NCBI GenBank assembly: GCA_965223155.1 | Contig: CBDCVR010000014.1 | Location: forward strand, 224,001 to 288,000 | DNA length: 64,000 nucleotides | DNA from: Candidatus Multivoradales bacterium | Lineage (GTDB): Bacteria > Acidobacteriota > Thermoanaerobaculia > Multivoradales > JAHEKO01 | Direction of reading: 5' to 3' | Part shown: positions 1-64,000 of the stretch, one piece after another | How the letters are laid out: every line of letters starts with the position of its first letter | Position numbering within the stretch: position 1 is the stretch's first letter | Notes under the pieces: generated by a model | Databases searched by the model: none | Seen by the model: only the letters and a program-made list of their open reading frames with translations | Told to the model about the DNA's origin: nothing | Position numbers and translations under genes: made by a program

Positions 1-128
1 CGCTCGCGTTCGGTTCGGTAGATCTCGGCGGCCGTGTAGTACTCCCCGGGCAGAGTGCGCGCGCCGGCGGCGGTCCGAGCCTGGTCGGCCTCGAAGGATG
101 TCGAATCCCGACTGTCCGGCGGCGCCAT
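1..128 (-). CDS. Rieske-type aromatic ring-hydroxylating oxygenase alpha subunit, N-terminal fragment (runs off window start)
   Basis: Manual translation from ATG 128, which overlaps the stop of the preceding gene (TGATG): MAPPDSRDSTSFEADQARTAAGARTLPGEYYTAAEIYRTERE. TLPxxYYT..EI..ERE is typical of the N-terminus of choline-monooxygenase-like Rieske proteins. Confidence 0.6.
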   Translation of the reverse strand, partial: MAPPDSRDSTSFEADQARTAAGARTLPGEYYTAAEIYRTERE

Positions 129-1495
129 CAGGCCACCCAGACCGTCTTGACGTTGACAAACTCGTACATGCCGAAGGTCCCCAGCTCGCGACCATATCCG
201 GAGTCCCGGACGCCGCCAAAGGGCAAACGCGGATCGCTCCGGACGAAGGCGTTGACGAAGCAATTGCCGGCCTCGAGCCGGCTCCGGGCCAGAATCTCGG
301 CCCGTTCGGAGTCACCCGAGAACACCGCCCCGCCCAGACCGAAGGACGAATCGTTGGCGATCTCGAGCGCCTCCTCCTCGTCCCGGGCCGGCAGGATCGC
401 GGCCACCGGACCGAAGAGCTCCTCGTCGTAGGCCGGCATCCCCGGACCGACGTCCGCGAGCACCGTCGGCGGGTACCAAGCGCCCGGCCCTTCGGGAGGC
501 TCGCCGCCGGCGAGAAGGCGAGCTCCCGCTCGGACACTTACTTCGACCTGGCGGTGGAGCTCATCCCGCAGATCGACCCGCGCCAGGGGACCGACCTGGG
601 TGCTCTCTTCGAGTGGATCGCCGACCCGGCGAGCGGTCATCGCCTCAACGACCGCGCTCTCGAACTCCGGGCGCGGACCCGGGGTCACCACGAAGCGCTT
701 GGCCGCGATACAGCTCTGCCCGCCGTTCAAGAGCCGGCCGGTAACGCACTGCTCCACCGCCAGCTCGACATCGGCGTCATCCAGGACGACATAGGGATCG
801 CTGCCGCCCAGCTCGAGGACAGTTTTCTTGAGATGACGTCCCGCCGCCCCCGCCACCGCCCGGCCCGCCGGGGTGCTGCCGGTCAGGGTAACCCCGCGCA
901 CGCGCTCATCGGCGATCAGCTCCGCGACGCGGCCGCTGCCGACGGCCAGCACTTCGAGAACTCCCTCCGGATACCCCGCCGCGGACATCACCTCGGCGAT
1001 TGCTTCGGCGCAGCCCTGGACGTTCGAGGCGTGCTTGAGCAACACCACGTTGCCGGCGGTCACGTGCGGCGCGATCACCCGGAACACCTGCCAGAAGGGA
1101 AAGTTCCAAGGCATGATCGCCAGCAGCGGACCCAGCGGCTCGAAGGCGACGTAGCTCCGCGAAGCGTCGGTGGCGATCGGCCGGTCGGCGAGCAGTCCGG
1201 GCGCGGCGTCCGCGTAGTGGCGGCAGACCCAGGCGCATTTCTCGATCTCCGCCCGCCCCTCCCGGACGGGTTTGCCCATCTCCCGGGCCATGAGCTCGGC
1301 GTAGCCGGCCTTGCCATCCTCGAGAGCCGCGGCCGCCGCCCGCAGAGGCTCGAGACGTGCCGCTAGCGGCTCGGCCCGCCACCGCCGGAACGTAGCGGCC
1401 GACCGGGCCAGCCGAAGGTCGACAGCGGCAGGGTCCGGCTCGTCATACGTCCGGACCAACCTGCCATCGACCGGATTGATGCTTACCAGGGCCAT
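128..1495 (-). CDS. NAD(P)-dependent succinate-semialdehyde dehydrogenase (aldehyde dehydrogenase family)
   Basis: ALDH motifs MPWNFP, LKHAS, TLTGS, LELGGSDP, GQSCIA, EELFGP, LPFGG. Start taken at MALVSINP (ATG 1495). Confidence 0.92.
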   Translation of the reverse strand: MALVSINPVDGRLVRTYDEPDPAAVDLRLARSAATFRRWRAEPLAARLEPLRAAAAALEDGKAGYAELMAREMGKPVREGRAEIEKCAWVCRHYADAAPGLLADRPIATDASRSYVAFEPLGPLLAIMPWNFPFWQVFRVIAPHVTAGNVVLLKHASNVQGCAEAIAEVMSAAGYPEGVLEVLAVGSGRVAELIADERVRGVTLTGSTPAGRAVAGAAGRHLKKTVLELGGSDPYVVLDDADVELAVEQCVTGRLLNGGQSCIAAKRFVVTPGPRPEFESAVVEAMTARRVGDPLEESTQVGPLARVDLRDELHRQVEVSVRAGARLLAGGEPPEGPGAWYPPTVLADVGPGMPAYDEELFGPVAAILPARDEEEALEIANDSSFGLGGAVFSGDSERAEILARSRLEAGNCFVNAFVRSDPRLPFGGVRDSGYGRELGTFGMYEFVNVKTVWVA

Positions 1496-1650
1496 CGATG
1501 GATAATGGTACTTCGTGTTCCCTACCCGAAGGGGTGTGTCGCTTCGATCGCCGCTACCATTAGATTGCCGGCACAACGCATACGACCTCACCCCGGAACT
1601 GGGGGAGAACCGGCGCAAAGCTTCTAGCAACCAAACGAGAGAGGAAGTCC

Positions 1651-2046
1651 ATGACAACAACGAACAAGACCCCACGGTTTCTGCTTGCCGCGAGTCTCGC
1701 CGTCTTCGCGGCGGTCGCGCTTCTGGCTGCCTGCGGTGGCAGCGGTGGCGGCGACGCCGGCGGTGGCGACGCGGTCGCCCAGGGCCACGACGAGTTCAAG
1801 AAGATTTGCGCGGTCTGCCACGGCCCGGACGGCGAAGGCATGCCGCGCCTAGGCAAAGACCTGCACAACAACGAGTTCGTCGAGTCCTCGTCCGACGACG
1901 AGTTGGTGGCCTTCATCATCGAAGGCCGGACGGCGACCCATCCGGACAACACTCGCGGTGTAGACATGCCTCCGCGGGGCGGCAACCCGAACCTGTCCGA
2001 GGCGCAGATCCGGCAAATCATCGCCTACATGCGAAGCCTGAACTGA
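1651..2046 (+). CDS. Monoheme cytochrome c lipoprotein
   Basis: Lipobox LAAC, CAVCH heme motif, distal Met in MPPRGG, RBS GAGGA upstream. Confidence 0.88.
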   Translation: MTTTNKTPRFLLAASLAVFAAVALLAACGGSGGGDAGGGDAVAQGHDEFKKICAVCHGPDGEGMPRLGKDLHNNEFVESSSDDELVAFIIEGRTATHPDNTRGVDMPPRGGNPNLSEAQIRQIIAYMRSLN

Positions 2047-2079
2047 CGGCGTGGCTTCGAGCCGCGACGCCCAGACTCG

Positions 2080-2432
2080 ATGGAGAAGGCTCCCGAACCG
2101 CGGGCGCACGCTGCCCGTGTCCACGTCGCGACCCTGGCCTTGTTCCTGGTCCTCGGCATCCCGATGGTCGCCTACCTCTGGGAGACCGTGCATCCGGTCC
2201 TGGCCTGGAGGGCGAGTCCGATGCGCCTGGCGGTCCCGGTCCTGGTCATGGCAGTGCTCCTCTCAGTCGGTCGGAGACCATGTCGCCGCCGGCGACCACG
2301 GGCTTCGCGCCCCGGCTGGACAAGCTGGGCTGGTGGGTTGTCGCCACGGTGGTGCTGATCGCGATCGCCTACGGACCCTTCTTCATCGGGCGGTCGCTCC
2401 ACATGATCTCGCCCGGATATACGTTCTTCTAG
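2080..2432 (+). pseudogene. Two short membrane-protein fragments; the second (2280-2432) resembles the C-terminal helix of a ba3-type oxidase subunit I
   Basis: 2080-2358 encodes hydrophobic LALFLVLGIPMVAYLWET. 2280-2432 encodes RLDKLGWWVVATVVLIAIAYGPFF...PGYTFF, similar to my recollection of the ba3 CbaA C-terminus. Confidence 0.4.
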
Positions 2433-3301
2433 CCCAATAGGAGATCGGCGGTCGCGGTCAGGAAGAGCCAGGTGGCCAGCAGTCCGTTGGCCAGGAAGAA
2501 GGCCGCATTGAGGCGGCTCAGATCCCCGGGCCGCACCACCCAGTGCTGGTAGGCAAGGAGGACGGCGCAACCCGCGACTCCGAGCCAGTAGAGACCGCCG
2601 AGACCCGGGTACACCCTCGGCAGCAGGCCCAAGAGAACGATCATGCCGGCGTGGAGCGCCGCCGAGATCCACAGCGCTCCGCGCTCGCCGAAACGGGCCG
2701 GAATCGAGTGGAGGCCCCGGCCACGGTCGAACTCGAGATCCTGGAGAGCGTAGAGAACGTCGAAGCCGGCCACCCAGAGCAAGACGGCCGCGGCCAGAAC
2801 CAGCGGCGGCGCGCTCACCTCCCCGCGCACCGCGATCCAGGCTCCGAGCGGAGCGCCGGCCAGCGCCAGGCCCAGCACCAGATGGGACGCGGCGGTGAAG
2901 CGTTTCGTGTACGAGTAGCCCAGGAGCACCACCAGGGCCACCGGCGCCAGAGCCAGGCAGAGAGGATTGAGCCTCCAGGCCGCCACCAGCAGCAGCCCGG
3001 CGCTGGCGGCGATGAAGGCCGCCACGAAACCGGGACCCACCTCGCCCGCGGGCAACGCCCGGCCGGCGGTGCGCTGATTGGCGGCGTCGATGTGCCGGTC
3101 GGCCAGCCGGTTGAACGCCATCGCGGCGCTCCGGGCCCCCACCATGGCCACCACGATCCAGCCCACCGTGCGCCACGGCGGCCAGCCCCCGGCGGCCAGC
3201 GTCATCCCCAAGAAGGCGAACGGCAAGGCGAAGACCGTGTGCTCGAACTTGATCATCCGGAGCACGGTGGCGAGGGGGTTCGCGCCGGACTGTGCGGTCA
3301 T
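2429..3301 (-). CDS. UbiA-family polyprenyltransferase (MqnP-like)
   Basis: IKFEHTVFALPFA, FNRLADRHIDAANQRT, YSYTKRFT, FDVLYALQD; multiple TM helices. Confidence 0.9.
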   Translation of the reverse strand: MTAQSGANPLATVLRMIKFEHTVFALPFAFLGMTLAAGGWPPWRTVGWIVVAMVGARSAAMAFNRLADRHIDAANQRTAGRALPAGEVGPGFVAAFIAASAGLLLVAAWRLNPLCLALAPVALVVLLGYSYTKRFTAASHLVLGLALAGAPLGAWIAVRGEVSAPPLVLAAAVLLWVAGFDVLYALQDLEFDRGRGLHSIPARFGERGALWISAALHAGMIVLLGLLPRVYPGLGGLYWLGVAGCAVLLAYQHWVVRPGDLSRLNAAFFLANGLLATWLFLTATADLLLG

Positions 3302-3537
3302 ACGCCGCGCATCCTACGGCGAGAGCCGGCGCTTCGCCAGGCGGCGGTTGTCTCGTGGTTGCCCGGCCCATCGCCTTGCCGTCCAGTGCGGACGGACGGC
3401 CGAACGTCGGGAAAGATCCCGGAACAACTCCTTGACAATCCGGACAGGGAGGTTAGAATCACTGAGCTAAATCGTTTTAGTCAATCATCTTGTCCGCCGA
3501 ACCCGGCAGGACCGGCGGGCGACACCGGAGGTACGAC

Positions 3538-4722
3538 ATGCGCCAACAGGCAAGGCTCTTTCTGGGTCCGGCAGTGATCTTCTCGTCCCTCGCGGTCCTC
3601 TTGCTCGCGCTCCCCTCGGCCGCGGACGCCCAACTCGTGTGGAGCGAGGAGTTCGACAGCGGTAGTGCGCCGGACCCGAGCGTCTGGTCCCACGACCTGG
3701 GAGGGGGCGGCTGGGGCAACAGCGAGCTGCAGGAGTACACCGACGACCCAGCCAACGTCCGGGTGGACGGCGGTCATCTGGTCATCACCGTCCAGGAAGA
3801 GATCCTGCGGGGCAATCGCCGCAGGTTCACCTCGGCCCGGATCAAGACCGAGGACCGGCTGACGGTCCAGTACGGAACCATCGAGGCGCGCATCATGGTT
3901 CCGGACCTGGCCGACGGCCTCTGGCCTGCCTTCTGGACCCTGGGCAACAATTTCAGCGAGGTCAGCTGGCCGGACTGCGGCGAGCTGGACGTCCTCGAGA
4001 TGGGCTCCGAAGCCGCCATCCAGGAGGGGGTCGTCAACCGCCGCGTCTCGTCGACCGCCCATTGGGAGCACGAAACCAGCCATGCCGCCTACGGCCTGAG
4101 CTACGACAGCCCGACGGATCTCGCCGGCAGCTTCCATACCTACCGCATGGAGTGGACCCCGACCCTGGTCTCGACCTACGTCGACAACAATTGGATCTGG
4201 TCGATCGACATCACGCCCGGCTCGTGCACGGATTGCACCGAGTTTCATCAGCCTCACTTCCTGATCCTGAACCTGGCGGTGGGCGGTACCTTTCCAGGTC
4301 TCTTTCGCGCCGCCGACATCACCGCGCCGATCCCGGCGGAGATGGTCGTGGACTGGGTCAGGATCTACGACAACGGCTTCACCATCCTGGGCGGCAGCTC
4401 GATCGGCGGCGGCAGCGAGTTCACTCACGTCGATGCGATCGTCCCGGGAACCTCGGGCGGCGGGCCCAACAAGCGGGCGACCGCCACGGTCACGGTTCTG
4501 GACGAGGACGGCGCTCCGGTCGGCGGGGCGAGCGTCACCGGCACCTTTACGGGCTCGCACAACGAGACCGTGACCGCCACGACCGACGCCGGCGGGGTCG
4601 CGTCTCTGGTCACCAACGGCCGCGATCGGAATCCTGCCTTCCAGGTCTGCGTTGACGACGTCGGCCACGCGACCATGACCTACGATCCGGCGGCCAACGT
4701 CGAGACCTGCGACAACTACTGA
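3538..4722 (+). CDS. Secreted GH16 glycoside hydrolase (laminarinase-like) with C-terminal Ig-like domain
   Basis: Signal peptide, GWGNSELQ, FTSARI, WPAFW, catalytic ELDVLE, LNLAVGG; RBS GGAGG before ATG 3538. Confidence 0.9.
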   Translation: MRQQARLFLGPAVIFSSLAVLLLALPSAADAQLVWSEEFDSGSAPDPSVWSHDLGGGGWGNSELQEYTDDPANVRVDGGHLVITVQEEILRGNRRRFTSARIKTEDRLTVQYGTIEARIMVPDLADGLWPAFWTLGNNFSEVSWPDCGELDVLEMGSEAAIQEGVVNRRVSSTAHWEHETSHAAYGLSYDSPTDLAGSFHTYRMEWTPTLVSTYVDNNWIWSIDITPGSCTDCTEFHQPHFLILNLAVGGTFPGLFRAADITAPIPAEMVVDWVRIYDNGFTILGGSSIGGGSEFTHVDAIVPGTSGGGPNKRATATVTVLDEDGAPVGGASVTGTFTGSHNETVTATTDAGGVASLVTNGRDRNPAFQVCVDDVGHATMTYDPAANVETCDNY

Positions 4723-4856
4723 GGGACCAGGGGTTTCGGATCTCGTGGCGCGGGCTCCCTAGCCGCGGTTAGAGCCTACGCACCCAGCGAGCCGGTGATA
4801 CCGTCACCCGCGCGCGGGAGCTTCCCTCTCGGCCCGCGCTTCCTTGGGAGGAAGCC

Positions 4857-5996
4857 ATGACCTCAGCCCTCTTTGCCCCTAGAACTTCGAGTACCTCGAG
4901 CACTTCGACCCGGGCCGCCGCGGCCGCTCTCGCCCTCGTCACGGCGCTGGCAGCGGCCGCGCCCGCGGCCTCTGAGGAACCCCAGGCCAACGCCGCCGGC
5001 GGCACCGCCCAGGCCGTTCCGGCCGTGGTCACCGGCGCCGGCTTCAAGTTCACCGAGGTCCGACCAGGCGTCTGGCACGTCCAGGGCCTGGGAGAGGTAG
5101 CCGCCGGCAGCAACGGCGCTCTGGTCGTGGGCGAGCGGGACTGCCTCTTGGTGGACTCCCATATGACGCCGGCCGCGGCGCGAGCGTTGCTGATTGACCT
5201 GCCCAAGGTCACCGACAAGTCCATCCGGTATGTCGTCAATACTCACTTTCATTTCGATCACGTTCAGGGCAACCAGGTCTTCGGTCCCGACGTGGAGCTC
5301 ATCGCTCACGAATGGACCGCCGAACGGATCCAGGCCGGAGCTTCCCGGCGCGGCAGGGCCTACGAGTTCTTCATCGGCGGCGGCCCATCCCGCATCGAGG
5401 CCATGAAGGACCGGCTCCAAGCGGACGCCGAACTGCCGGACGAAGAACGGGAGAGGATCGGCCAGGGCATCGCCCGCACCCAAGCGCTCCTCGACCAGGA
5501 CGCCGAAACGGTGCTCACCGCGCCGACCCTGACACTGGACAGCTCGGTCACGCTAACGCGTGGCGGCCGCGAGATCGAGCTTCACTTCTTCGGGCGCGGG
5601 CACACGGCGGGCGACATCGTCGTCTACCTGCCCGAGGAGCGCATCCTGATCTCCGGAGACTTGGTGGTGCAGCACCTCCCCTACCTGGGCGACGCCTATC
5701 TCGAGGAATGGGCCGACACCCTCGGCGTCGTCGGCGAGCTGCCTATCGAAGCCATCCTGCCGGGACACGGCAACGTGATCGAGGGCGCCGAGCGCATCGG
5801 GCACCTGGAAAGCTACCTGCGCGATCTCTGGAGCCAAGTCGTCGCCAGCCACGAGGCCGGCGTCTCGGCCGAAGAGGCGGCCCAGACGATCGACATGACC
5901 GCTCACGCCGTCCACTACCTCGAGATCGAAGGTCCGGGAGCCCCGCTCCACGGCGTCGAGCGCGCCTACGCGCTCCTGGACGGCAGCGAGCCCTAG
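4857..5996 (+). CDS. Secreted MBL-fold metallo-hydrolase
   Basis: NTHFHFDH, GHTAGD, ISGD, PGHG motifs; Ala-rich signal peptide. Confidence 0.88.
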   Translation: MTSALFAPRTSSTSSTSTRAAAAALALVTALAAAAPAASEEPQANAAGGTAQAVPAVVTGAGFKFTEVRPGVWHVQGLGEVAAGSNGALVVGERDCLLVDSHMTPAAARALLIDLPKVTDKSIRYVVNTHFHFDHVQGNQVFGPDVELIAHEWTAERIQAGASRRGRAYEFFIGGGPSRIEAMKDRLQADAELPDEERERIGQGIARTQALLDQDAETVLTAPTLTLDSSVTLTRGGREIELHFFGRGHTAGDIVVYLPEERILISGDLVVQHLPYLGDAYLEEWADTLGVVGELPIEAILPGHGNVIEGAERIGHLESYLRDLWSQVVASHEAGVSAEEAAQTIDMTAHAVHYLEIEGPGAPLHGVERAYALLDGSEP

Positions 5997-6257
5997 CCTC
6001 GCAGTTCGTACCAGCGCTTGGCCAGTAGGCCGCGGCTCCGGTTCGATTGGCCCGATTCGGGCCGATCGGGCCAGCCCGCCCCGACGGGCGGGAACCCGGT
6101 GCCGGCCGGGTGGTGTGCGAACGCGCCCGATTGCATAGCGTTCCAAGCAATGTCATACGCGAACGGTCCCGAGGGAGCTATCGCTCGCGCGCTGCCTGGC
6201 CGCGCAACTGCGCCGGCCGCCGGAACCGGCCCGAACCGAACCGAAAGGAGACTCGCC

Positions 6258-8177
6258 ATGCCCAGTTGTCCGAAACCCTCGATCCGCCTTCTCGCCACGG
6301 TCGCGCTGCTCCTCTTTGCGGTAGCCTGCGGCAAGGGCGAAGGCGACAAGAGCGCCGAGGTCGTAGCGGGTGAGGAGGTCTTTACCCGCAATTGCACGGC
6401 CTGTCACACGGTGGGCCAGGGCAAGCGCATCGGACCGGATCTCGCCGGCGTCACCGATCAGCGCGAGCACGACTGGCTGGTGCGCTGGTTGGATGACCCG
6501 ATCGGCATGGCCGAGACCGACCCGATCGGCAAGCGGCTGCTAGCCGAATGGGGCAACATCCCGATGTCCGACTCGAACCTGGATCCCGAGGAGATCGAGA
6601 ACGTCATCGCCTATCTGGCCTGGGCCAGCGCCCAGGGCGGCGCCGAGATCGTTGAGGAAGCTCCAATGGAGCTGACCGCCGAGCAATTCGAGCAGGCCAA
6701 GGACGTCTACTTCGACCGCTGCGCGGGTTGCCACGGGACCCTGCGGGCCGGAGCGACCGGACCCAACATCCAAGTTGCTCGGACCCAAGAGATCGGGACG
6801 ACGGCGATCAAGGCGACCCTGATGAACGGCCTTCCCGGCGGCATGCCTCCGTGGGGCCGGATGGGCATCTTGAGCGAAGAAGAGATCGCGATGATGGCGG
6901 CCTACATCCAGCAAGAGCCGCCGACGCCTCCGCAGCTTCCGTTGGAAGAGATTCAGGAGAGCTGGGATCTCCAGGTTCCCGTAGACGAGCGCCCGACCGA
7001 ACCGCAGACCGACCGCGATTGGGAGAACTACTTCGGCGTGATCCTGCGCGACGCCGGCCAGGTGGCGATCCTGGATGGCGACACCAAGGAGAAGCTCGCC
7101 ATCATCGAGACCGGCTTCGCGGTACACATCCTGCGCTCGTCGTCCACGGGCCGGTACTTCTACGCCATCGGCCGGGACGGCAAGGTCTCGATGATCGATC
7201 TGTGGACCGAGACACCGACCCTGGTGGCTCAGGTTCAGGGCTGCTTCGACGCCCGTAGCGTGGACGCGAGCAAGTTCAAGGGGTACGAGGATCAGCTCGT
7301 GATCGAGGGCTGTTACTGGCCGCCGCAGTACGTCATCTTCGACGGGCAGACCCTCGAGCCGCTCAAGGTCGAGAGTGTTCTTACGCCCACCTACGACACC
7401 AATGAGCCGCTGGACGAGGTTCGGGTCGCCTCTATCGTGGCCTCCCACTTCGATCCGCTCTGGGTCGTCAGCCTTAAGGAGTCCGGACACGTCGGCCTGG
7501 TCGACTACTCGCAGCCTGGATACCCGATGGTGGCCAAGATCCCGACCGAGCGCTTCCTCCATGACGGCGGTTTCGACAACAGCGGCCGGTACTTCCTGGT
7601 CGCCGCCAACATGCGCGACCAGATCGTGGTGGTGGATCTCAAGAAGAAGGAGATGGTCACCAAGTTCAAGACCGGCATCAAGCCGCATCCGGGCCGGGGC
7701 GCCAACTGGGAAGATCCCGAATTCGGATGGGTCAACGCCACCACCCACCTGGGCGAGGGCAAGATGACCGTCTACGGCGCCGACGCCGACAACGCCGAAC
7801 ATGCCTGGAAGGTAGTCCGTGAGGTCGAGCTCCCCGCCAGCGGCGGCCTCTTCCTCAAGACCCATCCCCAGTCGGATTGGGTGTGGTTCGACTCGCCGCT
7901 GGCTGCCGATGAGGAGATGACCCGCCAGATCTGCGCCTATTCGAAGTCCAAGGGCGAGATCGAAAAGTGCTGGCAGCCCACCGACCGCGGCCGCACGGTG
8001 CACTTCGAGTACAACCGTCAAGGCACCGAGGTCTGGGTCTCGGGCTGGGATCGGCGCGGCCAGATCGTGGTCTACGACGACGCCACGCTGGAGGAGATCG
8101 CCCGCCTCGACGAGGATTGGCTGGTCACCCCCACCGGCAAGTTCAACGTCTACAACACGGCGAACGACATCTACTAA
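6258..8177 (+). CDS. nirS: Cytochrome cd1 nitrite reductase with an extra N-terminal heme-c domain
   Basis: Two heme motifs, CTACH and YFDRCAGCHG.LR.GATG. d1-propeller motifs GRDGK, FLHDGG, PHPGRGAN, FLKTHP, C-terminal TPTGKFNVYNT. Lipobox VAC; RBS AAGGAG before ATG 6258. Confidence 0.93.
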   Translation: MPSCPKPSIRLLATVALLLFAVACGKGEGDKSAEVVAGEEVFTRNCTACHTVGQGKRIGPDLAGVTDQREHDWLVRWLDDPIGMAETDPIGKRLLAEWGNIPMSDSNLDPEEIENVIAYLAWASAQGGAEIVEEAPMELTAEQFEQAKDVYFDRCAGCHGTLRAGATGPNIQVARTQEIGTTAIKATLMNGLPGGMPPWGRMGILSEEEIAMMAAYIQQEPPTPPQLPLEEIQESWDLQVPVDERPTEPQTDRDWENYFGVILRDAGQVAILDGDTKEKLAIIETGFAVHILRSSSTGRYFYAIGRDGKVSMIDLWTETPTLVAQVQGCFDARSVDASKFKGYEDQLVIEGCYWPPQYVIFDGQTLEPLKVESVLTPTYDTNEPLDEVRVASIVASHFDPLWVVSLKESGHVGLVDYSQPGYPMVAKIPTERFLHDGGFDNSGRYFLVAANMRDQIVVVDLKKKEMVTKFKTGIKPHPGRGANWEDPEFGWVNATTHLGEGKMTVYGADADNAEHAWKVVREVELPASGGLFLKTHPQSDWVWFDSPLAADEEMTRQICAYSKSKGEIEKCWQPTDRGRTVHFEYNRQGTEVWVSGWDRRGQIVVYDDATLEEIARLDEDWLVTPTGKFNVYNTANDIY

Positions 8178-8192
8178 TCGATTCGAGTTTCG

Positions 8193-8234
8193 GGCGGGGG
8201 GCGTGGCCAAGCCGCGCTCCCCGCCTCGCTCTTT
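8193..8234 (+). terminator. Intrinsic terminator-like hairpin after nirS
   Basis: GGCGGGGGGCGTGGC-CAA-GCCGCGCTCCCCGCC stem (with G-U pairs) followed by TCGCTCTTT. Confidence 0.6.
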
Positions 8235-8377
8235 CCCGCGCGCAGAGCCGCAGCCTCGGCCGGGACCCGGACGGTCCGATGACGACCGCGTCCCAACCGG
8301 GTCACGACCGTGCAACATAGCCGTCTCGGGCGCGCCAAAGGCACCGCTCGCACCAGGACCGCTGCTAAGCTCGCTGC

Positions 8378-9061
8378 ATGTCTCCGAGTCGCATCGTCGT
8401 CGTCGAGGACGAACCCGACATCGTCGACATCCTGCGCTACAACCTCGAAAAGGAAGGCTACCGGGTTGACGCCATTCCGCGCGGCGACGACGCCCTCGAT
8501 GCCATCCGCGAGGCACCGCCGGATCTCATCCTCCTGGACCTCATGCTGCCGGGCCTGGACGGCCTGGAGCTGATGCGGGTCCTGAAACGGGAGCCGGCCA
8601 CGGCCCGCGTCCCGGTCCTCATGCTCACCGCCAAGAGCGAGGAGATCGACCGCATCGTGGGCTTGGAGCTGGGCGCGGACGACTACCTGGCCAAGCCCTT
8701 CAGCCCGCGCGAGGTCGTTCTGCGGGTCAAGGCGGTGCTGCGGCGTACCGAAGCCACCGATCCGATTCTCGACGCGATCCGGATCGGAGGTCTCGAACTG
8801 GACGTCGAAGCCCACCGGCTGCGGGTTGCCGGCGAGCCCGTGGAGCTCACCGCTACGGAGTTCCGGCTCATGAGGGTCCTGATGGAGCGGTCGGGCCGCG
8901 TGCAGACGCGGGCGCAGCTTCTGTCCGACGTCTGGCACTACGCCGACAACGTGGACAGCCGTACCGTCGACACCCACATCCGCAGACTACGAAAGAAGCT
9001 GGGGGCCGAGGCAGGCCGCATCGAAACCGTCATCGGTGTCGGCTACCGGCTAGCCTCGTGA
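8378..9061 (+). CDS. phoB: OmpR-family response regulator PhoB
   Basis: VVEDE, LLDLMLP, GADDY..KPF, RTVDTHIRRLRKKL; directly upstream of a kinase and the pst genes. Confidence 0.88.
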   Translation: MSPSRIVVVEDEPDIVDILRYNLEKEGYRVDAIPRGDDALDAIREAPPDLILLDLMLPGLDGLELMRVLKREPATARVPVLMLTAKSEEIDRIVGLELGADDYLAKPFSPREVVLRVKAVLRRTEATDPILDAIRIGGLELDVEAHRLRVAGEPVELTATEFRLMRVLMERSGRVQTRAQLLSDVWHYADNVDSRTVDTHIRRLRKKLGAEAGRIETVIGVGYRLAS

Positions 9062-9071
9062 TTGGGTCCTG

Positions 9072-10304
9072 GTGAAACTCCTTCGGCAGGCTCGCTGGAC
9101 GATCGCCCTTCCCGTTCTGCTGGCCATCGCCCTTCTGGCCATCGCTTCTCTAGACGGGCGGGCCCGGGCGATCCGAACCGGGGCGATCCTCGCCTGGACC
9201 GGTCTCACGATCGCGGGGCTCCAGATCGCCCGCCGCCGGCTGGCCGGCAACGGCAAGATCGCCTATCAAGACGACGGCGCCAAGGAGAACGAAGTCGACG
9301 AACGGGTCCTCACGAGCCTGTCGGAGGGTCTCCTGATCGTCGACTCCGAAGGCCGCCAGCGCTTCGCCAACCACCGCTGGCGAGCGCTCTTCGACGGAGA
9401 CGGAGACACCACAGTCGATGGCGTCGGCCGCCAGGCGGTTCTGGATCAAGTCCTGACCGCGACTCTCGAAACAGGCGCGCCCCAGCGCAGCCAGATGGAG
9501 CTGGCCGGACCCGGCGAGAGCAGGTACATCCTGACGGGCTCGCCGCTGCCGGACTCCGGCGGCGCCGTGGTGCTGGCAGTGGACACCAGCGCCTTCCACA
9601 GCCTGACCGAACACCGACGCGATTTCGTGGCCAACGTCTCGCACGAGCTCAAGACGCCTCTGTCGGCGATCCGCGGTTTCGCCGAGACCCTCCTGGACGG
9701 GGCCATGGAGGATCCCGAGGCCGGGAAGCCGTTCCTCCAGCGCATCGTCAAGCAATGCACCCGGCTGGACGCCCTCCTCTCGGATCTCCTCACTCTCTCG
9801 ACGCTCGAGCACGCCTCATCCCGGCGACCCAATGAGGCTGTCCGACTGGACGCCATCCTGCGCGAAGTGCTCGAGATGCTGGGCGCGCTGGCCACGGCTC
9901 GCAATATCCAGATCTCGACACGACTCGATCGGGTGTCCGAGCTCCACGGCGATCCGGTGGCCCTGGAGCGGCTCTGCGCCAACCTCTTCGAGAACGCGGT
10001 CAAGTACAACCGCGACGGCGGCCGGGTCGACGTGCGCCTCTTCGAAAAGGCCGGCGAAGTGATTCTCGAGATCTCCGATACTGGGATCGGCATTCCGGAA
10101 GCCGCCCTGGACCGGCTCTTCGAACGCTTTTACCGGGTCGACAAGGGACGCTCGCGCCGCGAAGGCGGCACCGGCCTGGGCCTCGCCATCGTCAAGCACG
10201 CGACTCAGATGCACGGCGGGCGGATCGACGTCCACAGCCAGCTCGGGCAAGGCACGACCTTTACGGTGCGCCTGCCGCTAGCGCCTGGGCCGCGCTCGAC
10301 CTAG
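9072..10304 (+). CDS. phoR: Phosphate regulon sensor histidine kinase PhoR
   Basis: DFVANVSHELKTP H-box, NAVKYN, DTGIGI, FERFYRVDKGRSR, GTGLGLAIVKH. Confidence 0.88.
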   Translation: MKLLRQARWTIALPVLLAIALLAIASLDGRARAIRTGAILAWTGLTIAGLQIARRRLAGNGKIAYQDDGAKENEVDERVLTSLSEGLLIVDSEGRQRFANHRWRALFDGDGDTTVDGVGRQAVLDQVLTATLETGAPQRSQMELAGPGESRYILTGSPLPDSGGAVVLAVDTSAFHSLTEHRRDFVANVSHELKTPLSAIRGFAETLLDGAMEDPEAGKPFLQRIVKQCTRLDALLSDLLTLSTLEHASSRRPNEAVRLDAILREVLEMLGALATARNIQISTRLDRVSELHGDPVALERLCANLFENAVKYNRDGGRVDVRLFEKAGEVILEISDTGIGIPEAALDRLFERFYRVDKGRSRREGGTGLGLAIVKHATQMHGGRIDVHSQLGQGTTFTVRLPLAPGPRST

Positions 10305-10345
10305 CGGCCCAGCCTTGCAGAGGTCCGGCCGGGCCCGTCGCACGA

Positions 10346-10363
10346 CTGTTACATCCGCGTCAC
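10346..10363 (+). promoter_or_regulatory. Putative Pho box upstream of the porin
   Basis: CTGTTAC-atcc-GCGTCAC: two CTGTCAY-like half-sites 11 bp apart. Confidence 0.55.
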
Positions 10364-10457
10364 CGGCACGCACGATCCCGTCCCTAGGGTCCTGTCCGAG
10401 ACGGACGGCCCAGGCCGGCCGACCCTGCCGTTCAAGAACACTGAAGGAGCTCCTGCC

Positions 10458-11612
10458 GTGATCAGAAACTTCACCTGGCCTGCCCTTGTCCTCTTGCTGG
10501 TCCTTGCAGCACCGGCGAACGCCGGCGTCAAGGTCTACGAGGACGGCGACAAGTTCGTCGAGATCGGTGGCCGCATCCAGCTTCAGTACACGCGCTCGGA
10601 CCCGGATTCTGGGGAGTCCGAAGACGAGTGGTTCTTCCGCCGCCTGCGGCCTTACATCTCGGGCAGCGTTACCAAGAACTGGGTCGGCAAGTTCCAGTTC
10701 GATCTGGGCAAATCGAGCAATGACAACGAGGTCGCGGTCAAGGACGCCTACATGGCCTACAAGGGCTGGGGCAACAAGACCTTCTACATCGGCAACGTCA
10801 AGTCGGTCTTCTCCCGCGAATTCCTGACCTCGTCCAAGCGCCAGCAGATGATCGAGCGCAGCTTCGTCGGCGACCACAACTATGGCGCTCCCGACCGCCA
10901 GCTCGGCTTTCGGCTGGACGGCGCCAACGACACGGGCAAGGTCGAATGGAAGGTCAACCTCGGCAACGAGGCGATCGATCCCGACGCCAAGAAGCTGGAC
11001 TTCGACTCGCCGGCCAATCGCAACAGCGATTTCAACGACGGCACGGTTCTCGCCGCCCGGGTCGACTTCCACCCCCGGGGCAAGATGAAATTCGACCAGG
11101 GCGATTTCAACACCTCGGGATCCAAGTTCACCGTCGGTCTGGGAGCCTTCTCGTGGTCGAACGACGACGACAACAACACCTATACCGCGGCCGGGCTATC
11201 GACCTCGTCGTCCAGGGTGGACATCGACAGCGCTGAAGGCCTCGAGCTCTCAGCCGGATTTCGCGGCAACGGCCTTTCGGTCGACGCCCAATACAACTCG
11301 ATCTCGGCCGACACCGTGGATCCGAGCTTTACCGGCGGCCTCTACCGGCGCGGCACGACCGACATCGACGCCTACGCCCTCGAGGCCGGATACATGCTGC
11401 CCACGAACAAGGTAGAGCTCGTCCTGGGCGCCGAATCGCTAGACGCCGACAACTACGGCGCCGCCTGGGAACGCAAGTCGCTGGGAGCCAACTTCTTTCT
11501 CAACAAGCACAAGGCCAAGATCCAACTCACTTACCGCATGGGCGAGAACCTCAACGGCTCCCGCGGCGCCGACGAGGACGAGGCGTTCCTGCAGTTCCAA
11601 TTCGTCTTCTAG
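10458..11612 (+). CDS. Phosphate-selective porin (OprO/OprP family)
   Basis: Signal peptide, GGRIQLQY, FRRLR, beta-barrel pattern, C-terminal Phe; located in the pho/pst locus. Confidence 0.8.
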   Translation: MIRNFTWPALVLLLVLAAPANAGVKVYEDGDKFVEIGGRIQLQYTRSDPDSGESEDEWFFRRLRPYISGSVTKNWVGKFQFDLGKSSNDNEVAVKDAYMAYKGWGNKTFYIGNVKSVFSREFLTSSKRQQMIERSFVGDHNYGAPDRQLGFRLDGANDTGKVEWKVNLGNEAIDPDAKKLDFDSPANRNSDFNDGTVLAARVDFHPRGKMKFDQGDFNTSGSKFTVGLGAFSWSNDDDNNTYTAAGLSTSSSRVDIDSAEGLELSAGFRGNGLSVDAQYNSISADTVDPSFTGGLYRRGTTDIDAYALEAGYMLPTNKVELVLGAESLDADNYGAAWERKSLGANFFLNKHKAKIQLTYRMGENLNGSRGADEDEAFLQFQFVF

Positions 11613-11642
11613 CACTGGCCATCCAGAGCCCGCCCCCACCGT

Positions 11643-11682
11643 CTGTCACAGGCTCAACGGACGTCCGACACACAATCGTCAC
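11643..11682 (+). promoter_or_regulatory. Putative Pho box array upstream of pstS
   Basis: CTGTCAC (11643), CCGACAC (11665) and TCGTCAC (11676) lie in an 11-bp register. Confidence 0.55.
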
Positions 11683-11769
11683 ATCGACCGGCTAGCTTCG
11701 CCAGGCTACCAAGAGCCCACGCGCCCACTGGGCAGCTTCGGGAACGGGCCGAACAACAAGGAGACCGCA

Positions 11770-12684
11770 ATGCAACGTAGTTTCGGAATCTTCCCGGGCC
11801 GAACTTCCCCGGGCCGAATTTCCCTCCTGGCCGCCATCGCCCTGGTGGCTCTGGCGTGCGGCGGCGGCGATCGCCAAAACCGCACCGTCCTCCAGAATAA
11901 GGGCTCCGACACCCTGGTCAACGTCGCCCAGGCCTGGGCCGAGGCTTATCGCGAGGTCAATCCCAACATCGCCGTCGCCGTAACCGGCGGCGGCTCGGGC
12001 ACGGGCATCTCGGCGATGATCAACGGCACCGTCGACATCGCCAACTCCAGCCGCAAGATGAAGGATCGGGAGCTGGACCTGGCCCGCGACAACGGCATCG
12101 AGCCGATCGAGCACACGGTCGGGTTCGATGCCTTGGCCGTGTACGTCCACCCCGACAATCCGGTCGCCGGGTTCGATCTGGCCACGCTCGCCGCGATCTA
12201 CGGCGAGGGCGGCGAGCTCGACAGTTGGAGCCAGCTGGGCGTCGAAGTCCCGGGCTGTTCGAGCGACGAGATCATCCGCATCAGCCGGCAGAACAACTCC
12301 GGAACCTACGTCTACTTCAAGGATACGGTCCTGGGCAAGACCGGTGAGTACAAGCTAGGGTCCCGCGACATGCACGGCTCGAAGGACGTTGTGGATCTCG
12401 TGCAGAACACACCCTGCGCCATCGGCTACAGCGGCCTGGCCTACGCCACCGAGTCGGTCAAGATGCCTTGCGTCTCGTCCGAGCCCGAGGGCGAGTGCGT
12501 GACCCCGACGGTCGAAACCGCGATCGAAGGGAGCTATCCGATCGCCCGCCCGCTGTTCATGTACACGGCCGGCAGCCCCGAAGGCGCCGTCAAGGAGTAC
12601 CTCGATTGGGTCTACTCGGAAGCCGGCCAGTGCATCATCCTGGCCAAGGGCTACGCGCCGGCGCGTGCTGTAAGCTGCGAATAG
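11770..12684 (+). CDS. pstS: Phosphate ABC transporter substrate-binding lipoprotein
   Basis: LAC lipobox, KGSDT, GGGSGTG, SRQNNSGT, AIGY, YPIARPL. Confidence 0.92.
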   Translation: MQRSFGIFPGRTSPGRISLLAAIALVALACGGGDRQNRTVLQNKGSDTLVNVAQAWAEAYREVNPNIAVAVTGGGSGTGISAMINGTVDIANSSRKMKDRELDLARDNGIEPIEHTVGFDALAVYVHPDNPVAGFDLATLAAIYGEGGELDSWSQLGVEVPGCSSDEIIRISRQNNSGTYVYFKDTVLGKTGEYKLGSRDMHGSKDVVDLVQNTPCAIGYSGLAYATESVKMPCVSSEPEGECVTPTVETAIEGSYPIARPLFMYTAGSPEGAVKEYLDWVYSEAGQCIILAKGYAPARAVSCE

Positions 12685-12772
12685 ACCCCGAAGGAGTCGG
12701 CCCGGTGAGCCCGTGCGACGCGGGCCCCGCCACGGGTCCGCACGCCATCGTCCGGGGCCGGGAGGCCAAACC

Positions 12773-13864
12773 ATGAGTCACTACGAAGAGCGCCTTCAAG
12801 CAGACCTGGCCAAGATCCGAGGGCGGGTCGATGAAATCGGCAAGCGCGTTCAGGAGGCCATCGCGAGGGCCGTCGACGCCTTCGTCACCGACGATCGCAA
12901 TCTCGCCGGCGACGTGATCTTGGGCGACCGGCCGGTGAACCGCGATGTCCGCGACCTCGACCGCCTGTGCCACGCCTTCGTCGTCCGGCACCTGCCCAGC
13001 GCCGGACACCTGCGTTTCGTCTCCTCGGTACTGCGGCTCAACGTCGAGCTTGAGCGAATCGGCGACTATGCGGTGACCGTCGGGCGGGAAACCGTGCAGA
13101 TCTCGACGGCGCCGCCGCGATCGGTCATTCAGGACATCGAGCTCCTGGCCGGACAGTCCGTCGAGGCGCTGGGCCAGGCGCTCGAGGCCTTCCGTCAGGG
13201 CAACGCCGAACTCGCCCGCGGCACCTGGACCATGGCGGACCAGACCCGCGGCACCTTCCAGAAGGCGTTCAACGATCTCCTCCACGAAGGCAAGAAGGAG
13301 TCCAGGCCGATCAAGGACCTGCTGGCGTTTCTGGTGGTCCTGACCAGCATCGGGCGGGTCGCGGACCAAGCCAAGAACATCTGCGAACAGACCGTGTTCG
13401 CGGTTACCGGCGAGGTCAAGAGCGAGCGTGTGTACCGAATCCTCTTCGTGGACCGCGAGAACGCTTGCCTGAGCCAGATGGCCGCCGCCTTCGCCCGCAA
13501 GGCGTTTCCCGAGAGCGGCGAGTACGACAGCGCCGGCTGGGAGCCGGCGGAAGCGCTGGACGTCCAGTGCCGGCAATTCCTGGATCGCAGCGGCTTCGAC
13601 GTCGCGTCGGCCCAGATCTCGGCGGTGCCCACCCTGACCGAGCAACTGTCCCAGTACCACCTGGTCGTCGGTCTCGAGCCGGGCGTTCGCAAGCATCTGC
13701 CGGCGACGCCGTTCCGCACGGTGGTCTTGGAATGGGACATCGATTCGATCCCTCCGGATCTGGACGCGGAGCGCACGCAAGCGATGCTGGAGGCCTCGTT
13801 CAAGGACCTGGCGGGGCGCATCCGCGCCCTGATGGACACGCTCCGTGGGGACGAGGCCGATTAG
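12773..13864 (+). CDS. phoU: PhoU fused to a C-terminal LMW-PTP/ArsC-like domain
   Basis: PhoU repeats (ELERIGDYA, RVADQAKNICE), then RILFVDRENACLSQMAAAFA...SAG.EP. Confidence 0.85.
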   Translation: MSHYEERLQADLAKIRGRVDEIGKRVQEAIARAVDAFVTDDRNLAGDVILGDRPVNRDVRDLDRLCHAFVVRHLPSAGHLRFVSSVLRLNVELERIGDYAVTVGRETVQISTAPPRSVIQDIELLAGQSVEALGQALEAFRQGNAELARGTWTMADQTRGTFQKAFNDLLHEGKKESRPIKDLLAFLVVLTSIGRVADQAKNICEQTVFAVTGEVKSERVYRILFVDRENACLSQMAAAFARKAFPESGEYDSAGWEPAEALDVQCRQFLDRSGFDVASAQISAVPTLTEQLSQYHLVVGLEPGVRKHLPATPFRTVVLEWDIDSIPPDLDAERTQAMLEASFKDLAGRIRALMDTLRGDEAD

Positions 13865-13899
13865 TGGAGGCAGTGGAGGCAGTGGAGGCAGTGGAGGCC
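13864..13899 (+). repeat. 9-bp tandem repeat GTGGAGGCA x4
   Basis: Read directly; encodes VEAVEAVEAVEA. Confidence 0.9.
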
Positions 13900-14820
13900 G
13901 TCGGCGACCGCCGGGCGCGACGCCATCTCGCCGACCGGCGTGATCGGCATTGGTACGTAGACAAGCTGGTCCAAGCGCTGGTCTTTGTTGGCGGCATCTC
14001 CGGCATCGTCTTCGTCATCGGCATCTTCGTCTTCATCACCAAGGAGGGCCTGGGCTTCGTGACCCAGGCGTTCGACGTGGCCGAGTTCTTCGGCTCGCCC
14101 AAGTGGCGCCCAACCTCGGAGGCCAACCCGACCTACGGCGCTCTCGCGCTCATCGCGGGCACGGCCAGCGTCACCGGCCTGGCGATGCTGGTGTCGGTGC
14201 CGTTCTCACTGGGCGCAGCGATCTACATCGGCGAGTTCGCCCGCGGCAAGACACGCGAGGCGCTCAAGATCCTGATCGAGCTGCTGGCGGCGATCCCGTC
14301 CGTGGTCTGGGGCTTCATCGGCTTGAGCATCATGAATCCCCTCATCATCAAGACCTTCGACGTGCCGATCGGCTTGAACGTCCTCAACTCGGGACTCATC
14401 CTGGGCCTCATGGCCGCGCCGATCATGACCACGATCGCCGAGGACGCGCTCAAGGCGGTGCCGGACGCCTACCGCGAAGCGGCCGAAGCCCTGGGTGCGA
14501 CCCGCTGGCAGGTCGTGTACAAGGTGGTGTTGCCGGCGGCCAAGAATGGGCTGGCCGCAGCCATTCTGCTGGGAGTCGGCCGGGGCTTCGGCGAGACCAT
14601 GGCCGTGCTCATGGCCAGCGGCCACTCGATCAACCTGCCCACGAGCGTCTTCGATTCGGTACGGGCGCTGACCGCGACCATCGCCGCCGAGCTGGGCGAG
14701 ACCGCGGTCGGCTCAGAGCACTACCAGGCGCTGTTCACCCTCGGCATCTTCCTGTTCGCCGTCACCTTCGCCATCAACCTGACCGCCGATCTCGTGGTCC
14801 GCGGCATTCGCAAGAAGTAG
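13864..14820 (+). CDS. pstC: Phosphate ABC transporter permease PstC
   Basis: ELLAAIPSVVWG, EAAEALGATRWQ, GRGFGETMAV. GTG start overlaps the phoU stop; exact start uncertain within a 9-bp repeat. Confidence 0.9.
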   Translation: MEAVEAVEAVEAVGDRRARRHLADRRDRHWYVDKLVQALVFVGGISGIVFVIGIFVFITKEGLGFVTQAFDVAEFFGSPKWRPTSEANPTYGALALIAGTASVTGLAMLVSVPFSLGAAIYIGEFARGKTREALKILIELLAAIPSVVWGFIGLSIMNPLIIKTFDVPIGLNVLNSGLILGLMAAPIMTTIAEDALKAVPDAYREAAEALGATRWQVVYKVVLPAAKNGLAAAILLGVGRGFGETMAVLMASGHSINLPTSVFDSVRALTATIAAELGETAVGSEHYQALFTLGIFLFAVTFAINLTADLVVRGIRKK

Positions 14821-14822
14821 TC

Positions 14823-15692
14823 GTGTTCGCGGCCACCGAGCTCAACCGCAAGAACCAGCGCACCGAGCGGCTGGTCAGGCTCCTGTTTCTCTGGATGGCG
14901 GTCATGCTGATCGTCCCGGTGGTGCTCATCCTGGGGATCCTCGTCCACGAGGGTGGCGAGGTCGTTTCCATCGATTTCCTCCTGACCGAGCCTAAGAACG
15001 GCATGACGGCGGGAGGCATCTTCCCGGCGCTCATCGGAACGGTCTGGCTGGTGGCGGTGGCGCTCCTGGCTTCCGTCCCGATCGGCGTGGCCGCGGCTCT
15101 CTATCTCAGCGAATACGCTCCGGACAACTGGCTCACGCGCGCCATCAACCTGGCCATCATCAATCTTGCCGGCGTGCCTTCGATCGTCCACGCCCTTTTC
15201 GGCGTGGGTGCTTTCGTCCTTTTCTTCGGCTTTGGCACCAGCATCCTGGCGGCCAGCCTGACGCTGGCGGTGATGACTCTGCCGGTGGTCATCGTCTCGA
15301 CCCGGGAGGCGCTCCAGGCTGTGCCTCAGGAGTTTCGCGAAGCCTGCTGGAACATGGGCGCAACCCGCTGGCAGACGATCCGGCGCGTGGTGCTCCCCAA
15401 CTCCATCAGCGGCATCCTGACCGGCGTCATCCTCGAGGTCTCGCGCACCGCCGGCGAGACCGCACCGATCATGTTCACCGGCGCGGCCTTCTTCCTGCCC
15501 TTCCTGCCCCAGAGCGTCTTCGACCAGACGATGGCGATGTCCCTGCACCTGTTCGTGGTCTCGACCCAAGTGCCGGGAGTGCCCGAAGCCCTGCCCTTCG
15601 GAGTCGCCCTGGTTTTGATCTCGATCGTCCTGGTCATGAACGCCATCTCCATCGCCTTCCGCATGATCCTGAGGAGCCGCAAGAAGTGGTAG
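14823..15692 (+). CDS. pstA: Phosphate ABC transporter permease PstA
   Basis: GGIFPAL, NLAGVPSIV, GATRWQTI, RTAGETAP; GTG start 14823. Confidence 0.9.
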   Translation: MFAATELNRKNQRTERLVRLLFLWMAVMLIVPVVLILGILVHEGGEVVSIDFLLTEPKNGMTAGGIFPALIGTVWLVAVALLASVPIGVAAALYLSEYAPDNWLTRAINLAIINLAGVPSIVHALFGVGAFVLFFGFGTSILAASLTLAVMTLPVVIVSTREALQAVPQEFREACWNMGATRWQTIRRVVLPNSISGILTGVILEVSRTAGETAPIMFTGAAFFLPFLPQSVFDQTMAMSLHLFVVSTQVPGVPEALPFGVALVLISIVLVMNAISIAFRMILRSRKKW

Positions 15693-16480
15693 CCGCGGAC
15701 GAAATCCGGCAGTCGGCTCCAGCCCGGGAGCCCATGCTGGAGGTCAAGGACCTGTCCATCTACTACGGCGACAAGCGGGTGCTCGACCGCGCTTCGTTCG
15801 AGGTGTACGAGCACGAGATCTTCGGCATCATCGGCCCCGCCAACAGCGGCAAGACCTCCTTCCTGCGAGCCCTCAACCGCATGGAGCTCTTCACGCCGCG
15901 AATGCGCATCGAGGGGACCATCCGGCTCGACGGACGCGACATCACGAGCTGGAGAAACGTCTACGCCTACCGGCGCCAGATCGGAGTGGTCTTTCCGCTG
16001 CCGGTTGGCCTCCCTCTGTCGGTCTACGACAACGTCGCCCTGGCTCCACGCCTGGCCGGCATCAAGAAACGGGCCGAGCTCGACGTCATCGTCGAGCGCT
16101 GCCTGACCCGGGCGGCTCTCTGGGACGAAGTCAAAGACCGGCTAGACGCCCTCGGCAGCCTGTTGTCCGGCGGCCAGCAGCAGCGCTTGACCATCGCGCG
16201 GGCTCTGTCCCAAGACCCGGATCTGTTGCTGCTGGATGAGTTCTCGATCGCGGTCGACCCGGTGACCACGATGCGTATCGAAGAGGTCCTGAAGGAGCTC
16301 CGTGACGAGATCACCATCGTCCTGGTCACCAATCTGGTCCAGCAAACCCGGCGGTTGGCAGACCGCACGGCCTTCTTCCTATCCGGGGACCTGGTCGAGG
16401 TCGGCGAGACCGCCGCCCTCTTCGAAGGCAAGGTGCGGGACCAGCGCACCAGCGACTACCTGGAGGGCAAGTTTGGCTGA
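15686..16480 (+). CDS. pstB: Phosphate ABC transporter ATP-binding protein (divergent copy)
   Basis: GPANSGKT Walker A, LSGGQQQR, LLLDE; ends YLEGKFG. Confidence 0.85.
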   Translation: MVAADEIRQSAPAREPMLEVKDLSIYYGDKRVLDRASFEVYEHEIFGIIGPANSGKTSFLRALNRMELFTPRMRIEGTIRLDGRDITSWRNVYAYRRQIGVVFPLPVGLPLSVYDNVALAPRLAGIKKRAELDVIVERCLTRAALWDEVKDRLDALGSLLSGGQQQRLTIARALSQDPDLLLLDEFSIAVDPVTTMRIEEVLKELRDEITIVLVTNLVQQTRRLADRTAFFLSGDLVEVGETAALFEGKVRDQRTSDYLEGKFG

Positions 16481-17279
16481 CGCCCTCCAGACCGCCGCCG
16501 CCGAGACGGATTCCGTGCCCGCCATCCGCACCGAGGAGCTGAACCTCTGGTACGGCACGTTCCAGGCGCTGTTCGATCTCGACCTCGAGATCAAGCAGGG
16601 CCTCATCACCTCCCTCATCGGTCCCTCCGGCTGCGGCAAGTCCACCTTCCTGCGCAGCGTCAACCGCATCACCGAGCGACTCGGCTACGTGCGTACGACC
16701 GGCCGTATCGAGGTGCTGGGGCACGACATCGTCGGTGCCGACGCTGAGCTGGTCCAGGTTCGCAAGGAGGTAGGCATGGTCTTTCAAAGACCCAATCCCC
16801 TGCCCCTTTCGATCCGCGACAACGTGCTCTTCGGGTACCGCCTGCACGAGCCGGCGGCCCGGCGCTTGTCGGCCAGGCAAGCCGACGAGATCGTCGAGAA
16901 GGCCCTGCGCGAGGTGCTGCTCTGGGACGAGGTCAAGGACCGGCTGGGCCGCAACGCCATCGAACTGTCTCTCGAAGCCCAGCAGAAGCTCTGCATCGCC
17001 CGGCTGCTGCCGGTCAAGCCCGAGGTGCTGCTGATGGACGAGCCCTGCTCCGCTCTCGATCCCGCCGGCACCGAAGCGGTCGAGGAGCTCCTCTGGCGCC
17101 TGGCCGGCAAGTACACCATCCTGATCGTGACCCACAACATGGCTCAGGCTCGGAGAGCCAGCCACGAGTGTATCTTCATGCTCCTGGGCCGGGTCATCGA
17201 GCACGGCCTGACCGAAGACGTCTTTCTGGCGCCGGAAAGTCAGAAGACCGCGGACTACATCGAAGGCCGGTACGGCTAG
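16473..17279 (+). CDS. pstB: Phosphate ABC transporter ATP-binding protein (second copy)
   Basis: GPSGCGKS, MVFQRPNP, DEPCSALDP, VTHNM; ends YIEGRYG. TTG 16473 with GGAGG upstream. Confidence 0.88.
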   Translation: MADALQTAAAETDSVPAIRTEELNLWYGTFQALFDLDLEIKQGLITSLIGPSGCGKSTFLRSVNRITERLGYVRTTGRIEVLGHDIVGADAELVQVRKEVGMVFQRPNPLPLSIRDNVLFGYRLHEPAARRLSARQADEIVEKALREVLLWDEVKDRLGRNAIELSLEAQQKLCIARLLPVKPEVLLMDEPCSALDPAGTEAVEELLWRLAGKYTILIVTHNMAQARRASHECIFMLLGRVIEHGLTEDVFLAPESQKTADYIEGRYG

Positions 17280-17995
17280 CCGGCTTTTCTCACGGCCGTT
17301 GCCAGCTCGCGTCGCCGCGCCACGACGAATGGCAGATACCAGGCCGCGAAGAACAGCCAGGCGACGCCCAAGCCGATCACCAGATACCAGGGCCAGGGAC
17401 CCAGATAGTCCAGGAGCGACGCTCCGGCGGGCTTCCTGACCAGGTACATGTGATTCGTGCCCAGGAGAAGATTCAGCGGCAAGAGCAGCGCCGCGTAGCC
17501 GGCGGTGGCCAGCCAGGCCTTGCCGACCGAGCCCCACCGGGGCCGGAAACCGAAGACAAAGGTCGCGTAGAGCACCGCCAGGATCAGGGCGGCGTGCCCA
17601 AGGATGAAGTTCAGAAACTCGGGATGAGGGAACCCGAAGCGGATGTCCGGCGTGAGCAGCGCCTGAAGCGTACCCGCCATGCACCAAAAGTACGCCACCT
17701 CGTAGACGGCGTAGCTCCGCCGCCAGAGCATCCAGCCGCAGAGGTAGTACAGGAGGCCGCAGAGATGAAACGGCAGGACTTCGAGCAGCGGGCGCCCGGC
17801 GACGAGCCATTGGTGGACCATCCAGACGGTTCGATAGGCGACCAGGGCCACCGCCAGGACGAGCGCGCTTCGACGGGCGGCCGCCGGCGACTGGGACCGC
17901 GCCGCCCAGGCAAGTCCGATGCAGGCAGCCAGGGCAACCGCCACCGTCCCCAGGTGCCCCGATCCAAAGAGGACAAAGGGAGGGTGCTGGGGCAT
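17276..17995 (-). CDS. YwaF/TIGR02206-family membrane protein
   Basis: LPFHLC, ALLTPD, GTNHMYL.RKP..SLLDYLGPWPWY. Start MPQHPP. Confidence 0.82.
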   Translation of the reverse strand: MPQHPPFVLFGSGHLGTVAVALAACIGLAWAARSQSPAAARRSALVLAVALVAYRTVWMVHQWLVAGRPLLEVLPFHLCGLLYYLCGWMLWRRSYAVYEVAYFWCMAGTLQALLTPDIRFGFPHPEFLNFILGHAALILAVLYATFVFGFRPRWGSVGKAWLATAGYAALLLPLNLLLGTNHMYLVRKPAGASLLDYLGPWPWYLVIGLGVAWLFFAAWYLPFVVARRRELATAVRKAG

Positions 17996-18006
17996 TTCCG
18001 GATCGC

Positions 18007-18534
18007 CTAGTCGAGCACGACCGAGGCCGCGGGATCCCGTTCGTAGATCGTCTCGGGACGCGTCTCCCAGATCCCGTCCCGCAGCATCCGCGTTCGCACC
18101 CGCAGACGGCCGTCGGCGAGGACCTCCTGGGTCGCCTCGACCTCGGTAACGCCGCCGGCGTGTCCCTGCACCGCTTCCCGGCTGGTCAACTTGCCGTTGT
18201 CGAACTCCATGGTGCCCTCGGTGAAAAATCCCGCGTTGGTGAAGTAGTAGTACACCAGACTCTCGCGCGCCGGGCTCCACACCACGAAGGTCTCGCCGCC
18301 ATAGGCTCCATCGCCAACCGAATGCCGGATGCGGACGGCGTGGCCGGAGAGCGTCCAGTCCCAGCGGGCGACGTCGTAGGTCCCCTTTTCGGGATCCACG
18401 AGGGCCTTCCAGGTCGCGCCGACGAACGGCTCGAAACCGTCCAGGGACGAATGGGGCTCGGCGGCGAGCACGGTGCCCGCGCCACCCGCGCTCAGGAGCA
18501 GAGCCGCGGCGAGAGTCCCCAGGACACGACGCAT
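18007..18534 (-). CDS. Exported hypothetical protein
   Basis: Signal peptide followed by a beta-rich body; protein-like composition. Confidence 0.7.
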   Translation of the reverse strand: MRRVLGTLAAALLLSAGGAGTVLAAEPHSSLDGFEPFVGATWKALVDPEKGTYDVARWDWTLSGHAVRIRHSVGDGAYGGETFVVWSPARESLVYYYFTNAGFFTEGTMEFDNGKLTSREAVQGHAGGVTEVEATQEVLADGRLRVRTRMLRDGIWETRPETIYERDPAASVVLD

Positions 18535-18641
18535 GGCTGCATTCTAGCCGTCCGGCCCCATGCCCTCGCCAGGCTCCCTGCGCCAGCGCTCCGCGGACCC
18601 GGCCCGTAGGTTGCCGGCAAACCACCCGAGGACTCCGACCG

Positions 18642-18666
18642 TATGATGAAATGAACGGCCGTTGAT
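18642..18666 (+). promoter_or_regulatory. -10 element plus inverted-repeat operator for ArsR
   Basis: TATGAT at 18642-18647, then near-perfect palindrome ATGAACGGCCGTTGAT (18651-18666) abutting the arsR ATG. Confidence 0.55.
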
Positions 18667-19026
18667 ATGAACGCGCAGTCATCCAAGAACGCTTCCCCTT
18701 CCGGCCCTTCCGGCCCTTCCGGCCCTTCCGGCCCGTCCTGCGCCTCCCGGCTCAAGGTTCTCTCGGACCCGACGCGGCTCAAGGTGGTTCAGACGCTCCT
18801 GGAGGAGACCCTGCACGTCGGCGAGCTCCAGCAACGCCTCGAGATCGAGCAGAGCCTCCTCTCCCACCACTTGCGGGTCTTGCGCGAGGCGGGTCTCGTC
18901 CACGCCGAGCGCGACGGCAAGGCGGTCCTCTACCGGGTCGCGCCTGAAGCCGTGGTCGAGTCCCGGGGCGCCGCGATCGACCTGGGTTGTTGCGTCTTGT
19001 CCTTCGACGAGGAGGCAGGCTCGTGA
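18667..19026 (+). CDS. ArsR/SmtB-family transcriptional repressor
   Basis: LSDPTRL, QSLLSHHLRVLREAGLV; Cys in SCASRLK and C-terminal GCC. Confidence 0.9.
   Translation: MNAQSSKNASPSGPSGPSGPSGPSCASRLKVLSDPTRLKVVQTLLEETLHVGELQQRLEIEQSLLSHHLRVLREAGLVHAERDGKAVLYRVAPEAVVESRGAAIDLGCCVLSFDEEAGS
18696..18731 (+). repeat. 9-bp tandem repeat CCCTTCCGG x4
   Basis: Read directly; encodes PSGPSGPSGPS in ArsR. Confidence 0.9.
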
Positions 19027-19904
19027 TCGGCTCGCGACTGCGCCGGTCCCTGGCGGCCGCCGCTCTTACGGTAGCCGGAGCCGGAACCTGGGCCTGCGCG
19101 CCCCGCGGCGGCGAAGCGTCGGCGGGCGAGCTTGCGGGCAAGCTGGTCCTGACCGGATCGAGCACGGTGGCGCCGCTCGCCGCCGAGATCGGTAAGCGCT
19201 TCGAGCAGCGCTACCCGGGCACGCGCGTCGAAGTGCAGACCGGGGGATCGTCCCGAGGGATCGCCGACACCAGGAACGGCATCGCGGACTTCGGCATGGC
19301 GTCGCGGGCGCTCGCCGACAGCGAACGCGACCTCGAGGCCTACACCATCGCCCGGGACGGCATCGCGGTCATCGTCCACGCTTCGAACCCCGCCGCAGAA
19401 CTGGACCGGGAACAACTCGCCGCGATCTATCGCGGCTCGATCACCAACTGGTCCACTCTCGGAGGCGCGTCCGAGCCGGTCACGGTCGTCACCAAGGCTT
19501 CGGGTCGCGCGACCCTGGACGTGTTCCTGAGCTACCTCGGGATGACCGAGCCCGAGATCGAGGCCGAGGTCGTGATCGGCGACAACCAGCAGGGCATCAA
19601 GACCGTGGCCGCGGTGCCGGGCGCCATCGGCTACGTCTCGATCGGGGTCTCCGAGGCGGCGATCGCTGCCGGCGAGCCCATCCGCATGCTGGCAACGGGA
19701 CCGGTTTCGCCAACCGCCGCCAACGTCGCCGCGGGCAGCTTTCCCATCACCCGGCCACTCAATTTGCTCCACCGCAACGACGATCCGCTGAGTCCCCTCG
19801 AGCTGGCCTTTCTGGACTTCGCCACCTCGGGGGAGGTCGACGACCTGGTGACCTCCCTGGGCTTCGTACCCCCGATGCCTCCGGCGACTCTGGTGCCTCT
19901 CTGA
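19023..19904 (+). CDS. pstS: Second phosphate-type ABC substrate-binding lipoprotein
   Basis: TGSSTV, GGSSRG, MASR, AIGYVS, FPITRPL; GTG start overlaps the arsR stop. Confidence 0.85.
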   Translation: MIGSRLRRSLAAAALTVAGAGTWACAPRGGEASAGELAGKLVLTGSSTVAPLAAEIGKRFEQRYPGTRVEVQTGGSSRGIADTRNGIADFGMASRALADSERDLEAYTIARDGIAVIVHASNPAAELDREQLAAIYRGSITNWSTLGGASEPVTVVTKASGRATLDVFLSYLGMTEPEIEAEVVIGDNQQGIKTVAAVPGAIGYVSIGVSEAAIAAGEPIRMLATGPVSPTAANVAAGSFPITRPLNLLHRNDDPLSPLELAFLDFATSGEVDDLVTSLGFVPPMPPATLVPL

Positions 19905-19906
19905 GC

Positions 19907-20761
19907 TTGCCGGCACGCGGCGACCGGATTCTGAGCGGGGTCTTGGGCCTCGCGGCGGCGGCGACCGGCTCGATCGTCTGCCTCATCCTGCTCTTTCTGG
20001 CGGCGGGCTCCTGGGATGCGCTGGTGACCGTCGGTCCCTGGCGCTTTCTTGCCGATGACGGCTGGTTCCCCGCCGCCGCCTCGGCACGCTTCGGGCTGGT
20101 CCCGATGCTGGTCGCCACCGCTCTGCTCGCAGTCGGCGCGATCGCGATTGCCGCTCCCGCCGGTGTCGCGGTGGCGGTCTACGGCCACTTCTTGGCGCCG
20201 CGGCCACTCGCCACCGTCATCCGGCGCACCGTCGAGATCCTGGCCGGCGTTCCCTCGGTCGTCTTCGGCTTCTGGGGCCTGGTGACCGTCGTCCCGATCC
20301 TGCAGCGAATTCAGCCGCCGGGACAGAGCCTGGCCGCCGGCGTTCTGATCCTGGCCCTCATGATCCTGCCCACGGTCGCCCTCATGACCGAGGCGGCCTT
20401 CCGAGCGCAGCCTCCGGAGCTGGCCGCGGCCGGGGAGGCCCTGGGCCTCGGCCGGTGGACGCAGATCCGGGGAGTCGCTTTGCCGGTGGCAGTGCCGGGC
20501 ATCGCCAGCGCCCTGCTCCTCGCCACGGCGCGCGCCCTCGGGGAGACCATGGCGGTCCTGATGGTCTGCGGCAACGTCGTCCAGCTCCCCTCGAGCCTCT
20601 TTGATCCCGTCCGGTCGCTCACCGCCAACATCGCGCTCGAGATGGCCTACGCCACCACCCATCATCGCTCGGCTCTGTTCGTCTGCGGACTGGCCTTGCT
20701 GGGCGCGGTGGCGGCACTATTGGCCACCGCCGAACGCTTCGGAGGGACCCGCCACGCCTGA
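19907..20761 (+). CDS. pstC: Second PstC permease
   Basis: EILAGVPSVVFGFWG, RALGETMAVLMV.GN, LTANIALE. Confidence 0.88.
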   Translation: MPARGDRILSGVLGLAAAATGSIVCLILLFLAAGSWDALVTVGPWRFLADDGWFPAAASARFGLVPMLVATALLAVGAIAIAAPAGVAVAVYGHFLAPRPLATVIRRTVEILAGVPSVVFGFWGLVTVVPILQRIQPPGQSLAAGVLILALMILPTVALMTEAAFRAQPPELAAAGEALGLGRWTQIRGVALPVAVPGIASALLLATARALGETMAVLMVCGNVVQLPSSLFDPVRSLTANIALEMAYATTHHRSALFVCGLALLGAVAALLATAERFGGTRHA

Positions 20762-21635
20762 TCGCACCCTGCCCCGCTCGGCTGGCAGAGGCATCGAGCC
20801 CTGGATTGTCGCCGCCCTCGGCGCGGTTGCGTTCCTGGTGGTGGCGACCTTCGGCTGGATCCTCGTGGACTTGATCCTGGCCGGTGCGGCGCAGCTTGAC
20901 TGGAACTACTTGACCGGCGAGCCTCTCGACGCCGGCCGCCGCGGCGGCATCGGTCCGATCATCGTGTCCACCCTGGCGATCCTAGCCGTCTGCCTGGCCG
21001 TCGCCGTCCCGCTCGGCCTGGGCTCGGCGGCTTTCCTGGCCGAGGTGGCGCGCCGCGACGGTTCGCTGGGGCGCTGGATCCGGCGCGCGCTGGACCTATT
21101 GGCCGCCGTTCCCTCGATCGTATTCGGCCTCTTCGGCAGCATCTTCTTCTGCGACTTCCTGGGGCTGGGTTTTTCCATCCTGGCGGGCGGACTGACCCTG
21201 GCCTGCATGGTCCTTCCGATCTTGGTCCGCACCCTGGAGACCGGATTCCGGTCGGCGCCCGACGAGCTGCGCCTCGCGGCGAGCGCCTTGGGGTTGTCAC
21301 GCGCGGCAACGCTCCGGCATCTCCTCATGCCCGCCGCCCGACCGAGCTTGATCGTCGGGCTGGTGTTGGGCATCGGACGGGCCCTGGCCGAGACCGCGGC
21401 TCTTCTCTTTACTAGCGGCTATGTCCCGCGAATGCCGTCCTCGGTCCTCGACTCCGGCCGCTCGCTCTCGGTGCACATCTACGACCTTGCCATGAACGTC
21501 CCGGGGGGCGAGCCCAGGGCCTACGCCGCGGCATTGGTCCTCATCGTCCTGGTGGCGGCCGTCAACTCGCTGGCGTCAGCCCTGACGGTCCGTTGGGTCG
21601 GCTCGAGCCAGAGCCGAGCAGAGGCCGTCAGGTGA
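20754..21635 (+). CDS. pstA: Second PstA permease (start codon uncertain)
   Basis: GGIGPII, LAAVPSIVFGLFG, GRALAETA. The best RBS-positioned codon is ACG at 20754. Confidence 0.82.
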   Translation, partial: TPDRTLPRSAGRGIEPWIVAALGAVAFLVVATFGWILVDLILAGAAQLDWNYLTGEPLDAGRRGGIGPIIVSTLAILAVCLAVAVPLGLGSAAFLAEVARRDGSLGRWIRRALDLLAAVPSIVFGLFGSIFFCDFLGLGFSILAGGLTLACMVLPILVRTLETGFRSAPDELRLAASALGLSRAATLRHLLMPAARPSLIVGLVLGIGRALAETAALLFTSGYVPRMPSSVLDSGRSLSVHIYDLAMNVPGGEPRAYAAALVLIVLVAAVNSLASALTVRWVGSSQSRAEAVR

Positions 21636-22438
21636 CCGGCAGTCCGGCCGAGCCCGGCCGCGACCAGAGCGGCGGCTGCGCCCTAGAGGTCCGCGACCTC
21701 GCGGTCTCTTACGGCGCACAGCGGGCACTCGAGGGCATCGACCTGGACGCTGCGCCGGGCTCGATCACCGCTCTCGTCGGCCCGTCGGGCTGCGGCAAGA
21801 GCTCATTTCTCCAGGCTCTGAATCGACTCACGGATCTCATCCCGGGATGCACGGTCGAGGGCTCGGTGCGCGTCGACGGCACCGAGATCCTGACCGAATC
21901 CTGCGACCTGCGGACCCTGCGCCGCAGGATCGGCATGATCTTCCAGAGGCCCAACCCGTTTCCGCTCTCGATTCGAAAGAACTTCACCCTCCCCTTGCGG
22001 GAGCACGGGGTCCGAGATCCGGTCCAGATCCAGGAGCGCATCCAGGACGCGCTTCGAGCCGTGGGCCTCTGGGATGAGGTCTCGGATCGCCTGGACAGCC
22101 GTGCCGACACCCTCTCGGGAGGCCAGCAGCAGCGTCTGTGCCTGGCCCGGGCGCTGGTGCTGGAACCTGAGATGGTTCTCCTGGACGAGCCCTGCTCGGC
22201 TCTGGATCCGCTCGCGGCCGGCGTCGTCGAGGACCTGATCGCTTCGCTCCGAGGGCGGTACACCGTGGTGATCGTCACCCACAATCTGTCGCAGGCCCGG
22301 CGTCTGGCCGACCGCGCCGCGCTCTTCTGGCTGGTTGAGGGCGCCGGACGCCTGGTGGAAGAACGCGACACCGAAACCTTCTTCAGCCAGCCACGGCACC
22401 GGCTCACCCGGGACTACGTCGCCGGCGTCCGCGGCTGA
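21632..22438 (+). CDS. pstB: PstB ATPase of the second operon
   Basis: GPSGCGKS, IFQRPNPFP, LSGGQQQR, DEPCSALDP; GTG start overlaps the pstA stop. Confidence 0.9.
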   Translation: MTGSPAEPGRDQSGGCALEVRDLAVSYGAQRALEGIDLDAAPGSITALVGPSGCGKSSFLQALNRLTDLIPGCTVEGSVRVDGTEILTESCDLRTLRRRIGMIFQRPNPFPLSIRKNFTLPLREHGVRDPVQIQERIQDALRAVGLWDEVSDRLDSRADTLSGGQQQRLCLARALVLEPEMVLLDEPCSALDPLAAGVVEDLIASLRGRYTVVIVTHNLSQARRLADRAALFWLVEGAGRLVEERDTETFFSQPRHRLTRDYVAGVRG

Positions 22439-22487
22439 GACCGGCGTCCGGAACGTCGAGACCCAGACTCGGCTGTAGACTTCGAAC

Positions 22488-23171
22488 GTGCTGCGACGCT
22501 TTGCCGTGCTGGTGGCGCTGGGCGCCCTTGGACTCCTGACCTGGCAGATCCTGACCTGGCCCGACGTGGCCAAGCTGGCGCGGGAGAATCCCGAAACGAG
22601 CGCCTTCCTTGAGCGGCATCGCCGCGCCTCGGGCTCCGAGCCGGACTGGAAGTGGACGTCCTACGACGCCATCGCCAACCCGCTCAAGCATGCGGTCCTG
22701 GTGGCCGAGGACATCAATTTCTTCAGCCACGACGGCTTCGACCTGGACGAGATGGAAACCGCTGTGCGCCAGGCTCTCGAAGAGGGCAAGTCGCTCCGGG
22801 GTGCCTCGACCATCACCCAGCAGCTCGCCAAGAACCTGTGGCTGTCGCCCTCGCGCAATCCCTGGCGGAAGATCAAGGAAGTCCTGCTGACGCGCCAGCT
22901 CGAGCGGCACCTGCCGAAGCGCCGGATCCTGGAGCTCTATCTCAACCTGGCCCAGTTCGGCCCGGACGTGTTCGGCGCCGAGGCGGCGTCGCGGCGCTTC
23001 TTCAAGCGGCCTGCCTCGCGGCTCTCCGAACACCAGGCCGCGATGCTCGCCGCCGGCCTGTCCCGGCCCAGCCGCTGGAACCCCCCCAGCACGAGCAGCG
23101 GCTACCAGCGCAGGGTCGAGCTCATCCGGCGACGGATGCAGCGCTCCGGCTGGATCCAGGGCGAGCTCTAG
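22488..23171 (+). CDS. mtgA: Monofunctional peptidoglycan transglycosylase
   Basis: AED..F..H.GFD, RGASTITQQLAKNL, RKIKE, KRRILELYLN. Confidence 0.92.
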   Translation: MLRRFAVLVALGALGLLTWQILTWPDVAKLARENPETSAFLERHRRASGSEPDWKWTSYDAIANPLKHAVLVAEDINFFSHDGFDLDEMETAVRQALEEGKSLRGASTITQQLAKNLWLSPSRNPWRKIKEVLLTRQLERHLPKRRILELYLNLAQFGPDVFGAEAASRRFFKRPASRLSEHQAAMLAAGLSRPSRWNPPSTSSGYQRRVELIRRRMQRSGWIQGEL

Positions 23172-23193
23172 GCAGTCTCGGAACCGGGAACGC

Positions 23194-23208
23194 GCAAGCT
23201 GGGAGAAG
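23194..23208 (+). promoter_or_regulatory. Island operator motif, copy 1
   Basis: GCAAGCTGGGAGAAG; TAGCTT 20 bp downstream (23229-23234). Confidence 0.72.
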
Positions 23209-23305
23209 CCCCGCGTCTTGAGCGGCGCTAGCTTCGGTGCAAGCAACAACTCGGTCCTAGCGGGCGGGCCCGCTCGCAGCCCACTGCAACCAGAGGAGCC
23301 ATGTC

Positions 23306-24163
23306 ATGAGGCAACCCAGCGCAGCAATCATCGCCACGGCTATCGCCGGCTTTCTCGTGATCTGCCCGGCCGGCACCACCCAGGCTGCCGAGGACGATCA
23401 TCTCAAGGCAGCAATCGAAGTCATCGACGAGTTCCAGACGCCGGGGCTCGAGGCGGAGCTTTCCGGCATCTATCCGCACCCGACCGACGAGAATCTCTAC
23501 TATGTCGTCGCCAACCTGAAGCCGCCGTATCGATACGGCCAGGAGCCCAAGTTGCCCGAGGAGTACCGGGGTAAGCTGCTGACCGTGGACCGGGATGGCA
23601 CGGTCCTGCGCGCGGTCCCGATCGCCGACGACGACTTCGGCGGGCTGGCCTTCGCCGAGGGGCGCCTCTATGTCGCTCTTACCAACGGCGCCGAGATCCG
23701 GCGGATCGATCCCGAGACCGGCGCCACCGACCAAAGGATTCCGCTACCTTCGCCGGCGGGCGGCCTCGGCTACGACGCCGAGCGCGGCGTGATGATCGCC
23801 CAGCTCTACGTCGGCCACCCGAATCTGGCCGTCATCAACCTCGAGACGGGCTCCGTTGTCGAAACGCTCTGGTCGGACGAGAGTGCCATGGGCCTGGCCA
23901 AGATCGACGGCGACTGGCTCTGCACCTGGGCCAGCGGCTGGGATCCCGGGTCCTTCAGCGAGTTGCGCGTACTGGACCAGTCCACGGGCAAAGTGCGGTC
24001 CCGCGTCAAGCTGGACGGGGTCCACTCCTCGCTCGCGCCCGCCCGGCTGGAATCCGGCCGCGCCGCCTTCATGAGCCTGGTGACGACGGACAGCTATACC
24101 GGTGAGACCGTGATCCGCCGGTACGGCTACGTCGGCGAAACGCGGACGGCGGCACTCAACTAG
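23306..24163 (+). CDS. Secreted hypothetical protein, probable beta-propeller
   Basis: Signal peptide; GLAF/GLGYD/GLA blade-like repeats. Confidence 0.7.
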   Translation: MRQPSAAIIATAIAGFLVICPAGTTQAAEDDHLKAAIEVIDEFQTPGLEAELSGIYPHPTDENLYYVVANLKPPYRYGQEPKLPEEYRGKLLTVDRDGTVLRAVPIADDDFGGLAFAEGRLYVALTNGAEIRRIDPETGATDQRIPLPSPAGGLGYDAERGVMIAQLYVGHPNLAVINLETGSVVETLWSDESAMGLAKIDGDWLCTWASGWDPGSFSELRVLDQSTGKVRSRVKLDGVHSSLAPARLESGRAAFMSLVTTDSYTGETVIRRYGYVGETRTAALN

Positions 24164-24172
24164 CACCGCTCC

Positions 24173-26023
24173 ATGGCGGCCGCCCCGGAACCTCGTCCCG
24201 ACCCTGGGCGCCGGGTGGCTCCGGCCCCGGCCATCGCCCTGGTCGCGCTCCTGGCCGCCGGGCCGGCGGTCACCCCGGCCGGCGCCGCCGAGCCGGCCCA
24301 GGGTGCTCTTCCCGCTCCCGAGCAGGCAGCGGTCGCCGCCCTGAACTTCGCACCGCAGCCCCTCGATCCGGCCTTCAACCGCGCCGAGCTCACGCGCCGC
24401 CTGCGCGAAGCGCACGCCCGTGGCGCCCGCTACCTGGTAACCCCCGAGCTCGGCCTCACCGGCGAGTTCGCCGAGGGGATGACAGCCGAAGCGCTCCGCG
24501 ATCTGGCCGAGCCGATTCCCGGACCGACGACCGAGCATTTCGCGCGACTGGCCCGCGAGCTCGGCGCCTGGATCGGCATCTCGCTACTGGAGACACGGCC
24601 CGACTCTCCCAACTCCTCGGACGTTTACATCACCGCGGTGCTGCTGGACGACTCCGGCCGAACCGCCGCCCTTCATCGCCGGATCATGGTCCGGCCGGAC
24701 GGACCCGAAGGCCTGGTAACGAGAGGGGACTACCGGGCGATTCTGGACACCGTGCCCGACGGCGACCTGCGCCTCGGCATTCTCTCGGGCAGCGACGTGC
24801 AAGTCGGCGTCGCCCGGCTGGCCGACCGCGGAGCGGACCTGATCCTCATCTGCTCGTCCCCGGGAGCCCTCGCCGGCGGTGACGGCCTGGCCCGCCGCTA
24901 CTCGGTCCAGCTTGCCAGCGCCGAGCGGACCGCGCCCGGTACAGGGGTCCGCGCCGGCGGAATCTTCTCCCGCAGCGGCGGCTACCGTCGCCCAAGCGAC
25001 GACGGGCTCGCCCTGGCACCCCTCGACATGGTCCCCCACCGCTGGCGTCCCGCTTCCGCGCTGGGCCTGCCGGCCTCGGTCCCGGTTCCCGCCCACGAGC
25101 CCGCGTCGGCTCTGCTCCGGGAGCTTGGCCGCAGGCTGTTCTTCGACCCCGGCATGTCACGTAGCGGCACGGTCTCGTGCGCGACCTGCCATGAGCCCGA
25201 GCGCGCCTTCACCAACGGTTCGGCCAAGGGCCAGGGAGTCTTCGGGCGGCATACGAAGCGCAACGTGCCGACGCTTCTCAACGTCGCCTTCAAGCCGCTG
25301 CTGCGCTGGGACGGCTACGCCTCCATGCTCGAGAACTTCGCCAAGTACCCCTTGAGCGGATACAACGAAATGAGCTTTCACTATCTGGACGAGGTGGTTG
25401 ACTACGTCAAGTCCCGGCCCGTCTACGTGCGGGCACTGCTCGAGACCATGGACCTGGCTCGAGCCGACGAGATCGAGTTCGAGCACGTCGCCCGCGCTCT
25501 GGCTACCTTCCAGCGCAGCCTCGTTTCCGGCAACTCGGCCTTTGACCGGTACCAGTACGGCGGCGACCACGCGGCCCTGTCGCCCAGCGCCGCGCGCGGA
25601 CTCGCACTCTTCCGCGGCAAGGCCGACTGCGAGCGCTGCCACCAAATCGGTCCGAACTACGCGCTCTTCATGGATCTCGACTACCACTTCCTGGGCATCG
25701 GCTATGAAGAGAGTCCAGGCGCCAGCCCCGACATCGGGCTGGGCTCGATCAGCACCAATGACCTCGCCGGTCTGTTCCAGACCCCATCCCTACGCGACGT
25801 CGCCCGCACGGCGCCGTACATGCACGACGGCAGCATCGGCACACTCGAAGACGTGATCGAGTTCTTCGACCGGGGCGGCACTCCCGCACCCGGCAGGCCG
25901 GTCGAGCTCAAGCCGCTCGGGCTGAGCGCGGCCGAGAAGCGGGATCTCGTGGAGTTCCTTCGCTCGCTCGACGGCGACTGGGACTACGGAGCGTCCGCGG
26001 GATCCCGGACCGCCGCCCGCTAG
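24173..26023 (+). CDS. Fusion of a degenerate carbon-nitrogen hydrolase domain and a diheme cytochrome c peroxidase (MauG/bCcP family)
   Basis: N-terminal LVTPE...AEPIPGPTT...LARELG. C-terminal LGRRLFFDP, SCATCH, RNVPTL, CERCH, FQTPSLRDVARTAPYMHDGS. Confidence 0.85.
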   Translation: MAAAPEPRPDPGRRVAPAPAIALVALLAAGPAVTPAGAAEPAQGALPAPEQAAVAALNFAPQPLDPAFNRAELTRRLREAHARGARYLVTPELGLTGEFAEGMTAEALRDLAEPIPGPTTEHFARLARELGAWIGISLLETRPDSPNSSDVYITAVLLDDSGRTAALHRRIMVRPDGPEGLVTRGDYRAILDTVPDGDLRLGILSGSDVQVGVARLADRGADLILICSSPGALAGGDGLARRYSVQLASAERTAPGTGVRAGGIFSRSGGYRRPSDDGLALAPLDMVPHRWRPASALGLPASVPVPAHEPASALLRELGRRLFFDPGMSRSGTVSCATCHEPERAFTNGSAKGQGVFGRHTKRNVPTLLNVAFKPLLRWDGYASMLENFAKYPLSGYNEMSFHYLDEVVDYVKSRPVYVRALLETMDLARADEIEFEHVARALATFQRSLVSGNSAFDRYQYGGDHAALSPSAARGLALFRGKADCERCHQIGPNYALFMDLDYHFLGIGYEESPGASPDIGLGSISTNDLAGLFQTPSLRDVARTAPYMHDGSIGTLEDVIEFFDRGGTPAPGRPVELKPLGLSAAEKRDLVEFLRSLDGDWDYGASAGSRTAAR

Positions 26024-26085
26024 CCCGGCCATCTCCTGCCGTCCCGCCAGCTCGGGCAGCTCGGCGTGCGCCCCGCTGCGTCCCG

Positions 26086-26125
26086 CCGATTCGATCCGAT
26101 TCGGGCCGATTCGATCCGATTCGGG
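26086..26125. repeat. 10-bp unit CCGATTCG(AT/GG) x4 between convergent genes
   Basis: CCGATTCGAT CCGATTCGGG repeated twice; a related short copy lies at ~6052-6069. Confidence 0.85.
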
Positions 26126-26146
26126 CTCCCTGGAGCCGGGGGCCGT

Positions 26147-26545
26147 CTATCCGACAGGGTCCGTCCGAGAGGTGAAGAGGCCGCGGTAGGCGTCCCGCCA
26201 GTGCCAGAGGAGTGCCAGCTCTAGAACGGCCAGAACCAAAGCGAGTACCAGGCCATTCGGATCCAGCAGCACGTGGTAGAGGACGATGTTGAGAAGAATC
26301 GGCAGCAGCACGAGGAGCGCCACCGGAACCCAGAAACCGGCCAACAACATCAGTCCCGCGACGGCCTCGAGGGTCTTGAGCACCGGGAAGAAGTAGCCGG
26401 TGGCGAAGAGCGCTTCCAGAAACGCCATCCCCTCCGCGCTGGGCTCGCCCATCGGCGGCAGGAAATGCAGGAAGAAGTCGATGCCGAAGACGGTAAAGCC
26501 CAACCCCAGAAGCAGCCGGCAAAGCAAAGCGATCGTGCGATTCAC
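26147..26545 (-). CDS. DoxX-family membrane protein
   Basis: RLLLGL.F..FG, TGYFFP, LE...G.MLL; four TM segments. Confidence 0.8.
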   Translation of the reverse strand: MNRTIALLCRLLLGLGFTVFGIDFFLHFLPPMGEPSAEGMAFLEALFATGYFFPVLKTLEAVAGLMLLAGFWVPVALLVLLPILLNIVLYHVLLDPNGLVLALVLAVLELALLWHWRDAYRGLFTSRTDPVG

Positions 26546-26647
26546 AAGAAACCTCCCCGGGCCGGTGGCGCCCAGTGTCCGGAAGAGCCGAAGCGCCCTT
26601 CAGGTTGTTGCGGTGGCCGCAGCCTAGGCCGGACGCCGATCCGCCCG

Positions 26648-26662
26648 CTTCTCCCAAATTGG
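26648..26662 (-). promoter_or_regulatory. Island operator motif, copy 2
   Basis: CCAATTTGGGAGAAG on the minus strand; TAGGCT 21 bp downstream (26626-26621), ahead of the DoxX gene. Confidence 0.68.
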
Positions 26663-26692
26663 CTCGAAGGCGATCGGCGGTCGGAAGCGCAG

Positions 26693-27538
26693 CTAGTCCC
26701 GGGCCCGAAGGCCCCGTAGCCAGAGGTACGCCAGCTCTTCGTCCCGAAACGCCGCTTCGTAGACGGAGCCGACCTCCAGCCAGCCCGCCACGTCGTCTAC
26801 CGCTTCGTCTCCGTCGCGCCGCCGGTCCAAGCCGGCCAAGACTCCGGCCAAGCGTTCGGAGAACTCGACCGCCACACCGGTCAAGTCCTCGCTCCTGACG
26901 TTCGAGAAACCCGCCTCGGCCAGCAGCTCGAGGTACCGCCGGGCCGGCAGCAAGCTCGCCATCCCGTCGGTCTCCCACGCGTAGCGAAGCATGCGGTCGG
27001 TTGCCGCCTCGCCGGCTGCGATGACGACGATTTCCAGCCGGCCGCCCGGGAGAAGAGCCCGCCACGCGGCGTCCAGAACCGCCTCCGGGTCGGCGGCGAG
27101 CATCAGCGTGTCGATCGATAGCACCACCTGGTACCGGTTCTCGGTCCTGTAGCTCTCCATGTCCCCCAGCTCGAAGCTCAGCCTGCCGCGCGGGGCCTCG
27201 GGGACTCGCTCCCGCATCGCCAGGGCCATCTCGTGCTGGTTCCGGTTGATCTCGACGCCGGTCGCCCGGCAGCCGTAGGTCTCGGCCAGGTAGCGACACG
27301 CCGCGCCGCGGCCGCTACCCAGCTCCAGGACCGAGGTCTGCGGCCCGATCCGAGCCGCCCGGGCAATCCGGTCGAGCAGTCGCCTGCCGCCCATATTGAG
27401 AAACTCCCAGCCCTCGTGGGTTCCCTCGTAGACGCCTTGGCGCCACACCGGCGACGAGGTGTCGTCGTAGACCTCCCGGTTCTTGCGCCGCGTCTCGATG
27501 CGGGCTCGTGGAACGGCGTCGAGCGCGCTCGTCGTCAC
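26693..27538 (-). CDS. Class I SAM-dependent methyltransferase
   Basis: VLELGSGRG, TGVEI, LLPGGRL. Confidence 0.85.
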   Translation of the reverse strand: MTTSALDAVPRARIETRRKNREVYDDTSSPVWRQGVYEGTHEGWEFLNMGGRRLLDRIARAARIGPQTSVLELGSGRGAACRYLAETYGCRATGVEINRNQHEMALAMRERVPEAPRGRLSFELGDMESYRTENRYQVVLSIDTLMLAADPEAVLDAAWRALLPGGRLEIVVIAAGEAATDRMLRYAWETDGMASLLPARRYLELLAEAGFSNVRSEDLTGVAVEFSERLAGVLAGLDRRRDGDEAVDDVAGWLEVGSVYEAAFRDEELAYLWLRGLRARD

Positions 27539-28131
27539 TTCGGAGATTCCGAATCGTAGGCGTGACGCGGCTCCCAGCCGTCGGCGCCGGCGTCGAGCAG
27601 ATCCAGAAGATGCCAGACCCCGCAGAAGTCGTCCCCGGGGCCGAAGCTAGCGCCCCCGACTCGCAGGATCCGTCCATCGTCCCTGGCCAGCGTGGTCACT
27701 CCGGGAAGCGGCGCGCCGTTGTCCTCCTCGAAGCCCAGATCGCGGGTGAAACTGGATCCACGAGCCGAAGCCAGCTCGAAGCCCCAGCCCCGGGACTCGG
27801 CGAAGGCTTCCTGCGCCTCGGCGTCGTCGGGGGAGACCAGGACCACCGCCGAGCGGTTCTCGAGATGCTCCAGCACACCATTGAGGCCGTCCGCCCACAA
27901 GGTGCAATAGGAACAGCCCTTGCCCATGTTGTGAATCACGATCAAGTCCCGCCGCCCACCGAAAAGGTCCGACAAGCGGACCTGCCGCCCGCCCGAACGC
28001 TCCAGCACGTAGTCCTCGATCTCGTAGGGCTCGCGCTCGCGACGGAGCGCGGCTAGCCGCTCCTTGACTTCGACCAGCTCGTCTTCGGCCGCGACGATGT
28101 GTCGTTCCAGATCCTGGTTTCGTTCGCTCAT
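27535..28131 (-). CDS. DUF899-family thioredoxin-like protein
   Basis: VRLSDLFGGRRDLIV.H, CSYC, F..SRGW; start MSERNQD with GGAAG upstream. Confidence 0.8.
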   Translation of the reverse strand: MSERNQDLERHIVAAEDELVEVKERLAALRREREPYEIEDYVLERSGGRQVRLSDLFGGRRDLIVIHNMGKGCSYCTLWADGLNGVLEHLENRSAVVLVSPDDAEAQEAFAESRGWGFELASARGSSFTRDLGFEEDNGAPLPGVTTLARDDGRILRVGGASFGPGDDFCGVWHLLDLLDAGADGWEPRHAYDSESPK

Positions 28132-28162
28132 GTCTTCCTCCGAACTTCGAAGTACCGATTCT

Positions 28163-29485
28163 TCACGACGCCTTCGCCATCCCGGCACGCCGGTATCTGG
28201 CCGTGATCAGAAAAGGCCGGGCCTCCGCCTGGAAATCGCATCCAGGATACAACTGCTTGCAGATGCCGTCGAAAACCACCATCGCCAACACAGTCATGAT
28301 GAACTTGGTCGAGCCGCGAACTCCAAAGCGCCGCTGGGTGTCCATCAGCTGGAAGACGAAACGCGTGATCTCGAAATCTCGCGATCTGAGGCTCGCGTAC
28401 TCAGCGACCAGCTCGCCGATGGCCCGGTCGAAGGCGGCGCGGCGGTGATCCGGCGGACGCGTGCTGGCGGTCTCCCAGACGATCCGGGCGCATTCCCGCC
28501 CCTGGTTGTTGACCAGACCGAAGAAGAAGTCCACGAAGTCGTCCTGGTCTTCCTCGGTGAGCTCGGCCACGAGGCCGGCGTCGAGCAAGACCAGCTCGCC
28601 ACCGGCCCGAAGAAAGACATTGCCCGGATGGAGGTCGGCGTGAACCAGCCCGTCCAGGAAGATCATCTTGTAGAGCGCGCGCAGCCCGGCCAGGGCGATG
28701 TCGCGGCGACGTTCGGAGGAAAGACCGGCAGCGCCGACCGGCTCCAGATCCTCCATGTACTCCATGACCAGCACGGAGCCGGTACACAAACCCTCGATCG
28801 GAGCGGGCACGCAGATCCGGTCGGCCAGCTCGAAGCTGGCACGGAGCCGGCTCAAGCTCTTCCGCTCCCGCTCGAAATCGAGCTGGTGGCGGATGGGACC
28901 CTCCAGCTCGCGCACCAGTTCGGCCAGGGGCAGGGCGCCGAGACCGGGCAGCCGTCCAGCAACCGCCGCCATCCGGCGCAGGAGGCGGAAGTCCCGATCC
29001 ACGGTGCGACGGATTCCGGGCCGGCGGATCTTGATCGCCACCGGGCGACCGTCCTCCAGCCAGCCGCGATGGACCTGAGCCACGCTCGCGCTCGCCACCG
29101 GCGAGCGTTCGACCCGCGAAACGCGGGCGGCGGCGGCTCCCAGCCCGGCATGCATCGCGGCCAGGATCGGCGCCGCCTCGACCGGCGCCACGTCTTGGCG
29201 CAGCCGGCCGAGGGGCTCGACCAGATCCGGCGGCAAGAGATCCGGCCGCGAGCTCAAGATCTGGCCGATCTTGATGTAGGTGGGTCCAAGGCGCTCACAC
29301 AGCCGGCTCAGAGCCTCACCTGCCAGACGCCTTCGGTTCACGCGGGTACCGCTCAGACGCGCCCTGGCCAAGGAAGCCAGCAGGCGCGCGGCCGTGCCTG
29401 CCGATGCAATCCAGATCTCGAGCGCGCGCGCCGCCTCGGCTCCGATACCGATTTTCCGCCGCTTCAAGATTGCCTCGTCATGCAA
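28163..29485 (-). CDS. ABC1/UbiB (AarF) atypical kinase
   Basis: LGPTYIKIGQILSSRPDLLP, ASASVAQVH, VAIKIRRP, HADLHPGN, LLDAG. Confidence 0.9.
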   Translation of the reverse strand: MHDEAILKRRKIGIGAEAARALEIWIASAGTAARLLASLARARLSGTRVNRRRLAGEALSRLCERLGPTYIKIGQILSSRPDLLPPDLVEPLGRLRQDVAPVEAAPILAAMHAGLGAAAARVSRVERSPVASASVAQVHRGWLEDGRPVAIKIRRPGIRRTVDRDFRLLRRMAAVAGRLPGLGALPLAELVRELEGPIRHQLDFERERKSLSRLRASFELADRICVPAPIEGLCTGSVLVMEYMEDLEPVGAAGLSSERRRDIALAGLRALYKMIFLDGLVHADLHPGNVFLRAGGELVLLDAGLVAELTEEDQDDFVDFFFGLVNNQGRECARIVWETASTRPPDHRRAAFDRAIGELVAEYASLRSRDFEITRFVFQLMDTQRRFGVRGSTKFIMTVLAMVVFDGICKQLYPGCDFQAEARPFLITARYRRAGMAKAS

Positions 29486-29523
29486 GCTGTCAGGCGCCCG
29501 TCCCGCGGGCGCATTCAGAGAAT

Positions 29524-31380
29524 TCAGCGCCTCCCCAGATCCACCGGACTCGTCGTCGGGCCGTCCGAGATCCCTCCGGAAGCGGCTACGGTGACCGCTG
29601 GCCCAGCCGGCAGCGCCAGGCCGGCAAGGCGTGGAGACTCGACCGCCGGCCGGCGCAGGGGCGAGCCGCGGCCGAACACGTTCTCGGCCAGCCAGTACTC
29701 GACCGAGTGCTCGATCACCGTGTAGACCACGCGCTCACCATCGCGCGACACCGAGGGCCAGAGCGCGTCGTCCCCGGCGGCGCTCAGATACTGGATCGCC
29801 CCGGACGGCTGCCGCTCTACGACGCGCCGGTTGCCGGCCTCGTCCCGGACGCTCCAGACCACCGTGCCGCCGCGTCCCTCGCGCGGAAAGTTCTTCTCGA
29901 TCCAGTCCGGACCCGCCAGCGTCGTCATTGACGAGTCGGCAAGGTTCATCTTGAGGACGGACCAGGTCCAGTCGCCGCCGCGGGTCGACATGAAGAGCAC
30001 CGAGCGCCCGCCGTCGGCCCAGGACGGCGACTCGTCGAACCAGCCGCCGCCGGTGATCCGCGTGACCTCCCGGGTCTCGACGTCGACCGTGTACAAGCTG
30101 GCCTCGTGCGCCTCGGTGTCGGCCTGAAACAGAATCCGCCGGCCGTCCGGTGCCCAATCGATGGGGCCGTCCATGCCCCGCAGCCCGTCCGTTCCGGCCG
30201 TCAACTGGAGGAGGCCCGAGCCGTCGGCTTCCATGAGCCCGATCTCCCACCGCGCATGGGTCTTTCCGGCAAAGGCGAGGTGATCGCCGCTCGGAGACCA
30301 TCGCGGGAAACAGGCCTGGCCGGCGCCGGTGTTCAGATCCCGGGTCGCCCCGCTTTCGAGATCGAGCCACCGCAGAACCTTGCGATCCCCCTCGACGGCA
30401 CAGTAGACAAGCTCTTCCCGGCTCGGATGCAAAGTGGCCTGCAAGGGCCAGCGCTCGCCCTCGACCAACGTCCGGGTCTCGCCGGTGGTGCGGTCGAACT
30501 CCTTCACAGCCACGCCGCGTTCCACGAACCGGTGAAACAGCAGCGTGTGGCCCGAGCCCGTCCAGGTCGGCCAGCGGTCGCTGTGAGGTGACTCGGTCAA
30601 CATCCGGACCCGGCCCCCGGTAGCGGGCATGATGGCGATCCCGGACGGCCCCTCGGTGCTTCGCGAGAACGCCGCCCAGTGGCCATCGGACGAGGGAGTC
30701 GGCTTGTAGTCCCAGGCCGAGCCCAGGGTGAGCGGCGCCATCTCGCCGTCCAGCCACACCCGCAGAACGTCGCCCGACCCGAGGTCGTAGCGGTGGCACA
30801 GGAGCGACTCTCCACTGGGATCGAAGGCACAGGCGCCGGCACGGCCGGACTCGCGGGTGATCCTGCGCGGTTGGCCGCCGCCCGCCGGCACCACGAAGTA
30901 GTCGCGCTGGCCCCAAGGCCCGCCTGTAAAGACGACCTCGCGGCCGTCGGGCGACCAGGCCGGGTACTCGTCCTCGAATTCCGAGTCGGTGAGCTGCGAC
31001 AGCTCATCCGAGGCCAGGTTGAGGATCCAGACGTTCTTGCCGCCGTCCCGGGTCGAGGTAAAGACCAAGCGTTCGCCGTCCGGCGACCAGCGCGCCTCGA
31101 AATCGTCGGCCGGGTGGTCGGTGACCTGCTCCCAGCTAGACGTTTCGAGATCGAAAACCCAGAGATCCCAGTGACCCGCCCGGCGCGAGGTGGTCACGAA
31201 CCGCCGCCCGTCGGGCGCGATGGTGGCATCACCGCCACCGTGCCGGTCCACGGCCACCCGCGACAGCCGGAACTCATCCGTGCCCTTTGCGCACGCACCC
31301 AAGACGGCCCAGCCGGAGACCAGAGAGACCAGAGCGGTTCCGGCCGAGAGCCTCGCCAGGACCTGCCGCCACCTCCTCAT
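29524..31380 (-). CDS. TolB-like (PD40 repeat) periplasmic lipoprotein
   Basis: Repeated WSPDG/WAPDG motifs; LGAC lipobox; ATG 31380 overlaps the MFS stop. Confidence 0.85.
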   Translation of the reverse strand: MRRWRQVLARLSAGTALVSLVSGWAVLGACAKGTDEFRLSRVAVDRHGGGDATIAPDGRRFVTTSRRAGHWDLWVFDLETSSWEQVTDHPADDFEARWSPDGERLVFTSTRDGGKNVWILNLASDELSQLTDSEFEDEYPAWSPDGREVVFTGGPWGQRDYFVVPAGGGQPRRITRESGRAGACAFDPSGESLLCHRYDLGSGDVLRVWLDGEMAPLTLGSAWDYKPTPSSDGHWAAFSRSTEGPSGIAIMPATGGRVRMLTESPHSDRWPTWTGSGHTLLFHRFVERGVAVKEFDRTTGETRTLVEGERWPLQATLHPSREELVYCAVEGDRKVLRWLDLESGATRDLNTGAGQACFPRWSPSGDHLAFAGKTHARWEIGLMEADGSGLLQLTAGTDGLRGMDGPIDWAPDGRRILFQADTEAHEASLYTVDVETREVTRITGGGWFDESPSWADGGRSVLFMSTRGGDWTWSVLKMNLADSSMTTLAGPDWIEKNFPREGRGGTVVWSVRDEAGNRRVVERQPSGAIQYLSAAGDDALWPSVSRDGERVVYTVIEHSVEYWLAENVFGRGSPLRRPAVESPRLAGLALPAGPAVTVAASGGISDGPTTSPVDLGRR

Positions 31381-32627
31381 CGCGTCGCCCTCAGCAGGCG
31401 GCCGCCTGAAGTGAAAAAGGAGGCGCCGGTTACAGCCACGTAGGCCAGACCGGCGGCAAGAAAGATGGTCTCGACCGCGACCGCGCCGCGCAGCAGCACG
31501 GCAACCGCCGTTGCCAGGGCCACCGCCAGGCCCTCGCTCTGGGTAACGACCGAGAAGACCCGCCCCAGGAACTGCCCTTCGACCAGGGTCTGCAGGAGCG
31601 AGTAGAAGGGCACGACGATCGCGGAGACGCTGATGCCCCACACGAACATGAGGGCGGTCGAGATCCACGGACTCCCCAGAAGAGCGTAAACCACCATGAC
31701 CAAACCCTCGGAGAGCAGCGCGAAGAGCAGGGTCGGTCCAGCCCCGAGCCGCCGCATCCAGGCCGGGACCACGAAGGCGCCGAGGGCGGCGCCGGCGCCG
31801 GTCGCCCCGATCTGCCAGGAGAGCAGATGCTCGGAGGACCCCAGCACCTCGCGAATGAAGAAGGGCGCCAGTGGCAGCCAAAGCCCCGCGCATAGCAGGC
31901 TGACGAAGAACAGGAACGCTACCTGGCGCACCAGCCGATCGCCGCCGACGTAGGACCAGCCGGCCACCAGCGACCGCACCGGAGAGCTCTCGCGGGCACT
32001 TCGCTCCTTCGTCCCTCGCCTGTCCCGTCTTCGGGGAAGACTCAGGCCGGCGGTCAGCAGAGCGGCTACCAGAAAGCAGGCCGCATCCACGACCAGCGTG
32101 GCCGTAAGACCCGTCCAGAGCAAGAGCTCCGCGCCCAGAATCGGACCGACGATGAGAAGCAGGTTCGAACTGATCTGCTCGACGCCGTTGGCCCGTGGCA
32201 GTTGTCCGGACTCCACCACGAGCGGGACCGAGGCCGCCTTGGCCGGTTGGAAGAACGCCGCCGCCACCGAATGCAGGGCCGCGGCCACGAAAATCACCGG
32301 CAAGGTGGGCCAGGTGAGAATCGTCACCGCCAGAACCATCCGGGCCAGCGCCGAGCCCGCCAGGACCGCCCGCTTGCTCACCCGGTCCACGAGCACGCCG
32401 GCGAAGGGCGCCGCCAGCACTCCGGGCAGAGCCTCGAGCAACACCAGGCCCGCCAGGACCGCCACCGAGTCCCGCTCGCGAAAAAGATAGAGCACCAGCG
32501 CGACTCGGCTGATCTGGGTGCCGACGACCGAGAAGGCCTCGGCCAGCCACAGTCGGCGGAAGGAAGCGTTGGCGAGCACCTGCCGCCAGCCGCGATCGGC
32601 CCAGGCCTCACTCGCGGACGGCGTCAC
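31377..32627 (-). CDS. MFS transporter (macrolide-efflux/DHA3-like)
   Basis: FRRLWLA, GVLVDRVSKR, FFQPA, LGRVFS; about 12 TM helices. Confidence 0.9.
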   Translation of the reverse strand: MTPSASEAWADRGWRQVLANASFRRLWLAEAFSVVGTQISRVALVLYLFRERDSVAVLAGLVLLEALPGVLAAPFAGVLVDRVSKRAVLAGSALARMVLAVTILTWPTLPVIFVAAALHSVAAAFFQPAKAASVPLVVESGQLPRANGVEQISSNLLLIVGPILGAELLLWTGLTATLVVDAACFLVAALLTAGLSLPRRRDRRGTKERSARESSPVRSLVAGWSYVGGDRLVRQVAFLFFVSLLCAGLWLPLAPFFIREVLGSSEHLLSWQIGATGAGAALGAFVVPAWMRRLGAGPTLLFALLSEGLVMVVYALLGSPWISTALMFVWGISVSAIVVPFYSLLQTLVEGQFLGRVFSVVTQSEGLAVALATAVAVLLRGAVAVETIFLAAGLAYVAVTGASFFTSGGRLLRATR

Positions 32628-32656
32628 GAGGAGCTCTCCCCGGCCCTCGGCCGCCC

Positions 32657-32700
32657 AAGAGAAAACGACACTCGAGGGAGCAAGGCTCCCTCGAGTGTCG
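32657..32700 (-). terminator. Intrinsic terminator between the HEAT gene and the MFS gene
   Basis: Perfect 16-bp stem CGACACTCGAGGGAGC/GCTCCCTCGAGTGTCG with 3-nt loop, followed by TTTTCTCTT on the minus strand. Confidence 0.85.
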
Positions 32701-32742
32701 GTGGGCGCGGGCGCTGCGACCCGGCCCCTCGGTCATTACCGG

Positions 32743-33933
32743 CTACCTCGGGTAGTCACGCACGTGCCTACCCGGCTCGTCCGCCACTCCGTCGAGATCG
32801 GAGTCCACCTCGCCCAGCACGGTCGCGTGGGCCGGCAGGTAGTTGAGATCCACGACGCCGTCGCCGTCCCAATCCACCACCTTGCCCTTGAACCTGCCAT
32901 TGACGAACCCGTTGGTGAGGGGTCCGACCACCGGATGGTGCAGGGTCGAGAGGATCGAGTTGCCCGGGAAGAAGAACTCGCCGCCGCTGTTCTCGATGCG
33001 TTCGAGATTGACGAACGACCAACCCTGGAACAGCCCACGCACGTATTCGATCGCCTTACGGCCGTCGACCTGCATGTCCTGATTCAGGAACCACTGTCCC
33101 TGACGGGCGAAGGGGACGCTGACGTTGTCGACCACGCCGGCCGAGGGGTCGTTGGCCTTGCCCGAAAGGAAGATCGGCCGATCGGTGACGGTCTCGAAGT
33201 AGAAGTTCCCCTGCAGAGGATCGCTGAGCTCGGTGAAGCCCTTGAAGAGGAACGCCTCGTAGTGCTCGGAGCCGTCGTCGTTGAGTCCGGTCAGGGTCTT
33301 GGCGACCACGACCTCGTCGTCCCGGGTGGCCATGTTGTTGCAGGCCAGGGCCTGGCCGAAGACGCGCTTGAGCATCTGCGGACTGATCAGCAGATGGCCC
33401 CACATGTCGTTCGAGGGACCCAGCTTGATGTACAGGTTGCAGGTGATGTGGAGATAGATGGTCTGATCGAAGGTGCGGCCCTCGTGGTAGCGGAACGCCC
33501 GCTGCCGGCGAAAGTCTTCCTCCACCCAACCCATCTCCCAACCGAAGACGTTGGCCCACTCGCGTACGCGATGGTCGCCATCGGTGACGAGCTCACGGCC
33601 GATCGCGGCGGTCTCCGAGCTGGGCAGCCACTCCAGGGCCCACAGCAGGTTGACCCGCAGGTCCGTGTCCTCGTCTTCGAACAGCGCCCGGCGAATCTCG
33701 GGTAGGGCCTTGACGCCGTTGCGCGCCAGATACTGGTATAGGGCGTGCTCCCGCATGGCGGGATCCGGCAGCGTGCGCCCGTCGCGGATCAACTGCTCGT
33801 CCGACCGACTCTCCAGGCTGAGAGCCGCTTGGGCGATCATGTCCTCGAATCGAGTCGTCGGATCTCCGAAGCGGACGTCCTCGATTTGCTTGAAGGCAAT
33901 CTCGTTCTTCGCCACTCCGACAGTCTTCAGCAT
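32743..33933 (-). CDS. HEAT-repeat domain protein with an uncharacterised C-terminal domain
   Basis: HEAT-like units (DPAMREHALYQ, DTDLRVNLLWAL, DHRVREWA); DxDxDG loops near the C-terminus; RBS GAGGA before ATG 33933. Confidence 0.75.
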   Translation of the reverse strand: MLKTVGVAKNEIAFKQIEDVRFGDPTTRFEDMIAQAALSLESRSDEQLIRDGRTLPDPAMREHALYQYLARNGVKALPEIRRALFEDEDTDLRVNLLWALEWLPSSETAAIGRELVTDGDHRVREWANVFGWEMGWVEEDFRRQRAFRYHEGRTFDQTIYLHITCNLYIKLGPSNDMWGHLLISPQMLKRVFGQALACNNMATRDDEVVVAKTLTGLNDDGSEHYEAFLFKGFTELSDPLQGNFYFETVTDRPIFLSGKANDPSAGVVDNVSVPFARQGQWFLNQDMQVDGRKAIEYVRGLFQGWSFVNLERIENSGGEFFFPGNSILSTLHHPVVGPLTNGFVNGRFKGKVVDWDGDGVVDLNYLPAHATVLGEVDSDLDGVADEPGRHVRDYPR

Positions 33934-34186
33934 AGTGTCCTCACTTTCGTTGAGTTCGGGCGCTCCCGGTGCCGGTCCCTGTTGCCGTGGCATCGACGAC
34001 GCTCTTCACAAGCGGCGCCGAGAGCTTTCGTACATCTAGTTCGATTTCCATCCAGGCCGCGGTCGCCGTCTGAATCCTGCCGGGTCTCAGCCTGTCCAAA
34101 CAACGATCGCAACTGTCCAAGCGCCTCTCGGTGCTCTCCTTTCTCGAGGTAACGCCGTATAGATATCGTCGGCTCCGCTCTGGGGG

Positions 34187-34201
34187 CTTCTCCTGTATTG
34201 C
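34187..34201 (-). promoter_or_regulatory. Island operator motif, copy 3
   Basis: GCAATACAGGAGAAG on the minus strand, upstream of the HEAT-MFS-TolB-ABC1 operon. Confidence 0.7.
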
Positions 34202-34289
34202 CATTCTGGAAACATGGCCGCTCCGAGGCTCGAACTAGCCAGCGGCCTTGTCCTCCATCGGGCCCTCCGTCGAGTCCTCGATCGGACCC

Positions 34290-36617
34290 TCATTGGGGCC
34301 CTCGATCGCGCCCGCGAGAAGTGGACACCAGCAGGGCACCGTCCTCGACCGACACCACGACCGTTCGCACGCCCGGTTCGCTGCCGGGCTCGCCGTCATC
34401 CAGCAGCAGCCCGGCCAGAGGGTCCACGACCTCCCGCTCGAGCGCGCGGCGCAGACCCCGAGCCCCCACTCCGGGGTCTTGCCGCGTCCTGGCTACGAGC
34501 TCTCTGCGCGCCGAGTCCTCCAATTGGATCTCGACGCCTCGGTCCCCGAGCCTCAGGTTCAGGTCCTCGATCATGAGGTCGGCAATCGCTTCGAGGTGCT
34601 CATCGGCGAGCGGCCGGAAGGGTACGACCCGATCGATTCGATTCAGGAGCTCGGGCCGAAAGCGTACGCTCGAGCCTCCGATCCAGCTCCTCGGCGGCTC
34701 CAGAATTCGCGTGCCCCGGCCGCCATTCCGAGAAGCCGATGGCACGGCCGCGGGACGCCAGCAGGCGGCCGCCCACGTTCGAGGTCAGCAGCACAACACA
34801 CTCGCGAAACATGGCCTGGGTTCCGTCGGCGTCGGTCAGGCGGCCGTCCTCGAGGATCTGCAACAGCAGGTTCTGGAGATCCGGATGGGCCTTCTCGACC
34901 TCATCGAACAGCACCACCGAGTAGGGCTGGTTGCGGATGCGCTCGGTGAGCCGGCCGCCGTCTTCGGAGCCCACGTACCCGGGCGGCGCGCCGATCAGCT
35001 TGGCTACCGAATGACGCTCGGAGTACTCGCTCATGTCGAGGTGCACGAGCGCGTCCTGCTCTCCGAAGAGAGCTTCCGCCAGCCGCCGCGCCAGCTCGGT
35101 CTTCCCGACCCCGGAAGGCCCAACGAGCAAGAACGAACCCATGGGGCGGCGGCGGTCCCGGAGTCCCACGCGGGATCTCCGGATGGCCCTGGCGAGAGCG
35201 GCGATGGCCGGATCCTGGCCGACGACGCGCCGGCCGAGCTGGGTCTCCAGGGAGGCCAGATGGGTCCGTTCCTCACGCGACAGGGCCCGAACCGGAACTC
35301 CGGTCATCTCCTCGATGACCTCGTCCACATGGCGCCGGCGCACGCGGATCGCCTCCCCGTCCTCCGCCTCATCGCGCGAGCGCCGCTCCTCCCACTCGAT
35401 GCGAGCCCAGGCCGCCGCCTCGTCGAGGACGTCGATGGCCTTGTCCGGAAGCTGGCGGTTGGGCAGGAAACGAACCGAACGGCTCACCGCGGCGTCGAGT
35501 GACTCGGGCTCGAAGCGCACCCGGTGAAACTCCTCGTACCGCGGCCGAATGCCGGCCAGAATACTCAGAGTCTCCGCCGCGGTCGACGGCGGCACCCGGA
35601 TCTTCTGAAACCGCCGTTGCAGCGCTCGGTCTCGCTCGATGAAGCGGCGGAACTCCTTGGCGGTGGTCGCCCCGATGCACGACACCTCGCCACGGGCCAG
35701 GACACCTTTCATGATGTTGGCGGCGTCCAGAGTGCCCTCGGTGGCGCCAGCGCCGATCAGGGTATGAACCTCGTCCACGAAGACGATCCATTCACCCCGG
35801 CTGACGACATCGAGCACACCCTGCAGCCGCTCCTCGAACTCGCCCCGGTACCGGGTTCCGGCAACCACCGCGGAGAGATCCAGGGCCAGGATCTTCTTGT
35901 TCCGAAGCGCCCGCGGCACCTGCCCCTCGTGAACGCGTTGAGCCAGCCCTTCGACCAGCGCGGTCTTGCCGACGCCGGGCTCGCCTACCAGGATCGGATT
36001 GTTCTTGCTCCGTCTCGACAGGACCTTGACCAACCGCGCGAGCTCGGTCTCGCGGCCGACGATCGGATCGAAGCGTCCCTCGGCGGCCAGCCCCACCAGC
36101 TCGCGTCCGTAGGGCGCCACCGCGATCTCATCGGCGTCGCCCGCGACCCGAACGGCCCGGCCGTCCGGGACCTCTCGGGCCACCAGAGCCACCGTGTCGG
36201 GCCGCAGGCCGTGGTCGCGCAGGGTCCGGCCGGCCCGGCACCCACATCGTCGCCAGCATGCCCAGAACCACGCACAGCGAGTCCACTTCGGCTTGCTGAC
36301 CTCGCCCTGGCCTCGGCGGCCGCCGCCTCCAAGACGTCGCGGCAGTTGGACGAGAGCGGCAAGGAAGCCGTCACCGCGATCGGTCGCAAGGCCCCCCGCC
36401 GGTCCAGCACCTCGGACAGAAGCCGGTCGGCACCGGCGCCGTGGTGCTCCAGCAAGGAGTCAACGGCGCCATCGCCGAGCCGGCAGAGACCCAGCAACAG
36501 GTCTTCCGAGCCCACCGCCTCCCGGCCGCCCCGGCTGGCTTCATAGCGGGCGAAGCGCAGCGCCCGGCGCATCGAGCGATCCAGTCGGCGTAGCGCCGCC
36601 GGTGCCGGCTCCCGCAC
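34290..36617 (-). pseudogene. ClpC/ClpA-family AAA+ ATPase, frameshifted
   Basis: Clp-N in one frame. NBD1 ([14 protein letters not shown]) and NBD2 (GPSGVGKT, DMSEY, FDEVEKAH) in a second frame. FRPELLNRID...GARGLRR C-terminus in another frame. Confidence 0.85.
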
Positions 36618-37841
36618 TAGCCCGTCACCTCGCTCGGGGCGCCGTCCGCCCTTTCACGACCACCGGCCGCCGGCACCCGTCCAATCGACACGCGGTCTCG
36701 GTAGCGGCCGAGGGCGTGCGCGGCGTGGTACAGCCCCTGCGGCTGGTGATCCGCCGGCGAGGTCTCCAGAATCGCCGCCGCCAGCAAGCGGACGGGGCGC
36801 ACCATCCAAGTCGCCCCCAGATCCTCCGGAGGCACCGCCAGGACCAGCCATTCGAGGGCGTGGCCGGTCGCGTAGACCAGCTCGGCGGGCGTGTCCGAAA
36901 CAGCCGATCCCCGGAACCCGGCGGCCGAGAACTCCCCGTTCGATTGCTGCAGCGCGCGGGTCTGGGCGACGAAATTCTCGAGATAGGCCTCGGCCCGGCT
37001 CCAGGCATTCCAAGCCGGCGCCGCCCAGGTCCCCTGGCTCGAACGGCTCGAATGGCTCGGATGACTCCGGTTTCGACGGGGCCCGCCGATGCCGCGCCAG
37101 CGCATAGGCCACGCCGTAGAGATGATGGCTGCCGCCACAGGCCTCCAAACGCGGATCCCGTTCCACGGCCCGGACCAGGAGTCTCTCCAGCGAGAAACGA
37201 TCTCCCTCGTCGTTCTCCCAGACCCGGCCGGACTCGAGATACGAAGACAACGCCGCGAGAGTCCAGCCCAGCTCCTGCTCCAGCCGGAAGGCTTGAAGCG
37301 CGCCGGCCAGGAGGTCTTCGACTCGCGCGGTCGTCGGCAGATTCCGCTCCACGGCTCCAAGGGCACGGTCCCGGCCGACTCCGTGCTCGCCCAGCACCAT
37401 GAGGTACTGGTCCGGGTGCGCCTCGATCGAACCGCCCCCGGCTCCGGCGGCCGGTCGCAGACAGCCCAGCCGCCGCTCGAACAGCGCCTGGCCCTCGGCC
37501 GCCGAGCCCGTCCGCAGGTACTCGAGACCTCGATAGGCTCGCCCGTCCCGGCCGATCACCGAAGCGCCATCGCCCAGCGCGAGAACGCCGTGGAGAATCT
37601 CCGAGACGGGAGCGCGATCGGCTCGGAGCGGCCTCTCCCGGACCCGGGCCAGCGCCCGATCCACGAGCGCGCCGGTATCGAGATCGGCATAGGCCGCATC
37701 CGGGGAGCGCCGGTCTCCAGGCTCGGCCGAGAGAGAGCGCCGGTCGGACACGGAGTCTCGCTCCGCCTCGAGGCGCGCGCCCAGCCACGCCCCCGCAGAC
37801 AGGACGATCAGGCAAGCAAGCGCGGTCCGAGGCGACCTCAC
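36617..37841 (-). pseudogene. Exported hypothetical protein (Planctomycete-type), frameshifted near 37000-37090
   Basis: N-terminal part (EAHPDQYL, ELGWTL, CGGSHHLYG) continues in another frame with ALQQSNGEFS, YATGHALEWL, LYHAAHAL. Confidence 0.62.
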
Positions 37842-37853
37842 CGCAACCCCGGA

Positions 37854-38864
37854 TCAGCCCGGCAAGGGTCCGAGAATCACCTTGTCGTAGGCGAAGTTCG
37901 TCAGGGGCGACCCGGTCTCCCAGTCCACCTTGGTCGGATCGCAGAAGCAGAGCACCGCGACGTCGTGCGCCACGAAGTACTTCCCGCCAGGCGCCGTGAG
38001 ACCTCGGAAGAAGCCTCCTTCCCGACCCGCGATCGGCTGCCCATGCACGAACTTGGCCGGCGAGCCCCGATACTGGCCGACCATGTCCCAGCGAACGGCC
38101 TGCGCTTCGTCGCCCTTCAGGGTCACAGGGACCGTGGCGATGGTGTAGAGCGCCGTGTTCCGGAGCGCGCCATCCAGCTCGGCGGTGAAGAAGTCCCGGC
38201 GGCGCAGGTTCGCATGGGCGTCGAAGATCGACTTCGCGCCCATTTCGACGCGGGTGTGCCGCGCCAAGGCGGCCAGGCCGTCGCGGGGCTCGTCGGACAC
38301 CTTGGTGAAGACATCCTTGAAGGCTCCGAATTCCTCGCCTCCGCAATAGAAATAGGTCAGGCTGAGCGGCTCCTCCTCGGAGTCCCCAAGCGCCTTGGCG
38401 AAGCGGCGCGAAAAGGCGTTGGCGGCGATGCCCGGGCCGCGTTCTTCGAACGCTAGCCCCTCCCGAGCCTCGAGGTCGAAGACCAGGAGGTAGTGCGCGG
38501 GATCGGCTTGTCCCTTGCGCTGGGTCCTCTGCCCCACCCAGACGCCGTGCAAGGTCTCGTTGAAGGCTCCGGCGTCGGCCGCGTCTGCGGCCTTGGCGAC
38601 GTGCCGCGGCTCGTCACAGATCGAAAAATCCGTATCGAGCAAATACTTCGCCGTCTCTTCGGGACTCGCGGGATGCCGGGCCTCGGGAGCCGCGCCGCGC
38701 CGCGCCTCCGGGGGCGGCACTTCGGCCGAGTCCTCGGCCGGCGGGGCGCAAGCGGCGCCCAGCAGCGCGGCCAAGGCCATTCCCAGGACGGCCCCGCGGA
38801 CGATTCCGGCTCGTTGGTTTCGGAAAGATTGCTTCGAGAGTCCCGATTCGTTCAACTTACGCAC
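37854..38864 (-). CDS. Unknown lipoprotein, paralog A
   Basis: GTG 38864 with GGAGG; LGAAC lipobox; shares motif blocks with 46863-47822. Confidence 0.78.
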   Translation of the reverse strand: MRKLNESGLSKQSFRNQRAGIVRGAVLGMALAALLGAACAPPAEDSAEVPPPEARRGAAPEARHPASPEETAKYLLDTDFSICDEPRHVAKAADAADAGAFNETLHGVWVGQRTQRKGQADPAHYLLVFDLEAREGLAFEERGPGIAANAFSRRFAKALGDSEEEPLSLTYFYCGGEEFGAFKDVFTKVSDEPRDGLAALARHTRVEMGAKSIFDAHANLRRRDFFTAELDGALRNTALYTIATVPVTLKGDEAQAVRWDMVGQYRGSPAKFVHGQPIAGREGGFFRGLTAPGGKYFVAHDVAVLCFCDPTKVDWETGSPLTNFAYDKVILGPLPG

Positions 38865-38960
38865 GCGACCTCCGTTTCTCGTCTCTAGGTTTGAACCCGA
38901 TCGATCTCTGCCTACTTTGATCTGGCTCCATCCAGGCTCCATCCGGGCTCAGCCGTGGGG

Positions 38961-38975
38961 CTACTCCGAGGTTGC
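38961..38975 (-). promoter_or_regulatory. Island operator motif, copy 4
   Basis: GCAACCTCGGAGTAG on the minus strand, ~100 bp upstream of paralog A. Confidence 0.6.
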
Positions 38976-39080
38976 GGATTTCCGCGATTGACGCCTGGAT
39001 CCGGGATCCCGGCACTCCTATCGCCGGTTGAGAGGCCAGTGGAAGGCAGGCGCAGGAGCCCCCGTGGGAAAGCCAGTTCA

Positions 39081-39095
39081 GCAACCTGGGAGAAG
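39081..39095 (+). promoter_or_regulatory. Island operator motif, copy 5
   Basis: GCAACCTGGGAGAAG; TAGCGT 20 bp downstream (39116-39121). Confidence 0.75.
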
Positions 39096-39264
39096 CTGCC
39101 GGTAGGGCAACGTCGTAGCGTCACGAACAATCCAACCCGCAAGGCTCACCGGGTCCCCGGTCGTCGACCGGTGAACGAGCCGATCCGGCGGCGAGGAGAC
39201 GTTAGACAAGCTGGGCGATATACCCAGAACGCAAGAAAAAGATTCTTCCAGGAAGGAGTCAGCG

Positions 39265-39891
39265 ATGACAAAGAGAGTTTCCAAAGCTGGCAGCGTCGCT
39301 TCGGCAGTCGCGATCTTGGTGGCCTGTTTCGTCGCCGCGCCGGTCGCCGCCGAACCGGATCCCGTGCAGTGGGACGCGCAGGCATCGAAGGAAGTCGCCG
39401 CAGCTCTGCACGAGATGCACGAAGTCTGGAACACCGGCGACATCGCCGCGCTCAAGGAGCTCCTGATCGGGGACGACGTGCTCGTCACCTTCGAGCTGGA
39501 TCCCGAGACGCACGAGCCGATCCGTTTGACTTCGAAGCAGGACCTCGACCGGTTCGTGGACGGCATCGTCACCGATCTGGACAAAGACCAGGCGGTGAGC
39601 CTGCTCGGCGACCCAGTGCTCAACTGCCGGGCCACGGCCAATTTCGGGGTCTGCACCGAGGAGTGCTCGGTGTCGGTCAAGACGCCGGACGGCGTCGAAG
39701 AACGGCATCGCCTCTGGTCCACCGCAACCGCCGTCAAGCAGGACGGCGGCTGGAAGTGGATCCAGTGGCACATGTCGATCGGTGGACCGGTCGAGCGCTA
39801 CAAGAACGGCGAGCGCGTCGCTTCCGTAGGCCGGTACACGTTTCTACCCGCAGGAGCTCGACTCGGCGCACCGAACTCGAAGGTCGAGTAG
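39265..39891 (+). CDS. Secreted NTF2/SnoaL-like protein
   Basis: Signal peptide, WNTGDIAALKEL, C-terminal TAVKQDGGWKWIQWHMS; RBS AAGGAG. Confidence 0.75.
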   Translation: MTKRVSKAGSVASAVAILVACFVAAPVAAEPDPVQWDAQASKEVAAALHEMHEVWNTGDIAALKELLIGDDVLVTFELDPETHEPIRLTSKQDLDRFVDGIVTDLDKDQAVSLLGDPVLNCRATANFGVCTEECSVSVKTPDGVEERHRLWSTATAVKQDGGWKWIQWHMSIGGPVERYKNGERVASVGRYTFLPAGARLGAPNSKVE

Positions 39892-39940
39892 GGCCCCTGA
39901 GCGCGCTCCAAGGGGCGCACCACCCAAGCGAGGAGATCCC

Positions 39941-41884
39941 ATGAGCGATCGATCCAACAAGCCCACCGCAACCCGACCCGGTCCACCGAGCGGCTACCGT
40001 GCCTTCGTACGATCCTCGATGGTGATCGCGGCTACGGTGGCGCTTTCGACGCTGGCCTGCACCAACGCCGGCAACGGCAGCGGAAACGGCGACCAGGGCG
40101 CCGGCGCCACCGCCGCGGCTACCGGCGGCAGCACTTCCGCAAGCCTGGCGGGGGGCACCGGCAAGGGACCGTGGTTCCGAACCCCTAACGGTTTCGCGGT
40201 CGAAGCCAACGGCCACATCGTAGTCGCCGATCTCGGCCGGCGAGCGATCCTCCGGGTCGATCCCGCCAACGGCAACCGGTCGATCGTCTCGGACGAGACC
40301 ACCGGCAGCGGACCCGAGCTCCAATCCCCGCTCAATATCGCGGTCGAAGCCAGCGGCACGCTTGCGGTTACCGACTCCGGCTTGCAGGCGGTCGTTCGAA
40401 TCGACCCTGCCTCGGGCGACCGAACCGTCGTCTCGGACTCCAGCCAGGGCAGCGGCCCCGCCTTTCAGTCGCCTCTCAACATCGACGTCGAGCCAAGCGG
40501 CTCACTCGTGGTGACCGACTTCGGACTCCTGTCGGTGGTTCGGGTGGATTCCTCGAGCGGCGATCGCACGATCGTGTCCGGCCCTCACCAGGGCTCGGGC
40601 GTCAAGTTCTCGGCTCCGCGCGGCATCGCCGTCGACGCCAGCGGCGGCTTGGCGGTCGCCGACTTCGGCCTGGACGCCGTCCTGCGAGTGGATCCCACCA
40701 GCGGCGACCGCACCGTCGTCTCTGACGCCTCGACCGGAAGTGGTCCGGCCCTTGACGGTCCCGCCGGCATCGACGTCACCTCCGGCGGCGACTTCCTGGT
40801 CTCGGATCTCGCCACCAAGGCCCTGATCCAAGTGGACGCGAGCACCGGCGATCGCACCACGATCTCGGACGCCAACCACGGCAGTGGGTCCGACTTCCTC
40901 TCGCCGATGGGTGTCGCGACCGCCGCCTCGATGCCTCTGGTCCTGGATTCGGGACTCGAGGCCATCGTCCAGGTAGACCCCAGCAGCGGCAACCGCGCCA
41001 TCGTGTCCCAGAGTCACGAGACCGGCGATCCGGCCTTCGCCATTCCCGTTGGGATCGCGGTCGAAGGCAGTGGGGATCTGGTGGTCGCGGACGCCGGGCT
41101 CAACGCCGTCATTCGCGTCGACGCGGCCACCGGCGATCGTTCGGTGGTCTCCGACGCCAGCCGCGGCTCGGGCTTGCCGCTCGAGGGCCCCGACGGCATC
41201 GCGGTCGAAGCCAGCGGCAGCTTGATCCTCGTCGAGGGCGGCGCCGGCCAGGTGGCGGTTGTCCGTATCGATCCCCAAAGCGGTGACCGCACGGTCGTCT
41301 CCGACTCCTCGACCGGTTCGGGCCCGGATCTCGAGACTCCCTCGGGCATCGCGGTCGACGGCAGCGGCCAGCTCCTCGTCGTCGACGACGGCCTGGACGC
41401 AGTCGTCCAAGTGGATCCCGCGACCGGCGACCGTTCGATCGTCTCCGACCAGAGCGTCGGCACCGGACCCGACTTCGAGTCCCCGCCGAATCTTGACGTC
41501 GAGTCGGCCGGATCGCTCGTGGTCACGGACTCCGCCCGTATCGCGGTGTTCCGCGTGGACGTCGCCTCCGGGGATCGATCGATCCTGTCCGATTCTTCGA
41601 CGGGGTCGGGACCCGATTTTCAGTCGCCCCTGGATCTCGCCATCGAGAGCTCGGGAGGTATCTTGCTGACCGACTTCGGGCGCAAAGCCGTGCTACGGGT
41701 AGACCCCACCAGCGGCGACCGGTCGATCGTGTCCGACGCAAGCACGGGCAGCGGCCCTAACTTCCAGGCCCCGCTGGATCTAGCCGTCGAGGCGAGCGGC
41801 GACATCGTGGTCGTCGACGCCGGACTCGAGGCTGTCGTCCGAGTCGAGGCGTCGACGGGAGATCGGGCGATCCTCAGTCAGTAG
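39941..41884 (+). CDS. Lipoprotein with 12 NHL-like repeats (probably two 6-bladed propellers)
   Basis: LAC lipobox; ~47-aa unit P.GIAVEASG.LVV.D.GL.AVVRVDP.SGDR.IVSD.STGSGP.F counted 12 times. Confidence 0.85.
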   Translation: MSDRSNKPTATRPGPPSGYRAFVRSSMVIAATVALSTLACTNAGNGSGNGDQGAGATAAATGGSTSASLAGGTGKGPWFRTPNGFAVEANGHIVVADLGRRAILRVDPANGNRSIVSDETTGSGPELQSPLNIAVEASGTLAVTDSGLQAVVRIDPASGDRTVVSDSSQGSGPAFQSPLNIDVEPSGSLVVTDFGLLSVVRVDSSSGDRTIVSGPHQGSGVKFSAPRGIAVDASGGLAVADFGLDAVLRVDPTSGDRTVVSDASTGSGPALDGPAGIDVTSGGDFLVSDLATKALIQVDASTGDRTTISDANHGSGSDFLSPMGVATAASMPLVLDSGLEAIVQVDPSSGNRAIVSQSHETGDPAFAIPVGIAVEGSGDLVVADAGLNAVIRVDAATGDRSVVSDASRGSGLPLEGPDGIAVEASGSLILVEGGAGQVAVVRIDPQSGDRTVVSDSSTGSGPDLETPSGIAVDGSGQLLVVDDGLDAVVQVDPATGDRSIVSDQSVGTGPDFESPPNLDVESAGSLVVTDSARIAVFRVDVASGDRSILSDSSTGSGPDFQSPLDLAIESSGGILLTDFGRKAVLRVDPTSGDRSIVSDASTGSGPNFQAPLDLAVEASGDIVVVDAGLEAVVRVEASTGDRAILSQ

Positions 41885-41890
41885 CGTCGG

Positions 41891-42265
<375 letters not shown>

Positions 42266-42414
42266 ACTGCACCGTCCTTTCTGGCATCGCGCCGTATCCG
42301 TCCCCGAGCTCGAAACCGCAGGCGCGGGGGCCTGAGCTCACACCGGCTACCGGCTGGGGCCACCCATCTGAGCTATCGCGGGCGACTCCCCCCGCAACCG
42401 GACGCGCGGTTCCG

Positions 42415-44130
42415 ATGAGACGGGTGGTGGTGATTGGCGCCAGCATAGCAGGCGGCATGGCCGCCTCCTATCTCAAGGTCCGCTCGCCCGATCTGGACGT
42501 CGTCGTCTTAGACCGCGACCGGCGCGAGGCGCCCATCGTCGGCGAGTCCCTGACCGAGCTGAGCACGCGCACCCTGCACGAGATCGGCCTTGCCTCGCAT
42601 TTGGAACGGCACCAGTTGCCCAAGTATGGGCTCACCTTTCACTTCCGGGAGTCGGCCGGCGCAGCTCATGGCCGCCGCTACGCCACCCACGAGGCGCCCC
42701 GGTTGCCGCCGATGCCGTCGAATCAGATCAACCGATTCACCTTCGATCGCCGGTTGCGCCGGCGCGCGCGCGAGTTGGGCGTGCGGATCCTGGAAGGCAC
42801 CGCCCGGAACGCCCGCTTCGGCCCTGACGGAGAGCACCGGATTCGGTACGTGGACGGCGACGGGGGCCAGGCCGAGCTCGAAGCCTCCTGGGTTCTCGAC
42901 GCCAGCGGCCGCAACCGCTTTCTGGCCCGAAAGCTCGGCCTGCGCCGGGAGTCGCGGCTTCAGCGCTCGGTCTTCTGGTTCCGTCTCCAGGGATTCGAGC
43001 GAAGCGCTCTCGACGAGCTGCCCACGGTCAAGCCGCCCCAGCACTGCTTCGACTCGTACTACGCAACGCACCACTTCTTCGGCAGGCACAACTGGGTCTG
43101 GGCGATTCCGCTGCACCCGGGACCCGACGGCGAGGAGCTCATGAGCGTCGGCATCGTCTACCGCCCGGACCTCTTCGCGGGCGAGATCTCCTCGGTCCAG
43201 GACTTTCTCGATCAGGTCGATCAGGAGCATCCTGCGCTGGCGCGACTGGTCCGAAGCGGCCGGGTTCTGGACACCAACGCCTACCGCAACTACCTCTACG
43301 AATGCAGCCGGTGCTACGGCGGCGAGGGCTGGTTCCTGGTGGGCGACGCCGGCGACGCGGTCGACCCCCTGTACAGCACCGGGCTGGCCCTGACCGCGCT
43401 GCAAATCCGGCAAGTGGCGGCGGTGATCGAGCGGGCTCTCTCCGGACGACCCGTGGCCGGACTCTGCCGGGACCTCGAGGCCGCCTACAAGGCGGTCCGG
43501 GACGCTCTACAGAACGAGATCTCGTCGCTCTACGAAGTCATGGATGATCCCTATCAGAGCCACCTGCGCATGCACCTGTCGTCGGCCGTCTATTTCTTCT
43601 TCTTGCTGCCGTTCTGGCTCACCGGCTATGCCACCTCCGGCCCGGAGGCTCGCTTGACGGCCCGCCTGCTCGAGCGCGAGCAGGCGCCGTTCGAATCGCT
43701 GCGGACGCTGCTGGCCAAGGCCTCCGCGCGCCTGGGTCCCCAGCCGGCCGAGGCAATTCGCAACCGGTACCAGGCAACCGTCAATTGGGATCTCTCCGGC
43801 CCTTGCGAGCGCGAGCTCCCCCGCTACCTGGCGCGGTTGTGCCGGCTTTGCGCCGGCGTCCGGTTCGAGGCCCTGCGGGCTTCGGGATGGCACCGCTGGT
43901 GGCACCATGTACCGCTGGCCGTCGCCGACCTGGCCAAGGCCGCGGTTCTGGCCGGTCCCCTGCGGCGCGTCCGTCTCGGCCGGCTCGCCAGCCTGGCCGG
44001 CCCGTCTCGAGAGCCAAGCCCTTCCGCCCACCCTTCTCCCCGGCTCCAGCCCGCCCGAGCGATCGGAGCCAGAGGAGCCAGAGGAGCCAGCGGAGCCGCC
44101 GGAACCGCCGGAACCGCCGGAGCCGAGTGA
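42415..44130 (+). CDS. Flavin-dependent halogenase family protein
   Basis: VVVIGASIAG, VGESL, LPKYG (Lys at the catalytic position), DASGR, WVWAIPL (WxWxIP), GDA...DPLYSTG. Confidence 0.8.
   Translation: MRRVVVIGASIAGGMAASYLKVRSPDLDVVVLDRDRREAPIVGESLTELSTRTLHEIGLASHLERHQLPKYGLTFHFRESAGAAHGRRYATHEAPRLPPMPSNQINRFTFDRRLRRRARELGVRILEGTARNARFGPDGEHRIRYVDGDGGQAELEASWVLDASGRNRFLARKLGLRRESRLQRSVFWFRLQGFERSALDELPTVKPPQHCFDSYYATHHFFGRHNWVWAIPLHPGPDGEELMSVGIVYRPDLFAGEISSVQDFLDQVDQEHPALARLVRSGRVLDTNAYRNYLYECSRCYGGEGWFLVGDAGDAVDPLYSTGLALTALQIRQVAAVIERALSGRPVAGLCRDLEAAYKAVRDALQNEISSLYEVMDDPYQSHLRMHLSSAVYFFFLLPFWLTGYATSGPEARLTARLLEREQAPFESLRTLLAKASARLGPQPAEAIRNRYQATVNWDLSGPCERELPRYLARLCRLCAGVRFEALRASGWHRWWHHVPLAVADLAKAAVLAGPLRRVRLGRLASLAGPSREPSPSAHPSPRLQPARAIGARGARGASGAAGTAGTAGAE
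44065..44127 (+). repeat. Degenerate 9-bp tandem repeat GGA(G/A)CC(AGA/GCC) x7
   Basis: Read directly, at the halogenase 3' end (GARGARGASGAAGTAGTAGAE). Confidence 0.85.
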
Positions 44131-44201
44131 AGTGCGTCGAGCTCGGCATCCGTCGCTGGGGCCGCGGGCAGAGTCCACCACGGGCGGATCCTGGTAGAGC
44201 G

Positions 44202-45068
44202 ATGTCGCTGGTCGGCACCATCCTGCGAGAGACCTTCGCTCGACGGCCGCTGGACCGCGTTCCAGAGCCCGAGCTGGTGACGACCGCGCCCGACGCGGTC
44301 TCGGCCTTCGCCGCGGCCGGGCGGGCGGGCGGCGTCCTGTCCGGTGTCTACGCCTTCCTGGCCGAACAGGCCGGACGCTTGATCCGGCCCGGCGACCGCG
44401 TCCTGGATCTGGGTTGTGGTCCGGCCACGCTCTTGAGCGACATCGCCGGCCGCCATCCGCGGGCCGCCTTCGTCGGCGTCGATCTGTCCTCGGAGATGAT
44501 CGAACGGGGCCGGCGCGAGCTCCGCACCCACGGCCGAACCAACGTCGAGCTCCGAGTCGAGGACATGACACGGCTGGACTCGACCGCCTCCGGCTCGATC
44601 GACGTGGTGCTTTCCTCGATGGCCTTCCACCATCTCGCCGGCGACGCCGATCTGCGCCGCTGCCTGGCCGCGGCCGCGCGCGTCATGAAACCGGCGGCCG
44701 AGATGTTCGTCGCCGACTTCGGCCGGCTCGGAAGCGCGCGCTCGATCGACTATTTCGTGCGGCGGGCCATCCCCGCCGGTGAGGATGAGCTCGCCCGCGA
44801 CTACCGCGCGTCACTCCACGCGGCGTTCACCCCGGCCGAGCTCTGGAGCTCCGTGCCCGCCGCGCTCCGGCCTCGCCTGGCTGTCTACTCGACCGCGGTA
44901 AGTCCGATGATGGTCGCCTTGCGAACCCGGGGCACCGGCGGCCCGACGCCGGCTCGAACGGCAAACGGCGACCGGAACGAAAAGCGGTCCGGGAACCTTC
45001 CTTGGAGGCGCCGGCTCGATTACTGGCAGCTCCGGCTCTTCTTCCGCATGGGAGGGCTGCCTGGCTGA
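44202..45068 (+). CDS. Class I SAM-dependent methyltransferase
   Basis: RVPEP, VLDLGCGP, GVDLS, AFHHL, SLHAAFT. Start may extend to GTG 44127. Confidence 0.85.
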   Translation: MSLVGTILRETFARRPLDRVPEPELVTTAPDAVSAFAAAGRAGGVLSGVYAFLAEQAGRLIRPGDRVLDLGCGPATLLSDIAGRHPRAAFVGVDLSSEMIERGRRELRTHGRTNVELRVEDMTRLDSTASGSIDVVLSSMAFHHLAGDADLRRCLAAAARVMKPAAEMFVADFGRLGSARSIDYFVRRAIPAGEDELARDYRASLHAAFTPAELWSSVPAALRPRLAVYSTAVSPMMVALRTRGTGGPTPARTANGDRNEKRSGNLPWRRRLDYWQLRLFFRMGGLPG

Positions 45069-46672
45069 TGGCTCGTTCGCGGGAGACGGGACCTGGCCGA
45101 GACGCGTGGCGGCACGCCATCCGGTGCTGGCGCGAGGCTCTCGGCGCGCACCGCCTCGACCGGAACACCGAGCGCTACAACCGAGACACCGGCTCTCGAA
45201 CCGGCACCATCCCCGTGGCTCTGCGCCCGGCCAAGATCGCGCACGTCCAGGCCATCCTCGAGATCGCCAATCGGTTCTGCGTCCCCGTCTATCCGGTGAG
45301 CACCGGGCACAATTGGGGCTACGGCACCTCGGTGCCGGTGCGCTCGCCAAGCGCCATCATGGACCTCGGGGGCATGCGTCGCATCCTGAGCTTTGACACC
45401 GCTTTGGGGGCGGTCACCCTCGAACCGGGGGTAACGCAGCAGGGACTTCGCCGCTACCTCGATCGGGAGGCCCTGCCCTTCCTGGTCCCGGTGACCGGGG
45501 CCGGTCCCGATTGCAGCGTCCTCGCCAACGCTTTCGAGCGGGGCTTCGGCATCACGCCCGTCGTGGATCACTTCGCGGCCGTCCTCTCCCTGCGCGCCGT
45601 GCTTCCGGACGGCTCCCTCTACGAGTCGCCGTTCCGCAGTTTTCCCGGGGCGGGCACGGCCGCAGCCTATAAGTGGGGCACGGGTCCCCACCTGGACGCA
45701 CTCTTCTCGCAGTCCGGTCTCGGCATCGTGGTGGACGCCACCATCGCACTCAGGCCGAAGTCCGATTGCCGGGCCGCGCTTCTCTTTACGCTGAGCTCGG
45801 GCGACCGGTTGGAAGCCGCCAGCTCGCGTGTCGGGGACCTGCTCGAAGCCGCCGGCGGCCACGTCGCGGCGGTCAACCTGATGAGCCGCGGCCGCCTTCT
45901 GGCGATGGCCCGGGGCGCCGGACGCCTTCGCGGCTCGCAAACCGAGGCCGAATCCCCGGATCCGCCGGGTGGCGCCTGGTTCGGACTCGGCTCGATCTAC
46001 TGCCCGCGTACCGCGCTCCGCACCACCCGGCGCCTCATCCGGCGCCACCTAGGCGGGTGCGCTTCAAACCTCCGCATCCTGACTCCGGGCCGCGCCGCGA
46101 TGCTGGCGCGGCTTGGAGAGTTGGGCGGACGGCTCGGCCTTTCCCGGTCGAGCGCGTCCACTCGACAGATCCGGGCCGTCTTCGACATTCTCGACGGCCG
46201 GCCCACGCGGTTCGCCCTGCCGCTCGCCTATGCCGGCTCGGGCGCCGCCGCCGACCGCACCGATCTCGACCCCGCCCGGGACGGCTGCGGCCTTTCCTGG
46301 TACTCCCCGATCGTGCCGTCCCGCCCCGGCAACGTGACGCGGTTCGTGCAGCTGGTGGCGGCCTGCTGCTCGTCCTTCGGCTTCGCGGCCCCCATCACCT
46401 TGACCACGCTCTCGCCCCGGACATTCGCCGCCACCGTGCCGATTCTGTTCGATCGCGAGGATCCCGCTGCCGAGCAGCGGGCGCGGGACTGCCTCGAAGC
46501 GCTATGCGACCGGGGCCTAGCCGAAGGCTTCGTACCGTACCGGCTCGGTCCGCAGCTCATGAATCGCTTCCTGCCTGGGAGCGGGGCGGGACCGCTTGCC
46601 GCCCGCCTCAAGGAGCTGTTGGACCCCAACGGCATCCTGGCGCCGGGCCGATACGCCAGGGCCGAGCCGTAG
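45068..46672 (+). CDS. FAD-binding oxidase (VAO/p-cresol methylhydroxylase family)
   Basis: YPVSTGHNWGYG, LEPGVT, NAFERGFG, GP.LD.LFSQS.LGIV, PYR, LDPNGILAPGRY. Confidence 0.88.
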   Translation: MARSRETGPGRDAWRHAIRCWREALGAHRLDRNTERYNRDTGSRTGTIPVALRPAKIAHVQAILEIANRFCVPVYPVSTGHNWGYGTSVPVRSPSAIMDLGGMRRILSFDTALGAVTLEPGVTQQGLRRYLDREALPFLVPVTGAGPDCSVLANAFERGFGITPVVDHFAAVLSLRAVLPDGSLYESPFRSFPGAGTAAAYKWGTGPHLDALFSQSGLGIVVDATIALRPKSDCRAALLFTLSSGDRLEAASSRVGDLLEAAGGHVAAVNLMSRGRLLAMARGAGRLRGSQTEAESPDPPGGAWFGLGSIYCPRTALRTTRRLIRRHLGGCASNLRILTPGRAAMLARLGELGGRLGLSRSSASTRQIRAVFDILDGRPTRFALPLAYAGSGAAADRTDLDPARDGCGLSWYSPIVPSRPGNVTRFVQLVAACCSSFGFAAPITLTTLSPRTFAATVPILFDREDPAAEQRARDCLEALCDRGLAEGFVPYRLGPQLMNRFLPGSGAGPLAARLKELLDPNGILAPGRYARAEP

Positions 46673-46770
46673 GCCCGGCCGCGCCGCGCCGGCCCAGGTC
46701 CTCCGCCTTCTCCCGCGCCCCTCTCGGAAGACCGGTAGACCCGCCGCGCCAAGGCGGGATTGGCAAATTA

Positions 46771-46785
46771 GCAGTACCGGAGAAG
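46771..46785 (+). promoter_or_regulatory. Island operator motif, copy 6
   Basis: TTA-GCAGTACCGGAGAAG; TTCAAT 20 bp downstream. Confidence 0.72.
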
Positions 46786-46862
46786 ACGTTTTCCGGGCCC
46801 TGGGCTTCAATGACAGACACCCTCAAAGCTCTGGCTTCATTACGGACTCAAGGAGACGAACA

Positions 46863-47822
46863 ATGAAAGGCTACCTACGCGCTGCTTCGATCTGTTTGCT
46901 GGCAACGGTCTTCGCGACCGGGTGCCAAAGTCTCGATTCAGGATCCACGGTGGAGAGCCGCCCGAGCGCGAGCGAGGCGGTCGGCACCCTCGCCACCATC
47001 TTGAACGTGGAGCTCGAAGCCTGTGAATCTCGGATCCCGGCCGTCGCCCAAGAGAGCGTCACGACGTTTTCGGAGGATCGGATCAAGAAGACGCTCCACG
47101 GCGTTTGGAAGGGCCGGGTCTCCGGCGAGTACGACGAAAAGTTTCTTGCCGAGGACGGGTACCTGAACGTCGACTACTACATGGTGGTGGATACCGAACG
47201 CTCCGAGGTTCTCGTGATCGAACAGTTCTCGGACGAACGTTCAGCACCCGAGGCTTCCGCCGAGCTCCGCGCTGCCGGCAAGCTGCCGGTCTGGTCGTAT
47301 CTGATGTGCGGCAAGGAACAGTACAAGCCAGCCCACCCGCGGCAGATCCACGAGTTCCAGAAGGTTTCGAACGACACCGACGACGCCCGCGGCCTGCTGG
47401 GGAACTCGACCGGGCTCCGCATCGCCGATGCCGACTTCAAGGAACGCGGCCTGGTGATCTCCGACGCCTGGGAACAGCTCGTCGCCGGTCAGTACTTCGA
47501 CAACCGGCGCTTCCCGGCCTACGCCGGGGGCCTGTTCAAGCCCTTCGAGATCCGAAACAAGGTCAACGACCGGGGCGTCGGCGTCTTCGAGATGCGCTTC
47601 GACACCGAGCTGCGCGGCGGCGGCGGCACCGCCGCCGAGTTCGAGTCGGGCGTCCCCATCCACGGCTGGGAGACGGGCCAGTTCGTCGGCGTCTCGACCG
47701 GATCAGGAGACTTCTTGATCGCCTCGGCCAGCAATGGGGCCGAGTGGAAGAAGGTCTCCACCTCCGGCGGCATCATCGACGTGTTCTTCGAGAAAGTCGT
47801 CATCGGCCCGCTGGCCGAGTGA
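46863..47822 (+). CDS. Unknown lipoprotein, paralog B
   Basis: RBS AAGGAG, ATG 46863, ATGC lipobox; shares motif blocks with 37854-38864. Confidence 0.8.
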   Translation: MKGYLRAASICLLATVFATGCQSLDSGSTVESRPSASEAVGTLATILNVELEACESRIPAVAQESVTTFSEDRIKKTLHGVWKGRVSGEYDEKFLAEDGYLNVDYYMVVDTERSEVLVIEQFSDERSAPEASAELRAAGKLPVWSYLMCGKEQYKPAHPRQIHEFQKVSNDTDDARGLLGNSTGLRIADADFKERGLVISDAWEQLVAGQYFDNRRFPAYAGGLFKPFEIRNKVNDRGVGVFEMRFDTELRGGGGTAAEFESGVPIHGWETGQFVGVSTGSGDFLIASASNGAEWKKVSTSGGIIDVFFEKVVIGPLAE

Positions 47823-50269
47823 CCCGGACGCCGCCCGCCGGCCTTCTCCCGAACTCCCGACTCCGGCCCCACGGGCGGCTCATCCGCTCGTGGGGCGGCG
47901 TCGTAACGCTCGCGCTCGCGCTGCCGGCCGGAGCGCTTCTCGGCATCGCCTCGCCTCGCGCGGGACTCGCTACCGAGTCCCCACTCGACCTTCGCCGCGG
48001 TCGGGAGCTCTTCGAGACCACGATCCGGCCTCTCTTCTCGCGCCACTGCATCGAGTGTCACGGTAGCGCCAAGGCTCGCTCCGGTCTTGACCTCTCGACG
48101 CGCGAGACCTTGCTCACCGGCGGCGACCATGGTCCTTCCGTGGTGCCCGGAGCGCCGGATGCGAGCCCGGTTCTCGAGTACCTTCGCCACCGGGCCGAGC
48201 CGTTCATGCCGCCCGAGCGGCCACCTCTTCCCGAAACGGCGATCGAGGCCCTGGCCGACTGGATCCGGCTGGGCGCGCCCTACGGCAGCCGCCTGGGAAC
48301 GGCGGGGCCGTCTCCGGCAGGGTCCGGTGATCCCCTCGCCGGTCTGCCCGACGCCGAGCTCCCCGCGGGCTCTCTTGCCTCCGATGCCTCGGCTGTCTCC
48401 GTTGTCTCTGATGGTTCCAAGACCTCGGATACCCCCTGGGCCTTCGCGCCGCTTGCCAACCATCCCGACGGCACCACCCTTGACGGCCTGGTGGCGACCG
48501 GCTGGGCCGAGCGCGGCGCGACGCCGGCGCCCGAAGTCCCGAAGGCCGTGCTCGCCCGGCGCCTCCACTTCGACACCATTGGCCTGCCTCCGGCCCCAGA
48601 TGACCTGGCCGCCTTTCTCGCCGACGACTCCCCGGGAGCCTATGAGGCACTCGTGGACCGTCTCCTGGCCAGCCCCCACTTCGGAGAGCGATGGGCGCGC
48701 CACTGGCTGGACGTCGCGCGTTTCGCCGAGAGCCACGGCTTCGAGCACGACTACGACCGGGCCGGGGCGTTTCACTACCGCGACTTCGTCATTCGAGCCT
48801 TCAACGCCGACATGCCTTTCGACCGTTTCGTCCGCTGGCAGCTCGCCGGCGACGAGCTCGCACCCGAAAATTCTTTGGCTCTCGTGGCCACCGGCTTCTT
48901 AGCCGCCGGCGTCTATCCCACCCAGCTCACCCTGGCCGACGCCGAGAGGATCCGCTACGACGCGATGGACGACATGCTGGCGACGACCGGTGTCGCTCTG
49001 CTCGCCACGACCATCGGCTGCGCCAGGTGCCATGACCACAAGTACGACCCGATCTCGGCCGACGAGTACTACGCGATGTTGAGCGCCTTTACGACCACGA
49101 TCCGGAGCGAGATCGCGGTGGACCTGCCGGCAGGGCCGGTGCCCGCCGCGTCCGTCGCCGCCGATCCCGGGGATCTCGACGGTGCGAGTCCGGGGGCTCC
49201 CGGCACGCGGGCTCCGACCAGGATCCTGATCGCCAGCGAAGGGCCGCATCTGCGGCCCCTGCCGCTGCACAAAAGCAACCGCTCGATCCCGGACTTCTAT
49301 CCCGCGACCTACCGGCTCCAGAACGGAGATCCCGCAAGCAAGCTGGGCGAGGCCCGCCTGGGCTTCCTCAGCGGCTTGACTCGTAGCCCGAACCTCGGAC
49401 CGTGGCGCGCTCCCTCCGCCGACGCCAGGACCTCAGGGCGTCGGGCTGCCCTCGCCCGCTGGATCACGGACACCGAAGCGGGAGCCGGACATCTGCTGGC
49501 CCGGGTCATCGTCAACCGCGTCTGGCAGCACTACTTTGGGCGCGGCATCGTGGCCACGCCTAACGATTTCGGCGCCCAGGGGGCTCGGCCCACCCACCCC
49601 GAGCTGCTCGACTTCCTGGCCCGGCAGCTCATCGACTCCGGCTGGCGGCTGAAGCCGATCCACAAGCTGGTCCTGATGAGCCGGCTCTACCGCCTGGGGC
49701 CGCATCCCGACCGACCGGGTCCGGGCTCGAGCTCCGAGCCGGAAGCCGGCCGCGAGGCCGAATCGGACCCCGACCACGCGCATCTGTGCCACCGTCACCC
49801 CCGGCGGCTGGAGGCCGAAGCCATCCGCGACGCGGCCCTGGCGGTTTCGGGGCTCCTCGATCGGAGCCTGTACGGCCCGGGGACCCTCGACGAGGCCGGG
49901 CGGCGGCGGAGTCTCTACTTCACCGTTAAACGCAGCCGGCTCGTTCCCAGCATGCAGATCCTGGGCTGGCCGGACACCTTGACCAGCCTCGGACACAGGA
50001 CCGTGACCACCAGCCCGAGCCAAGCTCTGCTGATGTTGAACCATCCGGCCTTCCGCGGCATGGCCCGGGGGTTCGCCGAGCGGATCGCAGCCAGTGCCGA
50101 CGTCATCGGCACCGCCTTCCTGACCGCCTTCTCGCGCCCGCCCTCGGCGCGCGAGCGGGCCTTGGCCGAGGACTTTCTTGGAGGCGCCGGCGGGGACGAG
50201 ATCCCGGATGCCCTGGTCGACTTCTGCGCCGCCCTCCTGGCCTCGAACGAGTTCGTCTATGTCGACTAG
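47819..50269 (+). CDS. Planctomycete cytochrome c / DUF1549 (PSD1) / DUF1553 protein
   Basis: CIECH, HFGERWARHWLDVARFAES, CARCHDHKYDPI, ARVIVNRVWQHYFGRG, PTHPELLD, RRLEAEAIRD. Confidence 0.9.
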   Translation: MTRTPPAGLLPNSRLRPHGRLIRSWGGVVTLALALPAGALLGIASPRAGLATESPLDLRRGRELFETTIRPLFSRHCIECHGSAKARSGLDLSTRETLLTGGDHGPSVVPGAPDASPVLEYLRHRAEPFMPPERPPLPETAIEALADWIRLGAPYGSRLGTAGPSPAGSGDPLAGLPDAELPAGSLASDASAVSVVSDGSKTSDTPWAFAPLANHPDGTTLDGLVATGWAERGATPAPEVPKAVLARRLHFDTIGLPPAPDDLAAFLADDSPGAYEALVDRLLASPHFGERWARHWLDVARFAESHGFEHDYDRAGAFHYRDFVIRAFNADMPFDRFVRWQLAGDELAPENSLALVATGFLAAGVYPTQLTLADAERIRYDAMDDMLATTGVALLATTIGCARCHDHKYDPISADEYYAMLSAFTTTIRSEIAVDLPAGPVPAASVAADPGDLDGASPGAPGTRAPTRILIASEGPHLRPLPLHKSNRSIPDFYPATYRLQNGDPASKLGEARLGFLSGLTRSPNLGPWRAPSADARTSGRRAALARWITDTEAGAGHLLARVIVNRVWQHYFGRGIVATPNDFGAQGARPTHPELLDFLARQLIDSGWRLKPIHKLVLMSRLYRLGPHPDRPGPGSSSEPEAGREAESDPDHAHLCHRHPRRLEAEAIRDAALAVSGLLDRSLYGPGTLDEAGRRRSLYFTVKRSRLVPSMQILGWPDTLTSLGHRTVTTSPSQALLMLNHPAFRGMARGFAERIAASADVIGTAFLTAFSRPPSARERALAEDFLGGAGGDEIPDALVDFCAALLASNEFVYVD

Positions 50270-51779
50270 GCAGGATCCCGCCGGCGAGCGGCACGAGCAC
50301 TGCGGCCGGATCGCGCCGACCTTCACCCGCCGGGAGGCCCTACGCCTGGCGGGCGGCGGCATGGGCATGCTGGCGCTCAACACCCTCCTTGCCCAATCCG
50401 GCCTGGCCACCCCCGGCCTGGCCACCCCCGGCTCGGCCACACCCGGCTCGGCCGTCGCGGCCCGGCGCCCGGCCGGGTCGCGGAATTGGTCCGCGCGCGC
50501 GGATTCGGTGATTTGGCTCTTCATGAACGGCGGACCGAGCCATCTCGACACCTTCGACTACAAGCCTGCTCTAGCCCGGGCCACCGGTCAGACGCTCGCC
50601 GGCTTCGACAACGCCACCGCCTTCTTCGACCAGCAGGTAGGGCCGCTCCTCGGATCACCCTTCCCTTTCCGGCAGCACGGTGAGAGCGGCGCCTGGGTCT
50701 CGTCCCTCTTCCCCCATCTCGCCCGGCAAGTGGACAAGATCGCGTTTCTCAAGTCCTTTCGAACCAGGACGAACAACCACAGTCCCGCCATGTTCATGGC
50801 CAACACCGGCGTGCCGCGCATGGGCAGACCGTGCGTCGGAAGCTGGGTGACGTACGGTCTGGGCACCGAGAATCGAAACCTGCCGGCATTCGTGGTCATG
50901 AGCGACCCGCTGGACCGGGGCCTGCCCAAAGGCCACGCCGCGAACTGGAGCAACGGCTTCCTGCCCGGCGCCTACCAGGGGGCCTGGCTCCAGCCGAAGG
51001 GGGCGCCGATCGCCAATCTCGATCGCCCGGCCGGCCAAAGCGACCGGCGCCAGCGGCGTCAGCTCGACCTCTTGCAGAAGCTCAACGCCCAGCACCATCG
51101 CCGGCGGCCCTTCGAACCGGACCTGGCGGCGCGGATCGAGAGCTTCGAGCTCGCCTACCGGATGCAGAGCGAAGCGCCCGACTGCTTCGAGCTCGACGGC
51201 GAGCCCGACTCCATCCACGAGCTCTACGGCACTCGGGACGAGCGCTGCGCCCACTTCGGCCGCCAGTGCCTGCTGGCGCGGCGCTTGGTGGAACGGGGCG
51301 TTCGCTTCGTCCAGATCTACTCCGGCGGCACCGCCAACTCGCGCAGCTGGGACGGTCACAACGACATCCGCAAGAACCACTCCCAGTTCGCCGGCGAGAC
51401 CGATCGTCCGATCGCCGGCCTGCTCGCGGATCTGGATCAGCGGGGACTGCTGGATCGAACCCTGGTGGTCTGGGGCGGCGAGTTCGGCCGCCTGCCGGTC
51501 TCCCAGCTCTCCGACGGAGAGCCCACCGGTCGAGACCACAACCCCCACGCCGGCTGCTACTGGATGGCCGGTGGCGGCATCCGCGGCGGAGTCTCGTACG
51601 GCGAAACCGATGAGCTCGGCCACAAGGCGGTTACCGATCCGATCGAGATCCACGACATCCACGCCACGCTCCTGCATCTGCTGGGCTTGGATCACGAACG
51701 CCTGACCTATCTCCACAACGGCCGGCGCTATCGCCTGACCGACGTCGCCGGCCGGGTGCTCCGCGAGGTCTTGGCCTGA
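50259..51779 (+). CDS. DUF1501 protein with Tat signal
   Basis: TRREAL, LFMNGGPSHLDTFDYKP, LLARRLVERGVRFVQ, WDGH, GEFGR, RDHNP, RLTDVAG. Confidence 0.92.
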   Translation: MSTRQDPAGERHEHCGRIAPTFTRREALRLAGGGMGMLALNTLLAQSGLATPGLATPGSATPGSAVAARRPAGSRNWSARADSVIWLFMNGGPSHLDTFDYKPALARATGQTLAGFDNATAFFDQQVGPLLGSPFPFRQHGESGAWVSSLFPHLARQVDKIAFLKSFRTRTNNHSPAMFMANTGVPRMGRPCVGSWVTYGLGTENRNLPAFVVMSDPLDRGLPKGHAANWSNGFLPGAYQGAWLQPKGAPIANLDRPAGQSDRRQRRQLDLLQKLNAQHHRRRPFEPDLAARIESFELAYRMQSEAPDCFELDGEPDSIHELYGTRDERCAHFGRQCLLARRLVERGVRFVQIYSGGTANSRSWDGHNDIRKNHSQFAGETDRPIAGLLADLDQRGLLDRTLVVWGGEFGRLPVSQLSDGEPTGRDHNPHAGCYWMAGGGIRGGVSYGETDELGHKAVTDPIEIHDIHATLLHLLGLDHERLTYLHNGRRYRLTDVAGRVLREVLA

Positions 51780-53266
51780 CCCCGAGCGGAGCGAGCGCCA
51801 GGGCGCAGGGCGTCACTGGAAGCTCCGAACGCTCCGGGGCGGACGCCAGCGGTCACGACAGACCCGACGGAGGCCGCCCTCAGCCCGGCCGGTCGCGAGC
51901 CGACGTCTTCGACACCCTCGACGCCACCGGCCTGGCCCGAGGCATCGCCCGCGGAGAGTTCTCGAGCTCCGAGCTCGTGGAACACTACCTCGGCCGGATT
52001 CGACAGCGAAACGGCGACCTCCAAGCGTTCGTCAAGGTCTTCGAGCGGCGTGCCCAACGCAGCGCCGGCCGCAAGGACCGGAAGATCCGGGGCAACCCGA
52101 CTCTGGACGCGTTCCACGGCGTCCCGATCGGCGTCAAAGACCTCAACCTGGTCCGCGCCTCCGTGGCCCGATTCGGCTCGCGGGCGGTACCGCCGATTCC
52201 ATCTCCCATCGACGACCGTACGGTCTCCCGGCTGCGCGCGGCCGGCTTCGTCCTGTTGGGGAAGACCGCCACCAGCGAGCTCGGTGCCATGCCTGTGGTC
52301 GAGCCCCGCACTCATCCTCCGACCCGCAATCCCCACGACCTCGACCGGTCGGCGGGCGGCTCCAGCGGGGGATCCGCCACGGCGGTGGCCGCGGGCCTGC
52401 TACCCATCGCCCACGGCAACGACGGCGGCGGCTCGATCCGCATCCCCGCCGCGTTCTGCGGCGTCTTCGGCTTCAAGCCTTCCCGCGGCCTCCTGGCCAA
52501 CCCCTACGGTCTGAACCCGACCCGATGCCTGTACACCTGCGGCGCCATCGCCCGTTCCGCCCGCGACCTACGCAACCTCACCGGCGCCATGCTGCCGGCG
52601 GGCCAGGAGCCCCTGGCGCGGAACGGATCCCGCCACCGCCGGCTGGTCATCCATCAAGTCGTGACCAGCGCCGTCGCCGCCACCACGAGCGAGGCGGTGG
52701 CCGCGGTCGAAGCCATCGGCCGGGTTCTGGCAGACCTCGGCCACGCGGTCCGAGCCCAGCCCCGGTTCGAAGGAGCCTTCGAGGACTTCCTTCCCCTCTA
52801 CCAGCACCTCCTGGCCGGGTTCAGACTGCTCCCGAAGCGCCGCCTGGAGCCAACGACCGCCTGGCTCTGTCGGGAGGGCCGCCGGATCCCCGAGACTGAG
52901 GCGAGCCGCCGGCACAGCGCCCTCGAACGAGACATCGACACCTGGCTGGGCGCGGCCGACATCGTGGTGAGTCCGACCGTCGGCTCGCCGCCACCCGCCA
53001 TCGGCGCCTGGAGCGCTCTAGCGCCCGGCGAAGCCTTCTTCGAAGCCGCCCGGCTCGGCGCCTACACCGCCCTCTACAACGTCGCCGGCATGCCGGCGGC
53101 CACGATTCCCGCCGGCTTCGATCGTTCCGGCTTGCCCCTCGGAGTCCAGGTCGCCGGCCGCCGGGGCACCGATGCCCTCGTCCTGGATCTGGCCGAGACC
53201 CTGGCCGACGCCGGCGCGATCCCGCTGCTGGCGCCGCTTGCCAGGGTCGCCGGCGAACAGACTTAG
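51776..53266 (+). CDS. Amidase (amidase-signature family); start uncertain
   Basis: [31 protein letters not shown]. Family-like sequence ([15 protein letters not shown]) extends upstream of the first canonical start at 51977; in-frame CTG at 51776. Confidence 0.88.
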
Positions 53267-53280
53267 CAGTCTGGGAGAAG
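53266..53280 (+). promoter_or_regulatory. Island operator motif, copy 7
   Basis: TTA-GCAGTCTGGGAGAAG; CAGAGT 21 bp downstream. Confidence 0.72.
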
Positions 53281-53321
53281 CCGCCGGACGCGCGCCCCCG
53301 GCAGAGTTTCCGGGGACGCGT

Positions 53322-54155
53322 ATGACGATCCGTGGCTCGACCTCTATCAAGACACCTCAACGGCCGACTCTGGCCGAGGCCGTTTGCCAGGGATTTCAGA
53401 CCCTGCCGGAAGGCTGGTCGGTAGGAAGCGCCGACACGCGGCCGAGGCTCGAGCGGGCCTGCCGGCTTCTCTACCGCGAGTACCTCGAGCGCGGGTACTG
53501 CGCGCCCAGTCCCTGGCGGCTCCACTACTCGCCGCATATGTTCGGTGAGCGGTCCAGGACGTTCGTCCAAACCGCCTCGGGCACGGTCCAGGGCACCCTC
53601 AGCATCTTCCCGGACGACGCCCAGGGCCTGCCTCTCGAATCCCTCTACCGGCGGGAGATCGACGACCTGCGCGGGCGCGGCCTGGGCTTGGCCGAGATCG
53701 GTCTCCTGGCGTGCCGCGGCGGACCGGGCCAGGCGCCCGACGCTGGAGCCCGGCTGCAAAGCCTCTTCCTGCTCTTCAAGATCGCGGTCAGCTACGGCCG
53801 CTCGCTCGGGATCTCCCATCTCCTGATCGCCATCCACCCCCGGCACCGCCGGCTCTACGAGTCCCTGGGCTTTCTCAAGATGAGCAAGGTGCGCAGCTAT
53901 CCGGCGGTCCGCGGCCACCCGGCGCTGCCCATGCTGCAAGACCTGGGAAAGGAGACCGAGGAAGCCGACGGCGCCGTACGCCGCTTCTTTCTCGGCAACC
54001 CCGTTGCCCCCGAGCGCTTTCGGCGCTCTCTTGACGGTGGCGACGATCCGTTTGCCGAGCTCTTTGGAGACACCTTCCATGCCTGGCGCCGGCGCAGGCG
54101 CGCACCGGTCGAACGGCACGCGCCTGCGGTCGCTTTGCAACCCGGCACGCTCTAG
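53322..54155 (+). CDS. FeeM-like N-acyl amino acid synthase (GNAT fold)
   Basis: RLLYREYLERGY, GTLSIFPD...GLPLESLY..EI..LR, IAIHPRHRRLY..LGF. Confidence 0.72.
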   Translation: MTIRGSTSIKTPQRPTLAEAVCQGFQTLPEGWSVGSADTRPRLERACRLLYREYLERGYCAPSPWRLHYSPHMFGERSRTFVQTASGTVQGTLSIFPDDAQGLPLESLYRREIDDLRGRGLGLAEIGLLACRGGPGQAPDAGARLQSLFLLFKIAVSYGRSLGISHLLIAIHPRHRRLYESLGFLKMSKVRSYPAVRGHPALPMLQDLGKETEEADGAVRRFFLGNPVAPERFRRSLDGGDDPFAELFGDTFHAWRRRRRAPVERHAPAVALQPGTL

Positions 54156-54164
54156 GAGGCACCC

Positions 54165-55544
54165 ATGCGCAGATTCGTCCTTCTCATGCTGCTCGTCGCC
54201 TCGGTGGCCTCGGCCGCCACCCACCCGGGGCTGCGCAACCTCATGTCCAAGGCGTACTCGCCGTCGGTGATCGACGCCCACCTCTTCGACAACCTCTGGC
54301 GGTCGTGGGAGGCGCCGGCCCGGGAGGCGGCGCGCCAGGCGGCGCCCGCGCAACGCAGAGCCATGACCCTGGATCGATACGGCCTGCTGGAGGCCCCCTA
54401 CCCCAACGGAGGCGCGCCGCTCGGATTCGTGGTCAAGGACGACGGCACCTGGGCCATGACCTGCCTCATCTGCCACGCCGGTTCGGTCGAGGGCCGCACT
54501 GTGCTGGGACTGCCCAACAACGCCCTCGACTTCAGCTCGATCTACGAAGACATCGGCCAGACGGTAACGATGCTGCACGGCGATGAGCCCGGCGCTCCCG
54601 ACTTCCCGCAGGGACTCCTGACCTTCGCCAGCCCCGAGAATCCGGGTACCGTGCACTTTCCGGAGGGACTCTTGAGCGTCTCCCGCGGCACTGTCAATTC
54701 CTTCACCTTTAGCGTCTACTTCCTGTCGCTGCGCGACCAAGACCTCAACCTGCGCGACGCCCCGCTGGACCTGCCGCGACTCAATCACTACCTCGACGCG
54801 CCGCCTCTGTGGCACACCGCCAAGCGGGCTTCGTTCTACTCGGACGCTTTCGCCGAGAAGACGGTCCGGCCGCTCATGCAGTTCTCGCTCGATCCGTCCT
54901 TCGGGCCCGAAGTCTTCAAGGCCTGGGAGGCCGACTACGTCGAGATCTTCGATTGGCTGCACACCCTCGAAGCGCCGCGCTACTCCGGACCGGTCGATGC
55001 GGCCGCGGCCTCGGCCGGAGCCGGGATCTACTCGGAGCATTGCTCCAAGTGCCACGGAATCCCGGGTCCAGAAGGCGACTACGAGAACAAGGTCGTTCCG
55101 GTGGGCAAGGTGCGTACCGACCGAGCCCGCCTGGACGGCCTGGCGCCCGAGTTCCGGCGCCACCTCGGCGAATCCTGGCTCGGCGCCTACGGAGAAACCC
55201 GAATCGACACCGCGCCCGAGGGCTACACACCGCCGCCGCTCGACGGCATCTGGGCCACGGCTCCCTATTTCCACAACGGCTCGGTCCCCACCCTGTTCCA
55301 CGTGCTCTTCCCAGCCGAGCGCCCGGTGGTCTGGAGGGTCACCGACTACGCCGCCTACGATCATCGACGGATGGGGCTCACGATCGAGGAGTACGACCGC
55401 CTGCCCGCGACCCAGGGGCGGTCCGACGCTCGCGCCTTCTACGACACGAATCGGTTCTCGATGAGCGCCGGCGGACATCCTTTCGCCGACGAGCTGGACC
55501 GGAGCCAGCGCCTGGATCTACTCGAGTATCTGAAGACGCTCTAG
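54165..55544 (+). CDS. Secreted diheme c-type cytochrome, RoxA-like
   Basis: Signal peptide, TCLICH and CSKCH, PPLW, PPLDGIWATAPYFHNGSVPTL, GH.F...LLEYLKTL. Confidence 0.82.
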   Translation: MRRFVLLMLLVASVASAATHPGLRNLMSKAYSPSVIDAHLFDNLWRSWEAPAREAARQAAPAQRRAMTLDRYGLLEAPYPNGGAPLGFVVKDDGTWAMTCLICHAGSVEGRTVLGLPNNALDFSSIYEDIGQTVTMLHGDEPGAPDFPQGLLTFASPENPGTVHFPEGLLSVSRGTVNSFTFSVYFLSLRDQDLNLRDAPLDLPRLNHYLDAPPLWHTAKRASFYSDAFAEKTVRPLMQFSLDPSFGPEVFKAWEADYVEIFDWLHTLEAPRYSGPVDAAAASAGAGIYSEHCSKCHGIPGPEGDYENKVVPVGKVRTDRARLDGLAPEFRRHLGESWLGAYGETRIDTAPEGYTPPPLDGIWATAPYFHNGSVPTLFHVLFPAERPVVWRVTDYAAYDHRRMGLTIEEYDRLPATQGRSDARAFYDTNRFSMSAGGHPFADELDRSQRLDLLEYLKTL

Positions 55545-55571
55545 CAGGCGAGCCGGCTCACGGCCGAATCG

Positions 55572-56114
55572 TCAGCGCGAGCTCCCGGCAGGCTCGGGCG
55601 CCTCGGCCGGCTTGATCGAGGCATGGGCATGGACGATCCGCCAGGGCCCCTCGGGTCGAGCCCGGGAGAAGACCAGAGTCTCGGCGGTCTCGACCACTGA
55701 CGCCTCTTCGCCCACCCGGGTTTCGAAGTCTCCGCGGTAGCGGGCGAAGGCCATGGTCCCTTCCGGCGCCACGAAGACCTCGACGTCCCGCAGACGCCAC
55801 GACTCGACGGTCATGTCCTCGCCGGCGAGAAGCGCCACGTAGTCGTCCTTCCCGAATTCGACGGCGCCATCGGTGTAGAGAACGAACTCGCGGGCCATGA
55901 GGTCGCCGACGCCATCCCAGTCCCCGCGCTCGGCCAGAACAAAAAAGCTCTCGACCGCCCGTTGGACCGCGCTTCGCGCCTCCCCGAGCGCCGCGTCGAG
56001 CTGGGGCTTGGCGTCCGCGCCTGAAGCCGGGCCGCCGGACGCGGCCAGCACGACGAGCATCGAGACGACCCCGACGATCCGTGCCGGTATCGTGACTTGC
56101 CTAGACTGCTGCAT
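55572..56114 (-). CDS. Secreted NTF2-like (DUF4440/SgcJ-like) protein
   Basis: Signal peptide, GDWDGV..L, C-terminal WRIVHAHAS; overlaps the P450 stop. Confidence 0.72.
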   Translation of the reverse strand: MQQSRQVTIPARIVGVVSMLVVLAASGGPASGADAKPQLDAALGEARSAVQRAVESFFVLAERGDWDGVGDLMAREFVLYTDGAVEFGKDDYVALLAGEDMTVESWRLRDVEVFVAPEGTMAFARYRGDFETRVGEEASVVETAETLVFSRARPEGPWRIVHAHASIKPAEAPEPAGSSR

Positions 56115-57561
56115 CAGTACTCCTCCTTGGGGTTGGGTGTCTGAGCTCGGCCGGCGCGCGCGCGTCGAGTCGCAGCTCGAGGGCCGGATCGGGTCTCAGA
56201 GTGAGCGAGGCCTTCGCCGCCGGCGCCGGTCCAGCCGGACGCAGACGGAAGAGGCGGACGATCGCGGCAACCACGACCGTCGCCTCCAGGAGCGCGAAGC
56301 GACCGCCCAGACACGCCCGCTCGCCCGCGCCAAACGGCAGGAAGCAGCCGCGGGTGGCGGCGTCCTGCCCGGACCCCAGGAAGCGCTCCGGCGCGAACTC
56401 CTCGGGCCGGTCCCAGAACCGGGGGTGTCGATGGAGGCTCCAGATCCCCAACAAGACGTCGGTGCCGGCGGGGATCCGGTAGCCGCCAATCCGATCGGAT
56501 CGAATCGCGCGGCGCGTGATCATCCAGATCGGAGGGAACAGCCTCAGGGCCTCGTGCAGAACGGCCTTGAGGTACGGCAGCCGCTGGAGAGCGTCCGGAG
56601 GAACAGGTGCGGAACCGAAAGCGGCGGCAAGCTCGCCCGCCACCCGATCCTGCGCTTCGGCGTGGCTCGCCAGCAGCCAGCAGACCCAGGACAGCCAAGC
56701 GGCCGTGGTGTCGTGCCCGGCCAGAAGAAAGGTCAGGAGCTCCTCGACGGGAAGCTCAGCGTCTCCGTCTTCACCGTCGGCGGCTCGAATCGATCGCAAT
56801 AGCTGTCCGCCAGCCACCGCGCCGCCAGCCTCTGTGCGGGACAGCAGTCCACGGGCTACGACGCGAACCCGACACAGCGCCCGGCGGGCGGCGCGATTCG
56901 CCGGAGTTGGTACCGCCAGCGGTATGCGCAGGGGCGCGGCCATCCGGTCCATCGCCCAGTCTCCCAACCGGGAAAGCTCGCGCGCCAGCTCCGGGGCGTC
57001 AGCTGCCAGATCCACGCCCAGCAGCGTCCGGCCCAGAATTTCGAGCGTCAGCCGATCCAGGTCGTCGCCGACCGCGACCGTCTGGCCCTCCCGGGCCGGG
57101 CCGCTCCAGCGCCCGAGCATGGCCTCCGCCAGCGCCGCCATCTCCGGAACGTAGTCTCCGAGACGATCCGGGCCGAAGGCCGGCCGCAGCCGGCGGCGCT
57201 GACCGGCGGCCCGAGCGGCTGAGCTAGTCAAGGGTCCTCGTCCCAGAAAGGGTCGGGCTTCGGCCAGCCCCAGGCCCTTTTCGTACCGGCCGGGCTCTTC
57301 CCCAAGCACGCGCCGCAAGTGCTCGGGATCCCGGAGCAGCAGCAACCTGCGCCCGGGCATGCGAAACGCCACGACGTCTCCAAACTCGGCAAAGGCCCGG
57401 TCCACGAACGCCAGGCGATCGCTGCGGACCTCGGCCAGAGACCCCACGAGCCGGCGGCCGCGGGGTCCGGGGACCGCCCGCCATGGGCGGGCCGGAGCCC
57501 GGGCCGATCCGCCGGCCGCGGAGGTGCGAGCGCCGAGAGCCGGCGTTCCGAGGCCGCTCAC
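56101..57561 (-). CDS. Cytochrome P450
   Basis: LAGHDTT I-helix, EALRLFPP, F.PERF, FLPFGAGERACLG. Confidence 0.95.
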   Translation of the reverse strand: MSGLGTPALGARTSAAGGSARAPARPWRAVPGPRGRRLVGSLAEVRSDRLAFVDRAFAEFGDVVAFRMPGRRLLLLRDPEHLRRVLGEEPGRYEKGLGLAEARPFLGRGPLTSSAARAAGQRRRLRPAFGPDRLGDYVPEMAALAEAMLGRWSGPAREGQTVAVGDDLDRLTLEILGRTLLGVDLAADAPELARELSRLGDWAMDRMAAPLRIPLAVPTPANRAARRALCRVRVVARGLLSRTEAGGAVAGGQLLRSIRAADGEDGDAELPVEELLTFLLAGHDTTAAWLSWVCWLLASHAEAQDRVAGELAAAFGSAPVPPDALQRLPYLKAVLHEALRLFPPIWMITRRAIRSDRIGGYRIPAGTDVLLGIWSLHRHPRFWDRPEEFAPERFLGSGQDAATRGCFLPFGAGERACLGGRFALLEATVVVAAIVRLFRLRPAGPAPAAKASLTLRPDPALELRLDARAPAELRHPTPRRSTDAAV

Positions 57562-58001
57562 GCCGCGACCCCATTCGCCTGGTACCGGACCAAGGCCCGG
57601 TGCAGCGACTCGGGGATTGGCGCCGGGACGTACTCGTCGCCGGCGCGGCGCATGACCACGACCTGCTGCTCTCCCCGGGCCACGAGCTCCTCGGCGCCGC
57701 CTTCGCGAGCCTTGCGCCGGTACTCGAAAGCGAGCGTGATCCGGTTCTGCACCATCTCCTTCAAGCTCATGCGTACCAGGACCTCGTCGAAAGCGACGAG
57801 CTCTGAGGCGTACTCACACGAACAGCGCGACGTCAGCAGGCCCAGATCTCGAGCCAGCTCATCGAGCACGTCGGGACAGTGGTCGCGCAAGAACATCTCC
57901 CGGCAGCGGCCCTGCCAGCTCAGGAAGTTCGAGTAGTACACGTTGCCGACCAGGTTGGTCTCCTGAAACCCCACCACATGGGAGTACTCGTAGTAGCGCA
58001 T
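57558..58001 (-). CDS. Hot-dog-fold thioesterase of enediyne type (E10 / SgcE10 / DynE7 / CalE7-like)
   Basis: YYEYSHVVGFQETNLVGNVYY..FLSWQGRCREMFL, CEY..EL..FD, LVARGEQ. Confidence 0.92.
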   Translation of the reverse strand: MRYYEYSHVVGFQETNLVGNVYYSNFLSWQGRCREMFLRDHCPDVLDELARDLGLLTSRCSCEYASELVAFDEVLVRMSLKEMVQNRITLAFEYRRKAREGGAEELVARGEQQVVVMRRAGDEYVPAPIPESLHRALVRYQANGVAA

Positions 58002-58057
58002 GCGGCCTCAGGAAGGGATCTCGGGGAGCGCCGCGGCTTGCCAGGAGACGGCCCGGG

Positions 58058-58954
58058 TCATCGGCCCGGTCCCCCACCAATCCGCCCGCTATCCCGTCCC
58101 GGGCTTGCTTCCGACCGCTTCGACGCCATGCGCCGCGCCAGCAGCAGCGGCAGCGCGAGCAGGATCGGTGGATCCGTGGGCAGCGACTCGCGCAGCACCA
58201 GATCGGTATCGCCGATCAGACGCCCACCGCTGACCACGACCGAGCGCTCAGTCGAGCCCGCCCGCAGCGCGTTTTCGTACAGCAGGTAGTCCCTGGGGTC
58301 CGAGGACCAGGAGAGGCCGAGTCCCAGGAGGTGGTACTCGCCATCGGGCAGCGTGGGCAGCCGGTAGGACCCCGGCCGGGTCACGAGGGCGCAGGCCTCG
58401 GGCTCGGTCTGAGGAACCGCTCCCTCGAAGAGGCCCACGAAAATCAACCCGTCAAAGCCGTCCGGGGCCTCGATCCGGCCGGCAGCGGGCCCTTCCGCCG
58501 CGAAGCCGCCGCCACGCGCCCGCCCTCTGCGCAAGCAGTCCACCGCCGCGCCCGCGTCCTGCCGGCTGAGCCGCCGGAAGTGGCTGGGAGCCAGTCCCAC
58601 CAGCTCGGCGAAGCGCCGGGTAAACGTGCCCAGGCTGCTGTAGCCGACCTCGAGCGACACGTCGGTGACGCTCATCTCCGACTCCAGCAAGAGACGCTTG
58701 GCGCTGGCCAGCCGCAACGCGGTCAGGAACCGGCACGGCGGCACACCGGTCACCTCCTTGAACACCCGATTCAGATGGAACGGGCTCATGATGGCGACGT
58801 CGGCCATCTGTTTCAGCGAGAACTCTTCGTCCAGGTTCTTCTCCATTTCGCCAACAAGGCGCTCGATCGCCGTGCGGTAGAAGGAGTCCGTCTCGGCGCG
58901 GTGCACCGGCGGCTGGGACGGAGTCGCGATCGCGGATTGGACCATTTCAGACAT
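58058..58954 (-). CDS. AraC-family regulator (enediyne R2-like)
   Basis: MSPFHLNRVFKEVTGVPP.RFL..LRL..AK.LL, VGYSSLGTF..RF; C-terminal IFVGLF...P...P..C domain. ATG 58954 overlaps the PKS stop. Confidence 0.9.
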   Translation of the reverse strand: MSEMVQSAIATPSQPPVHRAETDSFYRTAIERLVGEMEKNLDEEFSLKQMADVAIMSPFHLNRVFKEVTGVPPCRFLTALRLASAKRLLLESEMSVTDVSLEVGYSSLGTFTRRFAELVGLAPSHFRRLSRQDAGAAVDCLRRGRARGGGFAAEGPAAGRIEAPDGFDGLIFVGLFEGAVPQTEPEACALVTRPGSYRLPTLPDGEYHLLGLGLSWSSDPRDYLLYENALRAGSTERSVVVSGGRLIGDTDLVLRESLPTDPPILLALPLLLARRMASKRSEASPGRDSGRIGGGPGR

Positions 58955-61900
58955 CGATGGCTCCCTCTTCATGAACGAACGTGAACGTCAACGGTGCCGG
59001 TCCGCCCCGGAGCGAGGTGGCGTAGCTGGCCAGCGCGCGAGTCCCGGAGCGCAGCGCCAGCCAACCGTCATCCTCGGAACGGACCAGCGTCAACGGAGCG
59101 GTGGCCGGAAGGCCCACCTTGCGCAGGCACTCCAGGGCCGTCCAGACCCGCGTTCTCGCGGTCGCCAGATCCTCGTGGCAGAGATCGGCGATTCTGCCGG
59201 CGAGGTCGAGCCGCTCCCAGGACAGAATCTCCGCCCAGTCCTCGTCGGCTCGTGACACGACCGGTTCGAGATCGCATCCGACCTCGTCTGCGGCGCGGAT
59301 CGCCAGCGTCACACCGTCGGCATGCGCAATCGAGATTCCGCCGCGGCCGCCACCGCCGCCACCCTCGTCGGACAGCAGGAGTTGGGGCCTGCCGTCGGGC
59401 CGGTAGCGCAAGGTTTCTCCGGACCCGAGCAGGCGCTCCAGAGCCCGTTCCTTGGCACCTTCCCGATCTAGGCTCTCGGTCGGCGCGACCGACACCGCCA
59501 GGTCCGGTGCGGACAGCAGGTCCTCGAGACGCCGTTCCAGATATGGCCGCAGGGTCGCGGCCGGCCAGCTCGTCTCCGGAGCCCGGGGGGCCGCGATGCG
59601 CAGCTCGAGGCCGTGCCAGCGCTCCCGCACCAGGCCGTCGGCACCCACGATTTCGAGCTGGTAGAAGAGGCTGTCGCCATCCCGGCGGAGCTCGGTCGCC
59701 TCCACCTCCCAGGACTCTTCGGCCGGCAACGAGCCCGTCTCGATGCGATCGACGCCCACCGGCAAGACGGTGGCGTGTGGGATCGAGGCTTGAACGCTGT
59801 GAATGGCGGCGTCGCGCGCGGCCGGATCCCCCAACACCAACCCCGCAGGCAGATAGCGGCCGAACCAGGCGACGGCGCCGTCGGCGCCGATGGCTGCCCG
59901 GGAATGGTGGGCGCTGAGCTGCCGGTAGCCAGTGACCCGCTGGAACCTTCCGGTTTGAAAGAGACATCCGCCGTAGAGATCGGTGCCGGGATCGAGAGCC
60001 AGGAACTCCTCCGTGCAGGCCGGCGCCTGAGGCGCCGGCTCGGGCCGATCGAAGCGACAGCGAGCACGGAAGTGATCCACGTCGAACCCGGTGGCCGCGC
60101 TTCGAACTACGACTTCGATGATTTCGGGCGCGGTGCGCAAGCCGGCGATCCGCACCTTCAAGGGTCCGTCCTCGGGAACCTGCAGCGCCCGCTCGAAGCG
60201 AACGGCCTCCAGGACGGGCGGACGGTCGGCGCCCTGGATGGCCATGGCGACCTGGCAGATGGCCTCGAGGCCCAGGACCGCGGGCACCAGCGGCGCGCCC
60301 AGAACCACGTGGTCGGCAAGATAGGGATCGGTCTCGACCGCGAGCTCGGCATCGACCACCAATTCGACTCCGGGATAGTGAAGCCGAGGGAACTCCAGAA
60401 ACCGCCGGAGCGGGAGTCTCCCGGTCTCGCGCTCGAGGGTCGGCAAGTCCCCCATCCGCCCAGCCACGACGCAGCGACCACCGACCTCGCACCTTCCTTC
60501 GAGCAGCTCGTTCAAGATCCGGACCCCGTCATCGACCCCGATGGGACTGATGCCCTGGCGGGCCAACGACTCCACCGTGCCGAGGCGCTCTCCCATCCCG
60601 GCTCCGGCCCAGATCGACCAGTCGATGGTCAGCGTCCGGCAGGCTGGGTGGTCTCGTCCGAACGCCTCCAGGCAAGCCGCCATCCACTCGTTGGCCAGGC
60701 CGTAGTGGGACTCCCCGGCCAGTCCGGTCCGCGCGATAAGCGAGCCGAACGCCACCACCAGCCGCAGGCGCTCGGGATCGAGGGCCGCCAGCAGGTTTCG
60801 GAGGCCCTCGACCTTCGGCGCCAGCGCCTGCGCGAACGCCCCGAGGTCCAGGGTCGAGAGCAGACCGGGCCTGTTCGAGCCGGCGCCGTGAAGGAGTGCC
60901 GTGATCTCGCCCAAGTCTTCCCGAGCGGTGGCCAGGGCGCGCGTCACCCCGGCCGGATCGCAAACGTCGACCGGCAGATAGCGGAACCGGGCTCCAAGCG
61001 AGCGGAGCCGGTCCAGGTTGGCCGCCAGCTCAGTGTCGTCGCCGGGATCGGACCGGCCTAGAAGAGCCAAGGCCGCGCCGTAGCGCCGGCCGAGCTCGAG
61101 GGCGCATTCCGCGGCGATTCCCTTGCCGCCGCCGCTCACCACCACGACGTCGTCCCGGCCAAGGACCGGAGTCTTGGCAACGATACCGTCTTTCGCCAGG
61201 CGCAGCACCGGGACCCGCCGATTGCCGGACCGGTCGTAGCGCGCATGCACGAAGCCCTCGGCCGATCGAGCCTCGGCCACGATCCAATCCAGAGCACCCT
61301 CGGCACTCTCGGGAATCTCGACCACGCAGGTCGCTGTCGGCTCCGTTTCCAGATGGAACGACCGGGCGAACGACGCCGCGAGCGTTCGGTGCTGGACGAT
61401 CAAGAGCCGGTCATCGCCCGATGCTTCCACCTCCCGAACGGCCTGGAGAAGGAGGCCTAGGGACTCCGAGTCTGGACCCTCGGGGAGATAGACGGCGGTT
61501 CCCGAGCCACGGCCGGAGGCGGCAAGCGCCCGTTGCAGATCGCCCGCGAACTCGGTGTCTGGCGGCGCCACGACCCGCCACCTTCCCCGCTCTCTCGCCG
61601 TACTTTCTGGTCCCCGGGCCGGCCGCCGAACCGGCAGTGGGCGCTCCTCGAAAGCCACCACGAAGGGACGAACCCAACTGCCGACTCCCGCGGGAGTCGC
61701 CCCGCTTTCGAGGTCCGCGACCCCGGTCGCCCCAACCTCATCCAGGAAGCCCGCCAGCTCGGCAATCGAAAAGGTCGCCAGGTCGGTGGGCAGAGTGAGA
61801 TCGCCGAGACCCAGCTCGCGCGCCGCCCGCATCGCGACTTGGGTCACCCGGATCGAGCTCAGGTGGAGATCTTCCAGCAAGCGCTGGTCCTCGGCCAAGG

Positions 61901-64000
61901 TCTCAGCGGGCAAGTCCAGCTCGCTCGCGACCAGACCTCGAACCAGCTCCAGGGAGCCGCGTCCGACCGAGGTCTCGGTCGGGAGTTGAGCCGGCCGCGG
62001 CGGCGGTTCCGACTCCGGCGCGGCCGGGCTTCGGCGGCGCGCCGCCCGCGGTCTCCGCGTTGCGGCACCGGCCGCCGCCTCGCAGGGACTCGGCAGAAAG
62101 ACCGGTTCCCTCTCGAAATCGAAGGGCTTGAAGAAGCGGCCCTCGAACAGCCCCTTGGTCCGGACCGGGGCGCCCAGGGTCCAGGCGGTAGCTACAGCCT
62201 CGAGCAGACCCAGGAGGGTGTCGGAGCCGGCATTGACGCTCACCGCTCGAGCGCTCCCGCAGGCCTCCGCCAGCCGGCTCAGGACGCTGCCCGGACCCAG
62301 CTCCAGCCAGAGATCGACGCCCTCCCGCTCCGCTCGCTCGATGGCCTGCTGGAAGCGCACCGGTGCCTCGAGCTGGCCGAGGAGCAGTCCTCTCGGAGAG
62401 CCATCAGCGGCGACCGTCTCCCCGGTCACCGTCGAGACCGCCGTTCGGGCCGGCGGACGCATCGCCTCATCCGCAAGCAACGCCTCCAGCGGACCGCGCA
62501 GGCTCGTCATCAGCGGCGAATGAAACGCGTCGGCAACTTCGAGCCGCGTGACGGTCCGATCCCGGCGCCGCGCTCGCTGCACCAGGCGATCGATCGCCGC
62601 CAAGGGCCCGGAAACCACCGTTTGGCTGGGTCCGTTGAACGCCGCCACGACAAGGTTCAGTCCCGCGATCAGCTCAGCGGCCTCGGCGGCCGGCGCCGAG
62701 ACACTCGCCATTCCGCCACGAGGCCCCTCTCGTTCGGCCATTATCCGACCGCGGGCGCGGGCGATCCGCAGAGCCCCCGCACGGTCGAAACAGCCTGCCC
62801 AGTGAAGCGCACAGAGCTCGCCCAAGCTGTGACCAACGGCGACGTCAGCGGCGAGCCCGAGCCGGTCCGCCAAGTCCAGGGCCGCTAGCGACCGTCCTAC
62901 GATCGCCGGTTGGATCTCCCCCGGTCCGCGCTCGGGCCGGCCCGCCTCGAGCCAACCGGCCAGCTCCGGGAACCGCCGGGCCCAGAGCCGGGAGCCTCGC
63001 GCCGCCAGCGATCCTTGCCCCGGGAACAGAAAACCGAGACGGGGCGCCCGGTCTCCGGCATCCCCGAGCCACCAGCCGCGGCCGTGCTCCAGGCGGTCCG
63101 CGGCTTCTTCCTCGGTTCGGGTCTCGAGCCGCGCCAGCATCCGGGTCAACCGCTTCACCAGCTCGCTCGGCCGTTCGGCGACCGCGGCGGCCCGCAAGGG
63201 GCCTCTTCCCGCAACGGTTCCCGCGCCGGCGGCGAGCTCGGCTGCCATGTCGGTCAGCTCGGCCTCCGAGCAGTGCGCCGCGGAGCGGCGCAGGACCGTC
63301 AGGCGATCTCGCAACTCTTCCCGAGACGTGGCGTCGACCAGGAAGAGCTCGGTTCCCTGGGGCGCAGTCCGGCACAAGCCATGACCGGCGCCGACACTCG
63401 CTCCGACGGACCGAACCGGAGCCTCGACGGTGACGTGAACGTTGATTCCGCCGAACCCCATCGAGCTCACCGAGGCTCGGCGCGCTTGTTCTTGGGGCCA
63501 GTCCTCGGCGGCGTCGAGCACGCGTAGCGCGGCGCTCCGGCCAGTCAGGAGCGGGTGCGGCTCCCGGCAGCCGGTCGTCGGCGGCAGGACGCCGTGTTCG
63601 AGGGCCGAAACCGCCTTGAGCAGACCAGCGGCCCCGGCCGCGGCCTTGGTGTGGCCGATATTCGCCTTCACGGATCCGAGAGCCGCGCCGAAGACCGGGC
63701 CGGCGGCCGACTGCCGCGCCGAACCCTCGCCGCGGGTCAGCTCGGACGACAGAGCCTCCAGCTCCACGGCATCGCCGACCGGCGTCCCGGTGCCGTGCCC
63801 CTCGAAATAGCCGACCGACTCCATGGAATAGCCGGCCATCTCGTAGGCCCTTCTGAGCGCCAGACGCTGTCCCGCGACCTCGGGCCGGGTAATCCCCCCC
63901 GAACCGTCCGAGGAGATGCCCCAGCCGCGCAACAGGGCTCGTATGGGCCGATCGGCGGCGCGGGCGTCGGACTCGCGCATCAGCACGAACATGCCGCAGC
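58947..64000 (-). CDS. pksE: Enediyne-type iterative type I polyketide synthase (5' truncated by the window)
   Basis: KS (EGHGTGT.VGD, KANIGHTKAAAG), AT (FPGQGS, GHSLG, AFHS), internal ACP (LLEDLHLSSI), KR (GGGKGIAAECA, HYGLANEW), DH (YLADH, LYGG.LFQ..RF, DPAARD..IH), C-terminal PPTase (GCDLEPV, TRVWTALECLRK). Confidence 0.93.
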   Translation of the reverse strand, partial: CGMFVLMRESDARAADRPIRALLRGWGISSDGSGGITRPEVAGQRLALRRAYEMAGYSMESVGYFEGHGTGTPVGDAVELEALSSELTRGEGSARQSAAGPVFGAALGSVKANIGHTKAAAGAAGLLKAVSALEHGVLPPTTGCREPHPLLTGRSAALRVLDAAEDWPQEQARRASVSSMGFGGINVHVTVEAPVRSVGASVGAGHGLCRTAPQGTELFLVDATSREELRDRLTVLRRSAAHCSEAELTDMAAELAAGAGTVAGRGPLRAAAVAERPSELVKRLTRMLARLETRTEEEAADRLEHGRGWWLGDAGDRAPRLGFLFPGQGSLAARGSRLWARRFPELAGWLEAGRPERGPGEIQPAIVGRSLAALDLADRLGLAADVAVGHSLGELCALHWAGCFDRAGALRIARARGRIMAEREGPRGGMASVSAPAAEAAELIAGLNLVVAAFNGPSQTVVSGPLAAIDRLVQRARRRDRTVTRLEVADAFHSPLMTSLRGPLEALLADEAMRPPARTAVSTVTGETVAADGSPRGLLLGQLEAPVRFQQAIERAEREGVDLWLELGPGSVLSRLAEACGSARAVSVNAGSDTLLGLLEAVATAWTLGAPVRTKGLFEGRFFKPFDFEREPVFLPSPCEAAAGAATRRPRAARRRSPAAPESEPPPRPAQLPTETSVGRGSLELVRGLVASELDLPAETLAEDQRLLEDLHLSSIRVTQVAMRAARELGLGDLTLPTDLATFSIAELAGFLDEVGATGVADLESGATPAGVGSWVRPFVVAFEERPLPVRRPARGPESTARERGRWRVVAPPDTEFAGDLQRALAASGRGSGTAVYLPEGPDSESLGLLLQAVREVEASGDDRLLIVQHRTLAASFARSFHLETEPTATCVVEIPESAEGALDWIVAEARSAEGFVHARYDRSGNRRVPVLRLAKDGIVAKTPVLGRDDVVVVSGGGKGIAAECALELGRRYGAALALLGRSDPGDDTELAANLDRLRSLGARFRYLPVDVCDPAGVTRALATAREDLGEITALLHGAGSNRPGLLSTLDLGAFAQALAPKVEGLRNLLAALDPERLRLVVAFGSLIARTGLAGESHYGLANEWMAACLEAFGRDHPACRTLTIDWSIWAGAGMGERLGTVESLARQGISPIGVDDGVRILNELLEGRCEVGGRCVVAGRMGDLPTLERETGRLPLRRFLEFPRLHYPGVELVVDAELAVETDPYLADHVVLGAPLVPAVLGLEAICQVAMAIQGADRPPVLEAVRFERALQVPEDGPLKVRIAGLRTAPEIIEVVVRSAATGFDVDHFRARCRFDRPEPAPQAPACTEEFLALDPGTDLYGGCLFQTGRFQRVTGYRQLSAHHSRAAIGADGAVAWFGRYLPAGLVLGDPAARDAAIHSVQASIPHATVLPVGVDRIETGSLPAEESWEVEATELRRDGDSLFYQLEIVGADGLVRERWHGLELRIAAPRAPETSWPAATLRPYLERRLEDLLSAPDLAVSVAPTESLDREGAKERALERLLGSGETLRYRPDGRPQLLLSDEGGGGGGRGGISIAHADGVTLAIRAADEVGCDLEPVVSRADEDWAEILSWERLDLAGRIADLCHEDLATARTRVWTALECLRKVGLPATAPLTLVRSEDDGWLALRSGTRALASYATSLRGGPAPLTFTFVHEEGAIDV

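Follow-up and report, generated by a model that had tools for sequence, protein, structure and literature searches.

A 15-base box at a fixed distance from −10-like hexamers in promoters of an acidobacterial enediyne-type polyketide cluster

About eight promoters of an enediyne-type polyketide cluster in Candidatus Multivoradales bacterium (Acidobacteriota) carry a 15-base box, GCAR-N4-GGAGAAG (GCARNNNNGGAGAAG), with constant spacing to a hexamer further downstream. The boxes are rare in the genome, hold a constant geometry and are conserved beside orthologous regulators and targets. The box is probably the operator of a 304-aa AraC/XylS protein encoded within the cluster and would define a set of class II, activator-dependent promoters. 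The first-pass annotation of the 64,000-nt stretch analysed here (the window) had proposed that the AraC protein coupled to pksE acts on scattered operons from an asymmetric site that overlaps the −35 region, and co-occurrence, orthology and promoter geometry lend support to this sequence-based proposal.

Occurrence of the box in the island and the genome

The window contains five exact matches to the box, compared with 0.07 expected from dinucleotide shuffles, and none of 100 shuffled windows contained five or more. Two further intergenic sites differ from it by a single base, and the seven sites originally reported, five exact and two with one mismatch, are all present at the positions and on the strands given for them. 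When one mismatch is allowed, 11 matches are found where 3.2 are expected; the remaining four (10469-, 27041+, 44033- and 47843-) lie inside coding sequence and were treated as chance occurrences. No exact match exists in positions 1-23193, in line with the earlier impression that the first 23 kb lack a full copy. All of the box sites are intergenic and have the same orientation as the next gene; box 7 starts with the base that ends the amidase stop codon. The distance from the box end to the start codon is 41-193 nt with the start codons called here, against the 40-255 bp first proposed; the value of 255 fits an alternative ATG of the HEAT-repeat gene. The sequences flanking the boxes are not conserved.

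Across both strands of the whole genome (4,004,543 bases) there are eight exact matches, six of which fall within a single stretch of 46 kb (C14:247194 to 293509, equivalent to window positions 23194 to 69509), the enrichment that the genome-wide check was expected to reveal. The sixth clustered match, box 8, lies outside the window, and the two located elsewhere are at C13:459825, inside an ORF, and at C14:369315. A copy upstream of the pksE operon had been predicted beyond 64 kb; box 8 does lie beyond 64 kb, but it points away from the E3-E4-E5-pksE operon, and no class II box copy was found upstream of that operon. Boxes are not a general feature of operon starts in the island, as the DNA upstream of the glyoxalase gene (42265-) and of a halogenase-like gene (42415+) contains no box scoring ≥9 bits. 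In leave-one-out tests with a position weight matrix (PWM), every held-out site ranked in the top 4 to 63 of ~8 million genome positions. Because the matrix was built from the tested sites, the scores of sites in the source genome are circular; the support that does not depend on it lies in the controls, the −10 signal and orthology.

Promoter geometry and the genes behind the boxes

A −10-like hexamer lies 20-21 nt past the box end at seven of the eight sites. The five hexamers named previously (boxes 1, 2, 5, 6 and 7) were recovered at 20 or 21 nt, and those of boxes 3 and 8 are added here. Box 4 has no such hexamer at 20/21 nt and is for this reason the weakest site. A sigma-70 consensus scan of 38-54 kb picked out no promoter at a box that had a good −35, and the hexamer at the place where a −35 would stand reads AAGCnn. 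The box ends 20/21 nt before the hexamer, and with the hexamer placed at −12 to −7 the box centre falls near −40. According to the part of the source consulted, class II activation involves a forward activator site centred at −36 to −55 that overlaps a weak or absent −35 (PMC12052159). The boxes display this arrangement, being forward sites centred at about −40 with no −35, relative to start sites that are predicted rather than mapped. The same spacing recurs in other genomes: among 51 foreign sites, 19 have TANNNT at offset 20 and 7 have it at offset 21, with no more than 3 at any other offset from 5 to 44. A composite search for PWM scores ≥8 bits together with TANNNT at 20/21 gave 37 matches, against 0 in the control.

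The pairing of boxes with genes is also found elsewhere. Box 1 and its gene have an orthologous counterpart in the relative G037 (C21:42927+), and the orthologue of the box 2 gene sits within the cluster of Bryobacterales F-183 (L040). A box precedes orthologues of the HEAT-repeat gene (L039 and L059), of the SnoaL gene (L035 and L040) and of g69627 (L060 and L089). Boxes 4 and 5 form a divergent pair, and divergent pairs likewise occur in G037 (twice) and G038. In other genomes, orthologues of box-marked genes lie side by side with pksE and the AraC gene, and genes that are split over several box-marked operons in the source genome (G000) are contiguous in G037 and Bryobacterales F-183.

An enediyne-type PKS cassette consists of E3/DUF1702, E4/UnbV, E5, PKSE and the E10 thioesterase. 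All five genes are present and adjacent in the island, an assignment that is made from gene content. The DUF1702 and E5-like proteins are 38% and 49% identical, respectively, to their Micromonospora counterparts; the DUF1702/UnbV/E5/pksE/TE cassette was found again in more than 20 loci, and pksE is flanked by thioesterase orthologues in 27 of the 80 loci described below. The DNA left of 23.2 kb carries a pst-like phosphate ABC operon and encodes a transglycosylase, and orthologues of the first genes with a box (23306-26023) are found within the G037 and Bryobacterales F-183 clusters, so that the left border earlier placed at about 23.2 kb is reasonable.

Table 1 Boxes, downstream hexamers and genes of the island, in window numbering (positions above 64000 are window-equivalent)
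Feature	Position	Strand	Details
Box 1	23194-23208	+	exact, GCAAGCTGGGAGAAG; TAGCTT 20 nt on (23229-23234)
285-aa gene, no assigned function	23306-24163		predicted target of box 1
CN_hydrolase/MauG di-haem peroxidase fusion	24173-26023		predicted target of box 1
Box 2	26648-26662	-	CCAATTTGGGAGAAG, one mismatch (G1 to C); TAGGCT 21 nt on
132-aa gene, no assigned function	26147-26545		predicted target of box 2
Box 3	34187-34201	-	exact, GCAATACAGGAGAAG; TATCTA 21 nt on; heads minus-strand array
HEAT-repeat protein	32743-33993	-	box 3 array, first
MFS	31377-32627	-	box 3 array, second
PD40 propeller	29524 to about 31340	-	box 3 array, middle
ABC1/UbiB kinase	28163-29485	-	box 3 array, middle
DUF899	27535-28188	-	box 3 array, last but one
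Methyltransferase	26693-27538	-	box 3 array, last
Box 4	38961-38975	-	GCAACCTCGGAGTAG, one mismatch (A13 to T)
Gene downstream of box 4	37854-38864/38942		
Box 5	39081-39095	+	exact, GCAACCTGGGAGAAG; TAGCGT 20 nt on (39116-39121)
SnoaL_3 protein	39265-39891		predicted target of box 5
NHL-repeat protein	39941-41884		predicted target of box 5
Box 6	46771-46785	+	exact, GCAGTACCGGAGAAG; TTCAAT 20 nt on (46806-46811)
319-aa gene, no assigned function	46863-47822		predicted target of box 6
PSCyt1/PSCyt2/PSD1 protein	to 50269		predicted target of box 6
DUF1501	50178-51779		further predicted target of box 6
Amidase	51977-53266		further predicted target of box 6
Box 7	53266-53280	+	exact, GCAGTCTGGGAGAAG; CAGAGT 21 nt on (53302-53307)
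FeeM-like N-acyl amino acid synthase	53322-54155		predicted target of box 7
RoxA-like cytochrome c	54165-55544		predicted target of box 7
SnoaL/DUF4440	55572-56114	-	behind AraC gene
P450	56101-57561	-	behind AraC gene
4HBT thioesterase	57558-58001	-	behind AraC gene
304-aa AraC/XylS protein	58058-58972	-	candidate regulator; start overlaps pksE stop
pksE-type iterative polyketide synthase	58947-64000, continuing to 64910	-	KS-AT-KR-DH
E5-like	64850-65725		ahead of pksE, beyond window
FG-GAP/UnbV (UnbV_ASPIC)	65737 to about 67750		ahead of pksE, beyond window
DUF1702	67751-68701		ahead of pksE, beyond window
128-aa AraC	69038-69424		
Box 8	69509	+	exact; TACGGT as −10-like hexamer; faces 189-aa gene

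The AraC/XylS protein and its co-occurrence with the box

The 304-aa protein belongs to the AraC/XylS family, with Pfam scores of 83.8 bits for HTH_18 (cut-off 33.6) and 54.1 bits for HTH_AraC (cut-off 26.6). It consists of an N-terminal DNA-binding domain with two helix-turn-helix (HTH) motifs (residues about 25-140) and a C-terminal domain (about 160-290). The modelled N-terminal domain superposes on MarA, AdpA, SoxS and RamA with a TM score of about 0.7-0.9 (normalised to the target). The recognition helices align with those of Rob (SPFHLNRVF with SKWHLQRMF; SLGTFTRRF with SQQTFTRAF), and both are invariant or nearly so across 43 family members. The C-terminal 150 residues are modelled as a beta-sandwich (pLDDT 83) for which Foldseek gave no match at E≤0.001; VIA gave a Z of 6.8 at best, with pilotins and Ig-like domains as the matched structures, and the Pfam search of the protein showed no GyrI-like family. 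Its NCBIfam scores lie below the equivalog cut-offs of the MarA/SoxS/Rob/RamA group (RobA 46/380, RamA 49/180, SoxS 38/174 and MarA 31/202 bits), and its database homologues all bear generic names.

Homologues of this protein (E≤1e-20) occur in three of 40 relatives (G037, G038 and G040), each of which has boxes followed by a −10-like hexamer at similar spacing, 0.1-27 kb from the AraC gene. A wider sample of 80 loci around AraC homologues (1.27 Mb), from Acidobacteriota, Chloroflexota, Cyanobacteria, Actinomycetota, Verrucomicrobiota, Planctomycetota, Proteobacteria and Deinococcota, yielded 52 matches at ≥15 bits, against 7 with the reversed PWM, and at least 14 of the locus matches stand immediately past the AraC stop codon. 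As these loci were chosen by AraC presence, some other co-inherited factor could formally underlie the association. In the 6.6-Mb genome of Micromonospora sp. SL1-18, all five exact copies of GCAA-N4-GGAGAAG (against 1 match in the control) lie on one 84.7-kb contig that also bears the AraC gene and the DUF1702/UnbV/E5/pksE/TE cassette, which one of the boxes precedes. Minimal modules in which a short AraC gene, a box and a glyoxalase gene are found together were also observed, and two loci (L107 and L110) read the same 16-mer in different frames, indicating that the DNA and not the peptide is conserved.

The association of AraC and box is not universal. Within the locus DNA examined, a site of ≥16 bits was present in 25 of 63 loci with full-length AraC homologues and absent from the other 38, and Ktedonobacteria and Chloroflexia have only a variant, GCAAGaTaGAAGAAGT. 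Ten further actinomycete genomes with a homologue have an exact box near the gene in one case (G317) and not in nine, and only weaker variants within 1.5 kb of the gene. In five other genomes, 0-2 of the 3-9 exact boxes are near the AraC-homologue locus.

Proposed mechanism, alternatives and known systems

In the mechanism that we favour, the protein would recognise a single asymmetric 15-16-bp site, T-n-GCAA-tyT-n-GGAGAAG-c, read along the direction of transcription and ending 20-21 nt before a TAnnnT −10, so that the 3′ end of the site would stand in for the missing −35. As in MarA, Rob and RamA, a single protein molecule would insert its two HTH motifs into successive major grooves, where they would read GCA and GAGAAG respectively at a distance of about 10 bp, and the bound AraC would recruit RNA polymerase with the primary sigma factor. 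The AraC gene lies inside the core operon (DUF1702, UnbV-like, E5-like, pksE, AraC, thioesterase), and transcription of the core would therefore supply the activator. This would then turn on at least seven scattered accessory operons between 23.2 and 70.2 kb, with predicted products that include oxidoreductases, a MauG-like peroxidase, MFS export, an ABC1 kinase, SnoaL proteins and an N-acyl synthase. Binding of AraC to the box, activation and co-expression of the operons are predictions from sequence, as are the direction of regulation, binding as a monomer and any ligand of the beta-sandwich domain.

The same AraC protein could instead bind the box as a repressor, covering the −35 region and shutting off the accessory operons unless a ligand frees it. 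The box overlaps the would-be −35 place, where a bound protein could occlude RNA polymerase, and the C-terminal domain could sense a ligand. However, the box promoters have no −35-like hexamer in the consensus scan or by inspection of AAGCnn, the 20/21-nt phase between box and −10 is rigid, as in class II marbox promoters, and the enediyne AraC regulators are described as positive in the consulted parts of the reports (TnmR7, PMC9464397; UcmR7 and SgcR2, PMC8210685), to which the present protein is likened by description only; we thus consider repression unlikely. Conservation of the box and its constant spacing to the hexamer would also fit the −35 element of a cluster-dedicated alternative (ECF-type) sigma factor. 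This is very unlikely, since none of 17 genomic Sigma70_r2 matches lies in C14:224000-304000 (the nearest on the contig is at C14:546846), TAnnnT is of the primary-sigma type, the gap of 20-21 nt after the box end is longer than a −35 hexamer would allow, and the box accompanies AraC homologues, including those of the two-gene AraC/glyoxalase modules.

Recognition of the box by another protein, either the 128-aa AraC or an unlinked factor, is just as improbable. Box 8 is in the intergenic region adjoining the gene of the 128-aa AraC, which, like MarA, is hardly more than a DNA-binding domain. Yet at the 11 loci where relatives encode a homologue of it (59-42% identity), nothing within 1.5 kb qualifies as a strong box; the top site scores 16.8 bits (L010) and that at the locus of the closest homologue 9.4 bits (L003). 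Moreover, G037 and G038 have box clusters but no homologue of the small AraC at E≤1e-15, the homologue in G040 is about 420 kb from the box cluster, and identity to the 80 loci in the HTH region is 26-40% for the small AraC versus 31-52% for the 304-aa type. The GGAG core resembles a ribosome-binding site, but the boxes stand 41-193 nt ahead of the start codons and most genes have their own GGAG-like sequence near the start; no Rfam match was found in the window that would point to a transcribed RNA element. Given also the shuffle expectation, the low reversed-pattern controls and the unconserved flanks, we regard chance, a compositional artefact, a dispersed repeat and a transcribed RNA or Shine-Dalgarno element as hardly credible.

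Activation by the 304-aa AraC at the box would have a close parallel in the marbox, 5'-GCAHWWWWTGYYAAA-3', which in the consulted parts of the sources is bound by a monomer and has forward class II sites overlapping −35 (PMC6900184, PMC12052159). Both elements are single, asymmetric and 15 nt long, with a 5′ GCA and a purine-rich 3′ half ~10 bp away, and both are placed forward over −35 with a centre near −40. The 304-aa AraC has an N-terminal two-HTH domain as in Rob, with similar recognition helices, and co-activation of many scattered operons by one factor would be a further likeness. In contrast, the 3′ half-site is GGAGAAG here and TGYYAAA in the marbox, and the C-terminal domain is a modelled beta-sandwich without a Pfam match to the GyrI-like effector domain of the Rob-type layout. 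The targets form a biosynthetic island rather than the stress regulon of MarA/SoxS/Rob/RamA, and the hosts are Acidobacteriota and other non-enteric phyla rather than enterobacteria. SARP-type activators of Streptomyces (ActII-ORF4, AfsR) are cluster-encoded and their sites overlap −35 of several cluster promoters, but SARPs combine an OmpR-type winged helix with tandem heptamer repeats, unlike the one non-repeated box and AraC fold seen here.

In the portions of the reports consulted, SgcR2, UcmR7 and TnmR7 are AraC-type positive regulators in enediyne clusters, conserved among such clusters, and TnmR7, encoded by the 915-bp tnmR7, controls several tailoring units but not the core PKS (PMC9464397, PMC8210685). 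The present AraC-type gene likewise lies inside an enediyne-type cluster, a likeness of description and not of sequence, and an ABC1/UbiB kinase gene is common to the tnm cluster, as there described, and this island. The same portions record one attempt to find the binding site of an enediyne AraC-type activator, which failed because the protein was insoluble (PMC9464397), and in the consulted parts of the literature searched no operator of such regulators is described.

As a tentative conjecture, the AraC clade with the beta-sandwich C-terminus and the GCAA-N4-GGAGAAG box may be an ancient module that has spread together with the enediyne-type cassette between phyla and reaches from Acidobacteriota to Micromonospora, the core-operon regulator sensing a pathway intermediate through its beta-sandwich domain and then licensing the tailoring, export and self-protection operons; if so, the box could serve to define cluster borders from sequence alone and to awaken enediyne clusters that are silent. 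Some of the most cytotoxic natural products known come from enediyne clusters, which are often silent or low-yielding and need their AraC-type activators for production. An operator defined by its sequence and its constant place in the promoter, present both in the acidobacterial island and in a Micromonospora cluster, would permit a direct test. The box would help to delimit such clusters from sequence, as it spans 23.2-70.2 kb here and joins unrelated-looking operons, and would give a handle for activating related clusters. Marbox-style class II activation is known mainly from enteric stress regulons, and by analogy it would extend to biosynthetic islands of poorly studied phyla.

Recurrence and promoter layout of the box in the island

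The box, a 15-nt element of the form GCAR-N4-GGAGAAG, has five exact matches in the 64-kb window (GCARNNNNGGAGAAG; boxes 1, 3, 5, 6 and 7 in the table) against an expectation of 0.07, and none of 100 dinucleotide-preserving shuffles reached five. At one mismatch, 11 matches were found versus 3.2 expected; boxes 2 and 4 are among them, and the remaining four all lie within coding sequence. All seven sites that the first-pass annotation had reported in the PKS island were thus located. The window corresponds to C14:224001-288000 in the genome under study (G000, 4.0 Mb, 15 contigs). Counting both strands of this genome gave eight exact copies, six of them between positions 23194 and 69509 (window numbering continued past 64000). 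One of the six, box 8, lies 5.5 kb past the window, where the earlier annotation was unaware of it. The two copies away from the island are at C13:459825, inside an ORF, and at C14:369315, where the surrounding stretch of at least 3 kb holds no ORF of typical high GC3. When a position weight matrix was built from seven of the eight island sites and used to score the eighth, each in turn, the held-out site ranked within the top 4 to 63 of ~8 million positions every time. The box is real.

All eight island sites are intergenic and point at the next gene, with 41–193 nt between the end of the box and the likely start codon as called here. A -10-like hexamer lies 20 or 21 nt past the box in seven of the eight, and the -35 positions, taking a 17-nt spacer, read AAGCnn; in a sigma-70 consensus scan of 38–54 kb, none of the boxes coincided with a good -35/-10 pair. 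A dispersed repeat was rejected because the flanks of the boxes are not conserved, and no Rfam family reached its gathering score anywhere in the window. Divergent boxes also occur back to back in two relatives, with start-to-start spacings of 44 nt in both G037 pairs (the C21 pair in the table and C62:1413-/1457+) and 52 nt in G038; the divergent pair of boxes 4 and 5 is much wider (120 nt).

Features of the island and boxes at related loci (positions past 64000 continue the window numbering)
Feature	Location	Strand	Hexamer after box	Unit headed, basis or remark
DUF1702	67751-68701	-		Pfam
FG-GAP/UnbV	65737 to ~67750	-		Pfam
E5-like gene	64850-65725	-
pksE	58947-64910	-		Pfam
304-aa AraC	58058-58972	-		Pfam
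4HBT thioesterase, P450, SnoaL protein	55572-58001	-		Pfam
Box 1	23194	+	TAGCTT	gene of unnamed function and CN_hydrolase/MauG fusion
Box 2	26648	-	TAGGCT	132-aa gene
Box 3	34187	-	TATCTA	array HEAT/MFS/PD40/ABC1-kinase/DUF899/methyltransferase
Box 4	38961	-	none	gene of unnamed function, divergent from box 5
Box 5	39081	+	TAGCGT	SnoaL/NHL pair
Box 6	46771	+	TTCAAT	array unnamed gene/PSCyt-PSD1/DUF1501/amidase
Box 7	53266	+	CAGAGT	FeeM-like/RoxA-like pair
Box 8	69509	+	TACGGT	189-aa gene, past the window
G037 box	C21:42927	+
G037 divergent pair	C21:56058/56102	-/+
G038 box	C1:818992	+
G038 divergent pair	C1:840849/840901	-/+
G040 box	C3:451704	+		79 nt past AraC stop codon
Module boxes	L107:10353, L110:10332, L111:10422, L113:10398			short AraC + glyoxalase/VOC
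Further module boxes	L087:2609, L090:10875

The enediyne-type cassette, identified by Pfam matches, occupies the minus strand. Directly left of box 1, a pstSCAB-like phosphate ABC transporter operon and a monofunctional transglycosylase (18987-23171, +) mark ordinary chromosome beside the island. Some operon starts in the island have no box: upstream of the glyoxalase gene (42265-), the halogenase-like gene (42415+) and the DUF1702–pksE operon no matrix match reached 9 bits, and a search of 64.9–69.5 kb for a class II box of this operon gave no match of 12 bits in the right orientation. The predicted further copy beyond 64 kb exists in the form of box 8, but no class II box precedes the DUF1702–pksE operon. 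A 17-nt look-alike at ~4900 of L001, the DNA right of the window, was rejected as a box for this operon, its internal spacing being wrong and no -10 lying at the required distance. The match at 72136- (GCGATTTCGGAGAAAT, 9.6 bits, with TAGACT 19 nt later) was left out of the count as a ninth site because it departs from two positions invariant in 51 of 51 box matches outside G000 (foreign sites). Downstream of box 4, 34600-36192 (-) encodes a ClpB/ClpC-like double AAA+ protein of only ~530–620 aa, for which Pfam gives nothing besides AAA modules. Two overlapping frames at 36617-37853 (-) both have coding-like GC3, and neither matches Pfam; a frameshift, a sequencing error or a pair of short genes could account for the overlap.

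Candidate regulator and box in relatives and across phyla

Homologues of the 304-aa AraC encoded beside pksE were sought by sequence in 40 relatives, from the same genus to the same order; the tallies include the unpublished genome G005, and none of the specific claims depends on it. They were found in three (G037, G038 and G040; 42–45% identity) and in none of the four same-genus genomes. Scans of 55–75 kb around each of the three revealed strong boxes, with much the same spacing to a -10-like hexamer downstream. Taken alone, raw exact-match counts of the 16-mer across the 40 relatives are uninformative: the 37 relatives without a homologue hold 71 matches versus 197 for reversed-pattern controls (summed by hand), and only G000 (5 versus 4) and G037 (10 versus 3) stand out, the counts in G038 and G040 being 4 versus 2 and 5 versus 5.

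The targets are shared as well. G037 box 42927+ heads one array of orthologues of the box 1 and box 3 genes (g23306, the gene of unnamed function after box 1, 50% identity; MauG fusion, 46%; HEAT, 63%; MFS, 47%; PD40, 41%), which in G000 are divided between two operons. The corresponding locus of Bryobacterales bacterium F-183 (L040) carries, in one direction, pksE, thioesterase, AraC, P450, SnoaL, g23306, g26147 (another box-headed gene of unnamed function), MauG fusion, SnoaL, methyltransferase, HEAT and ABC1 kinase genes. A single box, scoring 15.0 bits and with TAACAT 20 nt on, stands ahead of a SnoaL gene, as in G000. Box-marked genes are contiguous in G037 and L040, and the unrelated-looking operons of G000 are therefore parts of one conserved unit.

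A wider scan, using one genome per species and an alignment of four AraCs as query, returned 80 loci whose hosts include Acidobacteriota, Ktedonobacteria and other Chloroflexota, Microseira, Micromonospora and other Actinomycetota, Opitutae, Schlesneria, Sphingomonadales and Trueperaceae. With a 15-bit cut-off the matrix gave 52 matches in 1.27 Mb versus 7 for the reversed matrix, and at least 14 of the 52 follow the AraC gene immediately and share its strand. Of 51 foreign sites, 19 have TANNNT at offset 20 and 7 have it at offset 21, and any other offset accounts for three at most; these sites also prefer T at -2 and T-C/T-T at positions 5–7. Independent signal is present at positions that the matrix does not cover, and a composite test (at least 8 bits plus TANNNT at 20 or 21) yielded 37 matches versus 0 in the control.

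Several protein families recur after the box: glyoxalases, HEAT proteins (L039, L059 and G000), SnoaL proteins (L035 and G000), the unnamed family of g69627, the gene after box 8 (L060, L089 and G000), DUF1702 (L080 and L085), DUF6073 (L082 and L083) and secreted proteins without a Pfam match (10 members). Two-gene modules in Chloroflexota, Trueperaceae and Actinomycetota combine a short AraC, the box as the same 16-mer GCAGTTTCGGAGAAGC and a glyoxalase/VOC gene. The L107 and L110 boxes fall within the 3'-terminal part of the AraC coding sequence, each in a different frame, and the constraint is therefore on the DNA. In Micromonospora sp. SL1-18 (G041, 6.6 Mb), all five exact copies of GCAA-N4-GGAGAAG fall on the 84.7-kb contig with the AraC homologue (reversed control, 1); the matrix finds a sixth, every box stands at an operon start, and that at 70152- heads DUF1702/UnbV/E5/pksE/thioesterase.

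Tandem ~1-kb units were observed in L091, from a Thermoanaerobaculia MAG (boxes at 6721, 7809, 8834 and 9860), and in L095 (10931 and 11962). Most encode a paralogous secreted protein of ~275–330 aa without a Pfam family, which follows the box in 10 cases in 8 loci. In L091 the final box (9860+) stands ahead of the AraC gene; in L095 a weak match (9980+, 15.9 bits) lies just before AraC.

Within the DNA retrieved, in which many contigs are short, only 25 of 63 loci with a full-length homologue have a site of at least 16 bits. Chloroflexia and Ktedonobacteria carry the variant GCAAGaTaGAAGAAGT. A sample of 400 further actinomycete genomes contained 11 with a homologue, ten of which were searched for the exact pattern: G317 has two of its six exact copies near the homologue gene, the other nine have none there, and within 1.5 kb of the gene the searched genomes show only related variants such as GCAATCTCGGCGATGA. 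Five other genomes have 0–2 of their 3–9 exact copies near the locus. The regulon is therefore large in some genomes, among them G000, G037 and G041, and small or diverged in others.

A candidate class II regulon of the cluster-situated AraC

The nearest solved relatives of the 304-aa AraC by sequence are a Salmonella AraC-type protein (7r3w), Rob, RamA, MarA and SoxS, and it falls below the MarA, Rob, SoxS and RamA equivalog scores. Its AlphaFold model (pLDDT 87.8) comprises an N-terminal seven-helix DNA-binding domain, in which both recognition helices align with their Rob counterparts and are nearly invariant across 43 family members, and a C-terminal half (58058-58522) confidently modelled as a beta-sandwich and then a helix; a DPP motif in this half is invariant. 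The N-terminal placement of the DNA-binding domain resembles that of Rob; Pfam detects no GyrI-like effector domain and assigns the C-terminal domain to no family. Modelled alone (pLDDT 83.4), the sandwich matched no solved structure significantly: Foldseek gave nothing in the PDB at E ≤ 0.001, and the best VIA match reached Z = 6.8. The marbox, 5'-GCAHWWWWTGYYAAA-3', is bound by the MarA monomer in a defined orientation, as described in the accessible text of PMC6900184. The box is of equal length, shares GCA at positions 1–3 as well as G10, A13 and A14, and lies in forward orientation with its centre near -40.

The best-supported reading is that of the first-pass annotation, in which the pksE-linked AraC controls the box-marked operons; the best-supported form of the system is a candidate marbox-style class II regulon of this cluster-situated regulator. 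The core operon would yield a single regulator, the 304-aa AraC, which would act at class II sites to switch on the accessory operons, and, speculatively, its sandwich domain may bind a ligand. A look-up of sequencing runs returned four holders, all of a single study and none with RNA. A chance origin of the box is excluded, being contradicted by the controls. It is possible that the same AraC represses through the box, but the lack of a -35 and the rigid phasing make repression a poor fit. A dedicated sigma factor for the cluster is unlikely, as none of the 17 Sigma70_r2 genes of G000 lies inside the 80 kb examined. Binding of the box by an unlinked factor or by the small AraC, a 128-aa protein encoded at 69038-69424, is not supported: homologues of the latter in ten relatives have no strong box within 1.5 kb, and its relationship to the box-associated proteins is no more than generic.

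Ahead of the small AraC gene lies a plausible primary-sigma-like promoter, TTGGCG-16-TAAGCT (L001:5450-5472, -; window-equivalent 69450-69472). Box 8 stands in reverse orientation ~73 nt upstream of its predicted start/promoter, a class I marbox position, and could be a putative class I site for this gene.

Class II activation by the 304-aa AraC can be set beside what the accessible texts on enediyne clusters report. AraC-type activators are described there (PMC8210685, PMC9464397), and homologues of UcmR7, which is related to SgcR2, are conserved in several clusters (PMC8210685). Tiancimycin production requires TnmR7 (tnmR7, 915 bp), which, as qRT-PCR indicates, promotes three tailoring units; the protein was not purifiable, so binding was not shown (PMC9464397). 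The accessible text also places ABC1/UbiB kinase genes in the tiancimycin cluster, as in the G000 island (PMC9464397). Database homologues of the 304-aa AraC are all generically named, and the literature covered on enediyne AraC regulators, enediyne clusters and acidobacterial PksE, with subscription papers and supplements outside its scope, contains no description of the box. The box and its candidate regulator travel with an enediyne-type cassette across phyla, which adds to what was known.

Follow-up and report, generated by a model that had tools for sequence, protein, structure and literature searches.

A probably intact PKSE ('enediyne-type') minimal cassette in a single operon of a Thermoanaerobaculia chromosome

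Analysis of a 64,000-nucleotide stretch of DNA, here called the window, and of the contig directly beyond its end indicates, with good confidence, an intact and self-contained PKSE ('enediyne-type') minimal cassette, predicted to form one eight-gene operon in a Thermoanaerobaculia chromosome. The final product of the cassette may not be a cyclic enediyne. Actinomycetes employ this gene set for the opening steps towards enediyne antitumour antibiotics. According to excerpts of PMC9992847, a minimal cassette consists of a PKSE, a thioesterase (TE) and three further genes whose function is unknown, and the same polyene is obtained from all PKSE/TE pairs, feeding both 9- and 10-membered pathways.

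Operon layout and host

The genes are listed below by window coordinate; positions beyond 64000 are extrapolated from the contig.

55572..56114, minus strand: NTF2-like gene (DUF4440/SnoaL_3 by Pfam), 180 aa, the 3'-most of the operon
56101..57561, minus strand: cytochrome P450, 486 aa (PF00067, E 1.4e-64)
57558..58001, minus strand: E10-type hot-dog thioesterase (TE), 147 aa (CalE7, SgcE10 and DynE7 matches)
58058..58972, minus strand: AraC-family regulator, 304 aa (HTH_18, E 1e-23)
58947..64000, continuing to extrapolated 64829 (G000:C14:282947-288829), minus strand: PKSE, an iterative type I PKS (Pfam domains)
extrapolated 64826-65740 (C14:288826-289740), outside the window, minus strand: E5/UnbU-type membrane protein, 304 aa
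extrapolated 65737-67719 (C14:289737-291719), outside the window, minus strand: E4/UnbV-type FG-GAP protein, 660 aa
extrapolated 67751-68701 (C14:291751-292701), outside the window, minus strand: E3/UnbL-type DUF1702 protein, 316 aa, the first gene of the operon
extrapolated 69038-69424 (C14:293038-293424), minus strand: small AraC-HTH gene, 128 aa (HTH_18, E 4.5e-22)

The operon is about 13.1 kb long and its eight genes, all on the minus strand, follow the order E3-E4-E5-PKSE-AraC-TE-P450-NTF2. The five open reading frames contained in the window (NTF2, P450, TE, AraC and PKS) had been described in an earlier sequence-only reading, and were found again at the same coordinates and on the same strand. 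The overlapping or close spacing reported there for the AraC, P450 and NTF2 genes was likewise found, as overlaps of 14-26 nt, a GTGA and one 56-nt gap: the PKS and AraC genes overlap by up to 26 nt, AraC and TE are 56 nt apart, the TE/P450 junction is a GTGA start/stop overlap, and the P450 stop and the NTF2 start overlap by 14 nt. Another GTGA overlap joins the E5 stop to the PKSE start, and the GTG start of E4 has GAAGGAG in front. With six of the seven junctions closely joined by start/stop overlaps, the cassette has the sequence layout of a tightly packed single operon, for which co-transcription is predicted. The small AraC-HTH gene lies 336 bp upstream of E3, and its membership of the operon is uncertain. 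All eight reading frames are open, and the operon (0.68-0.72) resembles the remainder of the window (0.64-0.72) in GC content, so that nothing points to recent arrival or decay. The flanking DUF1501 and PSCyt/PSD (DUF1549/DUF1553) genes, also mentioned earlier, are located at 47105-51779.

The host was placed by GyrB. Of the 120 matches listed, 9 carry an organism label; 8 of these name Thermoanaerobaculia or Acidobacteriota, at identities of 74-83%, and the ninth reads simply 'bacterium'. By this protein sequence, the host is assigned to the Acidobacteriota, class Thermoanaerobaculia. Being acidobacterial, it is a diderm and not an actinomycete, in agreement with the host type previously proposed. 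It is an uncultured, soil-type bacterium. Within the family, 1 of 24 other genomes has DUF1702, the domain of E3; it was also detected in 6 of 16 from other families of the order, and in 5 of 300 sampled phylum-wide. In the lone genome of the same genus containing it (G002), the cassette is arranged differently and the PKSE identity is only 41-49%; by this comparison, the cassette of the window is not common to G002.

The novelty earlier attributed to a non-actinomycete host was overstated, as published accounts of PKSE cassettes outside actinomycetes go back to 2014. Passages of PMC4480864 list 50 actinomycetales among 57 predicted producers, and those of PMC10308959, a 2023 survey, tie enediyne KS to six other phyla, while stating that no enediyne was ever reported from a non-actinomycete bacterium and no product for any non-actinomycete PKSE cassette. 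A scan of species genomes detected hundreds of such cassettes, and the present one is a further example of a class that genome mining has already catalogued.

The synthase, the thioesterase and the E3, E4 and E5 genes

On the contig, the full-length PKSE comprises 1960-1987 aa. Pfam domains were identified for KS (31-447), AT (666-886), ACP (989-1035), KR (1255-1435) and DH (1516-1778), the portion within the window matching Ketoacyl-synt_C, AT, PP-binding, KR and DH; no Pfam model matches the C-terminal tail of about 200 residues. A profile of this tail, built on 18 PKSE proteins, gave Sfp phosphopantetheinyl transferase as its best PDB match, at a weak E of 0.27, with the GKP, SxxH, GxDxE and WxxxExxxK motifs aligned, which weakly suggests an Sfp-like PPTase domain. 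The domain order KS-AT-ACP-KR-DH-PPTase of the sequence-only reading was thus recovered, five domains by Pfam and the last by the profile and its motifs. The PKSE is the first row of an 18-sequence alignment (A1), and therefore carries every invariant residue listed there, among others C212, H345, H393, S668, S992, Y1376, H1507, D1853 and E1855; from motif context and recall, these are presumably the active-site residues of KS, AT, ACP, KR, DH and PPTase.

In a KS tree whose only outgroups were PfaA-like and FabF-like sequences, with no modular cis-AT or trans-AT KS, a branch with an SH-aLRT of 99.7 separates 85 PKSE rows (84 plus the window) from 10 PfaA-like and 2 FabF-like KS. The proposed membership of the enediyne KS clade holds against these 12 outgroup sequences, the KS lying on the PKSE side. 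In the KS-AT tree, non-actinomycete PKSE form a separate half (39 rows versus 46, 100*), in which the PKSE of the window is included. Its branch is long (0.78, versus a median of 0.23), so that altered chemistry is possible, and its closest relative among 5.8 billion public proteins is at most 52% identical. It contains the only PKS-type KS of the whole 4.0-Mb genome, which is 98.7% complete.

The long branch, the patchy distribution of DUF1702 and the rearranged cassette of G002 would all suit a horizontally acquired cassette that has fallen silent or is decaying, without present function. Such a state is extremely improbable, against the eight open reading frames, the presence of every A1 invariant residue, the preserved translational coupling and a GC content near the one found elsewhere in the window. 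An intact cassette is the reading followed below.

The assignment of the TE to the E10-type hot-dog family, made earlier from the sequence, is supported by matches to CalE7 (E 5.3e-44), SgcE10 (4i4j, 1.6e-41) and DynE7 (7e-36). Asn16 and Arg34 align with Asn19 and Arg37 of CalE7, and Phe26 occupies the position of CalE7 Tyr29, a residue whose role was reportedly addressed by Kotaka et al. in 2009. At this position, the 46 actinomycete-clade copies invariably have Tyr; the 33 other non-actinomycete copies have His (29), Tyr (2), Leu (1) or Phe (1).

This substitution, together with the separate half of the KS-AT tree, favours a non-enediyne product, an explanation carrying considerable weight, although rated slightly short of an even chance. 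The cassette would make a linear hydrocarbon or lipid of the polyene or polyyne type, kept in or sent to the cell envelope, instead of a cyclic enediyne that cleaves DNA. All non-actinomycete PKSE would then belong to a sister system of distinct function, having only the early steps in common with enediyne pathways. The change at the Tyr29 position, however, may be neutral.

The sequence-only reading had suggested that E3, E4 and E5, missing from the window, could lie upstream, and genes of the DUF1702, FG-GAP plus UnbV_ASPIC and UnbU types were indeed found directly past the window end. E3 matches DUF1702 (PF08012) at E 3.1e-88. E4 matches FG-GAP_3 (E 3.7e-28) and UnbV_ASPIC (E 1.8e-7), and its hydrophobic residues 3-21 may form an N-terminal signal or anchor. 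E5/UnbU has no dedicated Pfam or NCBIfam model: the protein contains several hydrophobic 19-mers, gives a weak match to NQR2_RnfD (E 1.4e-5), and is 60-67% identical to the non-actinomycete products of the gene that, in many loci, separates E4 from PKSE. According to the portions of PMC9992847 and PMC9682884 considered here, neither the roles of the three proteins nor the steps leading from the polyene to the enediyne core are known. The presence of all three genes, intact and the most specific to the enediyne core in the literature, weighs against a non-enediyne product; in its favour, a genome of the same order (L015) carries E3, E4 and E5 beside FabF-like KS genes, without a PKSE.

Accessory genes and predicted product

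The P450 is most similar to that of a Pyrinomonadaceae PKSE locus (L023, 44% identity), and is 33-39% identical to P450s found in 31 of the 46 actinomycete-clade loci. In the P450 tree, whose branches are long, the P450s of the window and of L023 fall outside a group (97*) made up of the 31-member E7-position clade and the genome's own P450 paralogue. The earlier term 'E7-like' stands for the position after TE, shared with 17 of the 46 actinomycete-clade loci, whereas common descent with E7 is doubtful. Only 2 of the 34 other non-actinomycete PKSE loci have a P450.

The AraC protein has an N-terminal HTH_18 domain (residues 56-134), and no Pfam match in its C-terminal 165 aa. Homologues aligning over 180 aa or more are encoded in 15 of the 34 non-actinomycete PKSE loci and in 34 of the 46 from the actinomycete clade, which bears out the R2-like label, SgcR2-type being the name for enediyne-cluster AraC regulators.

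The NTF2-like protein matches DUF4440 (E 9.7e-12) and SnoaL_3 (E 6.4e-10). It is one of a small family whose members are exported or lipoprotein-like: its hydrophobic residues 7-25 are consistent with a signal peptide, and its homologues have signal or lipobox-like N-termini. No homologue of the gene was found in the 80 other PKSE loci. The AF2 model (pLDDT 87.9) has a generic NTF2 fold. The 'SgcJ-like' label is acceptable at the fold level, as the cone fold is shared with SgcJ/NCS-Orf16 (4ovm, TM 0.70 on target); it fails in sequence, with no SgcJ-type PDB chain matched up to E 1, and in the Foldseek ranking 4ovm comes only 29th, below many unrelated NTF2 proteins. In addition, the protein of the window differs by its signal peptide.

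The genes present, the order of the domains, the catalytic residues and the packing of the operon are read directly from the sequence, whereas every chemical step of the following scheme is inferred from characterised PKSE/TE pairs. On this basis, the C-terminal Sfp-like domain would prime the ACP of the same PKSE, and KS, AT, KR and DH would work iteratively to convert malonyl units into an ACP-bound conjugated polyene. The hot-dog TE would then free the chain, which in all PKSE/TE pairs tested so far is 1,3,5,7,9,11,13-pentadecaheptaene. The polyene might be processed at the membrane by cytosolic E3, membrane protein E5 and exported E4; the P450 would oxidise it, the exported NTF2-like protein would act last, and the AraC protein would control the operon.

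The content of related clusters bears on the nature of the product. In 38 non-actinomycete loci plus the window genome, the recurring families are PKSE (39), E3 (35), TE (33), E4 (31), E5 (31), AraC (17) and an MMPL/RND-type exporter (14), with no further ones; many loci are truncated by contig ends, so that these counts are lower bounds. Such short clusters with few recurring families agree with a non-enediyne product, although the same truncation, and the lack of an MMPL gene in the window cluster, count against it. Also in agreement is the content of the operon, which has no known resistance or peripheral-moiety genes; by Pfam, known enediyne self-resistance functions (CalC-type, TnmS-type, apoprotein) were not detected in the eight genes or their immediate neighbours.

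An undecorated but genuine enediyne core, or a near derivative of it, with resistance placed elsewhere in the genome or achieved by export or sequestration, is unlikely. It would account for the complete minimal cassette and for the P450 following TE. A small VOC protein resembling bleomycin-resistance proteins, encoded at 41891-42265, 13 kb from the cassette and the nearest of its kind, could be enlisted as well; its match is weak, however (E about 1e-3), and the gene and its neighbours recur in none of the 84 PKSE loci. High-GC3 reading frames within 10 kb of the PKSE of Streptomyces globisporus locus L041, a C-1027-type cluster, were searched against the whole window genome at E 1e-5. Those upstream of E3 and at the E6, E8, E9 and E11 positions, names presumed from position, have no homologue near the cassette. 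Beyond E3, PKSE, TE and shadow frames of E4 and PKSE, the search gave two weak matches on other contigs (a 182-aa frame, 30% over 135 aa; a 368-aa frame, 27% over 277 aa). As far as excerpts of PMC9682884 go, 9-membered clusters share E2, E7 (a P450), E8, E9, E11, M and J, and epoxidation of the polyene is supported, which would favour a true core. Against this, the P450 of the window falls outside the E7-position clade in the long-branched tree, and E2, E8, E9, E11, M and J were not found near the cassette in the search with the 10-kb L041 flanks, beyond which M and J may lie. The want of any enediyne from non-actinomycete bacteria in the quoted part of PMC10308959 also argues against it.

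A bolder version, in which the eight genes would form a complete route by which a Gram-negative-type cell makes a bare warhead of the enediyne or polyyne type, is quite improbable. E5, exported E4 and the exported NTF2-like protein would carry out the late steps at the inner membrane and in the periplasm, the last of the three serving as a carrier or stabiliser of the reactive product, functionally analogous to chromoprotein apoproteins on a different fold. If true, both the product, as an enediyne-class compound, and the carrier would be without precedent outside actinomycetes.

Whichever product is made, a 13-kb single operon, with only three extra genes and no other PKS in the genome, is a small and clean target for heterologous expression. 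The clade-wide change from Tyr to His or Phe in the thioesterase is one testable handle on whether the clade makes enediynes, and the MMPL exporter frequent in sister clusters is a second.

Comparison with known systems

The L041 cluster has all five minimal genes in common with the window operon, in the same E3-E4-E5-PKSE order, and AraC and P450 homologues as well. Identities are 35% for E3, 43% for E4 (660 aa), 45% for E5 (346 aa), 46% for PKSE (collinear over 1980 aligned residues), 50% for TE and 39% for AraC (257 aa), and the L041 PKSE has the same domain order, including the C-terminal Sfp-like tail. The window operon differs in its acidobacterial host, in the AraC gene inserted between PKSE and TE, in a size of about 13 kb instead of tens of kb, in the placement of its KS-AT within the non-actinomycete half of the tree, and in the Phe found where all actinomycete-clade TE have Tyr.

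Non-actinomycete cassettes, from genomes and MAGs of Acidobacteriota, Planctomycetota, Cyanobacteriota, Verrucomicrobiota and others, belong to the same KS-AT clade and have the compact E3-E4-E5-PKSE-TE(-AraC) layout in common. The window proteins are closer to them than to actinomycete copies, with median identities of 60% versus 47% for E5, 60% versus 52% for TE, and 52% versus 44% for E4. Differences concern the order, PKSE-AraC-TE instead of PKSE-TE-AraC, the additional P450 and exported NTF2-like genes, and the lack of the MMPL exporter present in 14 of the 39 loci.

PUFA-type synthases (PfaA) resemble the PKSE in the KS, AT and KR regions, which score 456 bits on TIGR02813, far under the cut-off of 1010 bits. 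The KS is separated from the 10 PfaA-like KS of the same order by the branch with an SH-aLRT of 99.7, and the PKSE is further distinguished from PfaA by its single ACP, its Sfp-like tail, and its Unb-gene and CalE7-type TE neighbours.

Organization and identity of the PKSE operon

Five tightly packed minus-strand genes were found at 55572-64000 by combining the ORF listing with Pfam scans of the window, and the gene for the enediyne-type iterative type I polyketide synthase (PKSE) runs off the window end. The core genes E3, E4 and E5, which the sequence-only reading had thought could lie upstream, are all found past the window end, where they immediately precede the PKS gene and share its strand. 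The eight-gene set, from E3 to the NTF2-like gene, spans 279572-292701 in contig coordinates, 13.1 kb in total, and is carried by a contig of 1.33 Mb in a genome of 4.0 Mb, 98.7% complete.

Genes of the operon and its upstream neighbor. Coordinates beyond 64000 are extrapolated window coordinates; the method or match supporting each assignment is given in parenthesis.
55572-56114, minus strand: NTF2-like protein (Pfam DUF4440/SnoaL_3)
56101-57561, minus strand: cytochrome P450 (ORF and Pfam)
57558-58001, minus strand: hot-dog thioesterase, TE (ORF and PDB matches)
58058-58972, minus strand: AraC regulator with N-terminal HTH (ORF and Pfam)
running off the window end to 64829, minus strand: type I PKS, PKSE (ORF and Pfam)
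64826-65740, minus strand: E5, polytopic membrane protein (homology)
65737-67719, minus strand: E4 (FG-GAP/UnbV_ASPIC)
67751-68701, minus strand: E3 (DUF1702, E 3.1e-88)
69038-69424, minus strand: small AraC-HTH gene, separated from the operon by a 336-bp gap; a plus-strand gene lies beyond

Inspection of start sites gave the order E3, 29-nt gap, E4, ATGA overlap, E5, GTGA overlap, PKSE, overlap, AraC, followed by a 56-nt gap, TE, GTGA overlap, P450, 14-nt overlap and NTF2. Scanning the operon for promoters and terminators returned signals at or below chance. E3, TE and P450 are predicted from sequence to be soluble, E5 to be polytopic, and E4 and the NTF2-like protein to carry N-terminal export or anchor segments; E5 is 60-67% identical to the gene that other loci have between E4 and PKSE. 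The neighbors downstream of the operon are convergent plus-strand genes: an amidase, a FeeM-type N-acyl amino acid synthase and a RoxA-like dihaem cytochrome c, which follow one another at 51977-55544 (+) and converge on the operon end.

The PKS, 1960 aa in its database form, contains the domains in the order previously noted (longest-ORF coordinates: KS 31-447, AT 666-886, ACP 989-1035, KR 1255-1435, DH 1516-1778). Its tail, the last ~200 residues, matched nothing when searched alone with Pfam and with phmmer against PDB. A profile of the tail built from 18 PKSE proteins had Sfp as its best PDB match, with a weak E-value of 0.27, and the GKP, SxxH, GxDxE and WxxxExxxK motifs, invariant within the PKSE family, fall in register with Sfp, in agreement with the PPTase originally assigned to this position. 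The window PKSE is the first row of an 18-sequence PKSE alignment and hence has every residue invariant there. From motif context, we take C212, H345, H393, S668, S992, Y1376, H1507, D1853 and E1855 to be active-site residues.

Matches to CalE7 (E 5.3e-44), SgcE10 (1.6e-41) and DynE7 (7e-36) identify the thioesterase by homology, and unambiguously, as the E10 type that had been proposed. Scanning 185,579 species genomes with a PKSE alignment detected at least 544 relatives in at least 590 matched stretches, a list from which the window's own genome is left out; the 80 best were taken for comparison. In the KS tree, 85 PKSE rows including the window's are separated from 12 outgroup KS (10 of PfaA type from genomes of the host's order and 2 of FabF type, no modular KS) with an SH-aLRT of 99.7. 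Against these outgroups the KS falls within the PKSE clade, and a PUFA or other PKS reading was rejected on this tree together with the gene neighbors. The PKSE contains the sole PKS-type KS of the genome; the one other KS match is FabF-like. The observation and interpretation offered by the sequence-only reading hold, and it passed the refutation tests that it had set.

Thioesterase residue and accessory genes

The TE position aligned with CalE7 Tyr29 was surveyed in loci L020-L099, L013, L014, L018 and L019, plus window 57558-58001. It is Tyr in all 46 actinomycete-clade copies, whereas the 33 others have His (29), Tyr (2), Leu (1) or Phe (1); the window copy, too, has Phe, at residue 26. 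Asn19 and Arg37 of CalE7 have conserved counterparts. The sequences suggest that the release enzyme has changed throughout the non-actinomycete PKSE clade. Kotaka and colleagues reportedly mutated these three CalE7 residues (Asn19, Tyr29, Arg37) in 2009 and tied Tyr29 to decarboxylation; if so, the way in which the chain is released may be different throughout the non-actinomycete clade.

The AraC, P450 and NTF2 genes had been given R2-, E7- and SgcJ-like roles. AraC is a recurrent cluster member, with homologues in 15/34 non-actinomycete and 34/46 actinomycete-clade PKSE loci; in the window it lies between PKSE and TE rather than after TE. PKSE clusters from different phyla retain its C-terminal half (residues 140-304, window 58058-58555), in alignments of 245-275 aa. 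These C-terminal 165 aa matched no Pfam family, a search of the protein atlas returned only unnamed clusters (best score 0.90), and the single-sequence structure model of the protein was unusable (pLDDT 33).

The P450 is E7-like by position: it directly follows TE, as in 17 of the 46 actinomycete-clade loci. P450 genes occur in 31 of those 46, versus just 2 of 34 other non-actinomycete loci. The nearest relative of the window P450 is that of a Pyrinomonadaceae PKSE locus (44%, tblastn), and in the P450 tree both fall outside a 97* group composed of the 31-member actinomycete clade and the host genome's own unlinked paralogue. Since the branches of the tree are long, E7 orthology is considered unproven on these sequences.

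None of the 80 PKSE loci compared has a counterpart of the NTF2-like gene, and its product is not specifically SgcJ-like. The N-terminus is signal-peptide-like, and the family is small, with 79 representatives at E up to 1e-3 among 1.84 billion, many with lipobox-like N-termini. The model, which is confident (pLDDT 87.9), resembles NTF2 proteins generally, the SgcJ-type entry 4ovm ranking just 29th. A family match at E 1e-8 was detected in 54/201 genomes of the class, a count that takes in the unpublished genomes G082 and G233. The best 11 loci besides the window's reach no more than 28% identity; for 8 of these, tblastn gave the match to the window protein, and none of the 11 has a P450 within 1.5 kb of the NTF2 gene.

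Host lineage and PKSE cassettes outside actinomycetes

GyrB of the host shares 74-83% identity with proteins labelled at NCBI as Thermoanaerobaculia bacterium or Acidobacteriota bacterium (8 of 9 organism-labelled rows among the 120 matches listed, the ninth being labelled just 'bacterium'). The host is on this basis an acidobacterium, hence diderm and no actinomycete, as had been suggested. The PSCyt/PSD and DUF1501 genes reported in the flanks are real; the planctomycete host that PSCyt/DUF1501 flanks might suggest is ruled out by GyrB.

An extended cluster was considered and rejected: the flank genes at 31-55 kb (second NTF2, NHL, VOC, halogenase-like, FAD oxidase, PSCyt/DUF1501, amidase, FeeM, cytochrome c) have homologues in none of 84 PKSE loci, bar one weak DUF1501 match. 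They include a set of tailoring-type genes at 39265-46672, which lies 9-16 kb away from the operon and of which none of the 84 other loci has any member: a second signal-peptide NTF2/SnoaL_3 protein, an NHL-repeat protein, a 124-aa VOC/bleomycin-resistance-like protein, a PltA-like flavin-dependent halogenase homologue and a FAD_binding_4 oxidase.

Within the host lineage the distribution of the cassette is patchy, DUF1702 being present in 1/24 other genomes of the family, in 6/16 genomes from other families of the order and in 5/300 genomes sampled evenly across the phylum. The one same-genus genome with DUF1702 (G002) has a differently ordered set, TE ... PKSE-E3 plus a divergent E4-like gene, and its PKSE is only 41-49% identical to the window's. 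Two flank proteins searched in four same-genus genomes gave weak matches or paralogues only, providing no basis for judging synteny at the insertion site.

A PKSE cassette in a non-actinomycete host is not very unusual: 34 of the best 80 PKSE loci lie outside the actinomycete clade. The best 120 of 7758 protein matches include Gemmataceae, Acidobacteriota, Pyrinomonadaceae, Thermoanaerobaculia, Blastocatellia, Cyanobacteriota, Scytonema hofmannii and Tautonia rosea, and the source records already give many of them the name 'enediyne polyketide synthase'. In PMC4480864, 50 of 57 predicted producers are actinomycetales, and some clusters are marked 'enediyne PKS cassettes only'; PMC10308959 records enediyne compounds just from Actinobacteria and ascidian extracts. 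The window PKSE is at most 52% identical to any public protein among the matches listed. In the KS-AT tree it lies within the non-actinomycete half on the longest branch (0.78 versus a median of 0.23), weakly joined to Zixibacteria and FCB rows.

ORF clustering of 38 non-actinomycete loci plus the host genome revealed, as recurring families, PKSE (39), E3 (35), TE (33), E4 (31), E5 (31), AraC (17) and a MMPL-type exporter (14), and, shadow ORFs aside, no further family in more than 8 of the 39 loci. The exporter, a MMPL/RND-type transporter of ~760-800 aa, adjoins the cassette in those 14 loci (e.g. L024:7842-10124 (+)), which hints at a lipid-like exported product; the window cluster, unlike these sister clusters, is without it.

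Other arrangements were also observed. In a same-order genome, locus L015 (G040:C3:1082000-1101900) contains E3-E4-E5 and a second E4-like gene with no adjoining PKSE, and FabF-like KS genes lie 2-6 kb off on the other strand. Loci L018 and L019 (genomes G026 and G037) have E3-PKSE-TE without E4 or E5 in between; these and the G002 loci (L012/L113) show that the make-up of the 'minimal cassette' varies outside actinomycetes. Two MAG contigs (L093 and L061) carry labels conflicting with the KS-AT tree, a 'Melainabacteria' contig falling inside the actinomycete PKSE clade beside Actinophytocola and a 'Bifidobacteriaceae' contig beside Pedosphaera; binning errors, rather than gene transfer, are the probable cause.

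Proposed product and comparison with known clusters

Beyond the gene content, domain order, conserved residues, translational coupling and predicted topology observed here, a route may be proposed from characterised systems, as PMC9992847 describes them. The PKS would prime itself and build an ACP-bound polyene, TE would free it as pentadecaheptaene, which according to the same paper serves both enediyne classes, and E3, E4 and E5 would convert the released polyene. Oxidation or epoxidation of the polyene is a plausible role for the P450, as PMC9682884 argues for epoxidation in 9-membered pathways. Once outside the cytoplasm, the product could be a substrate or a ligand of the exported NTF2 protein. 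A cyclic enediyne is judged an unlikely end product; a non-enediyne polyene or a polyyne-type compound is given nearly an even chance, the remaining probability being spread over 'unknown' and 'inactive'. No known resistance family was found by Pfam checks in the operon or among its neighbors.

The window PKSE is collinear with that of Streptomyces globisporus (the C-1027-type locus), with 46% identity across 1980 aligned residues, and homologues in that locus match E3 (35%), E4 (43%), E5 (45%), TE (50%), AraC (39% across 257 aa) and P450 (38%). The Streptomyces ORFs at the E6, E8, E9 and E11 positions (names given by position) and upstream of E3 have no homologue near the window cassette; two of them have weak matches (27-30% identity) on other contigs of the host genome. 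The window cluster adds a divergent member to a class that is known and has been mined before, and does not represent a new kind of system. In practice it is of use as a very small model, confined to one operon, of the unsolved steps that follow polyene formation.
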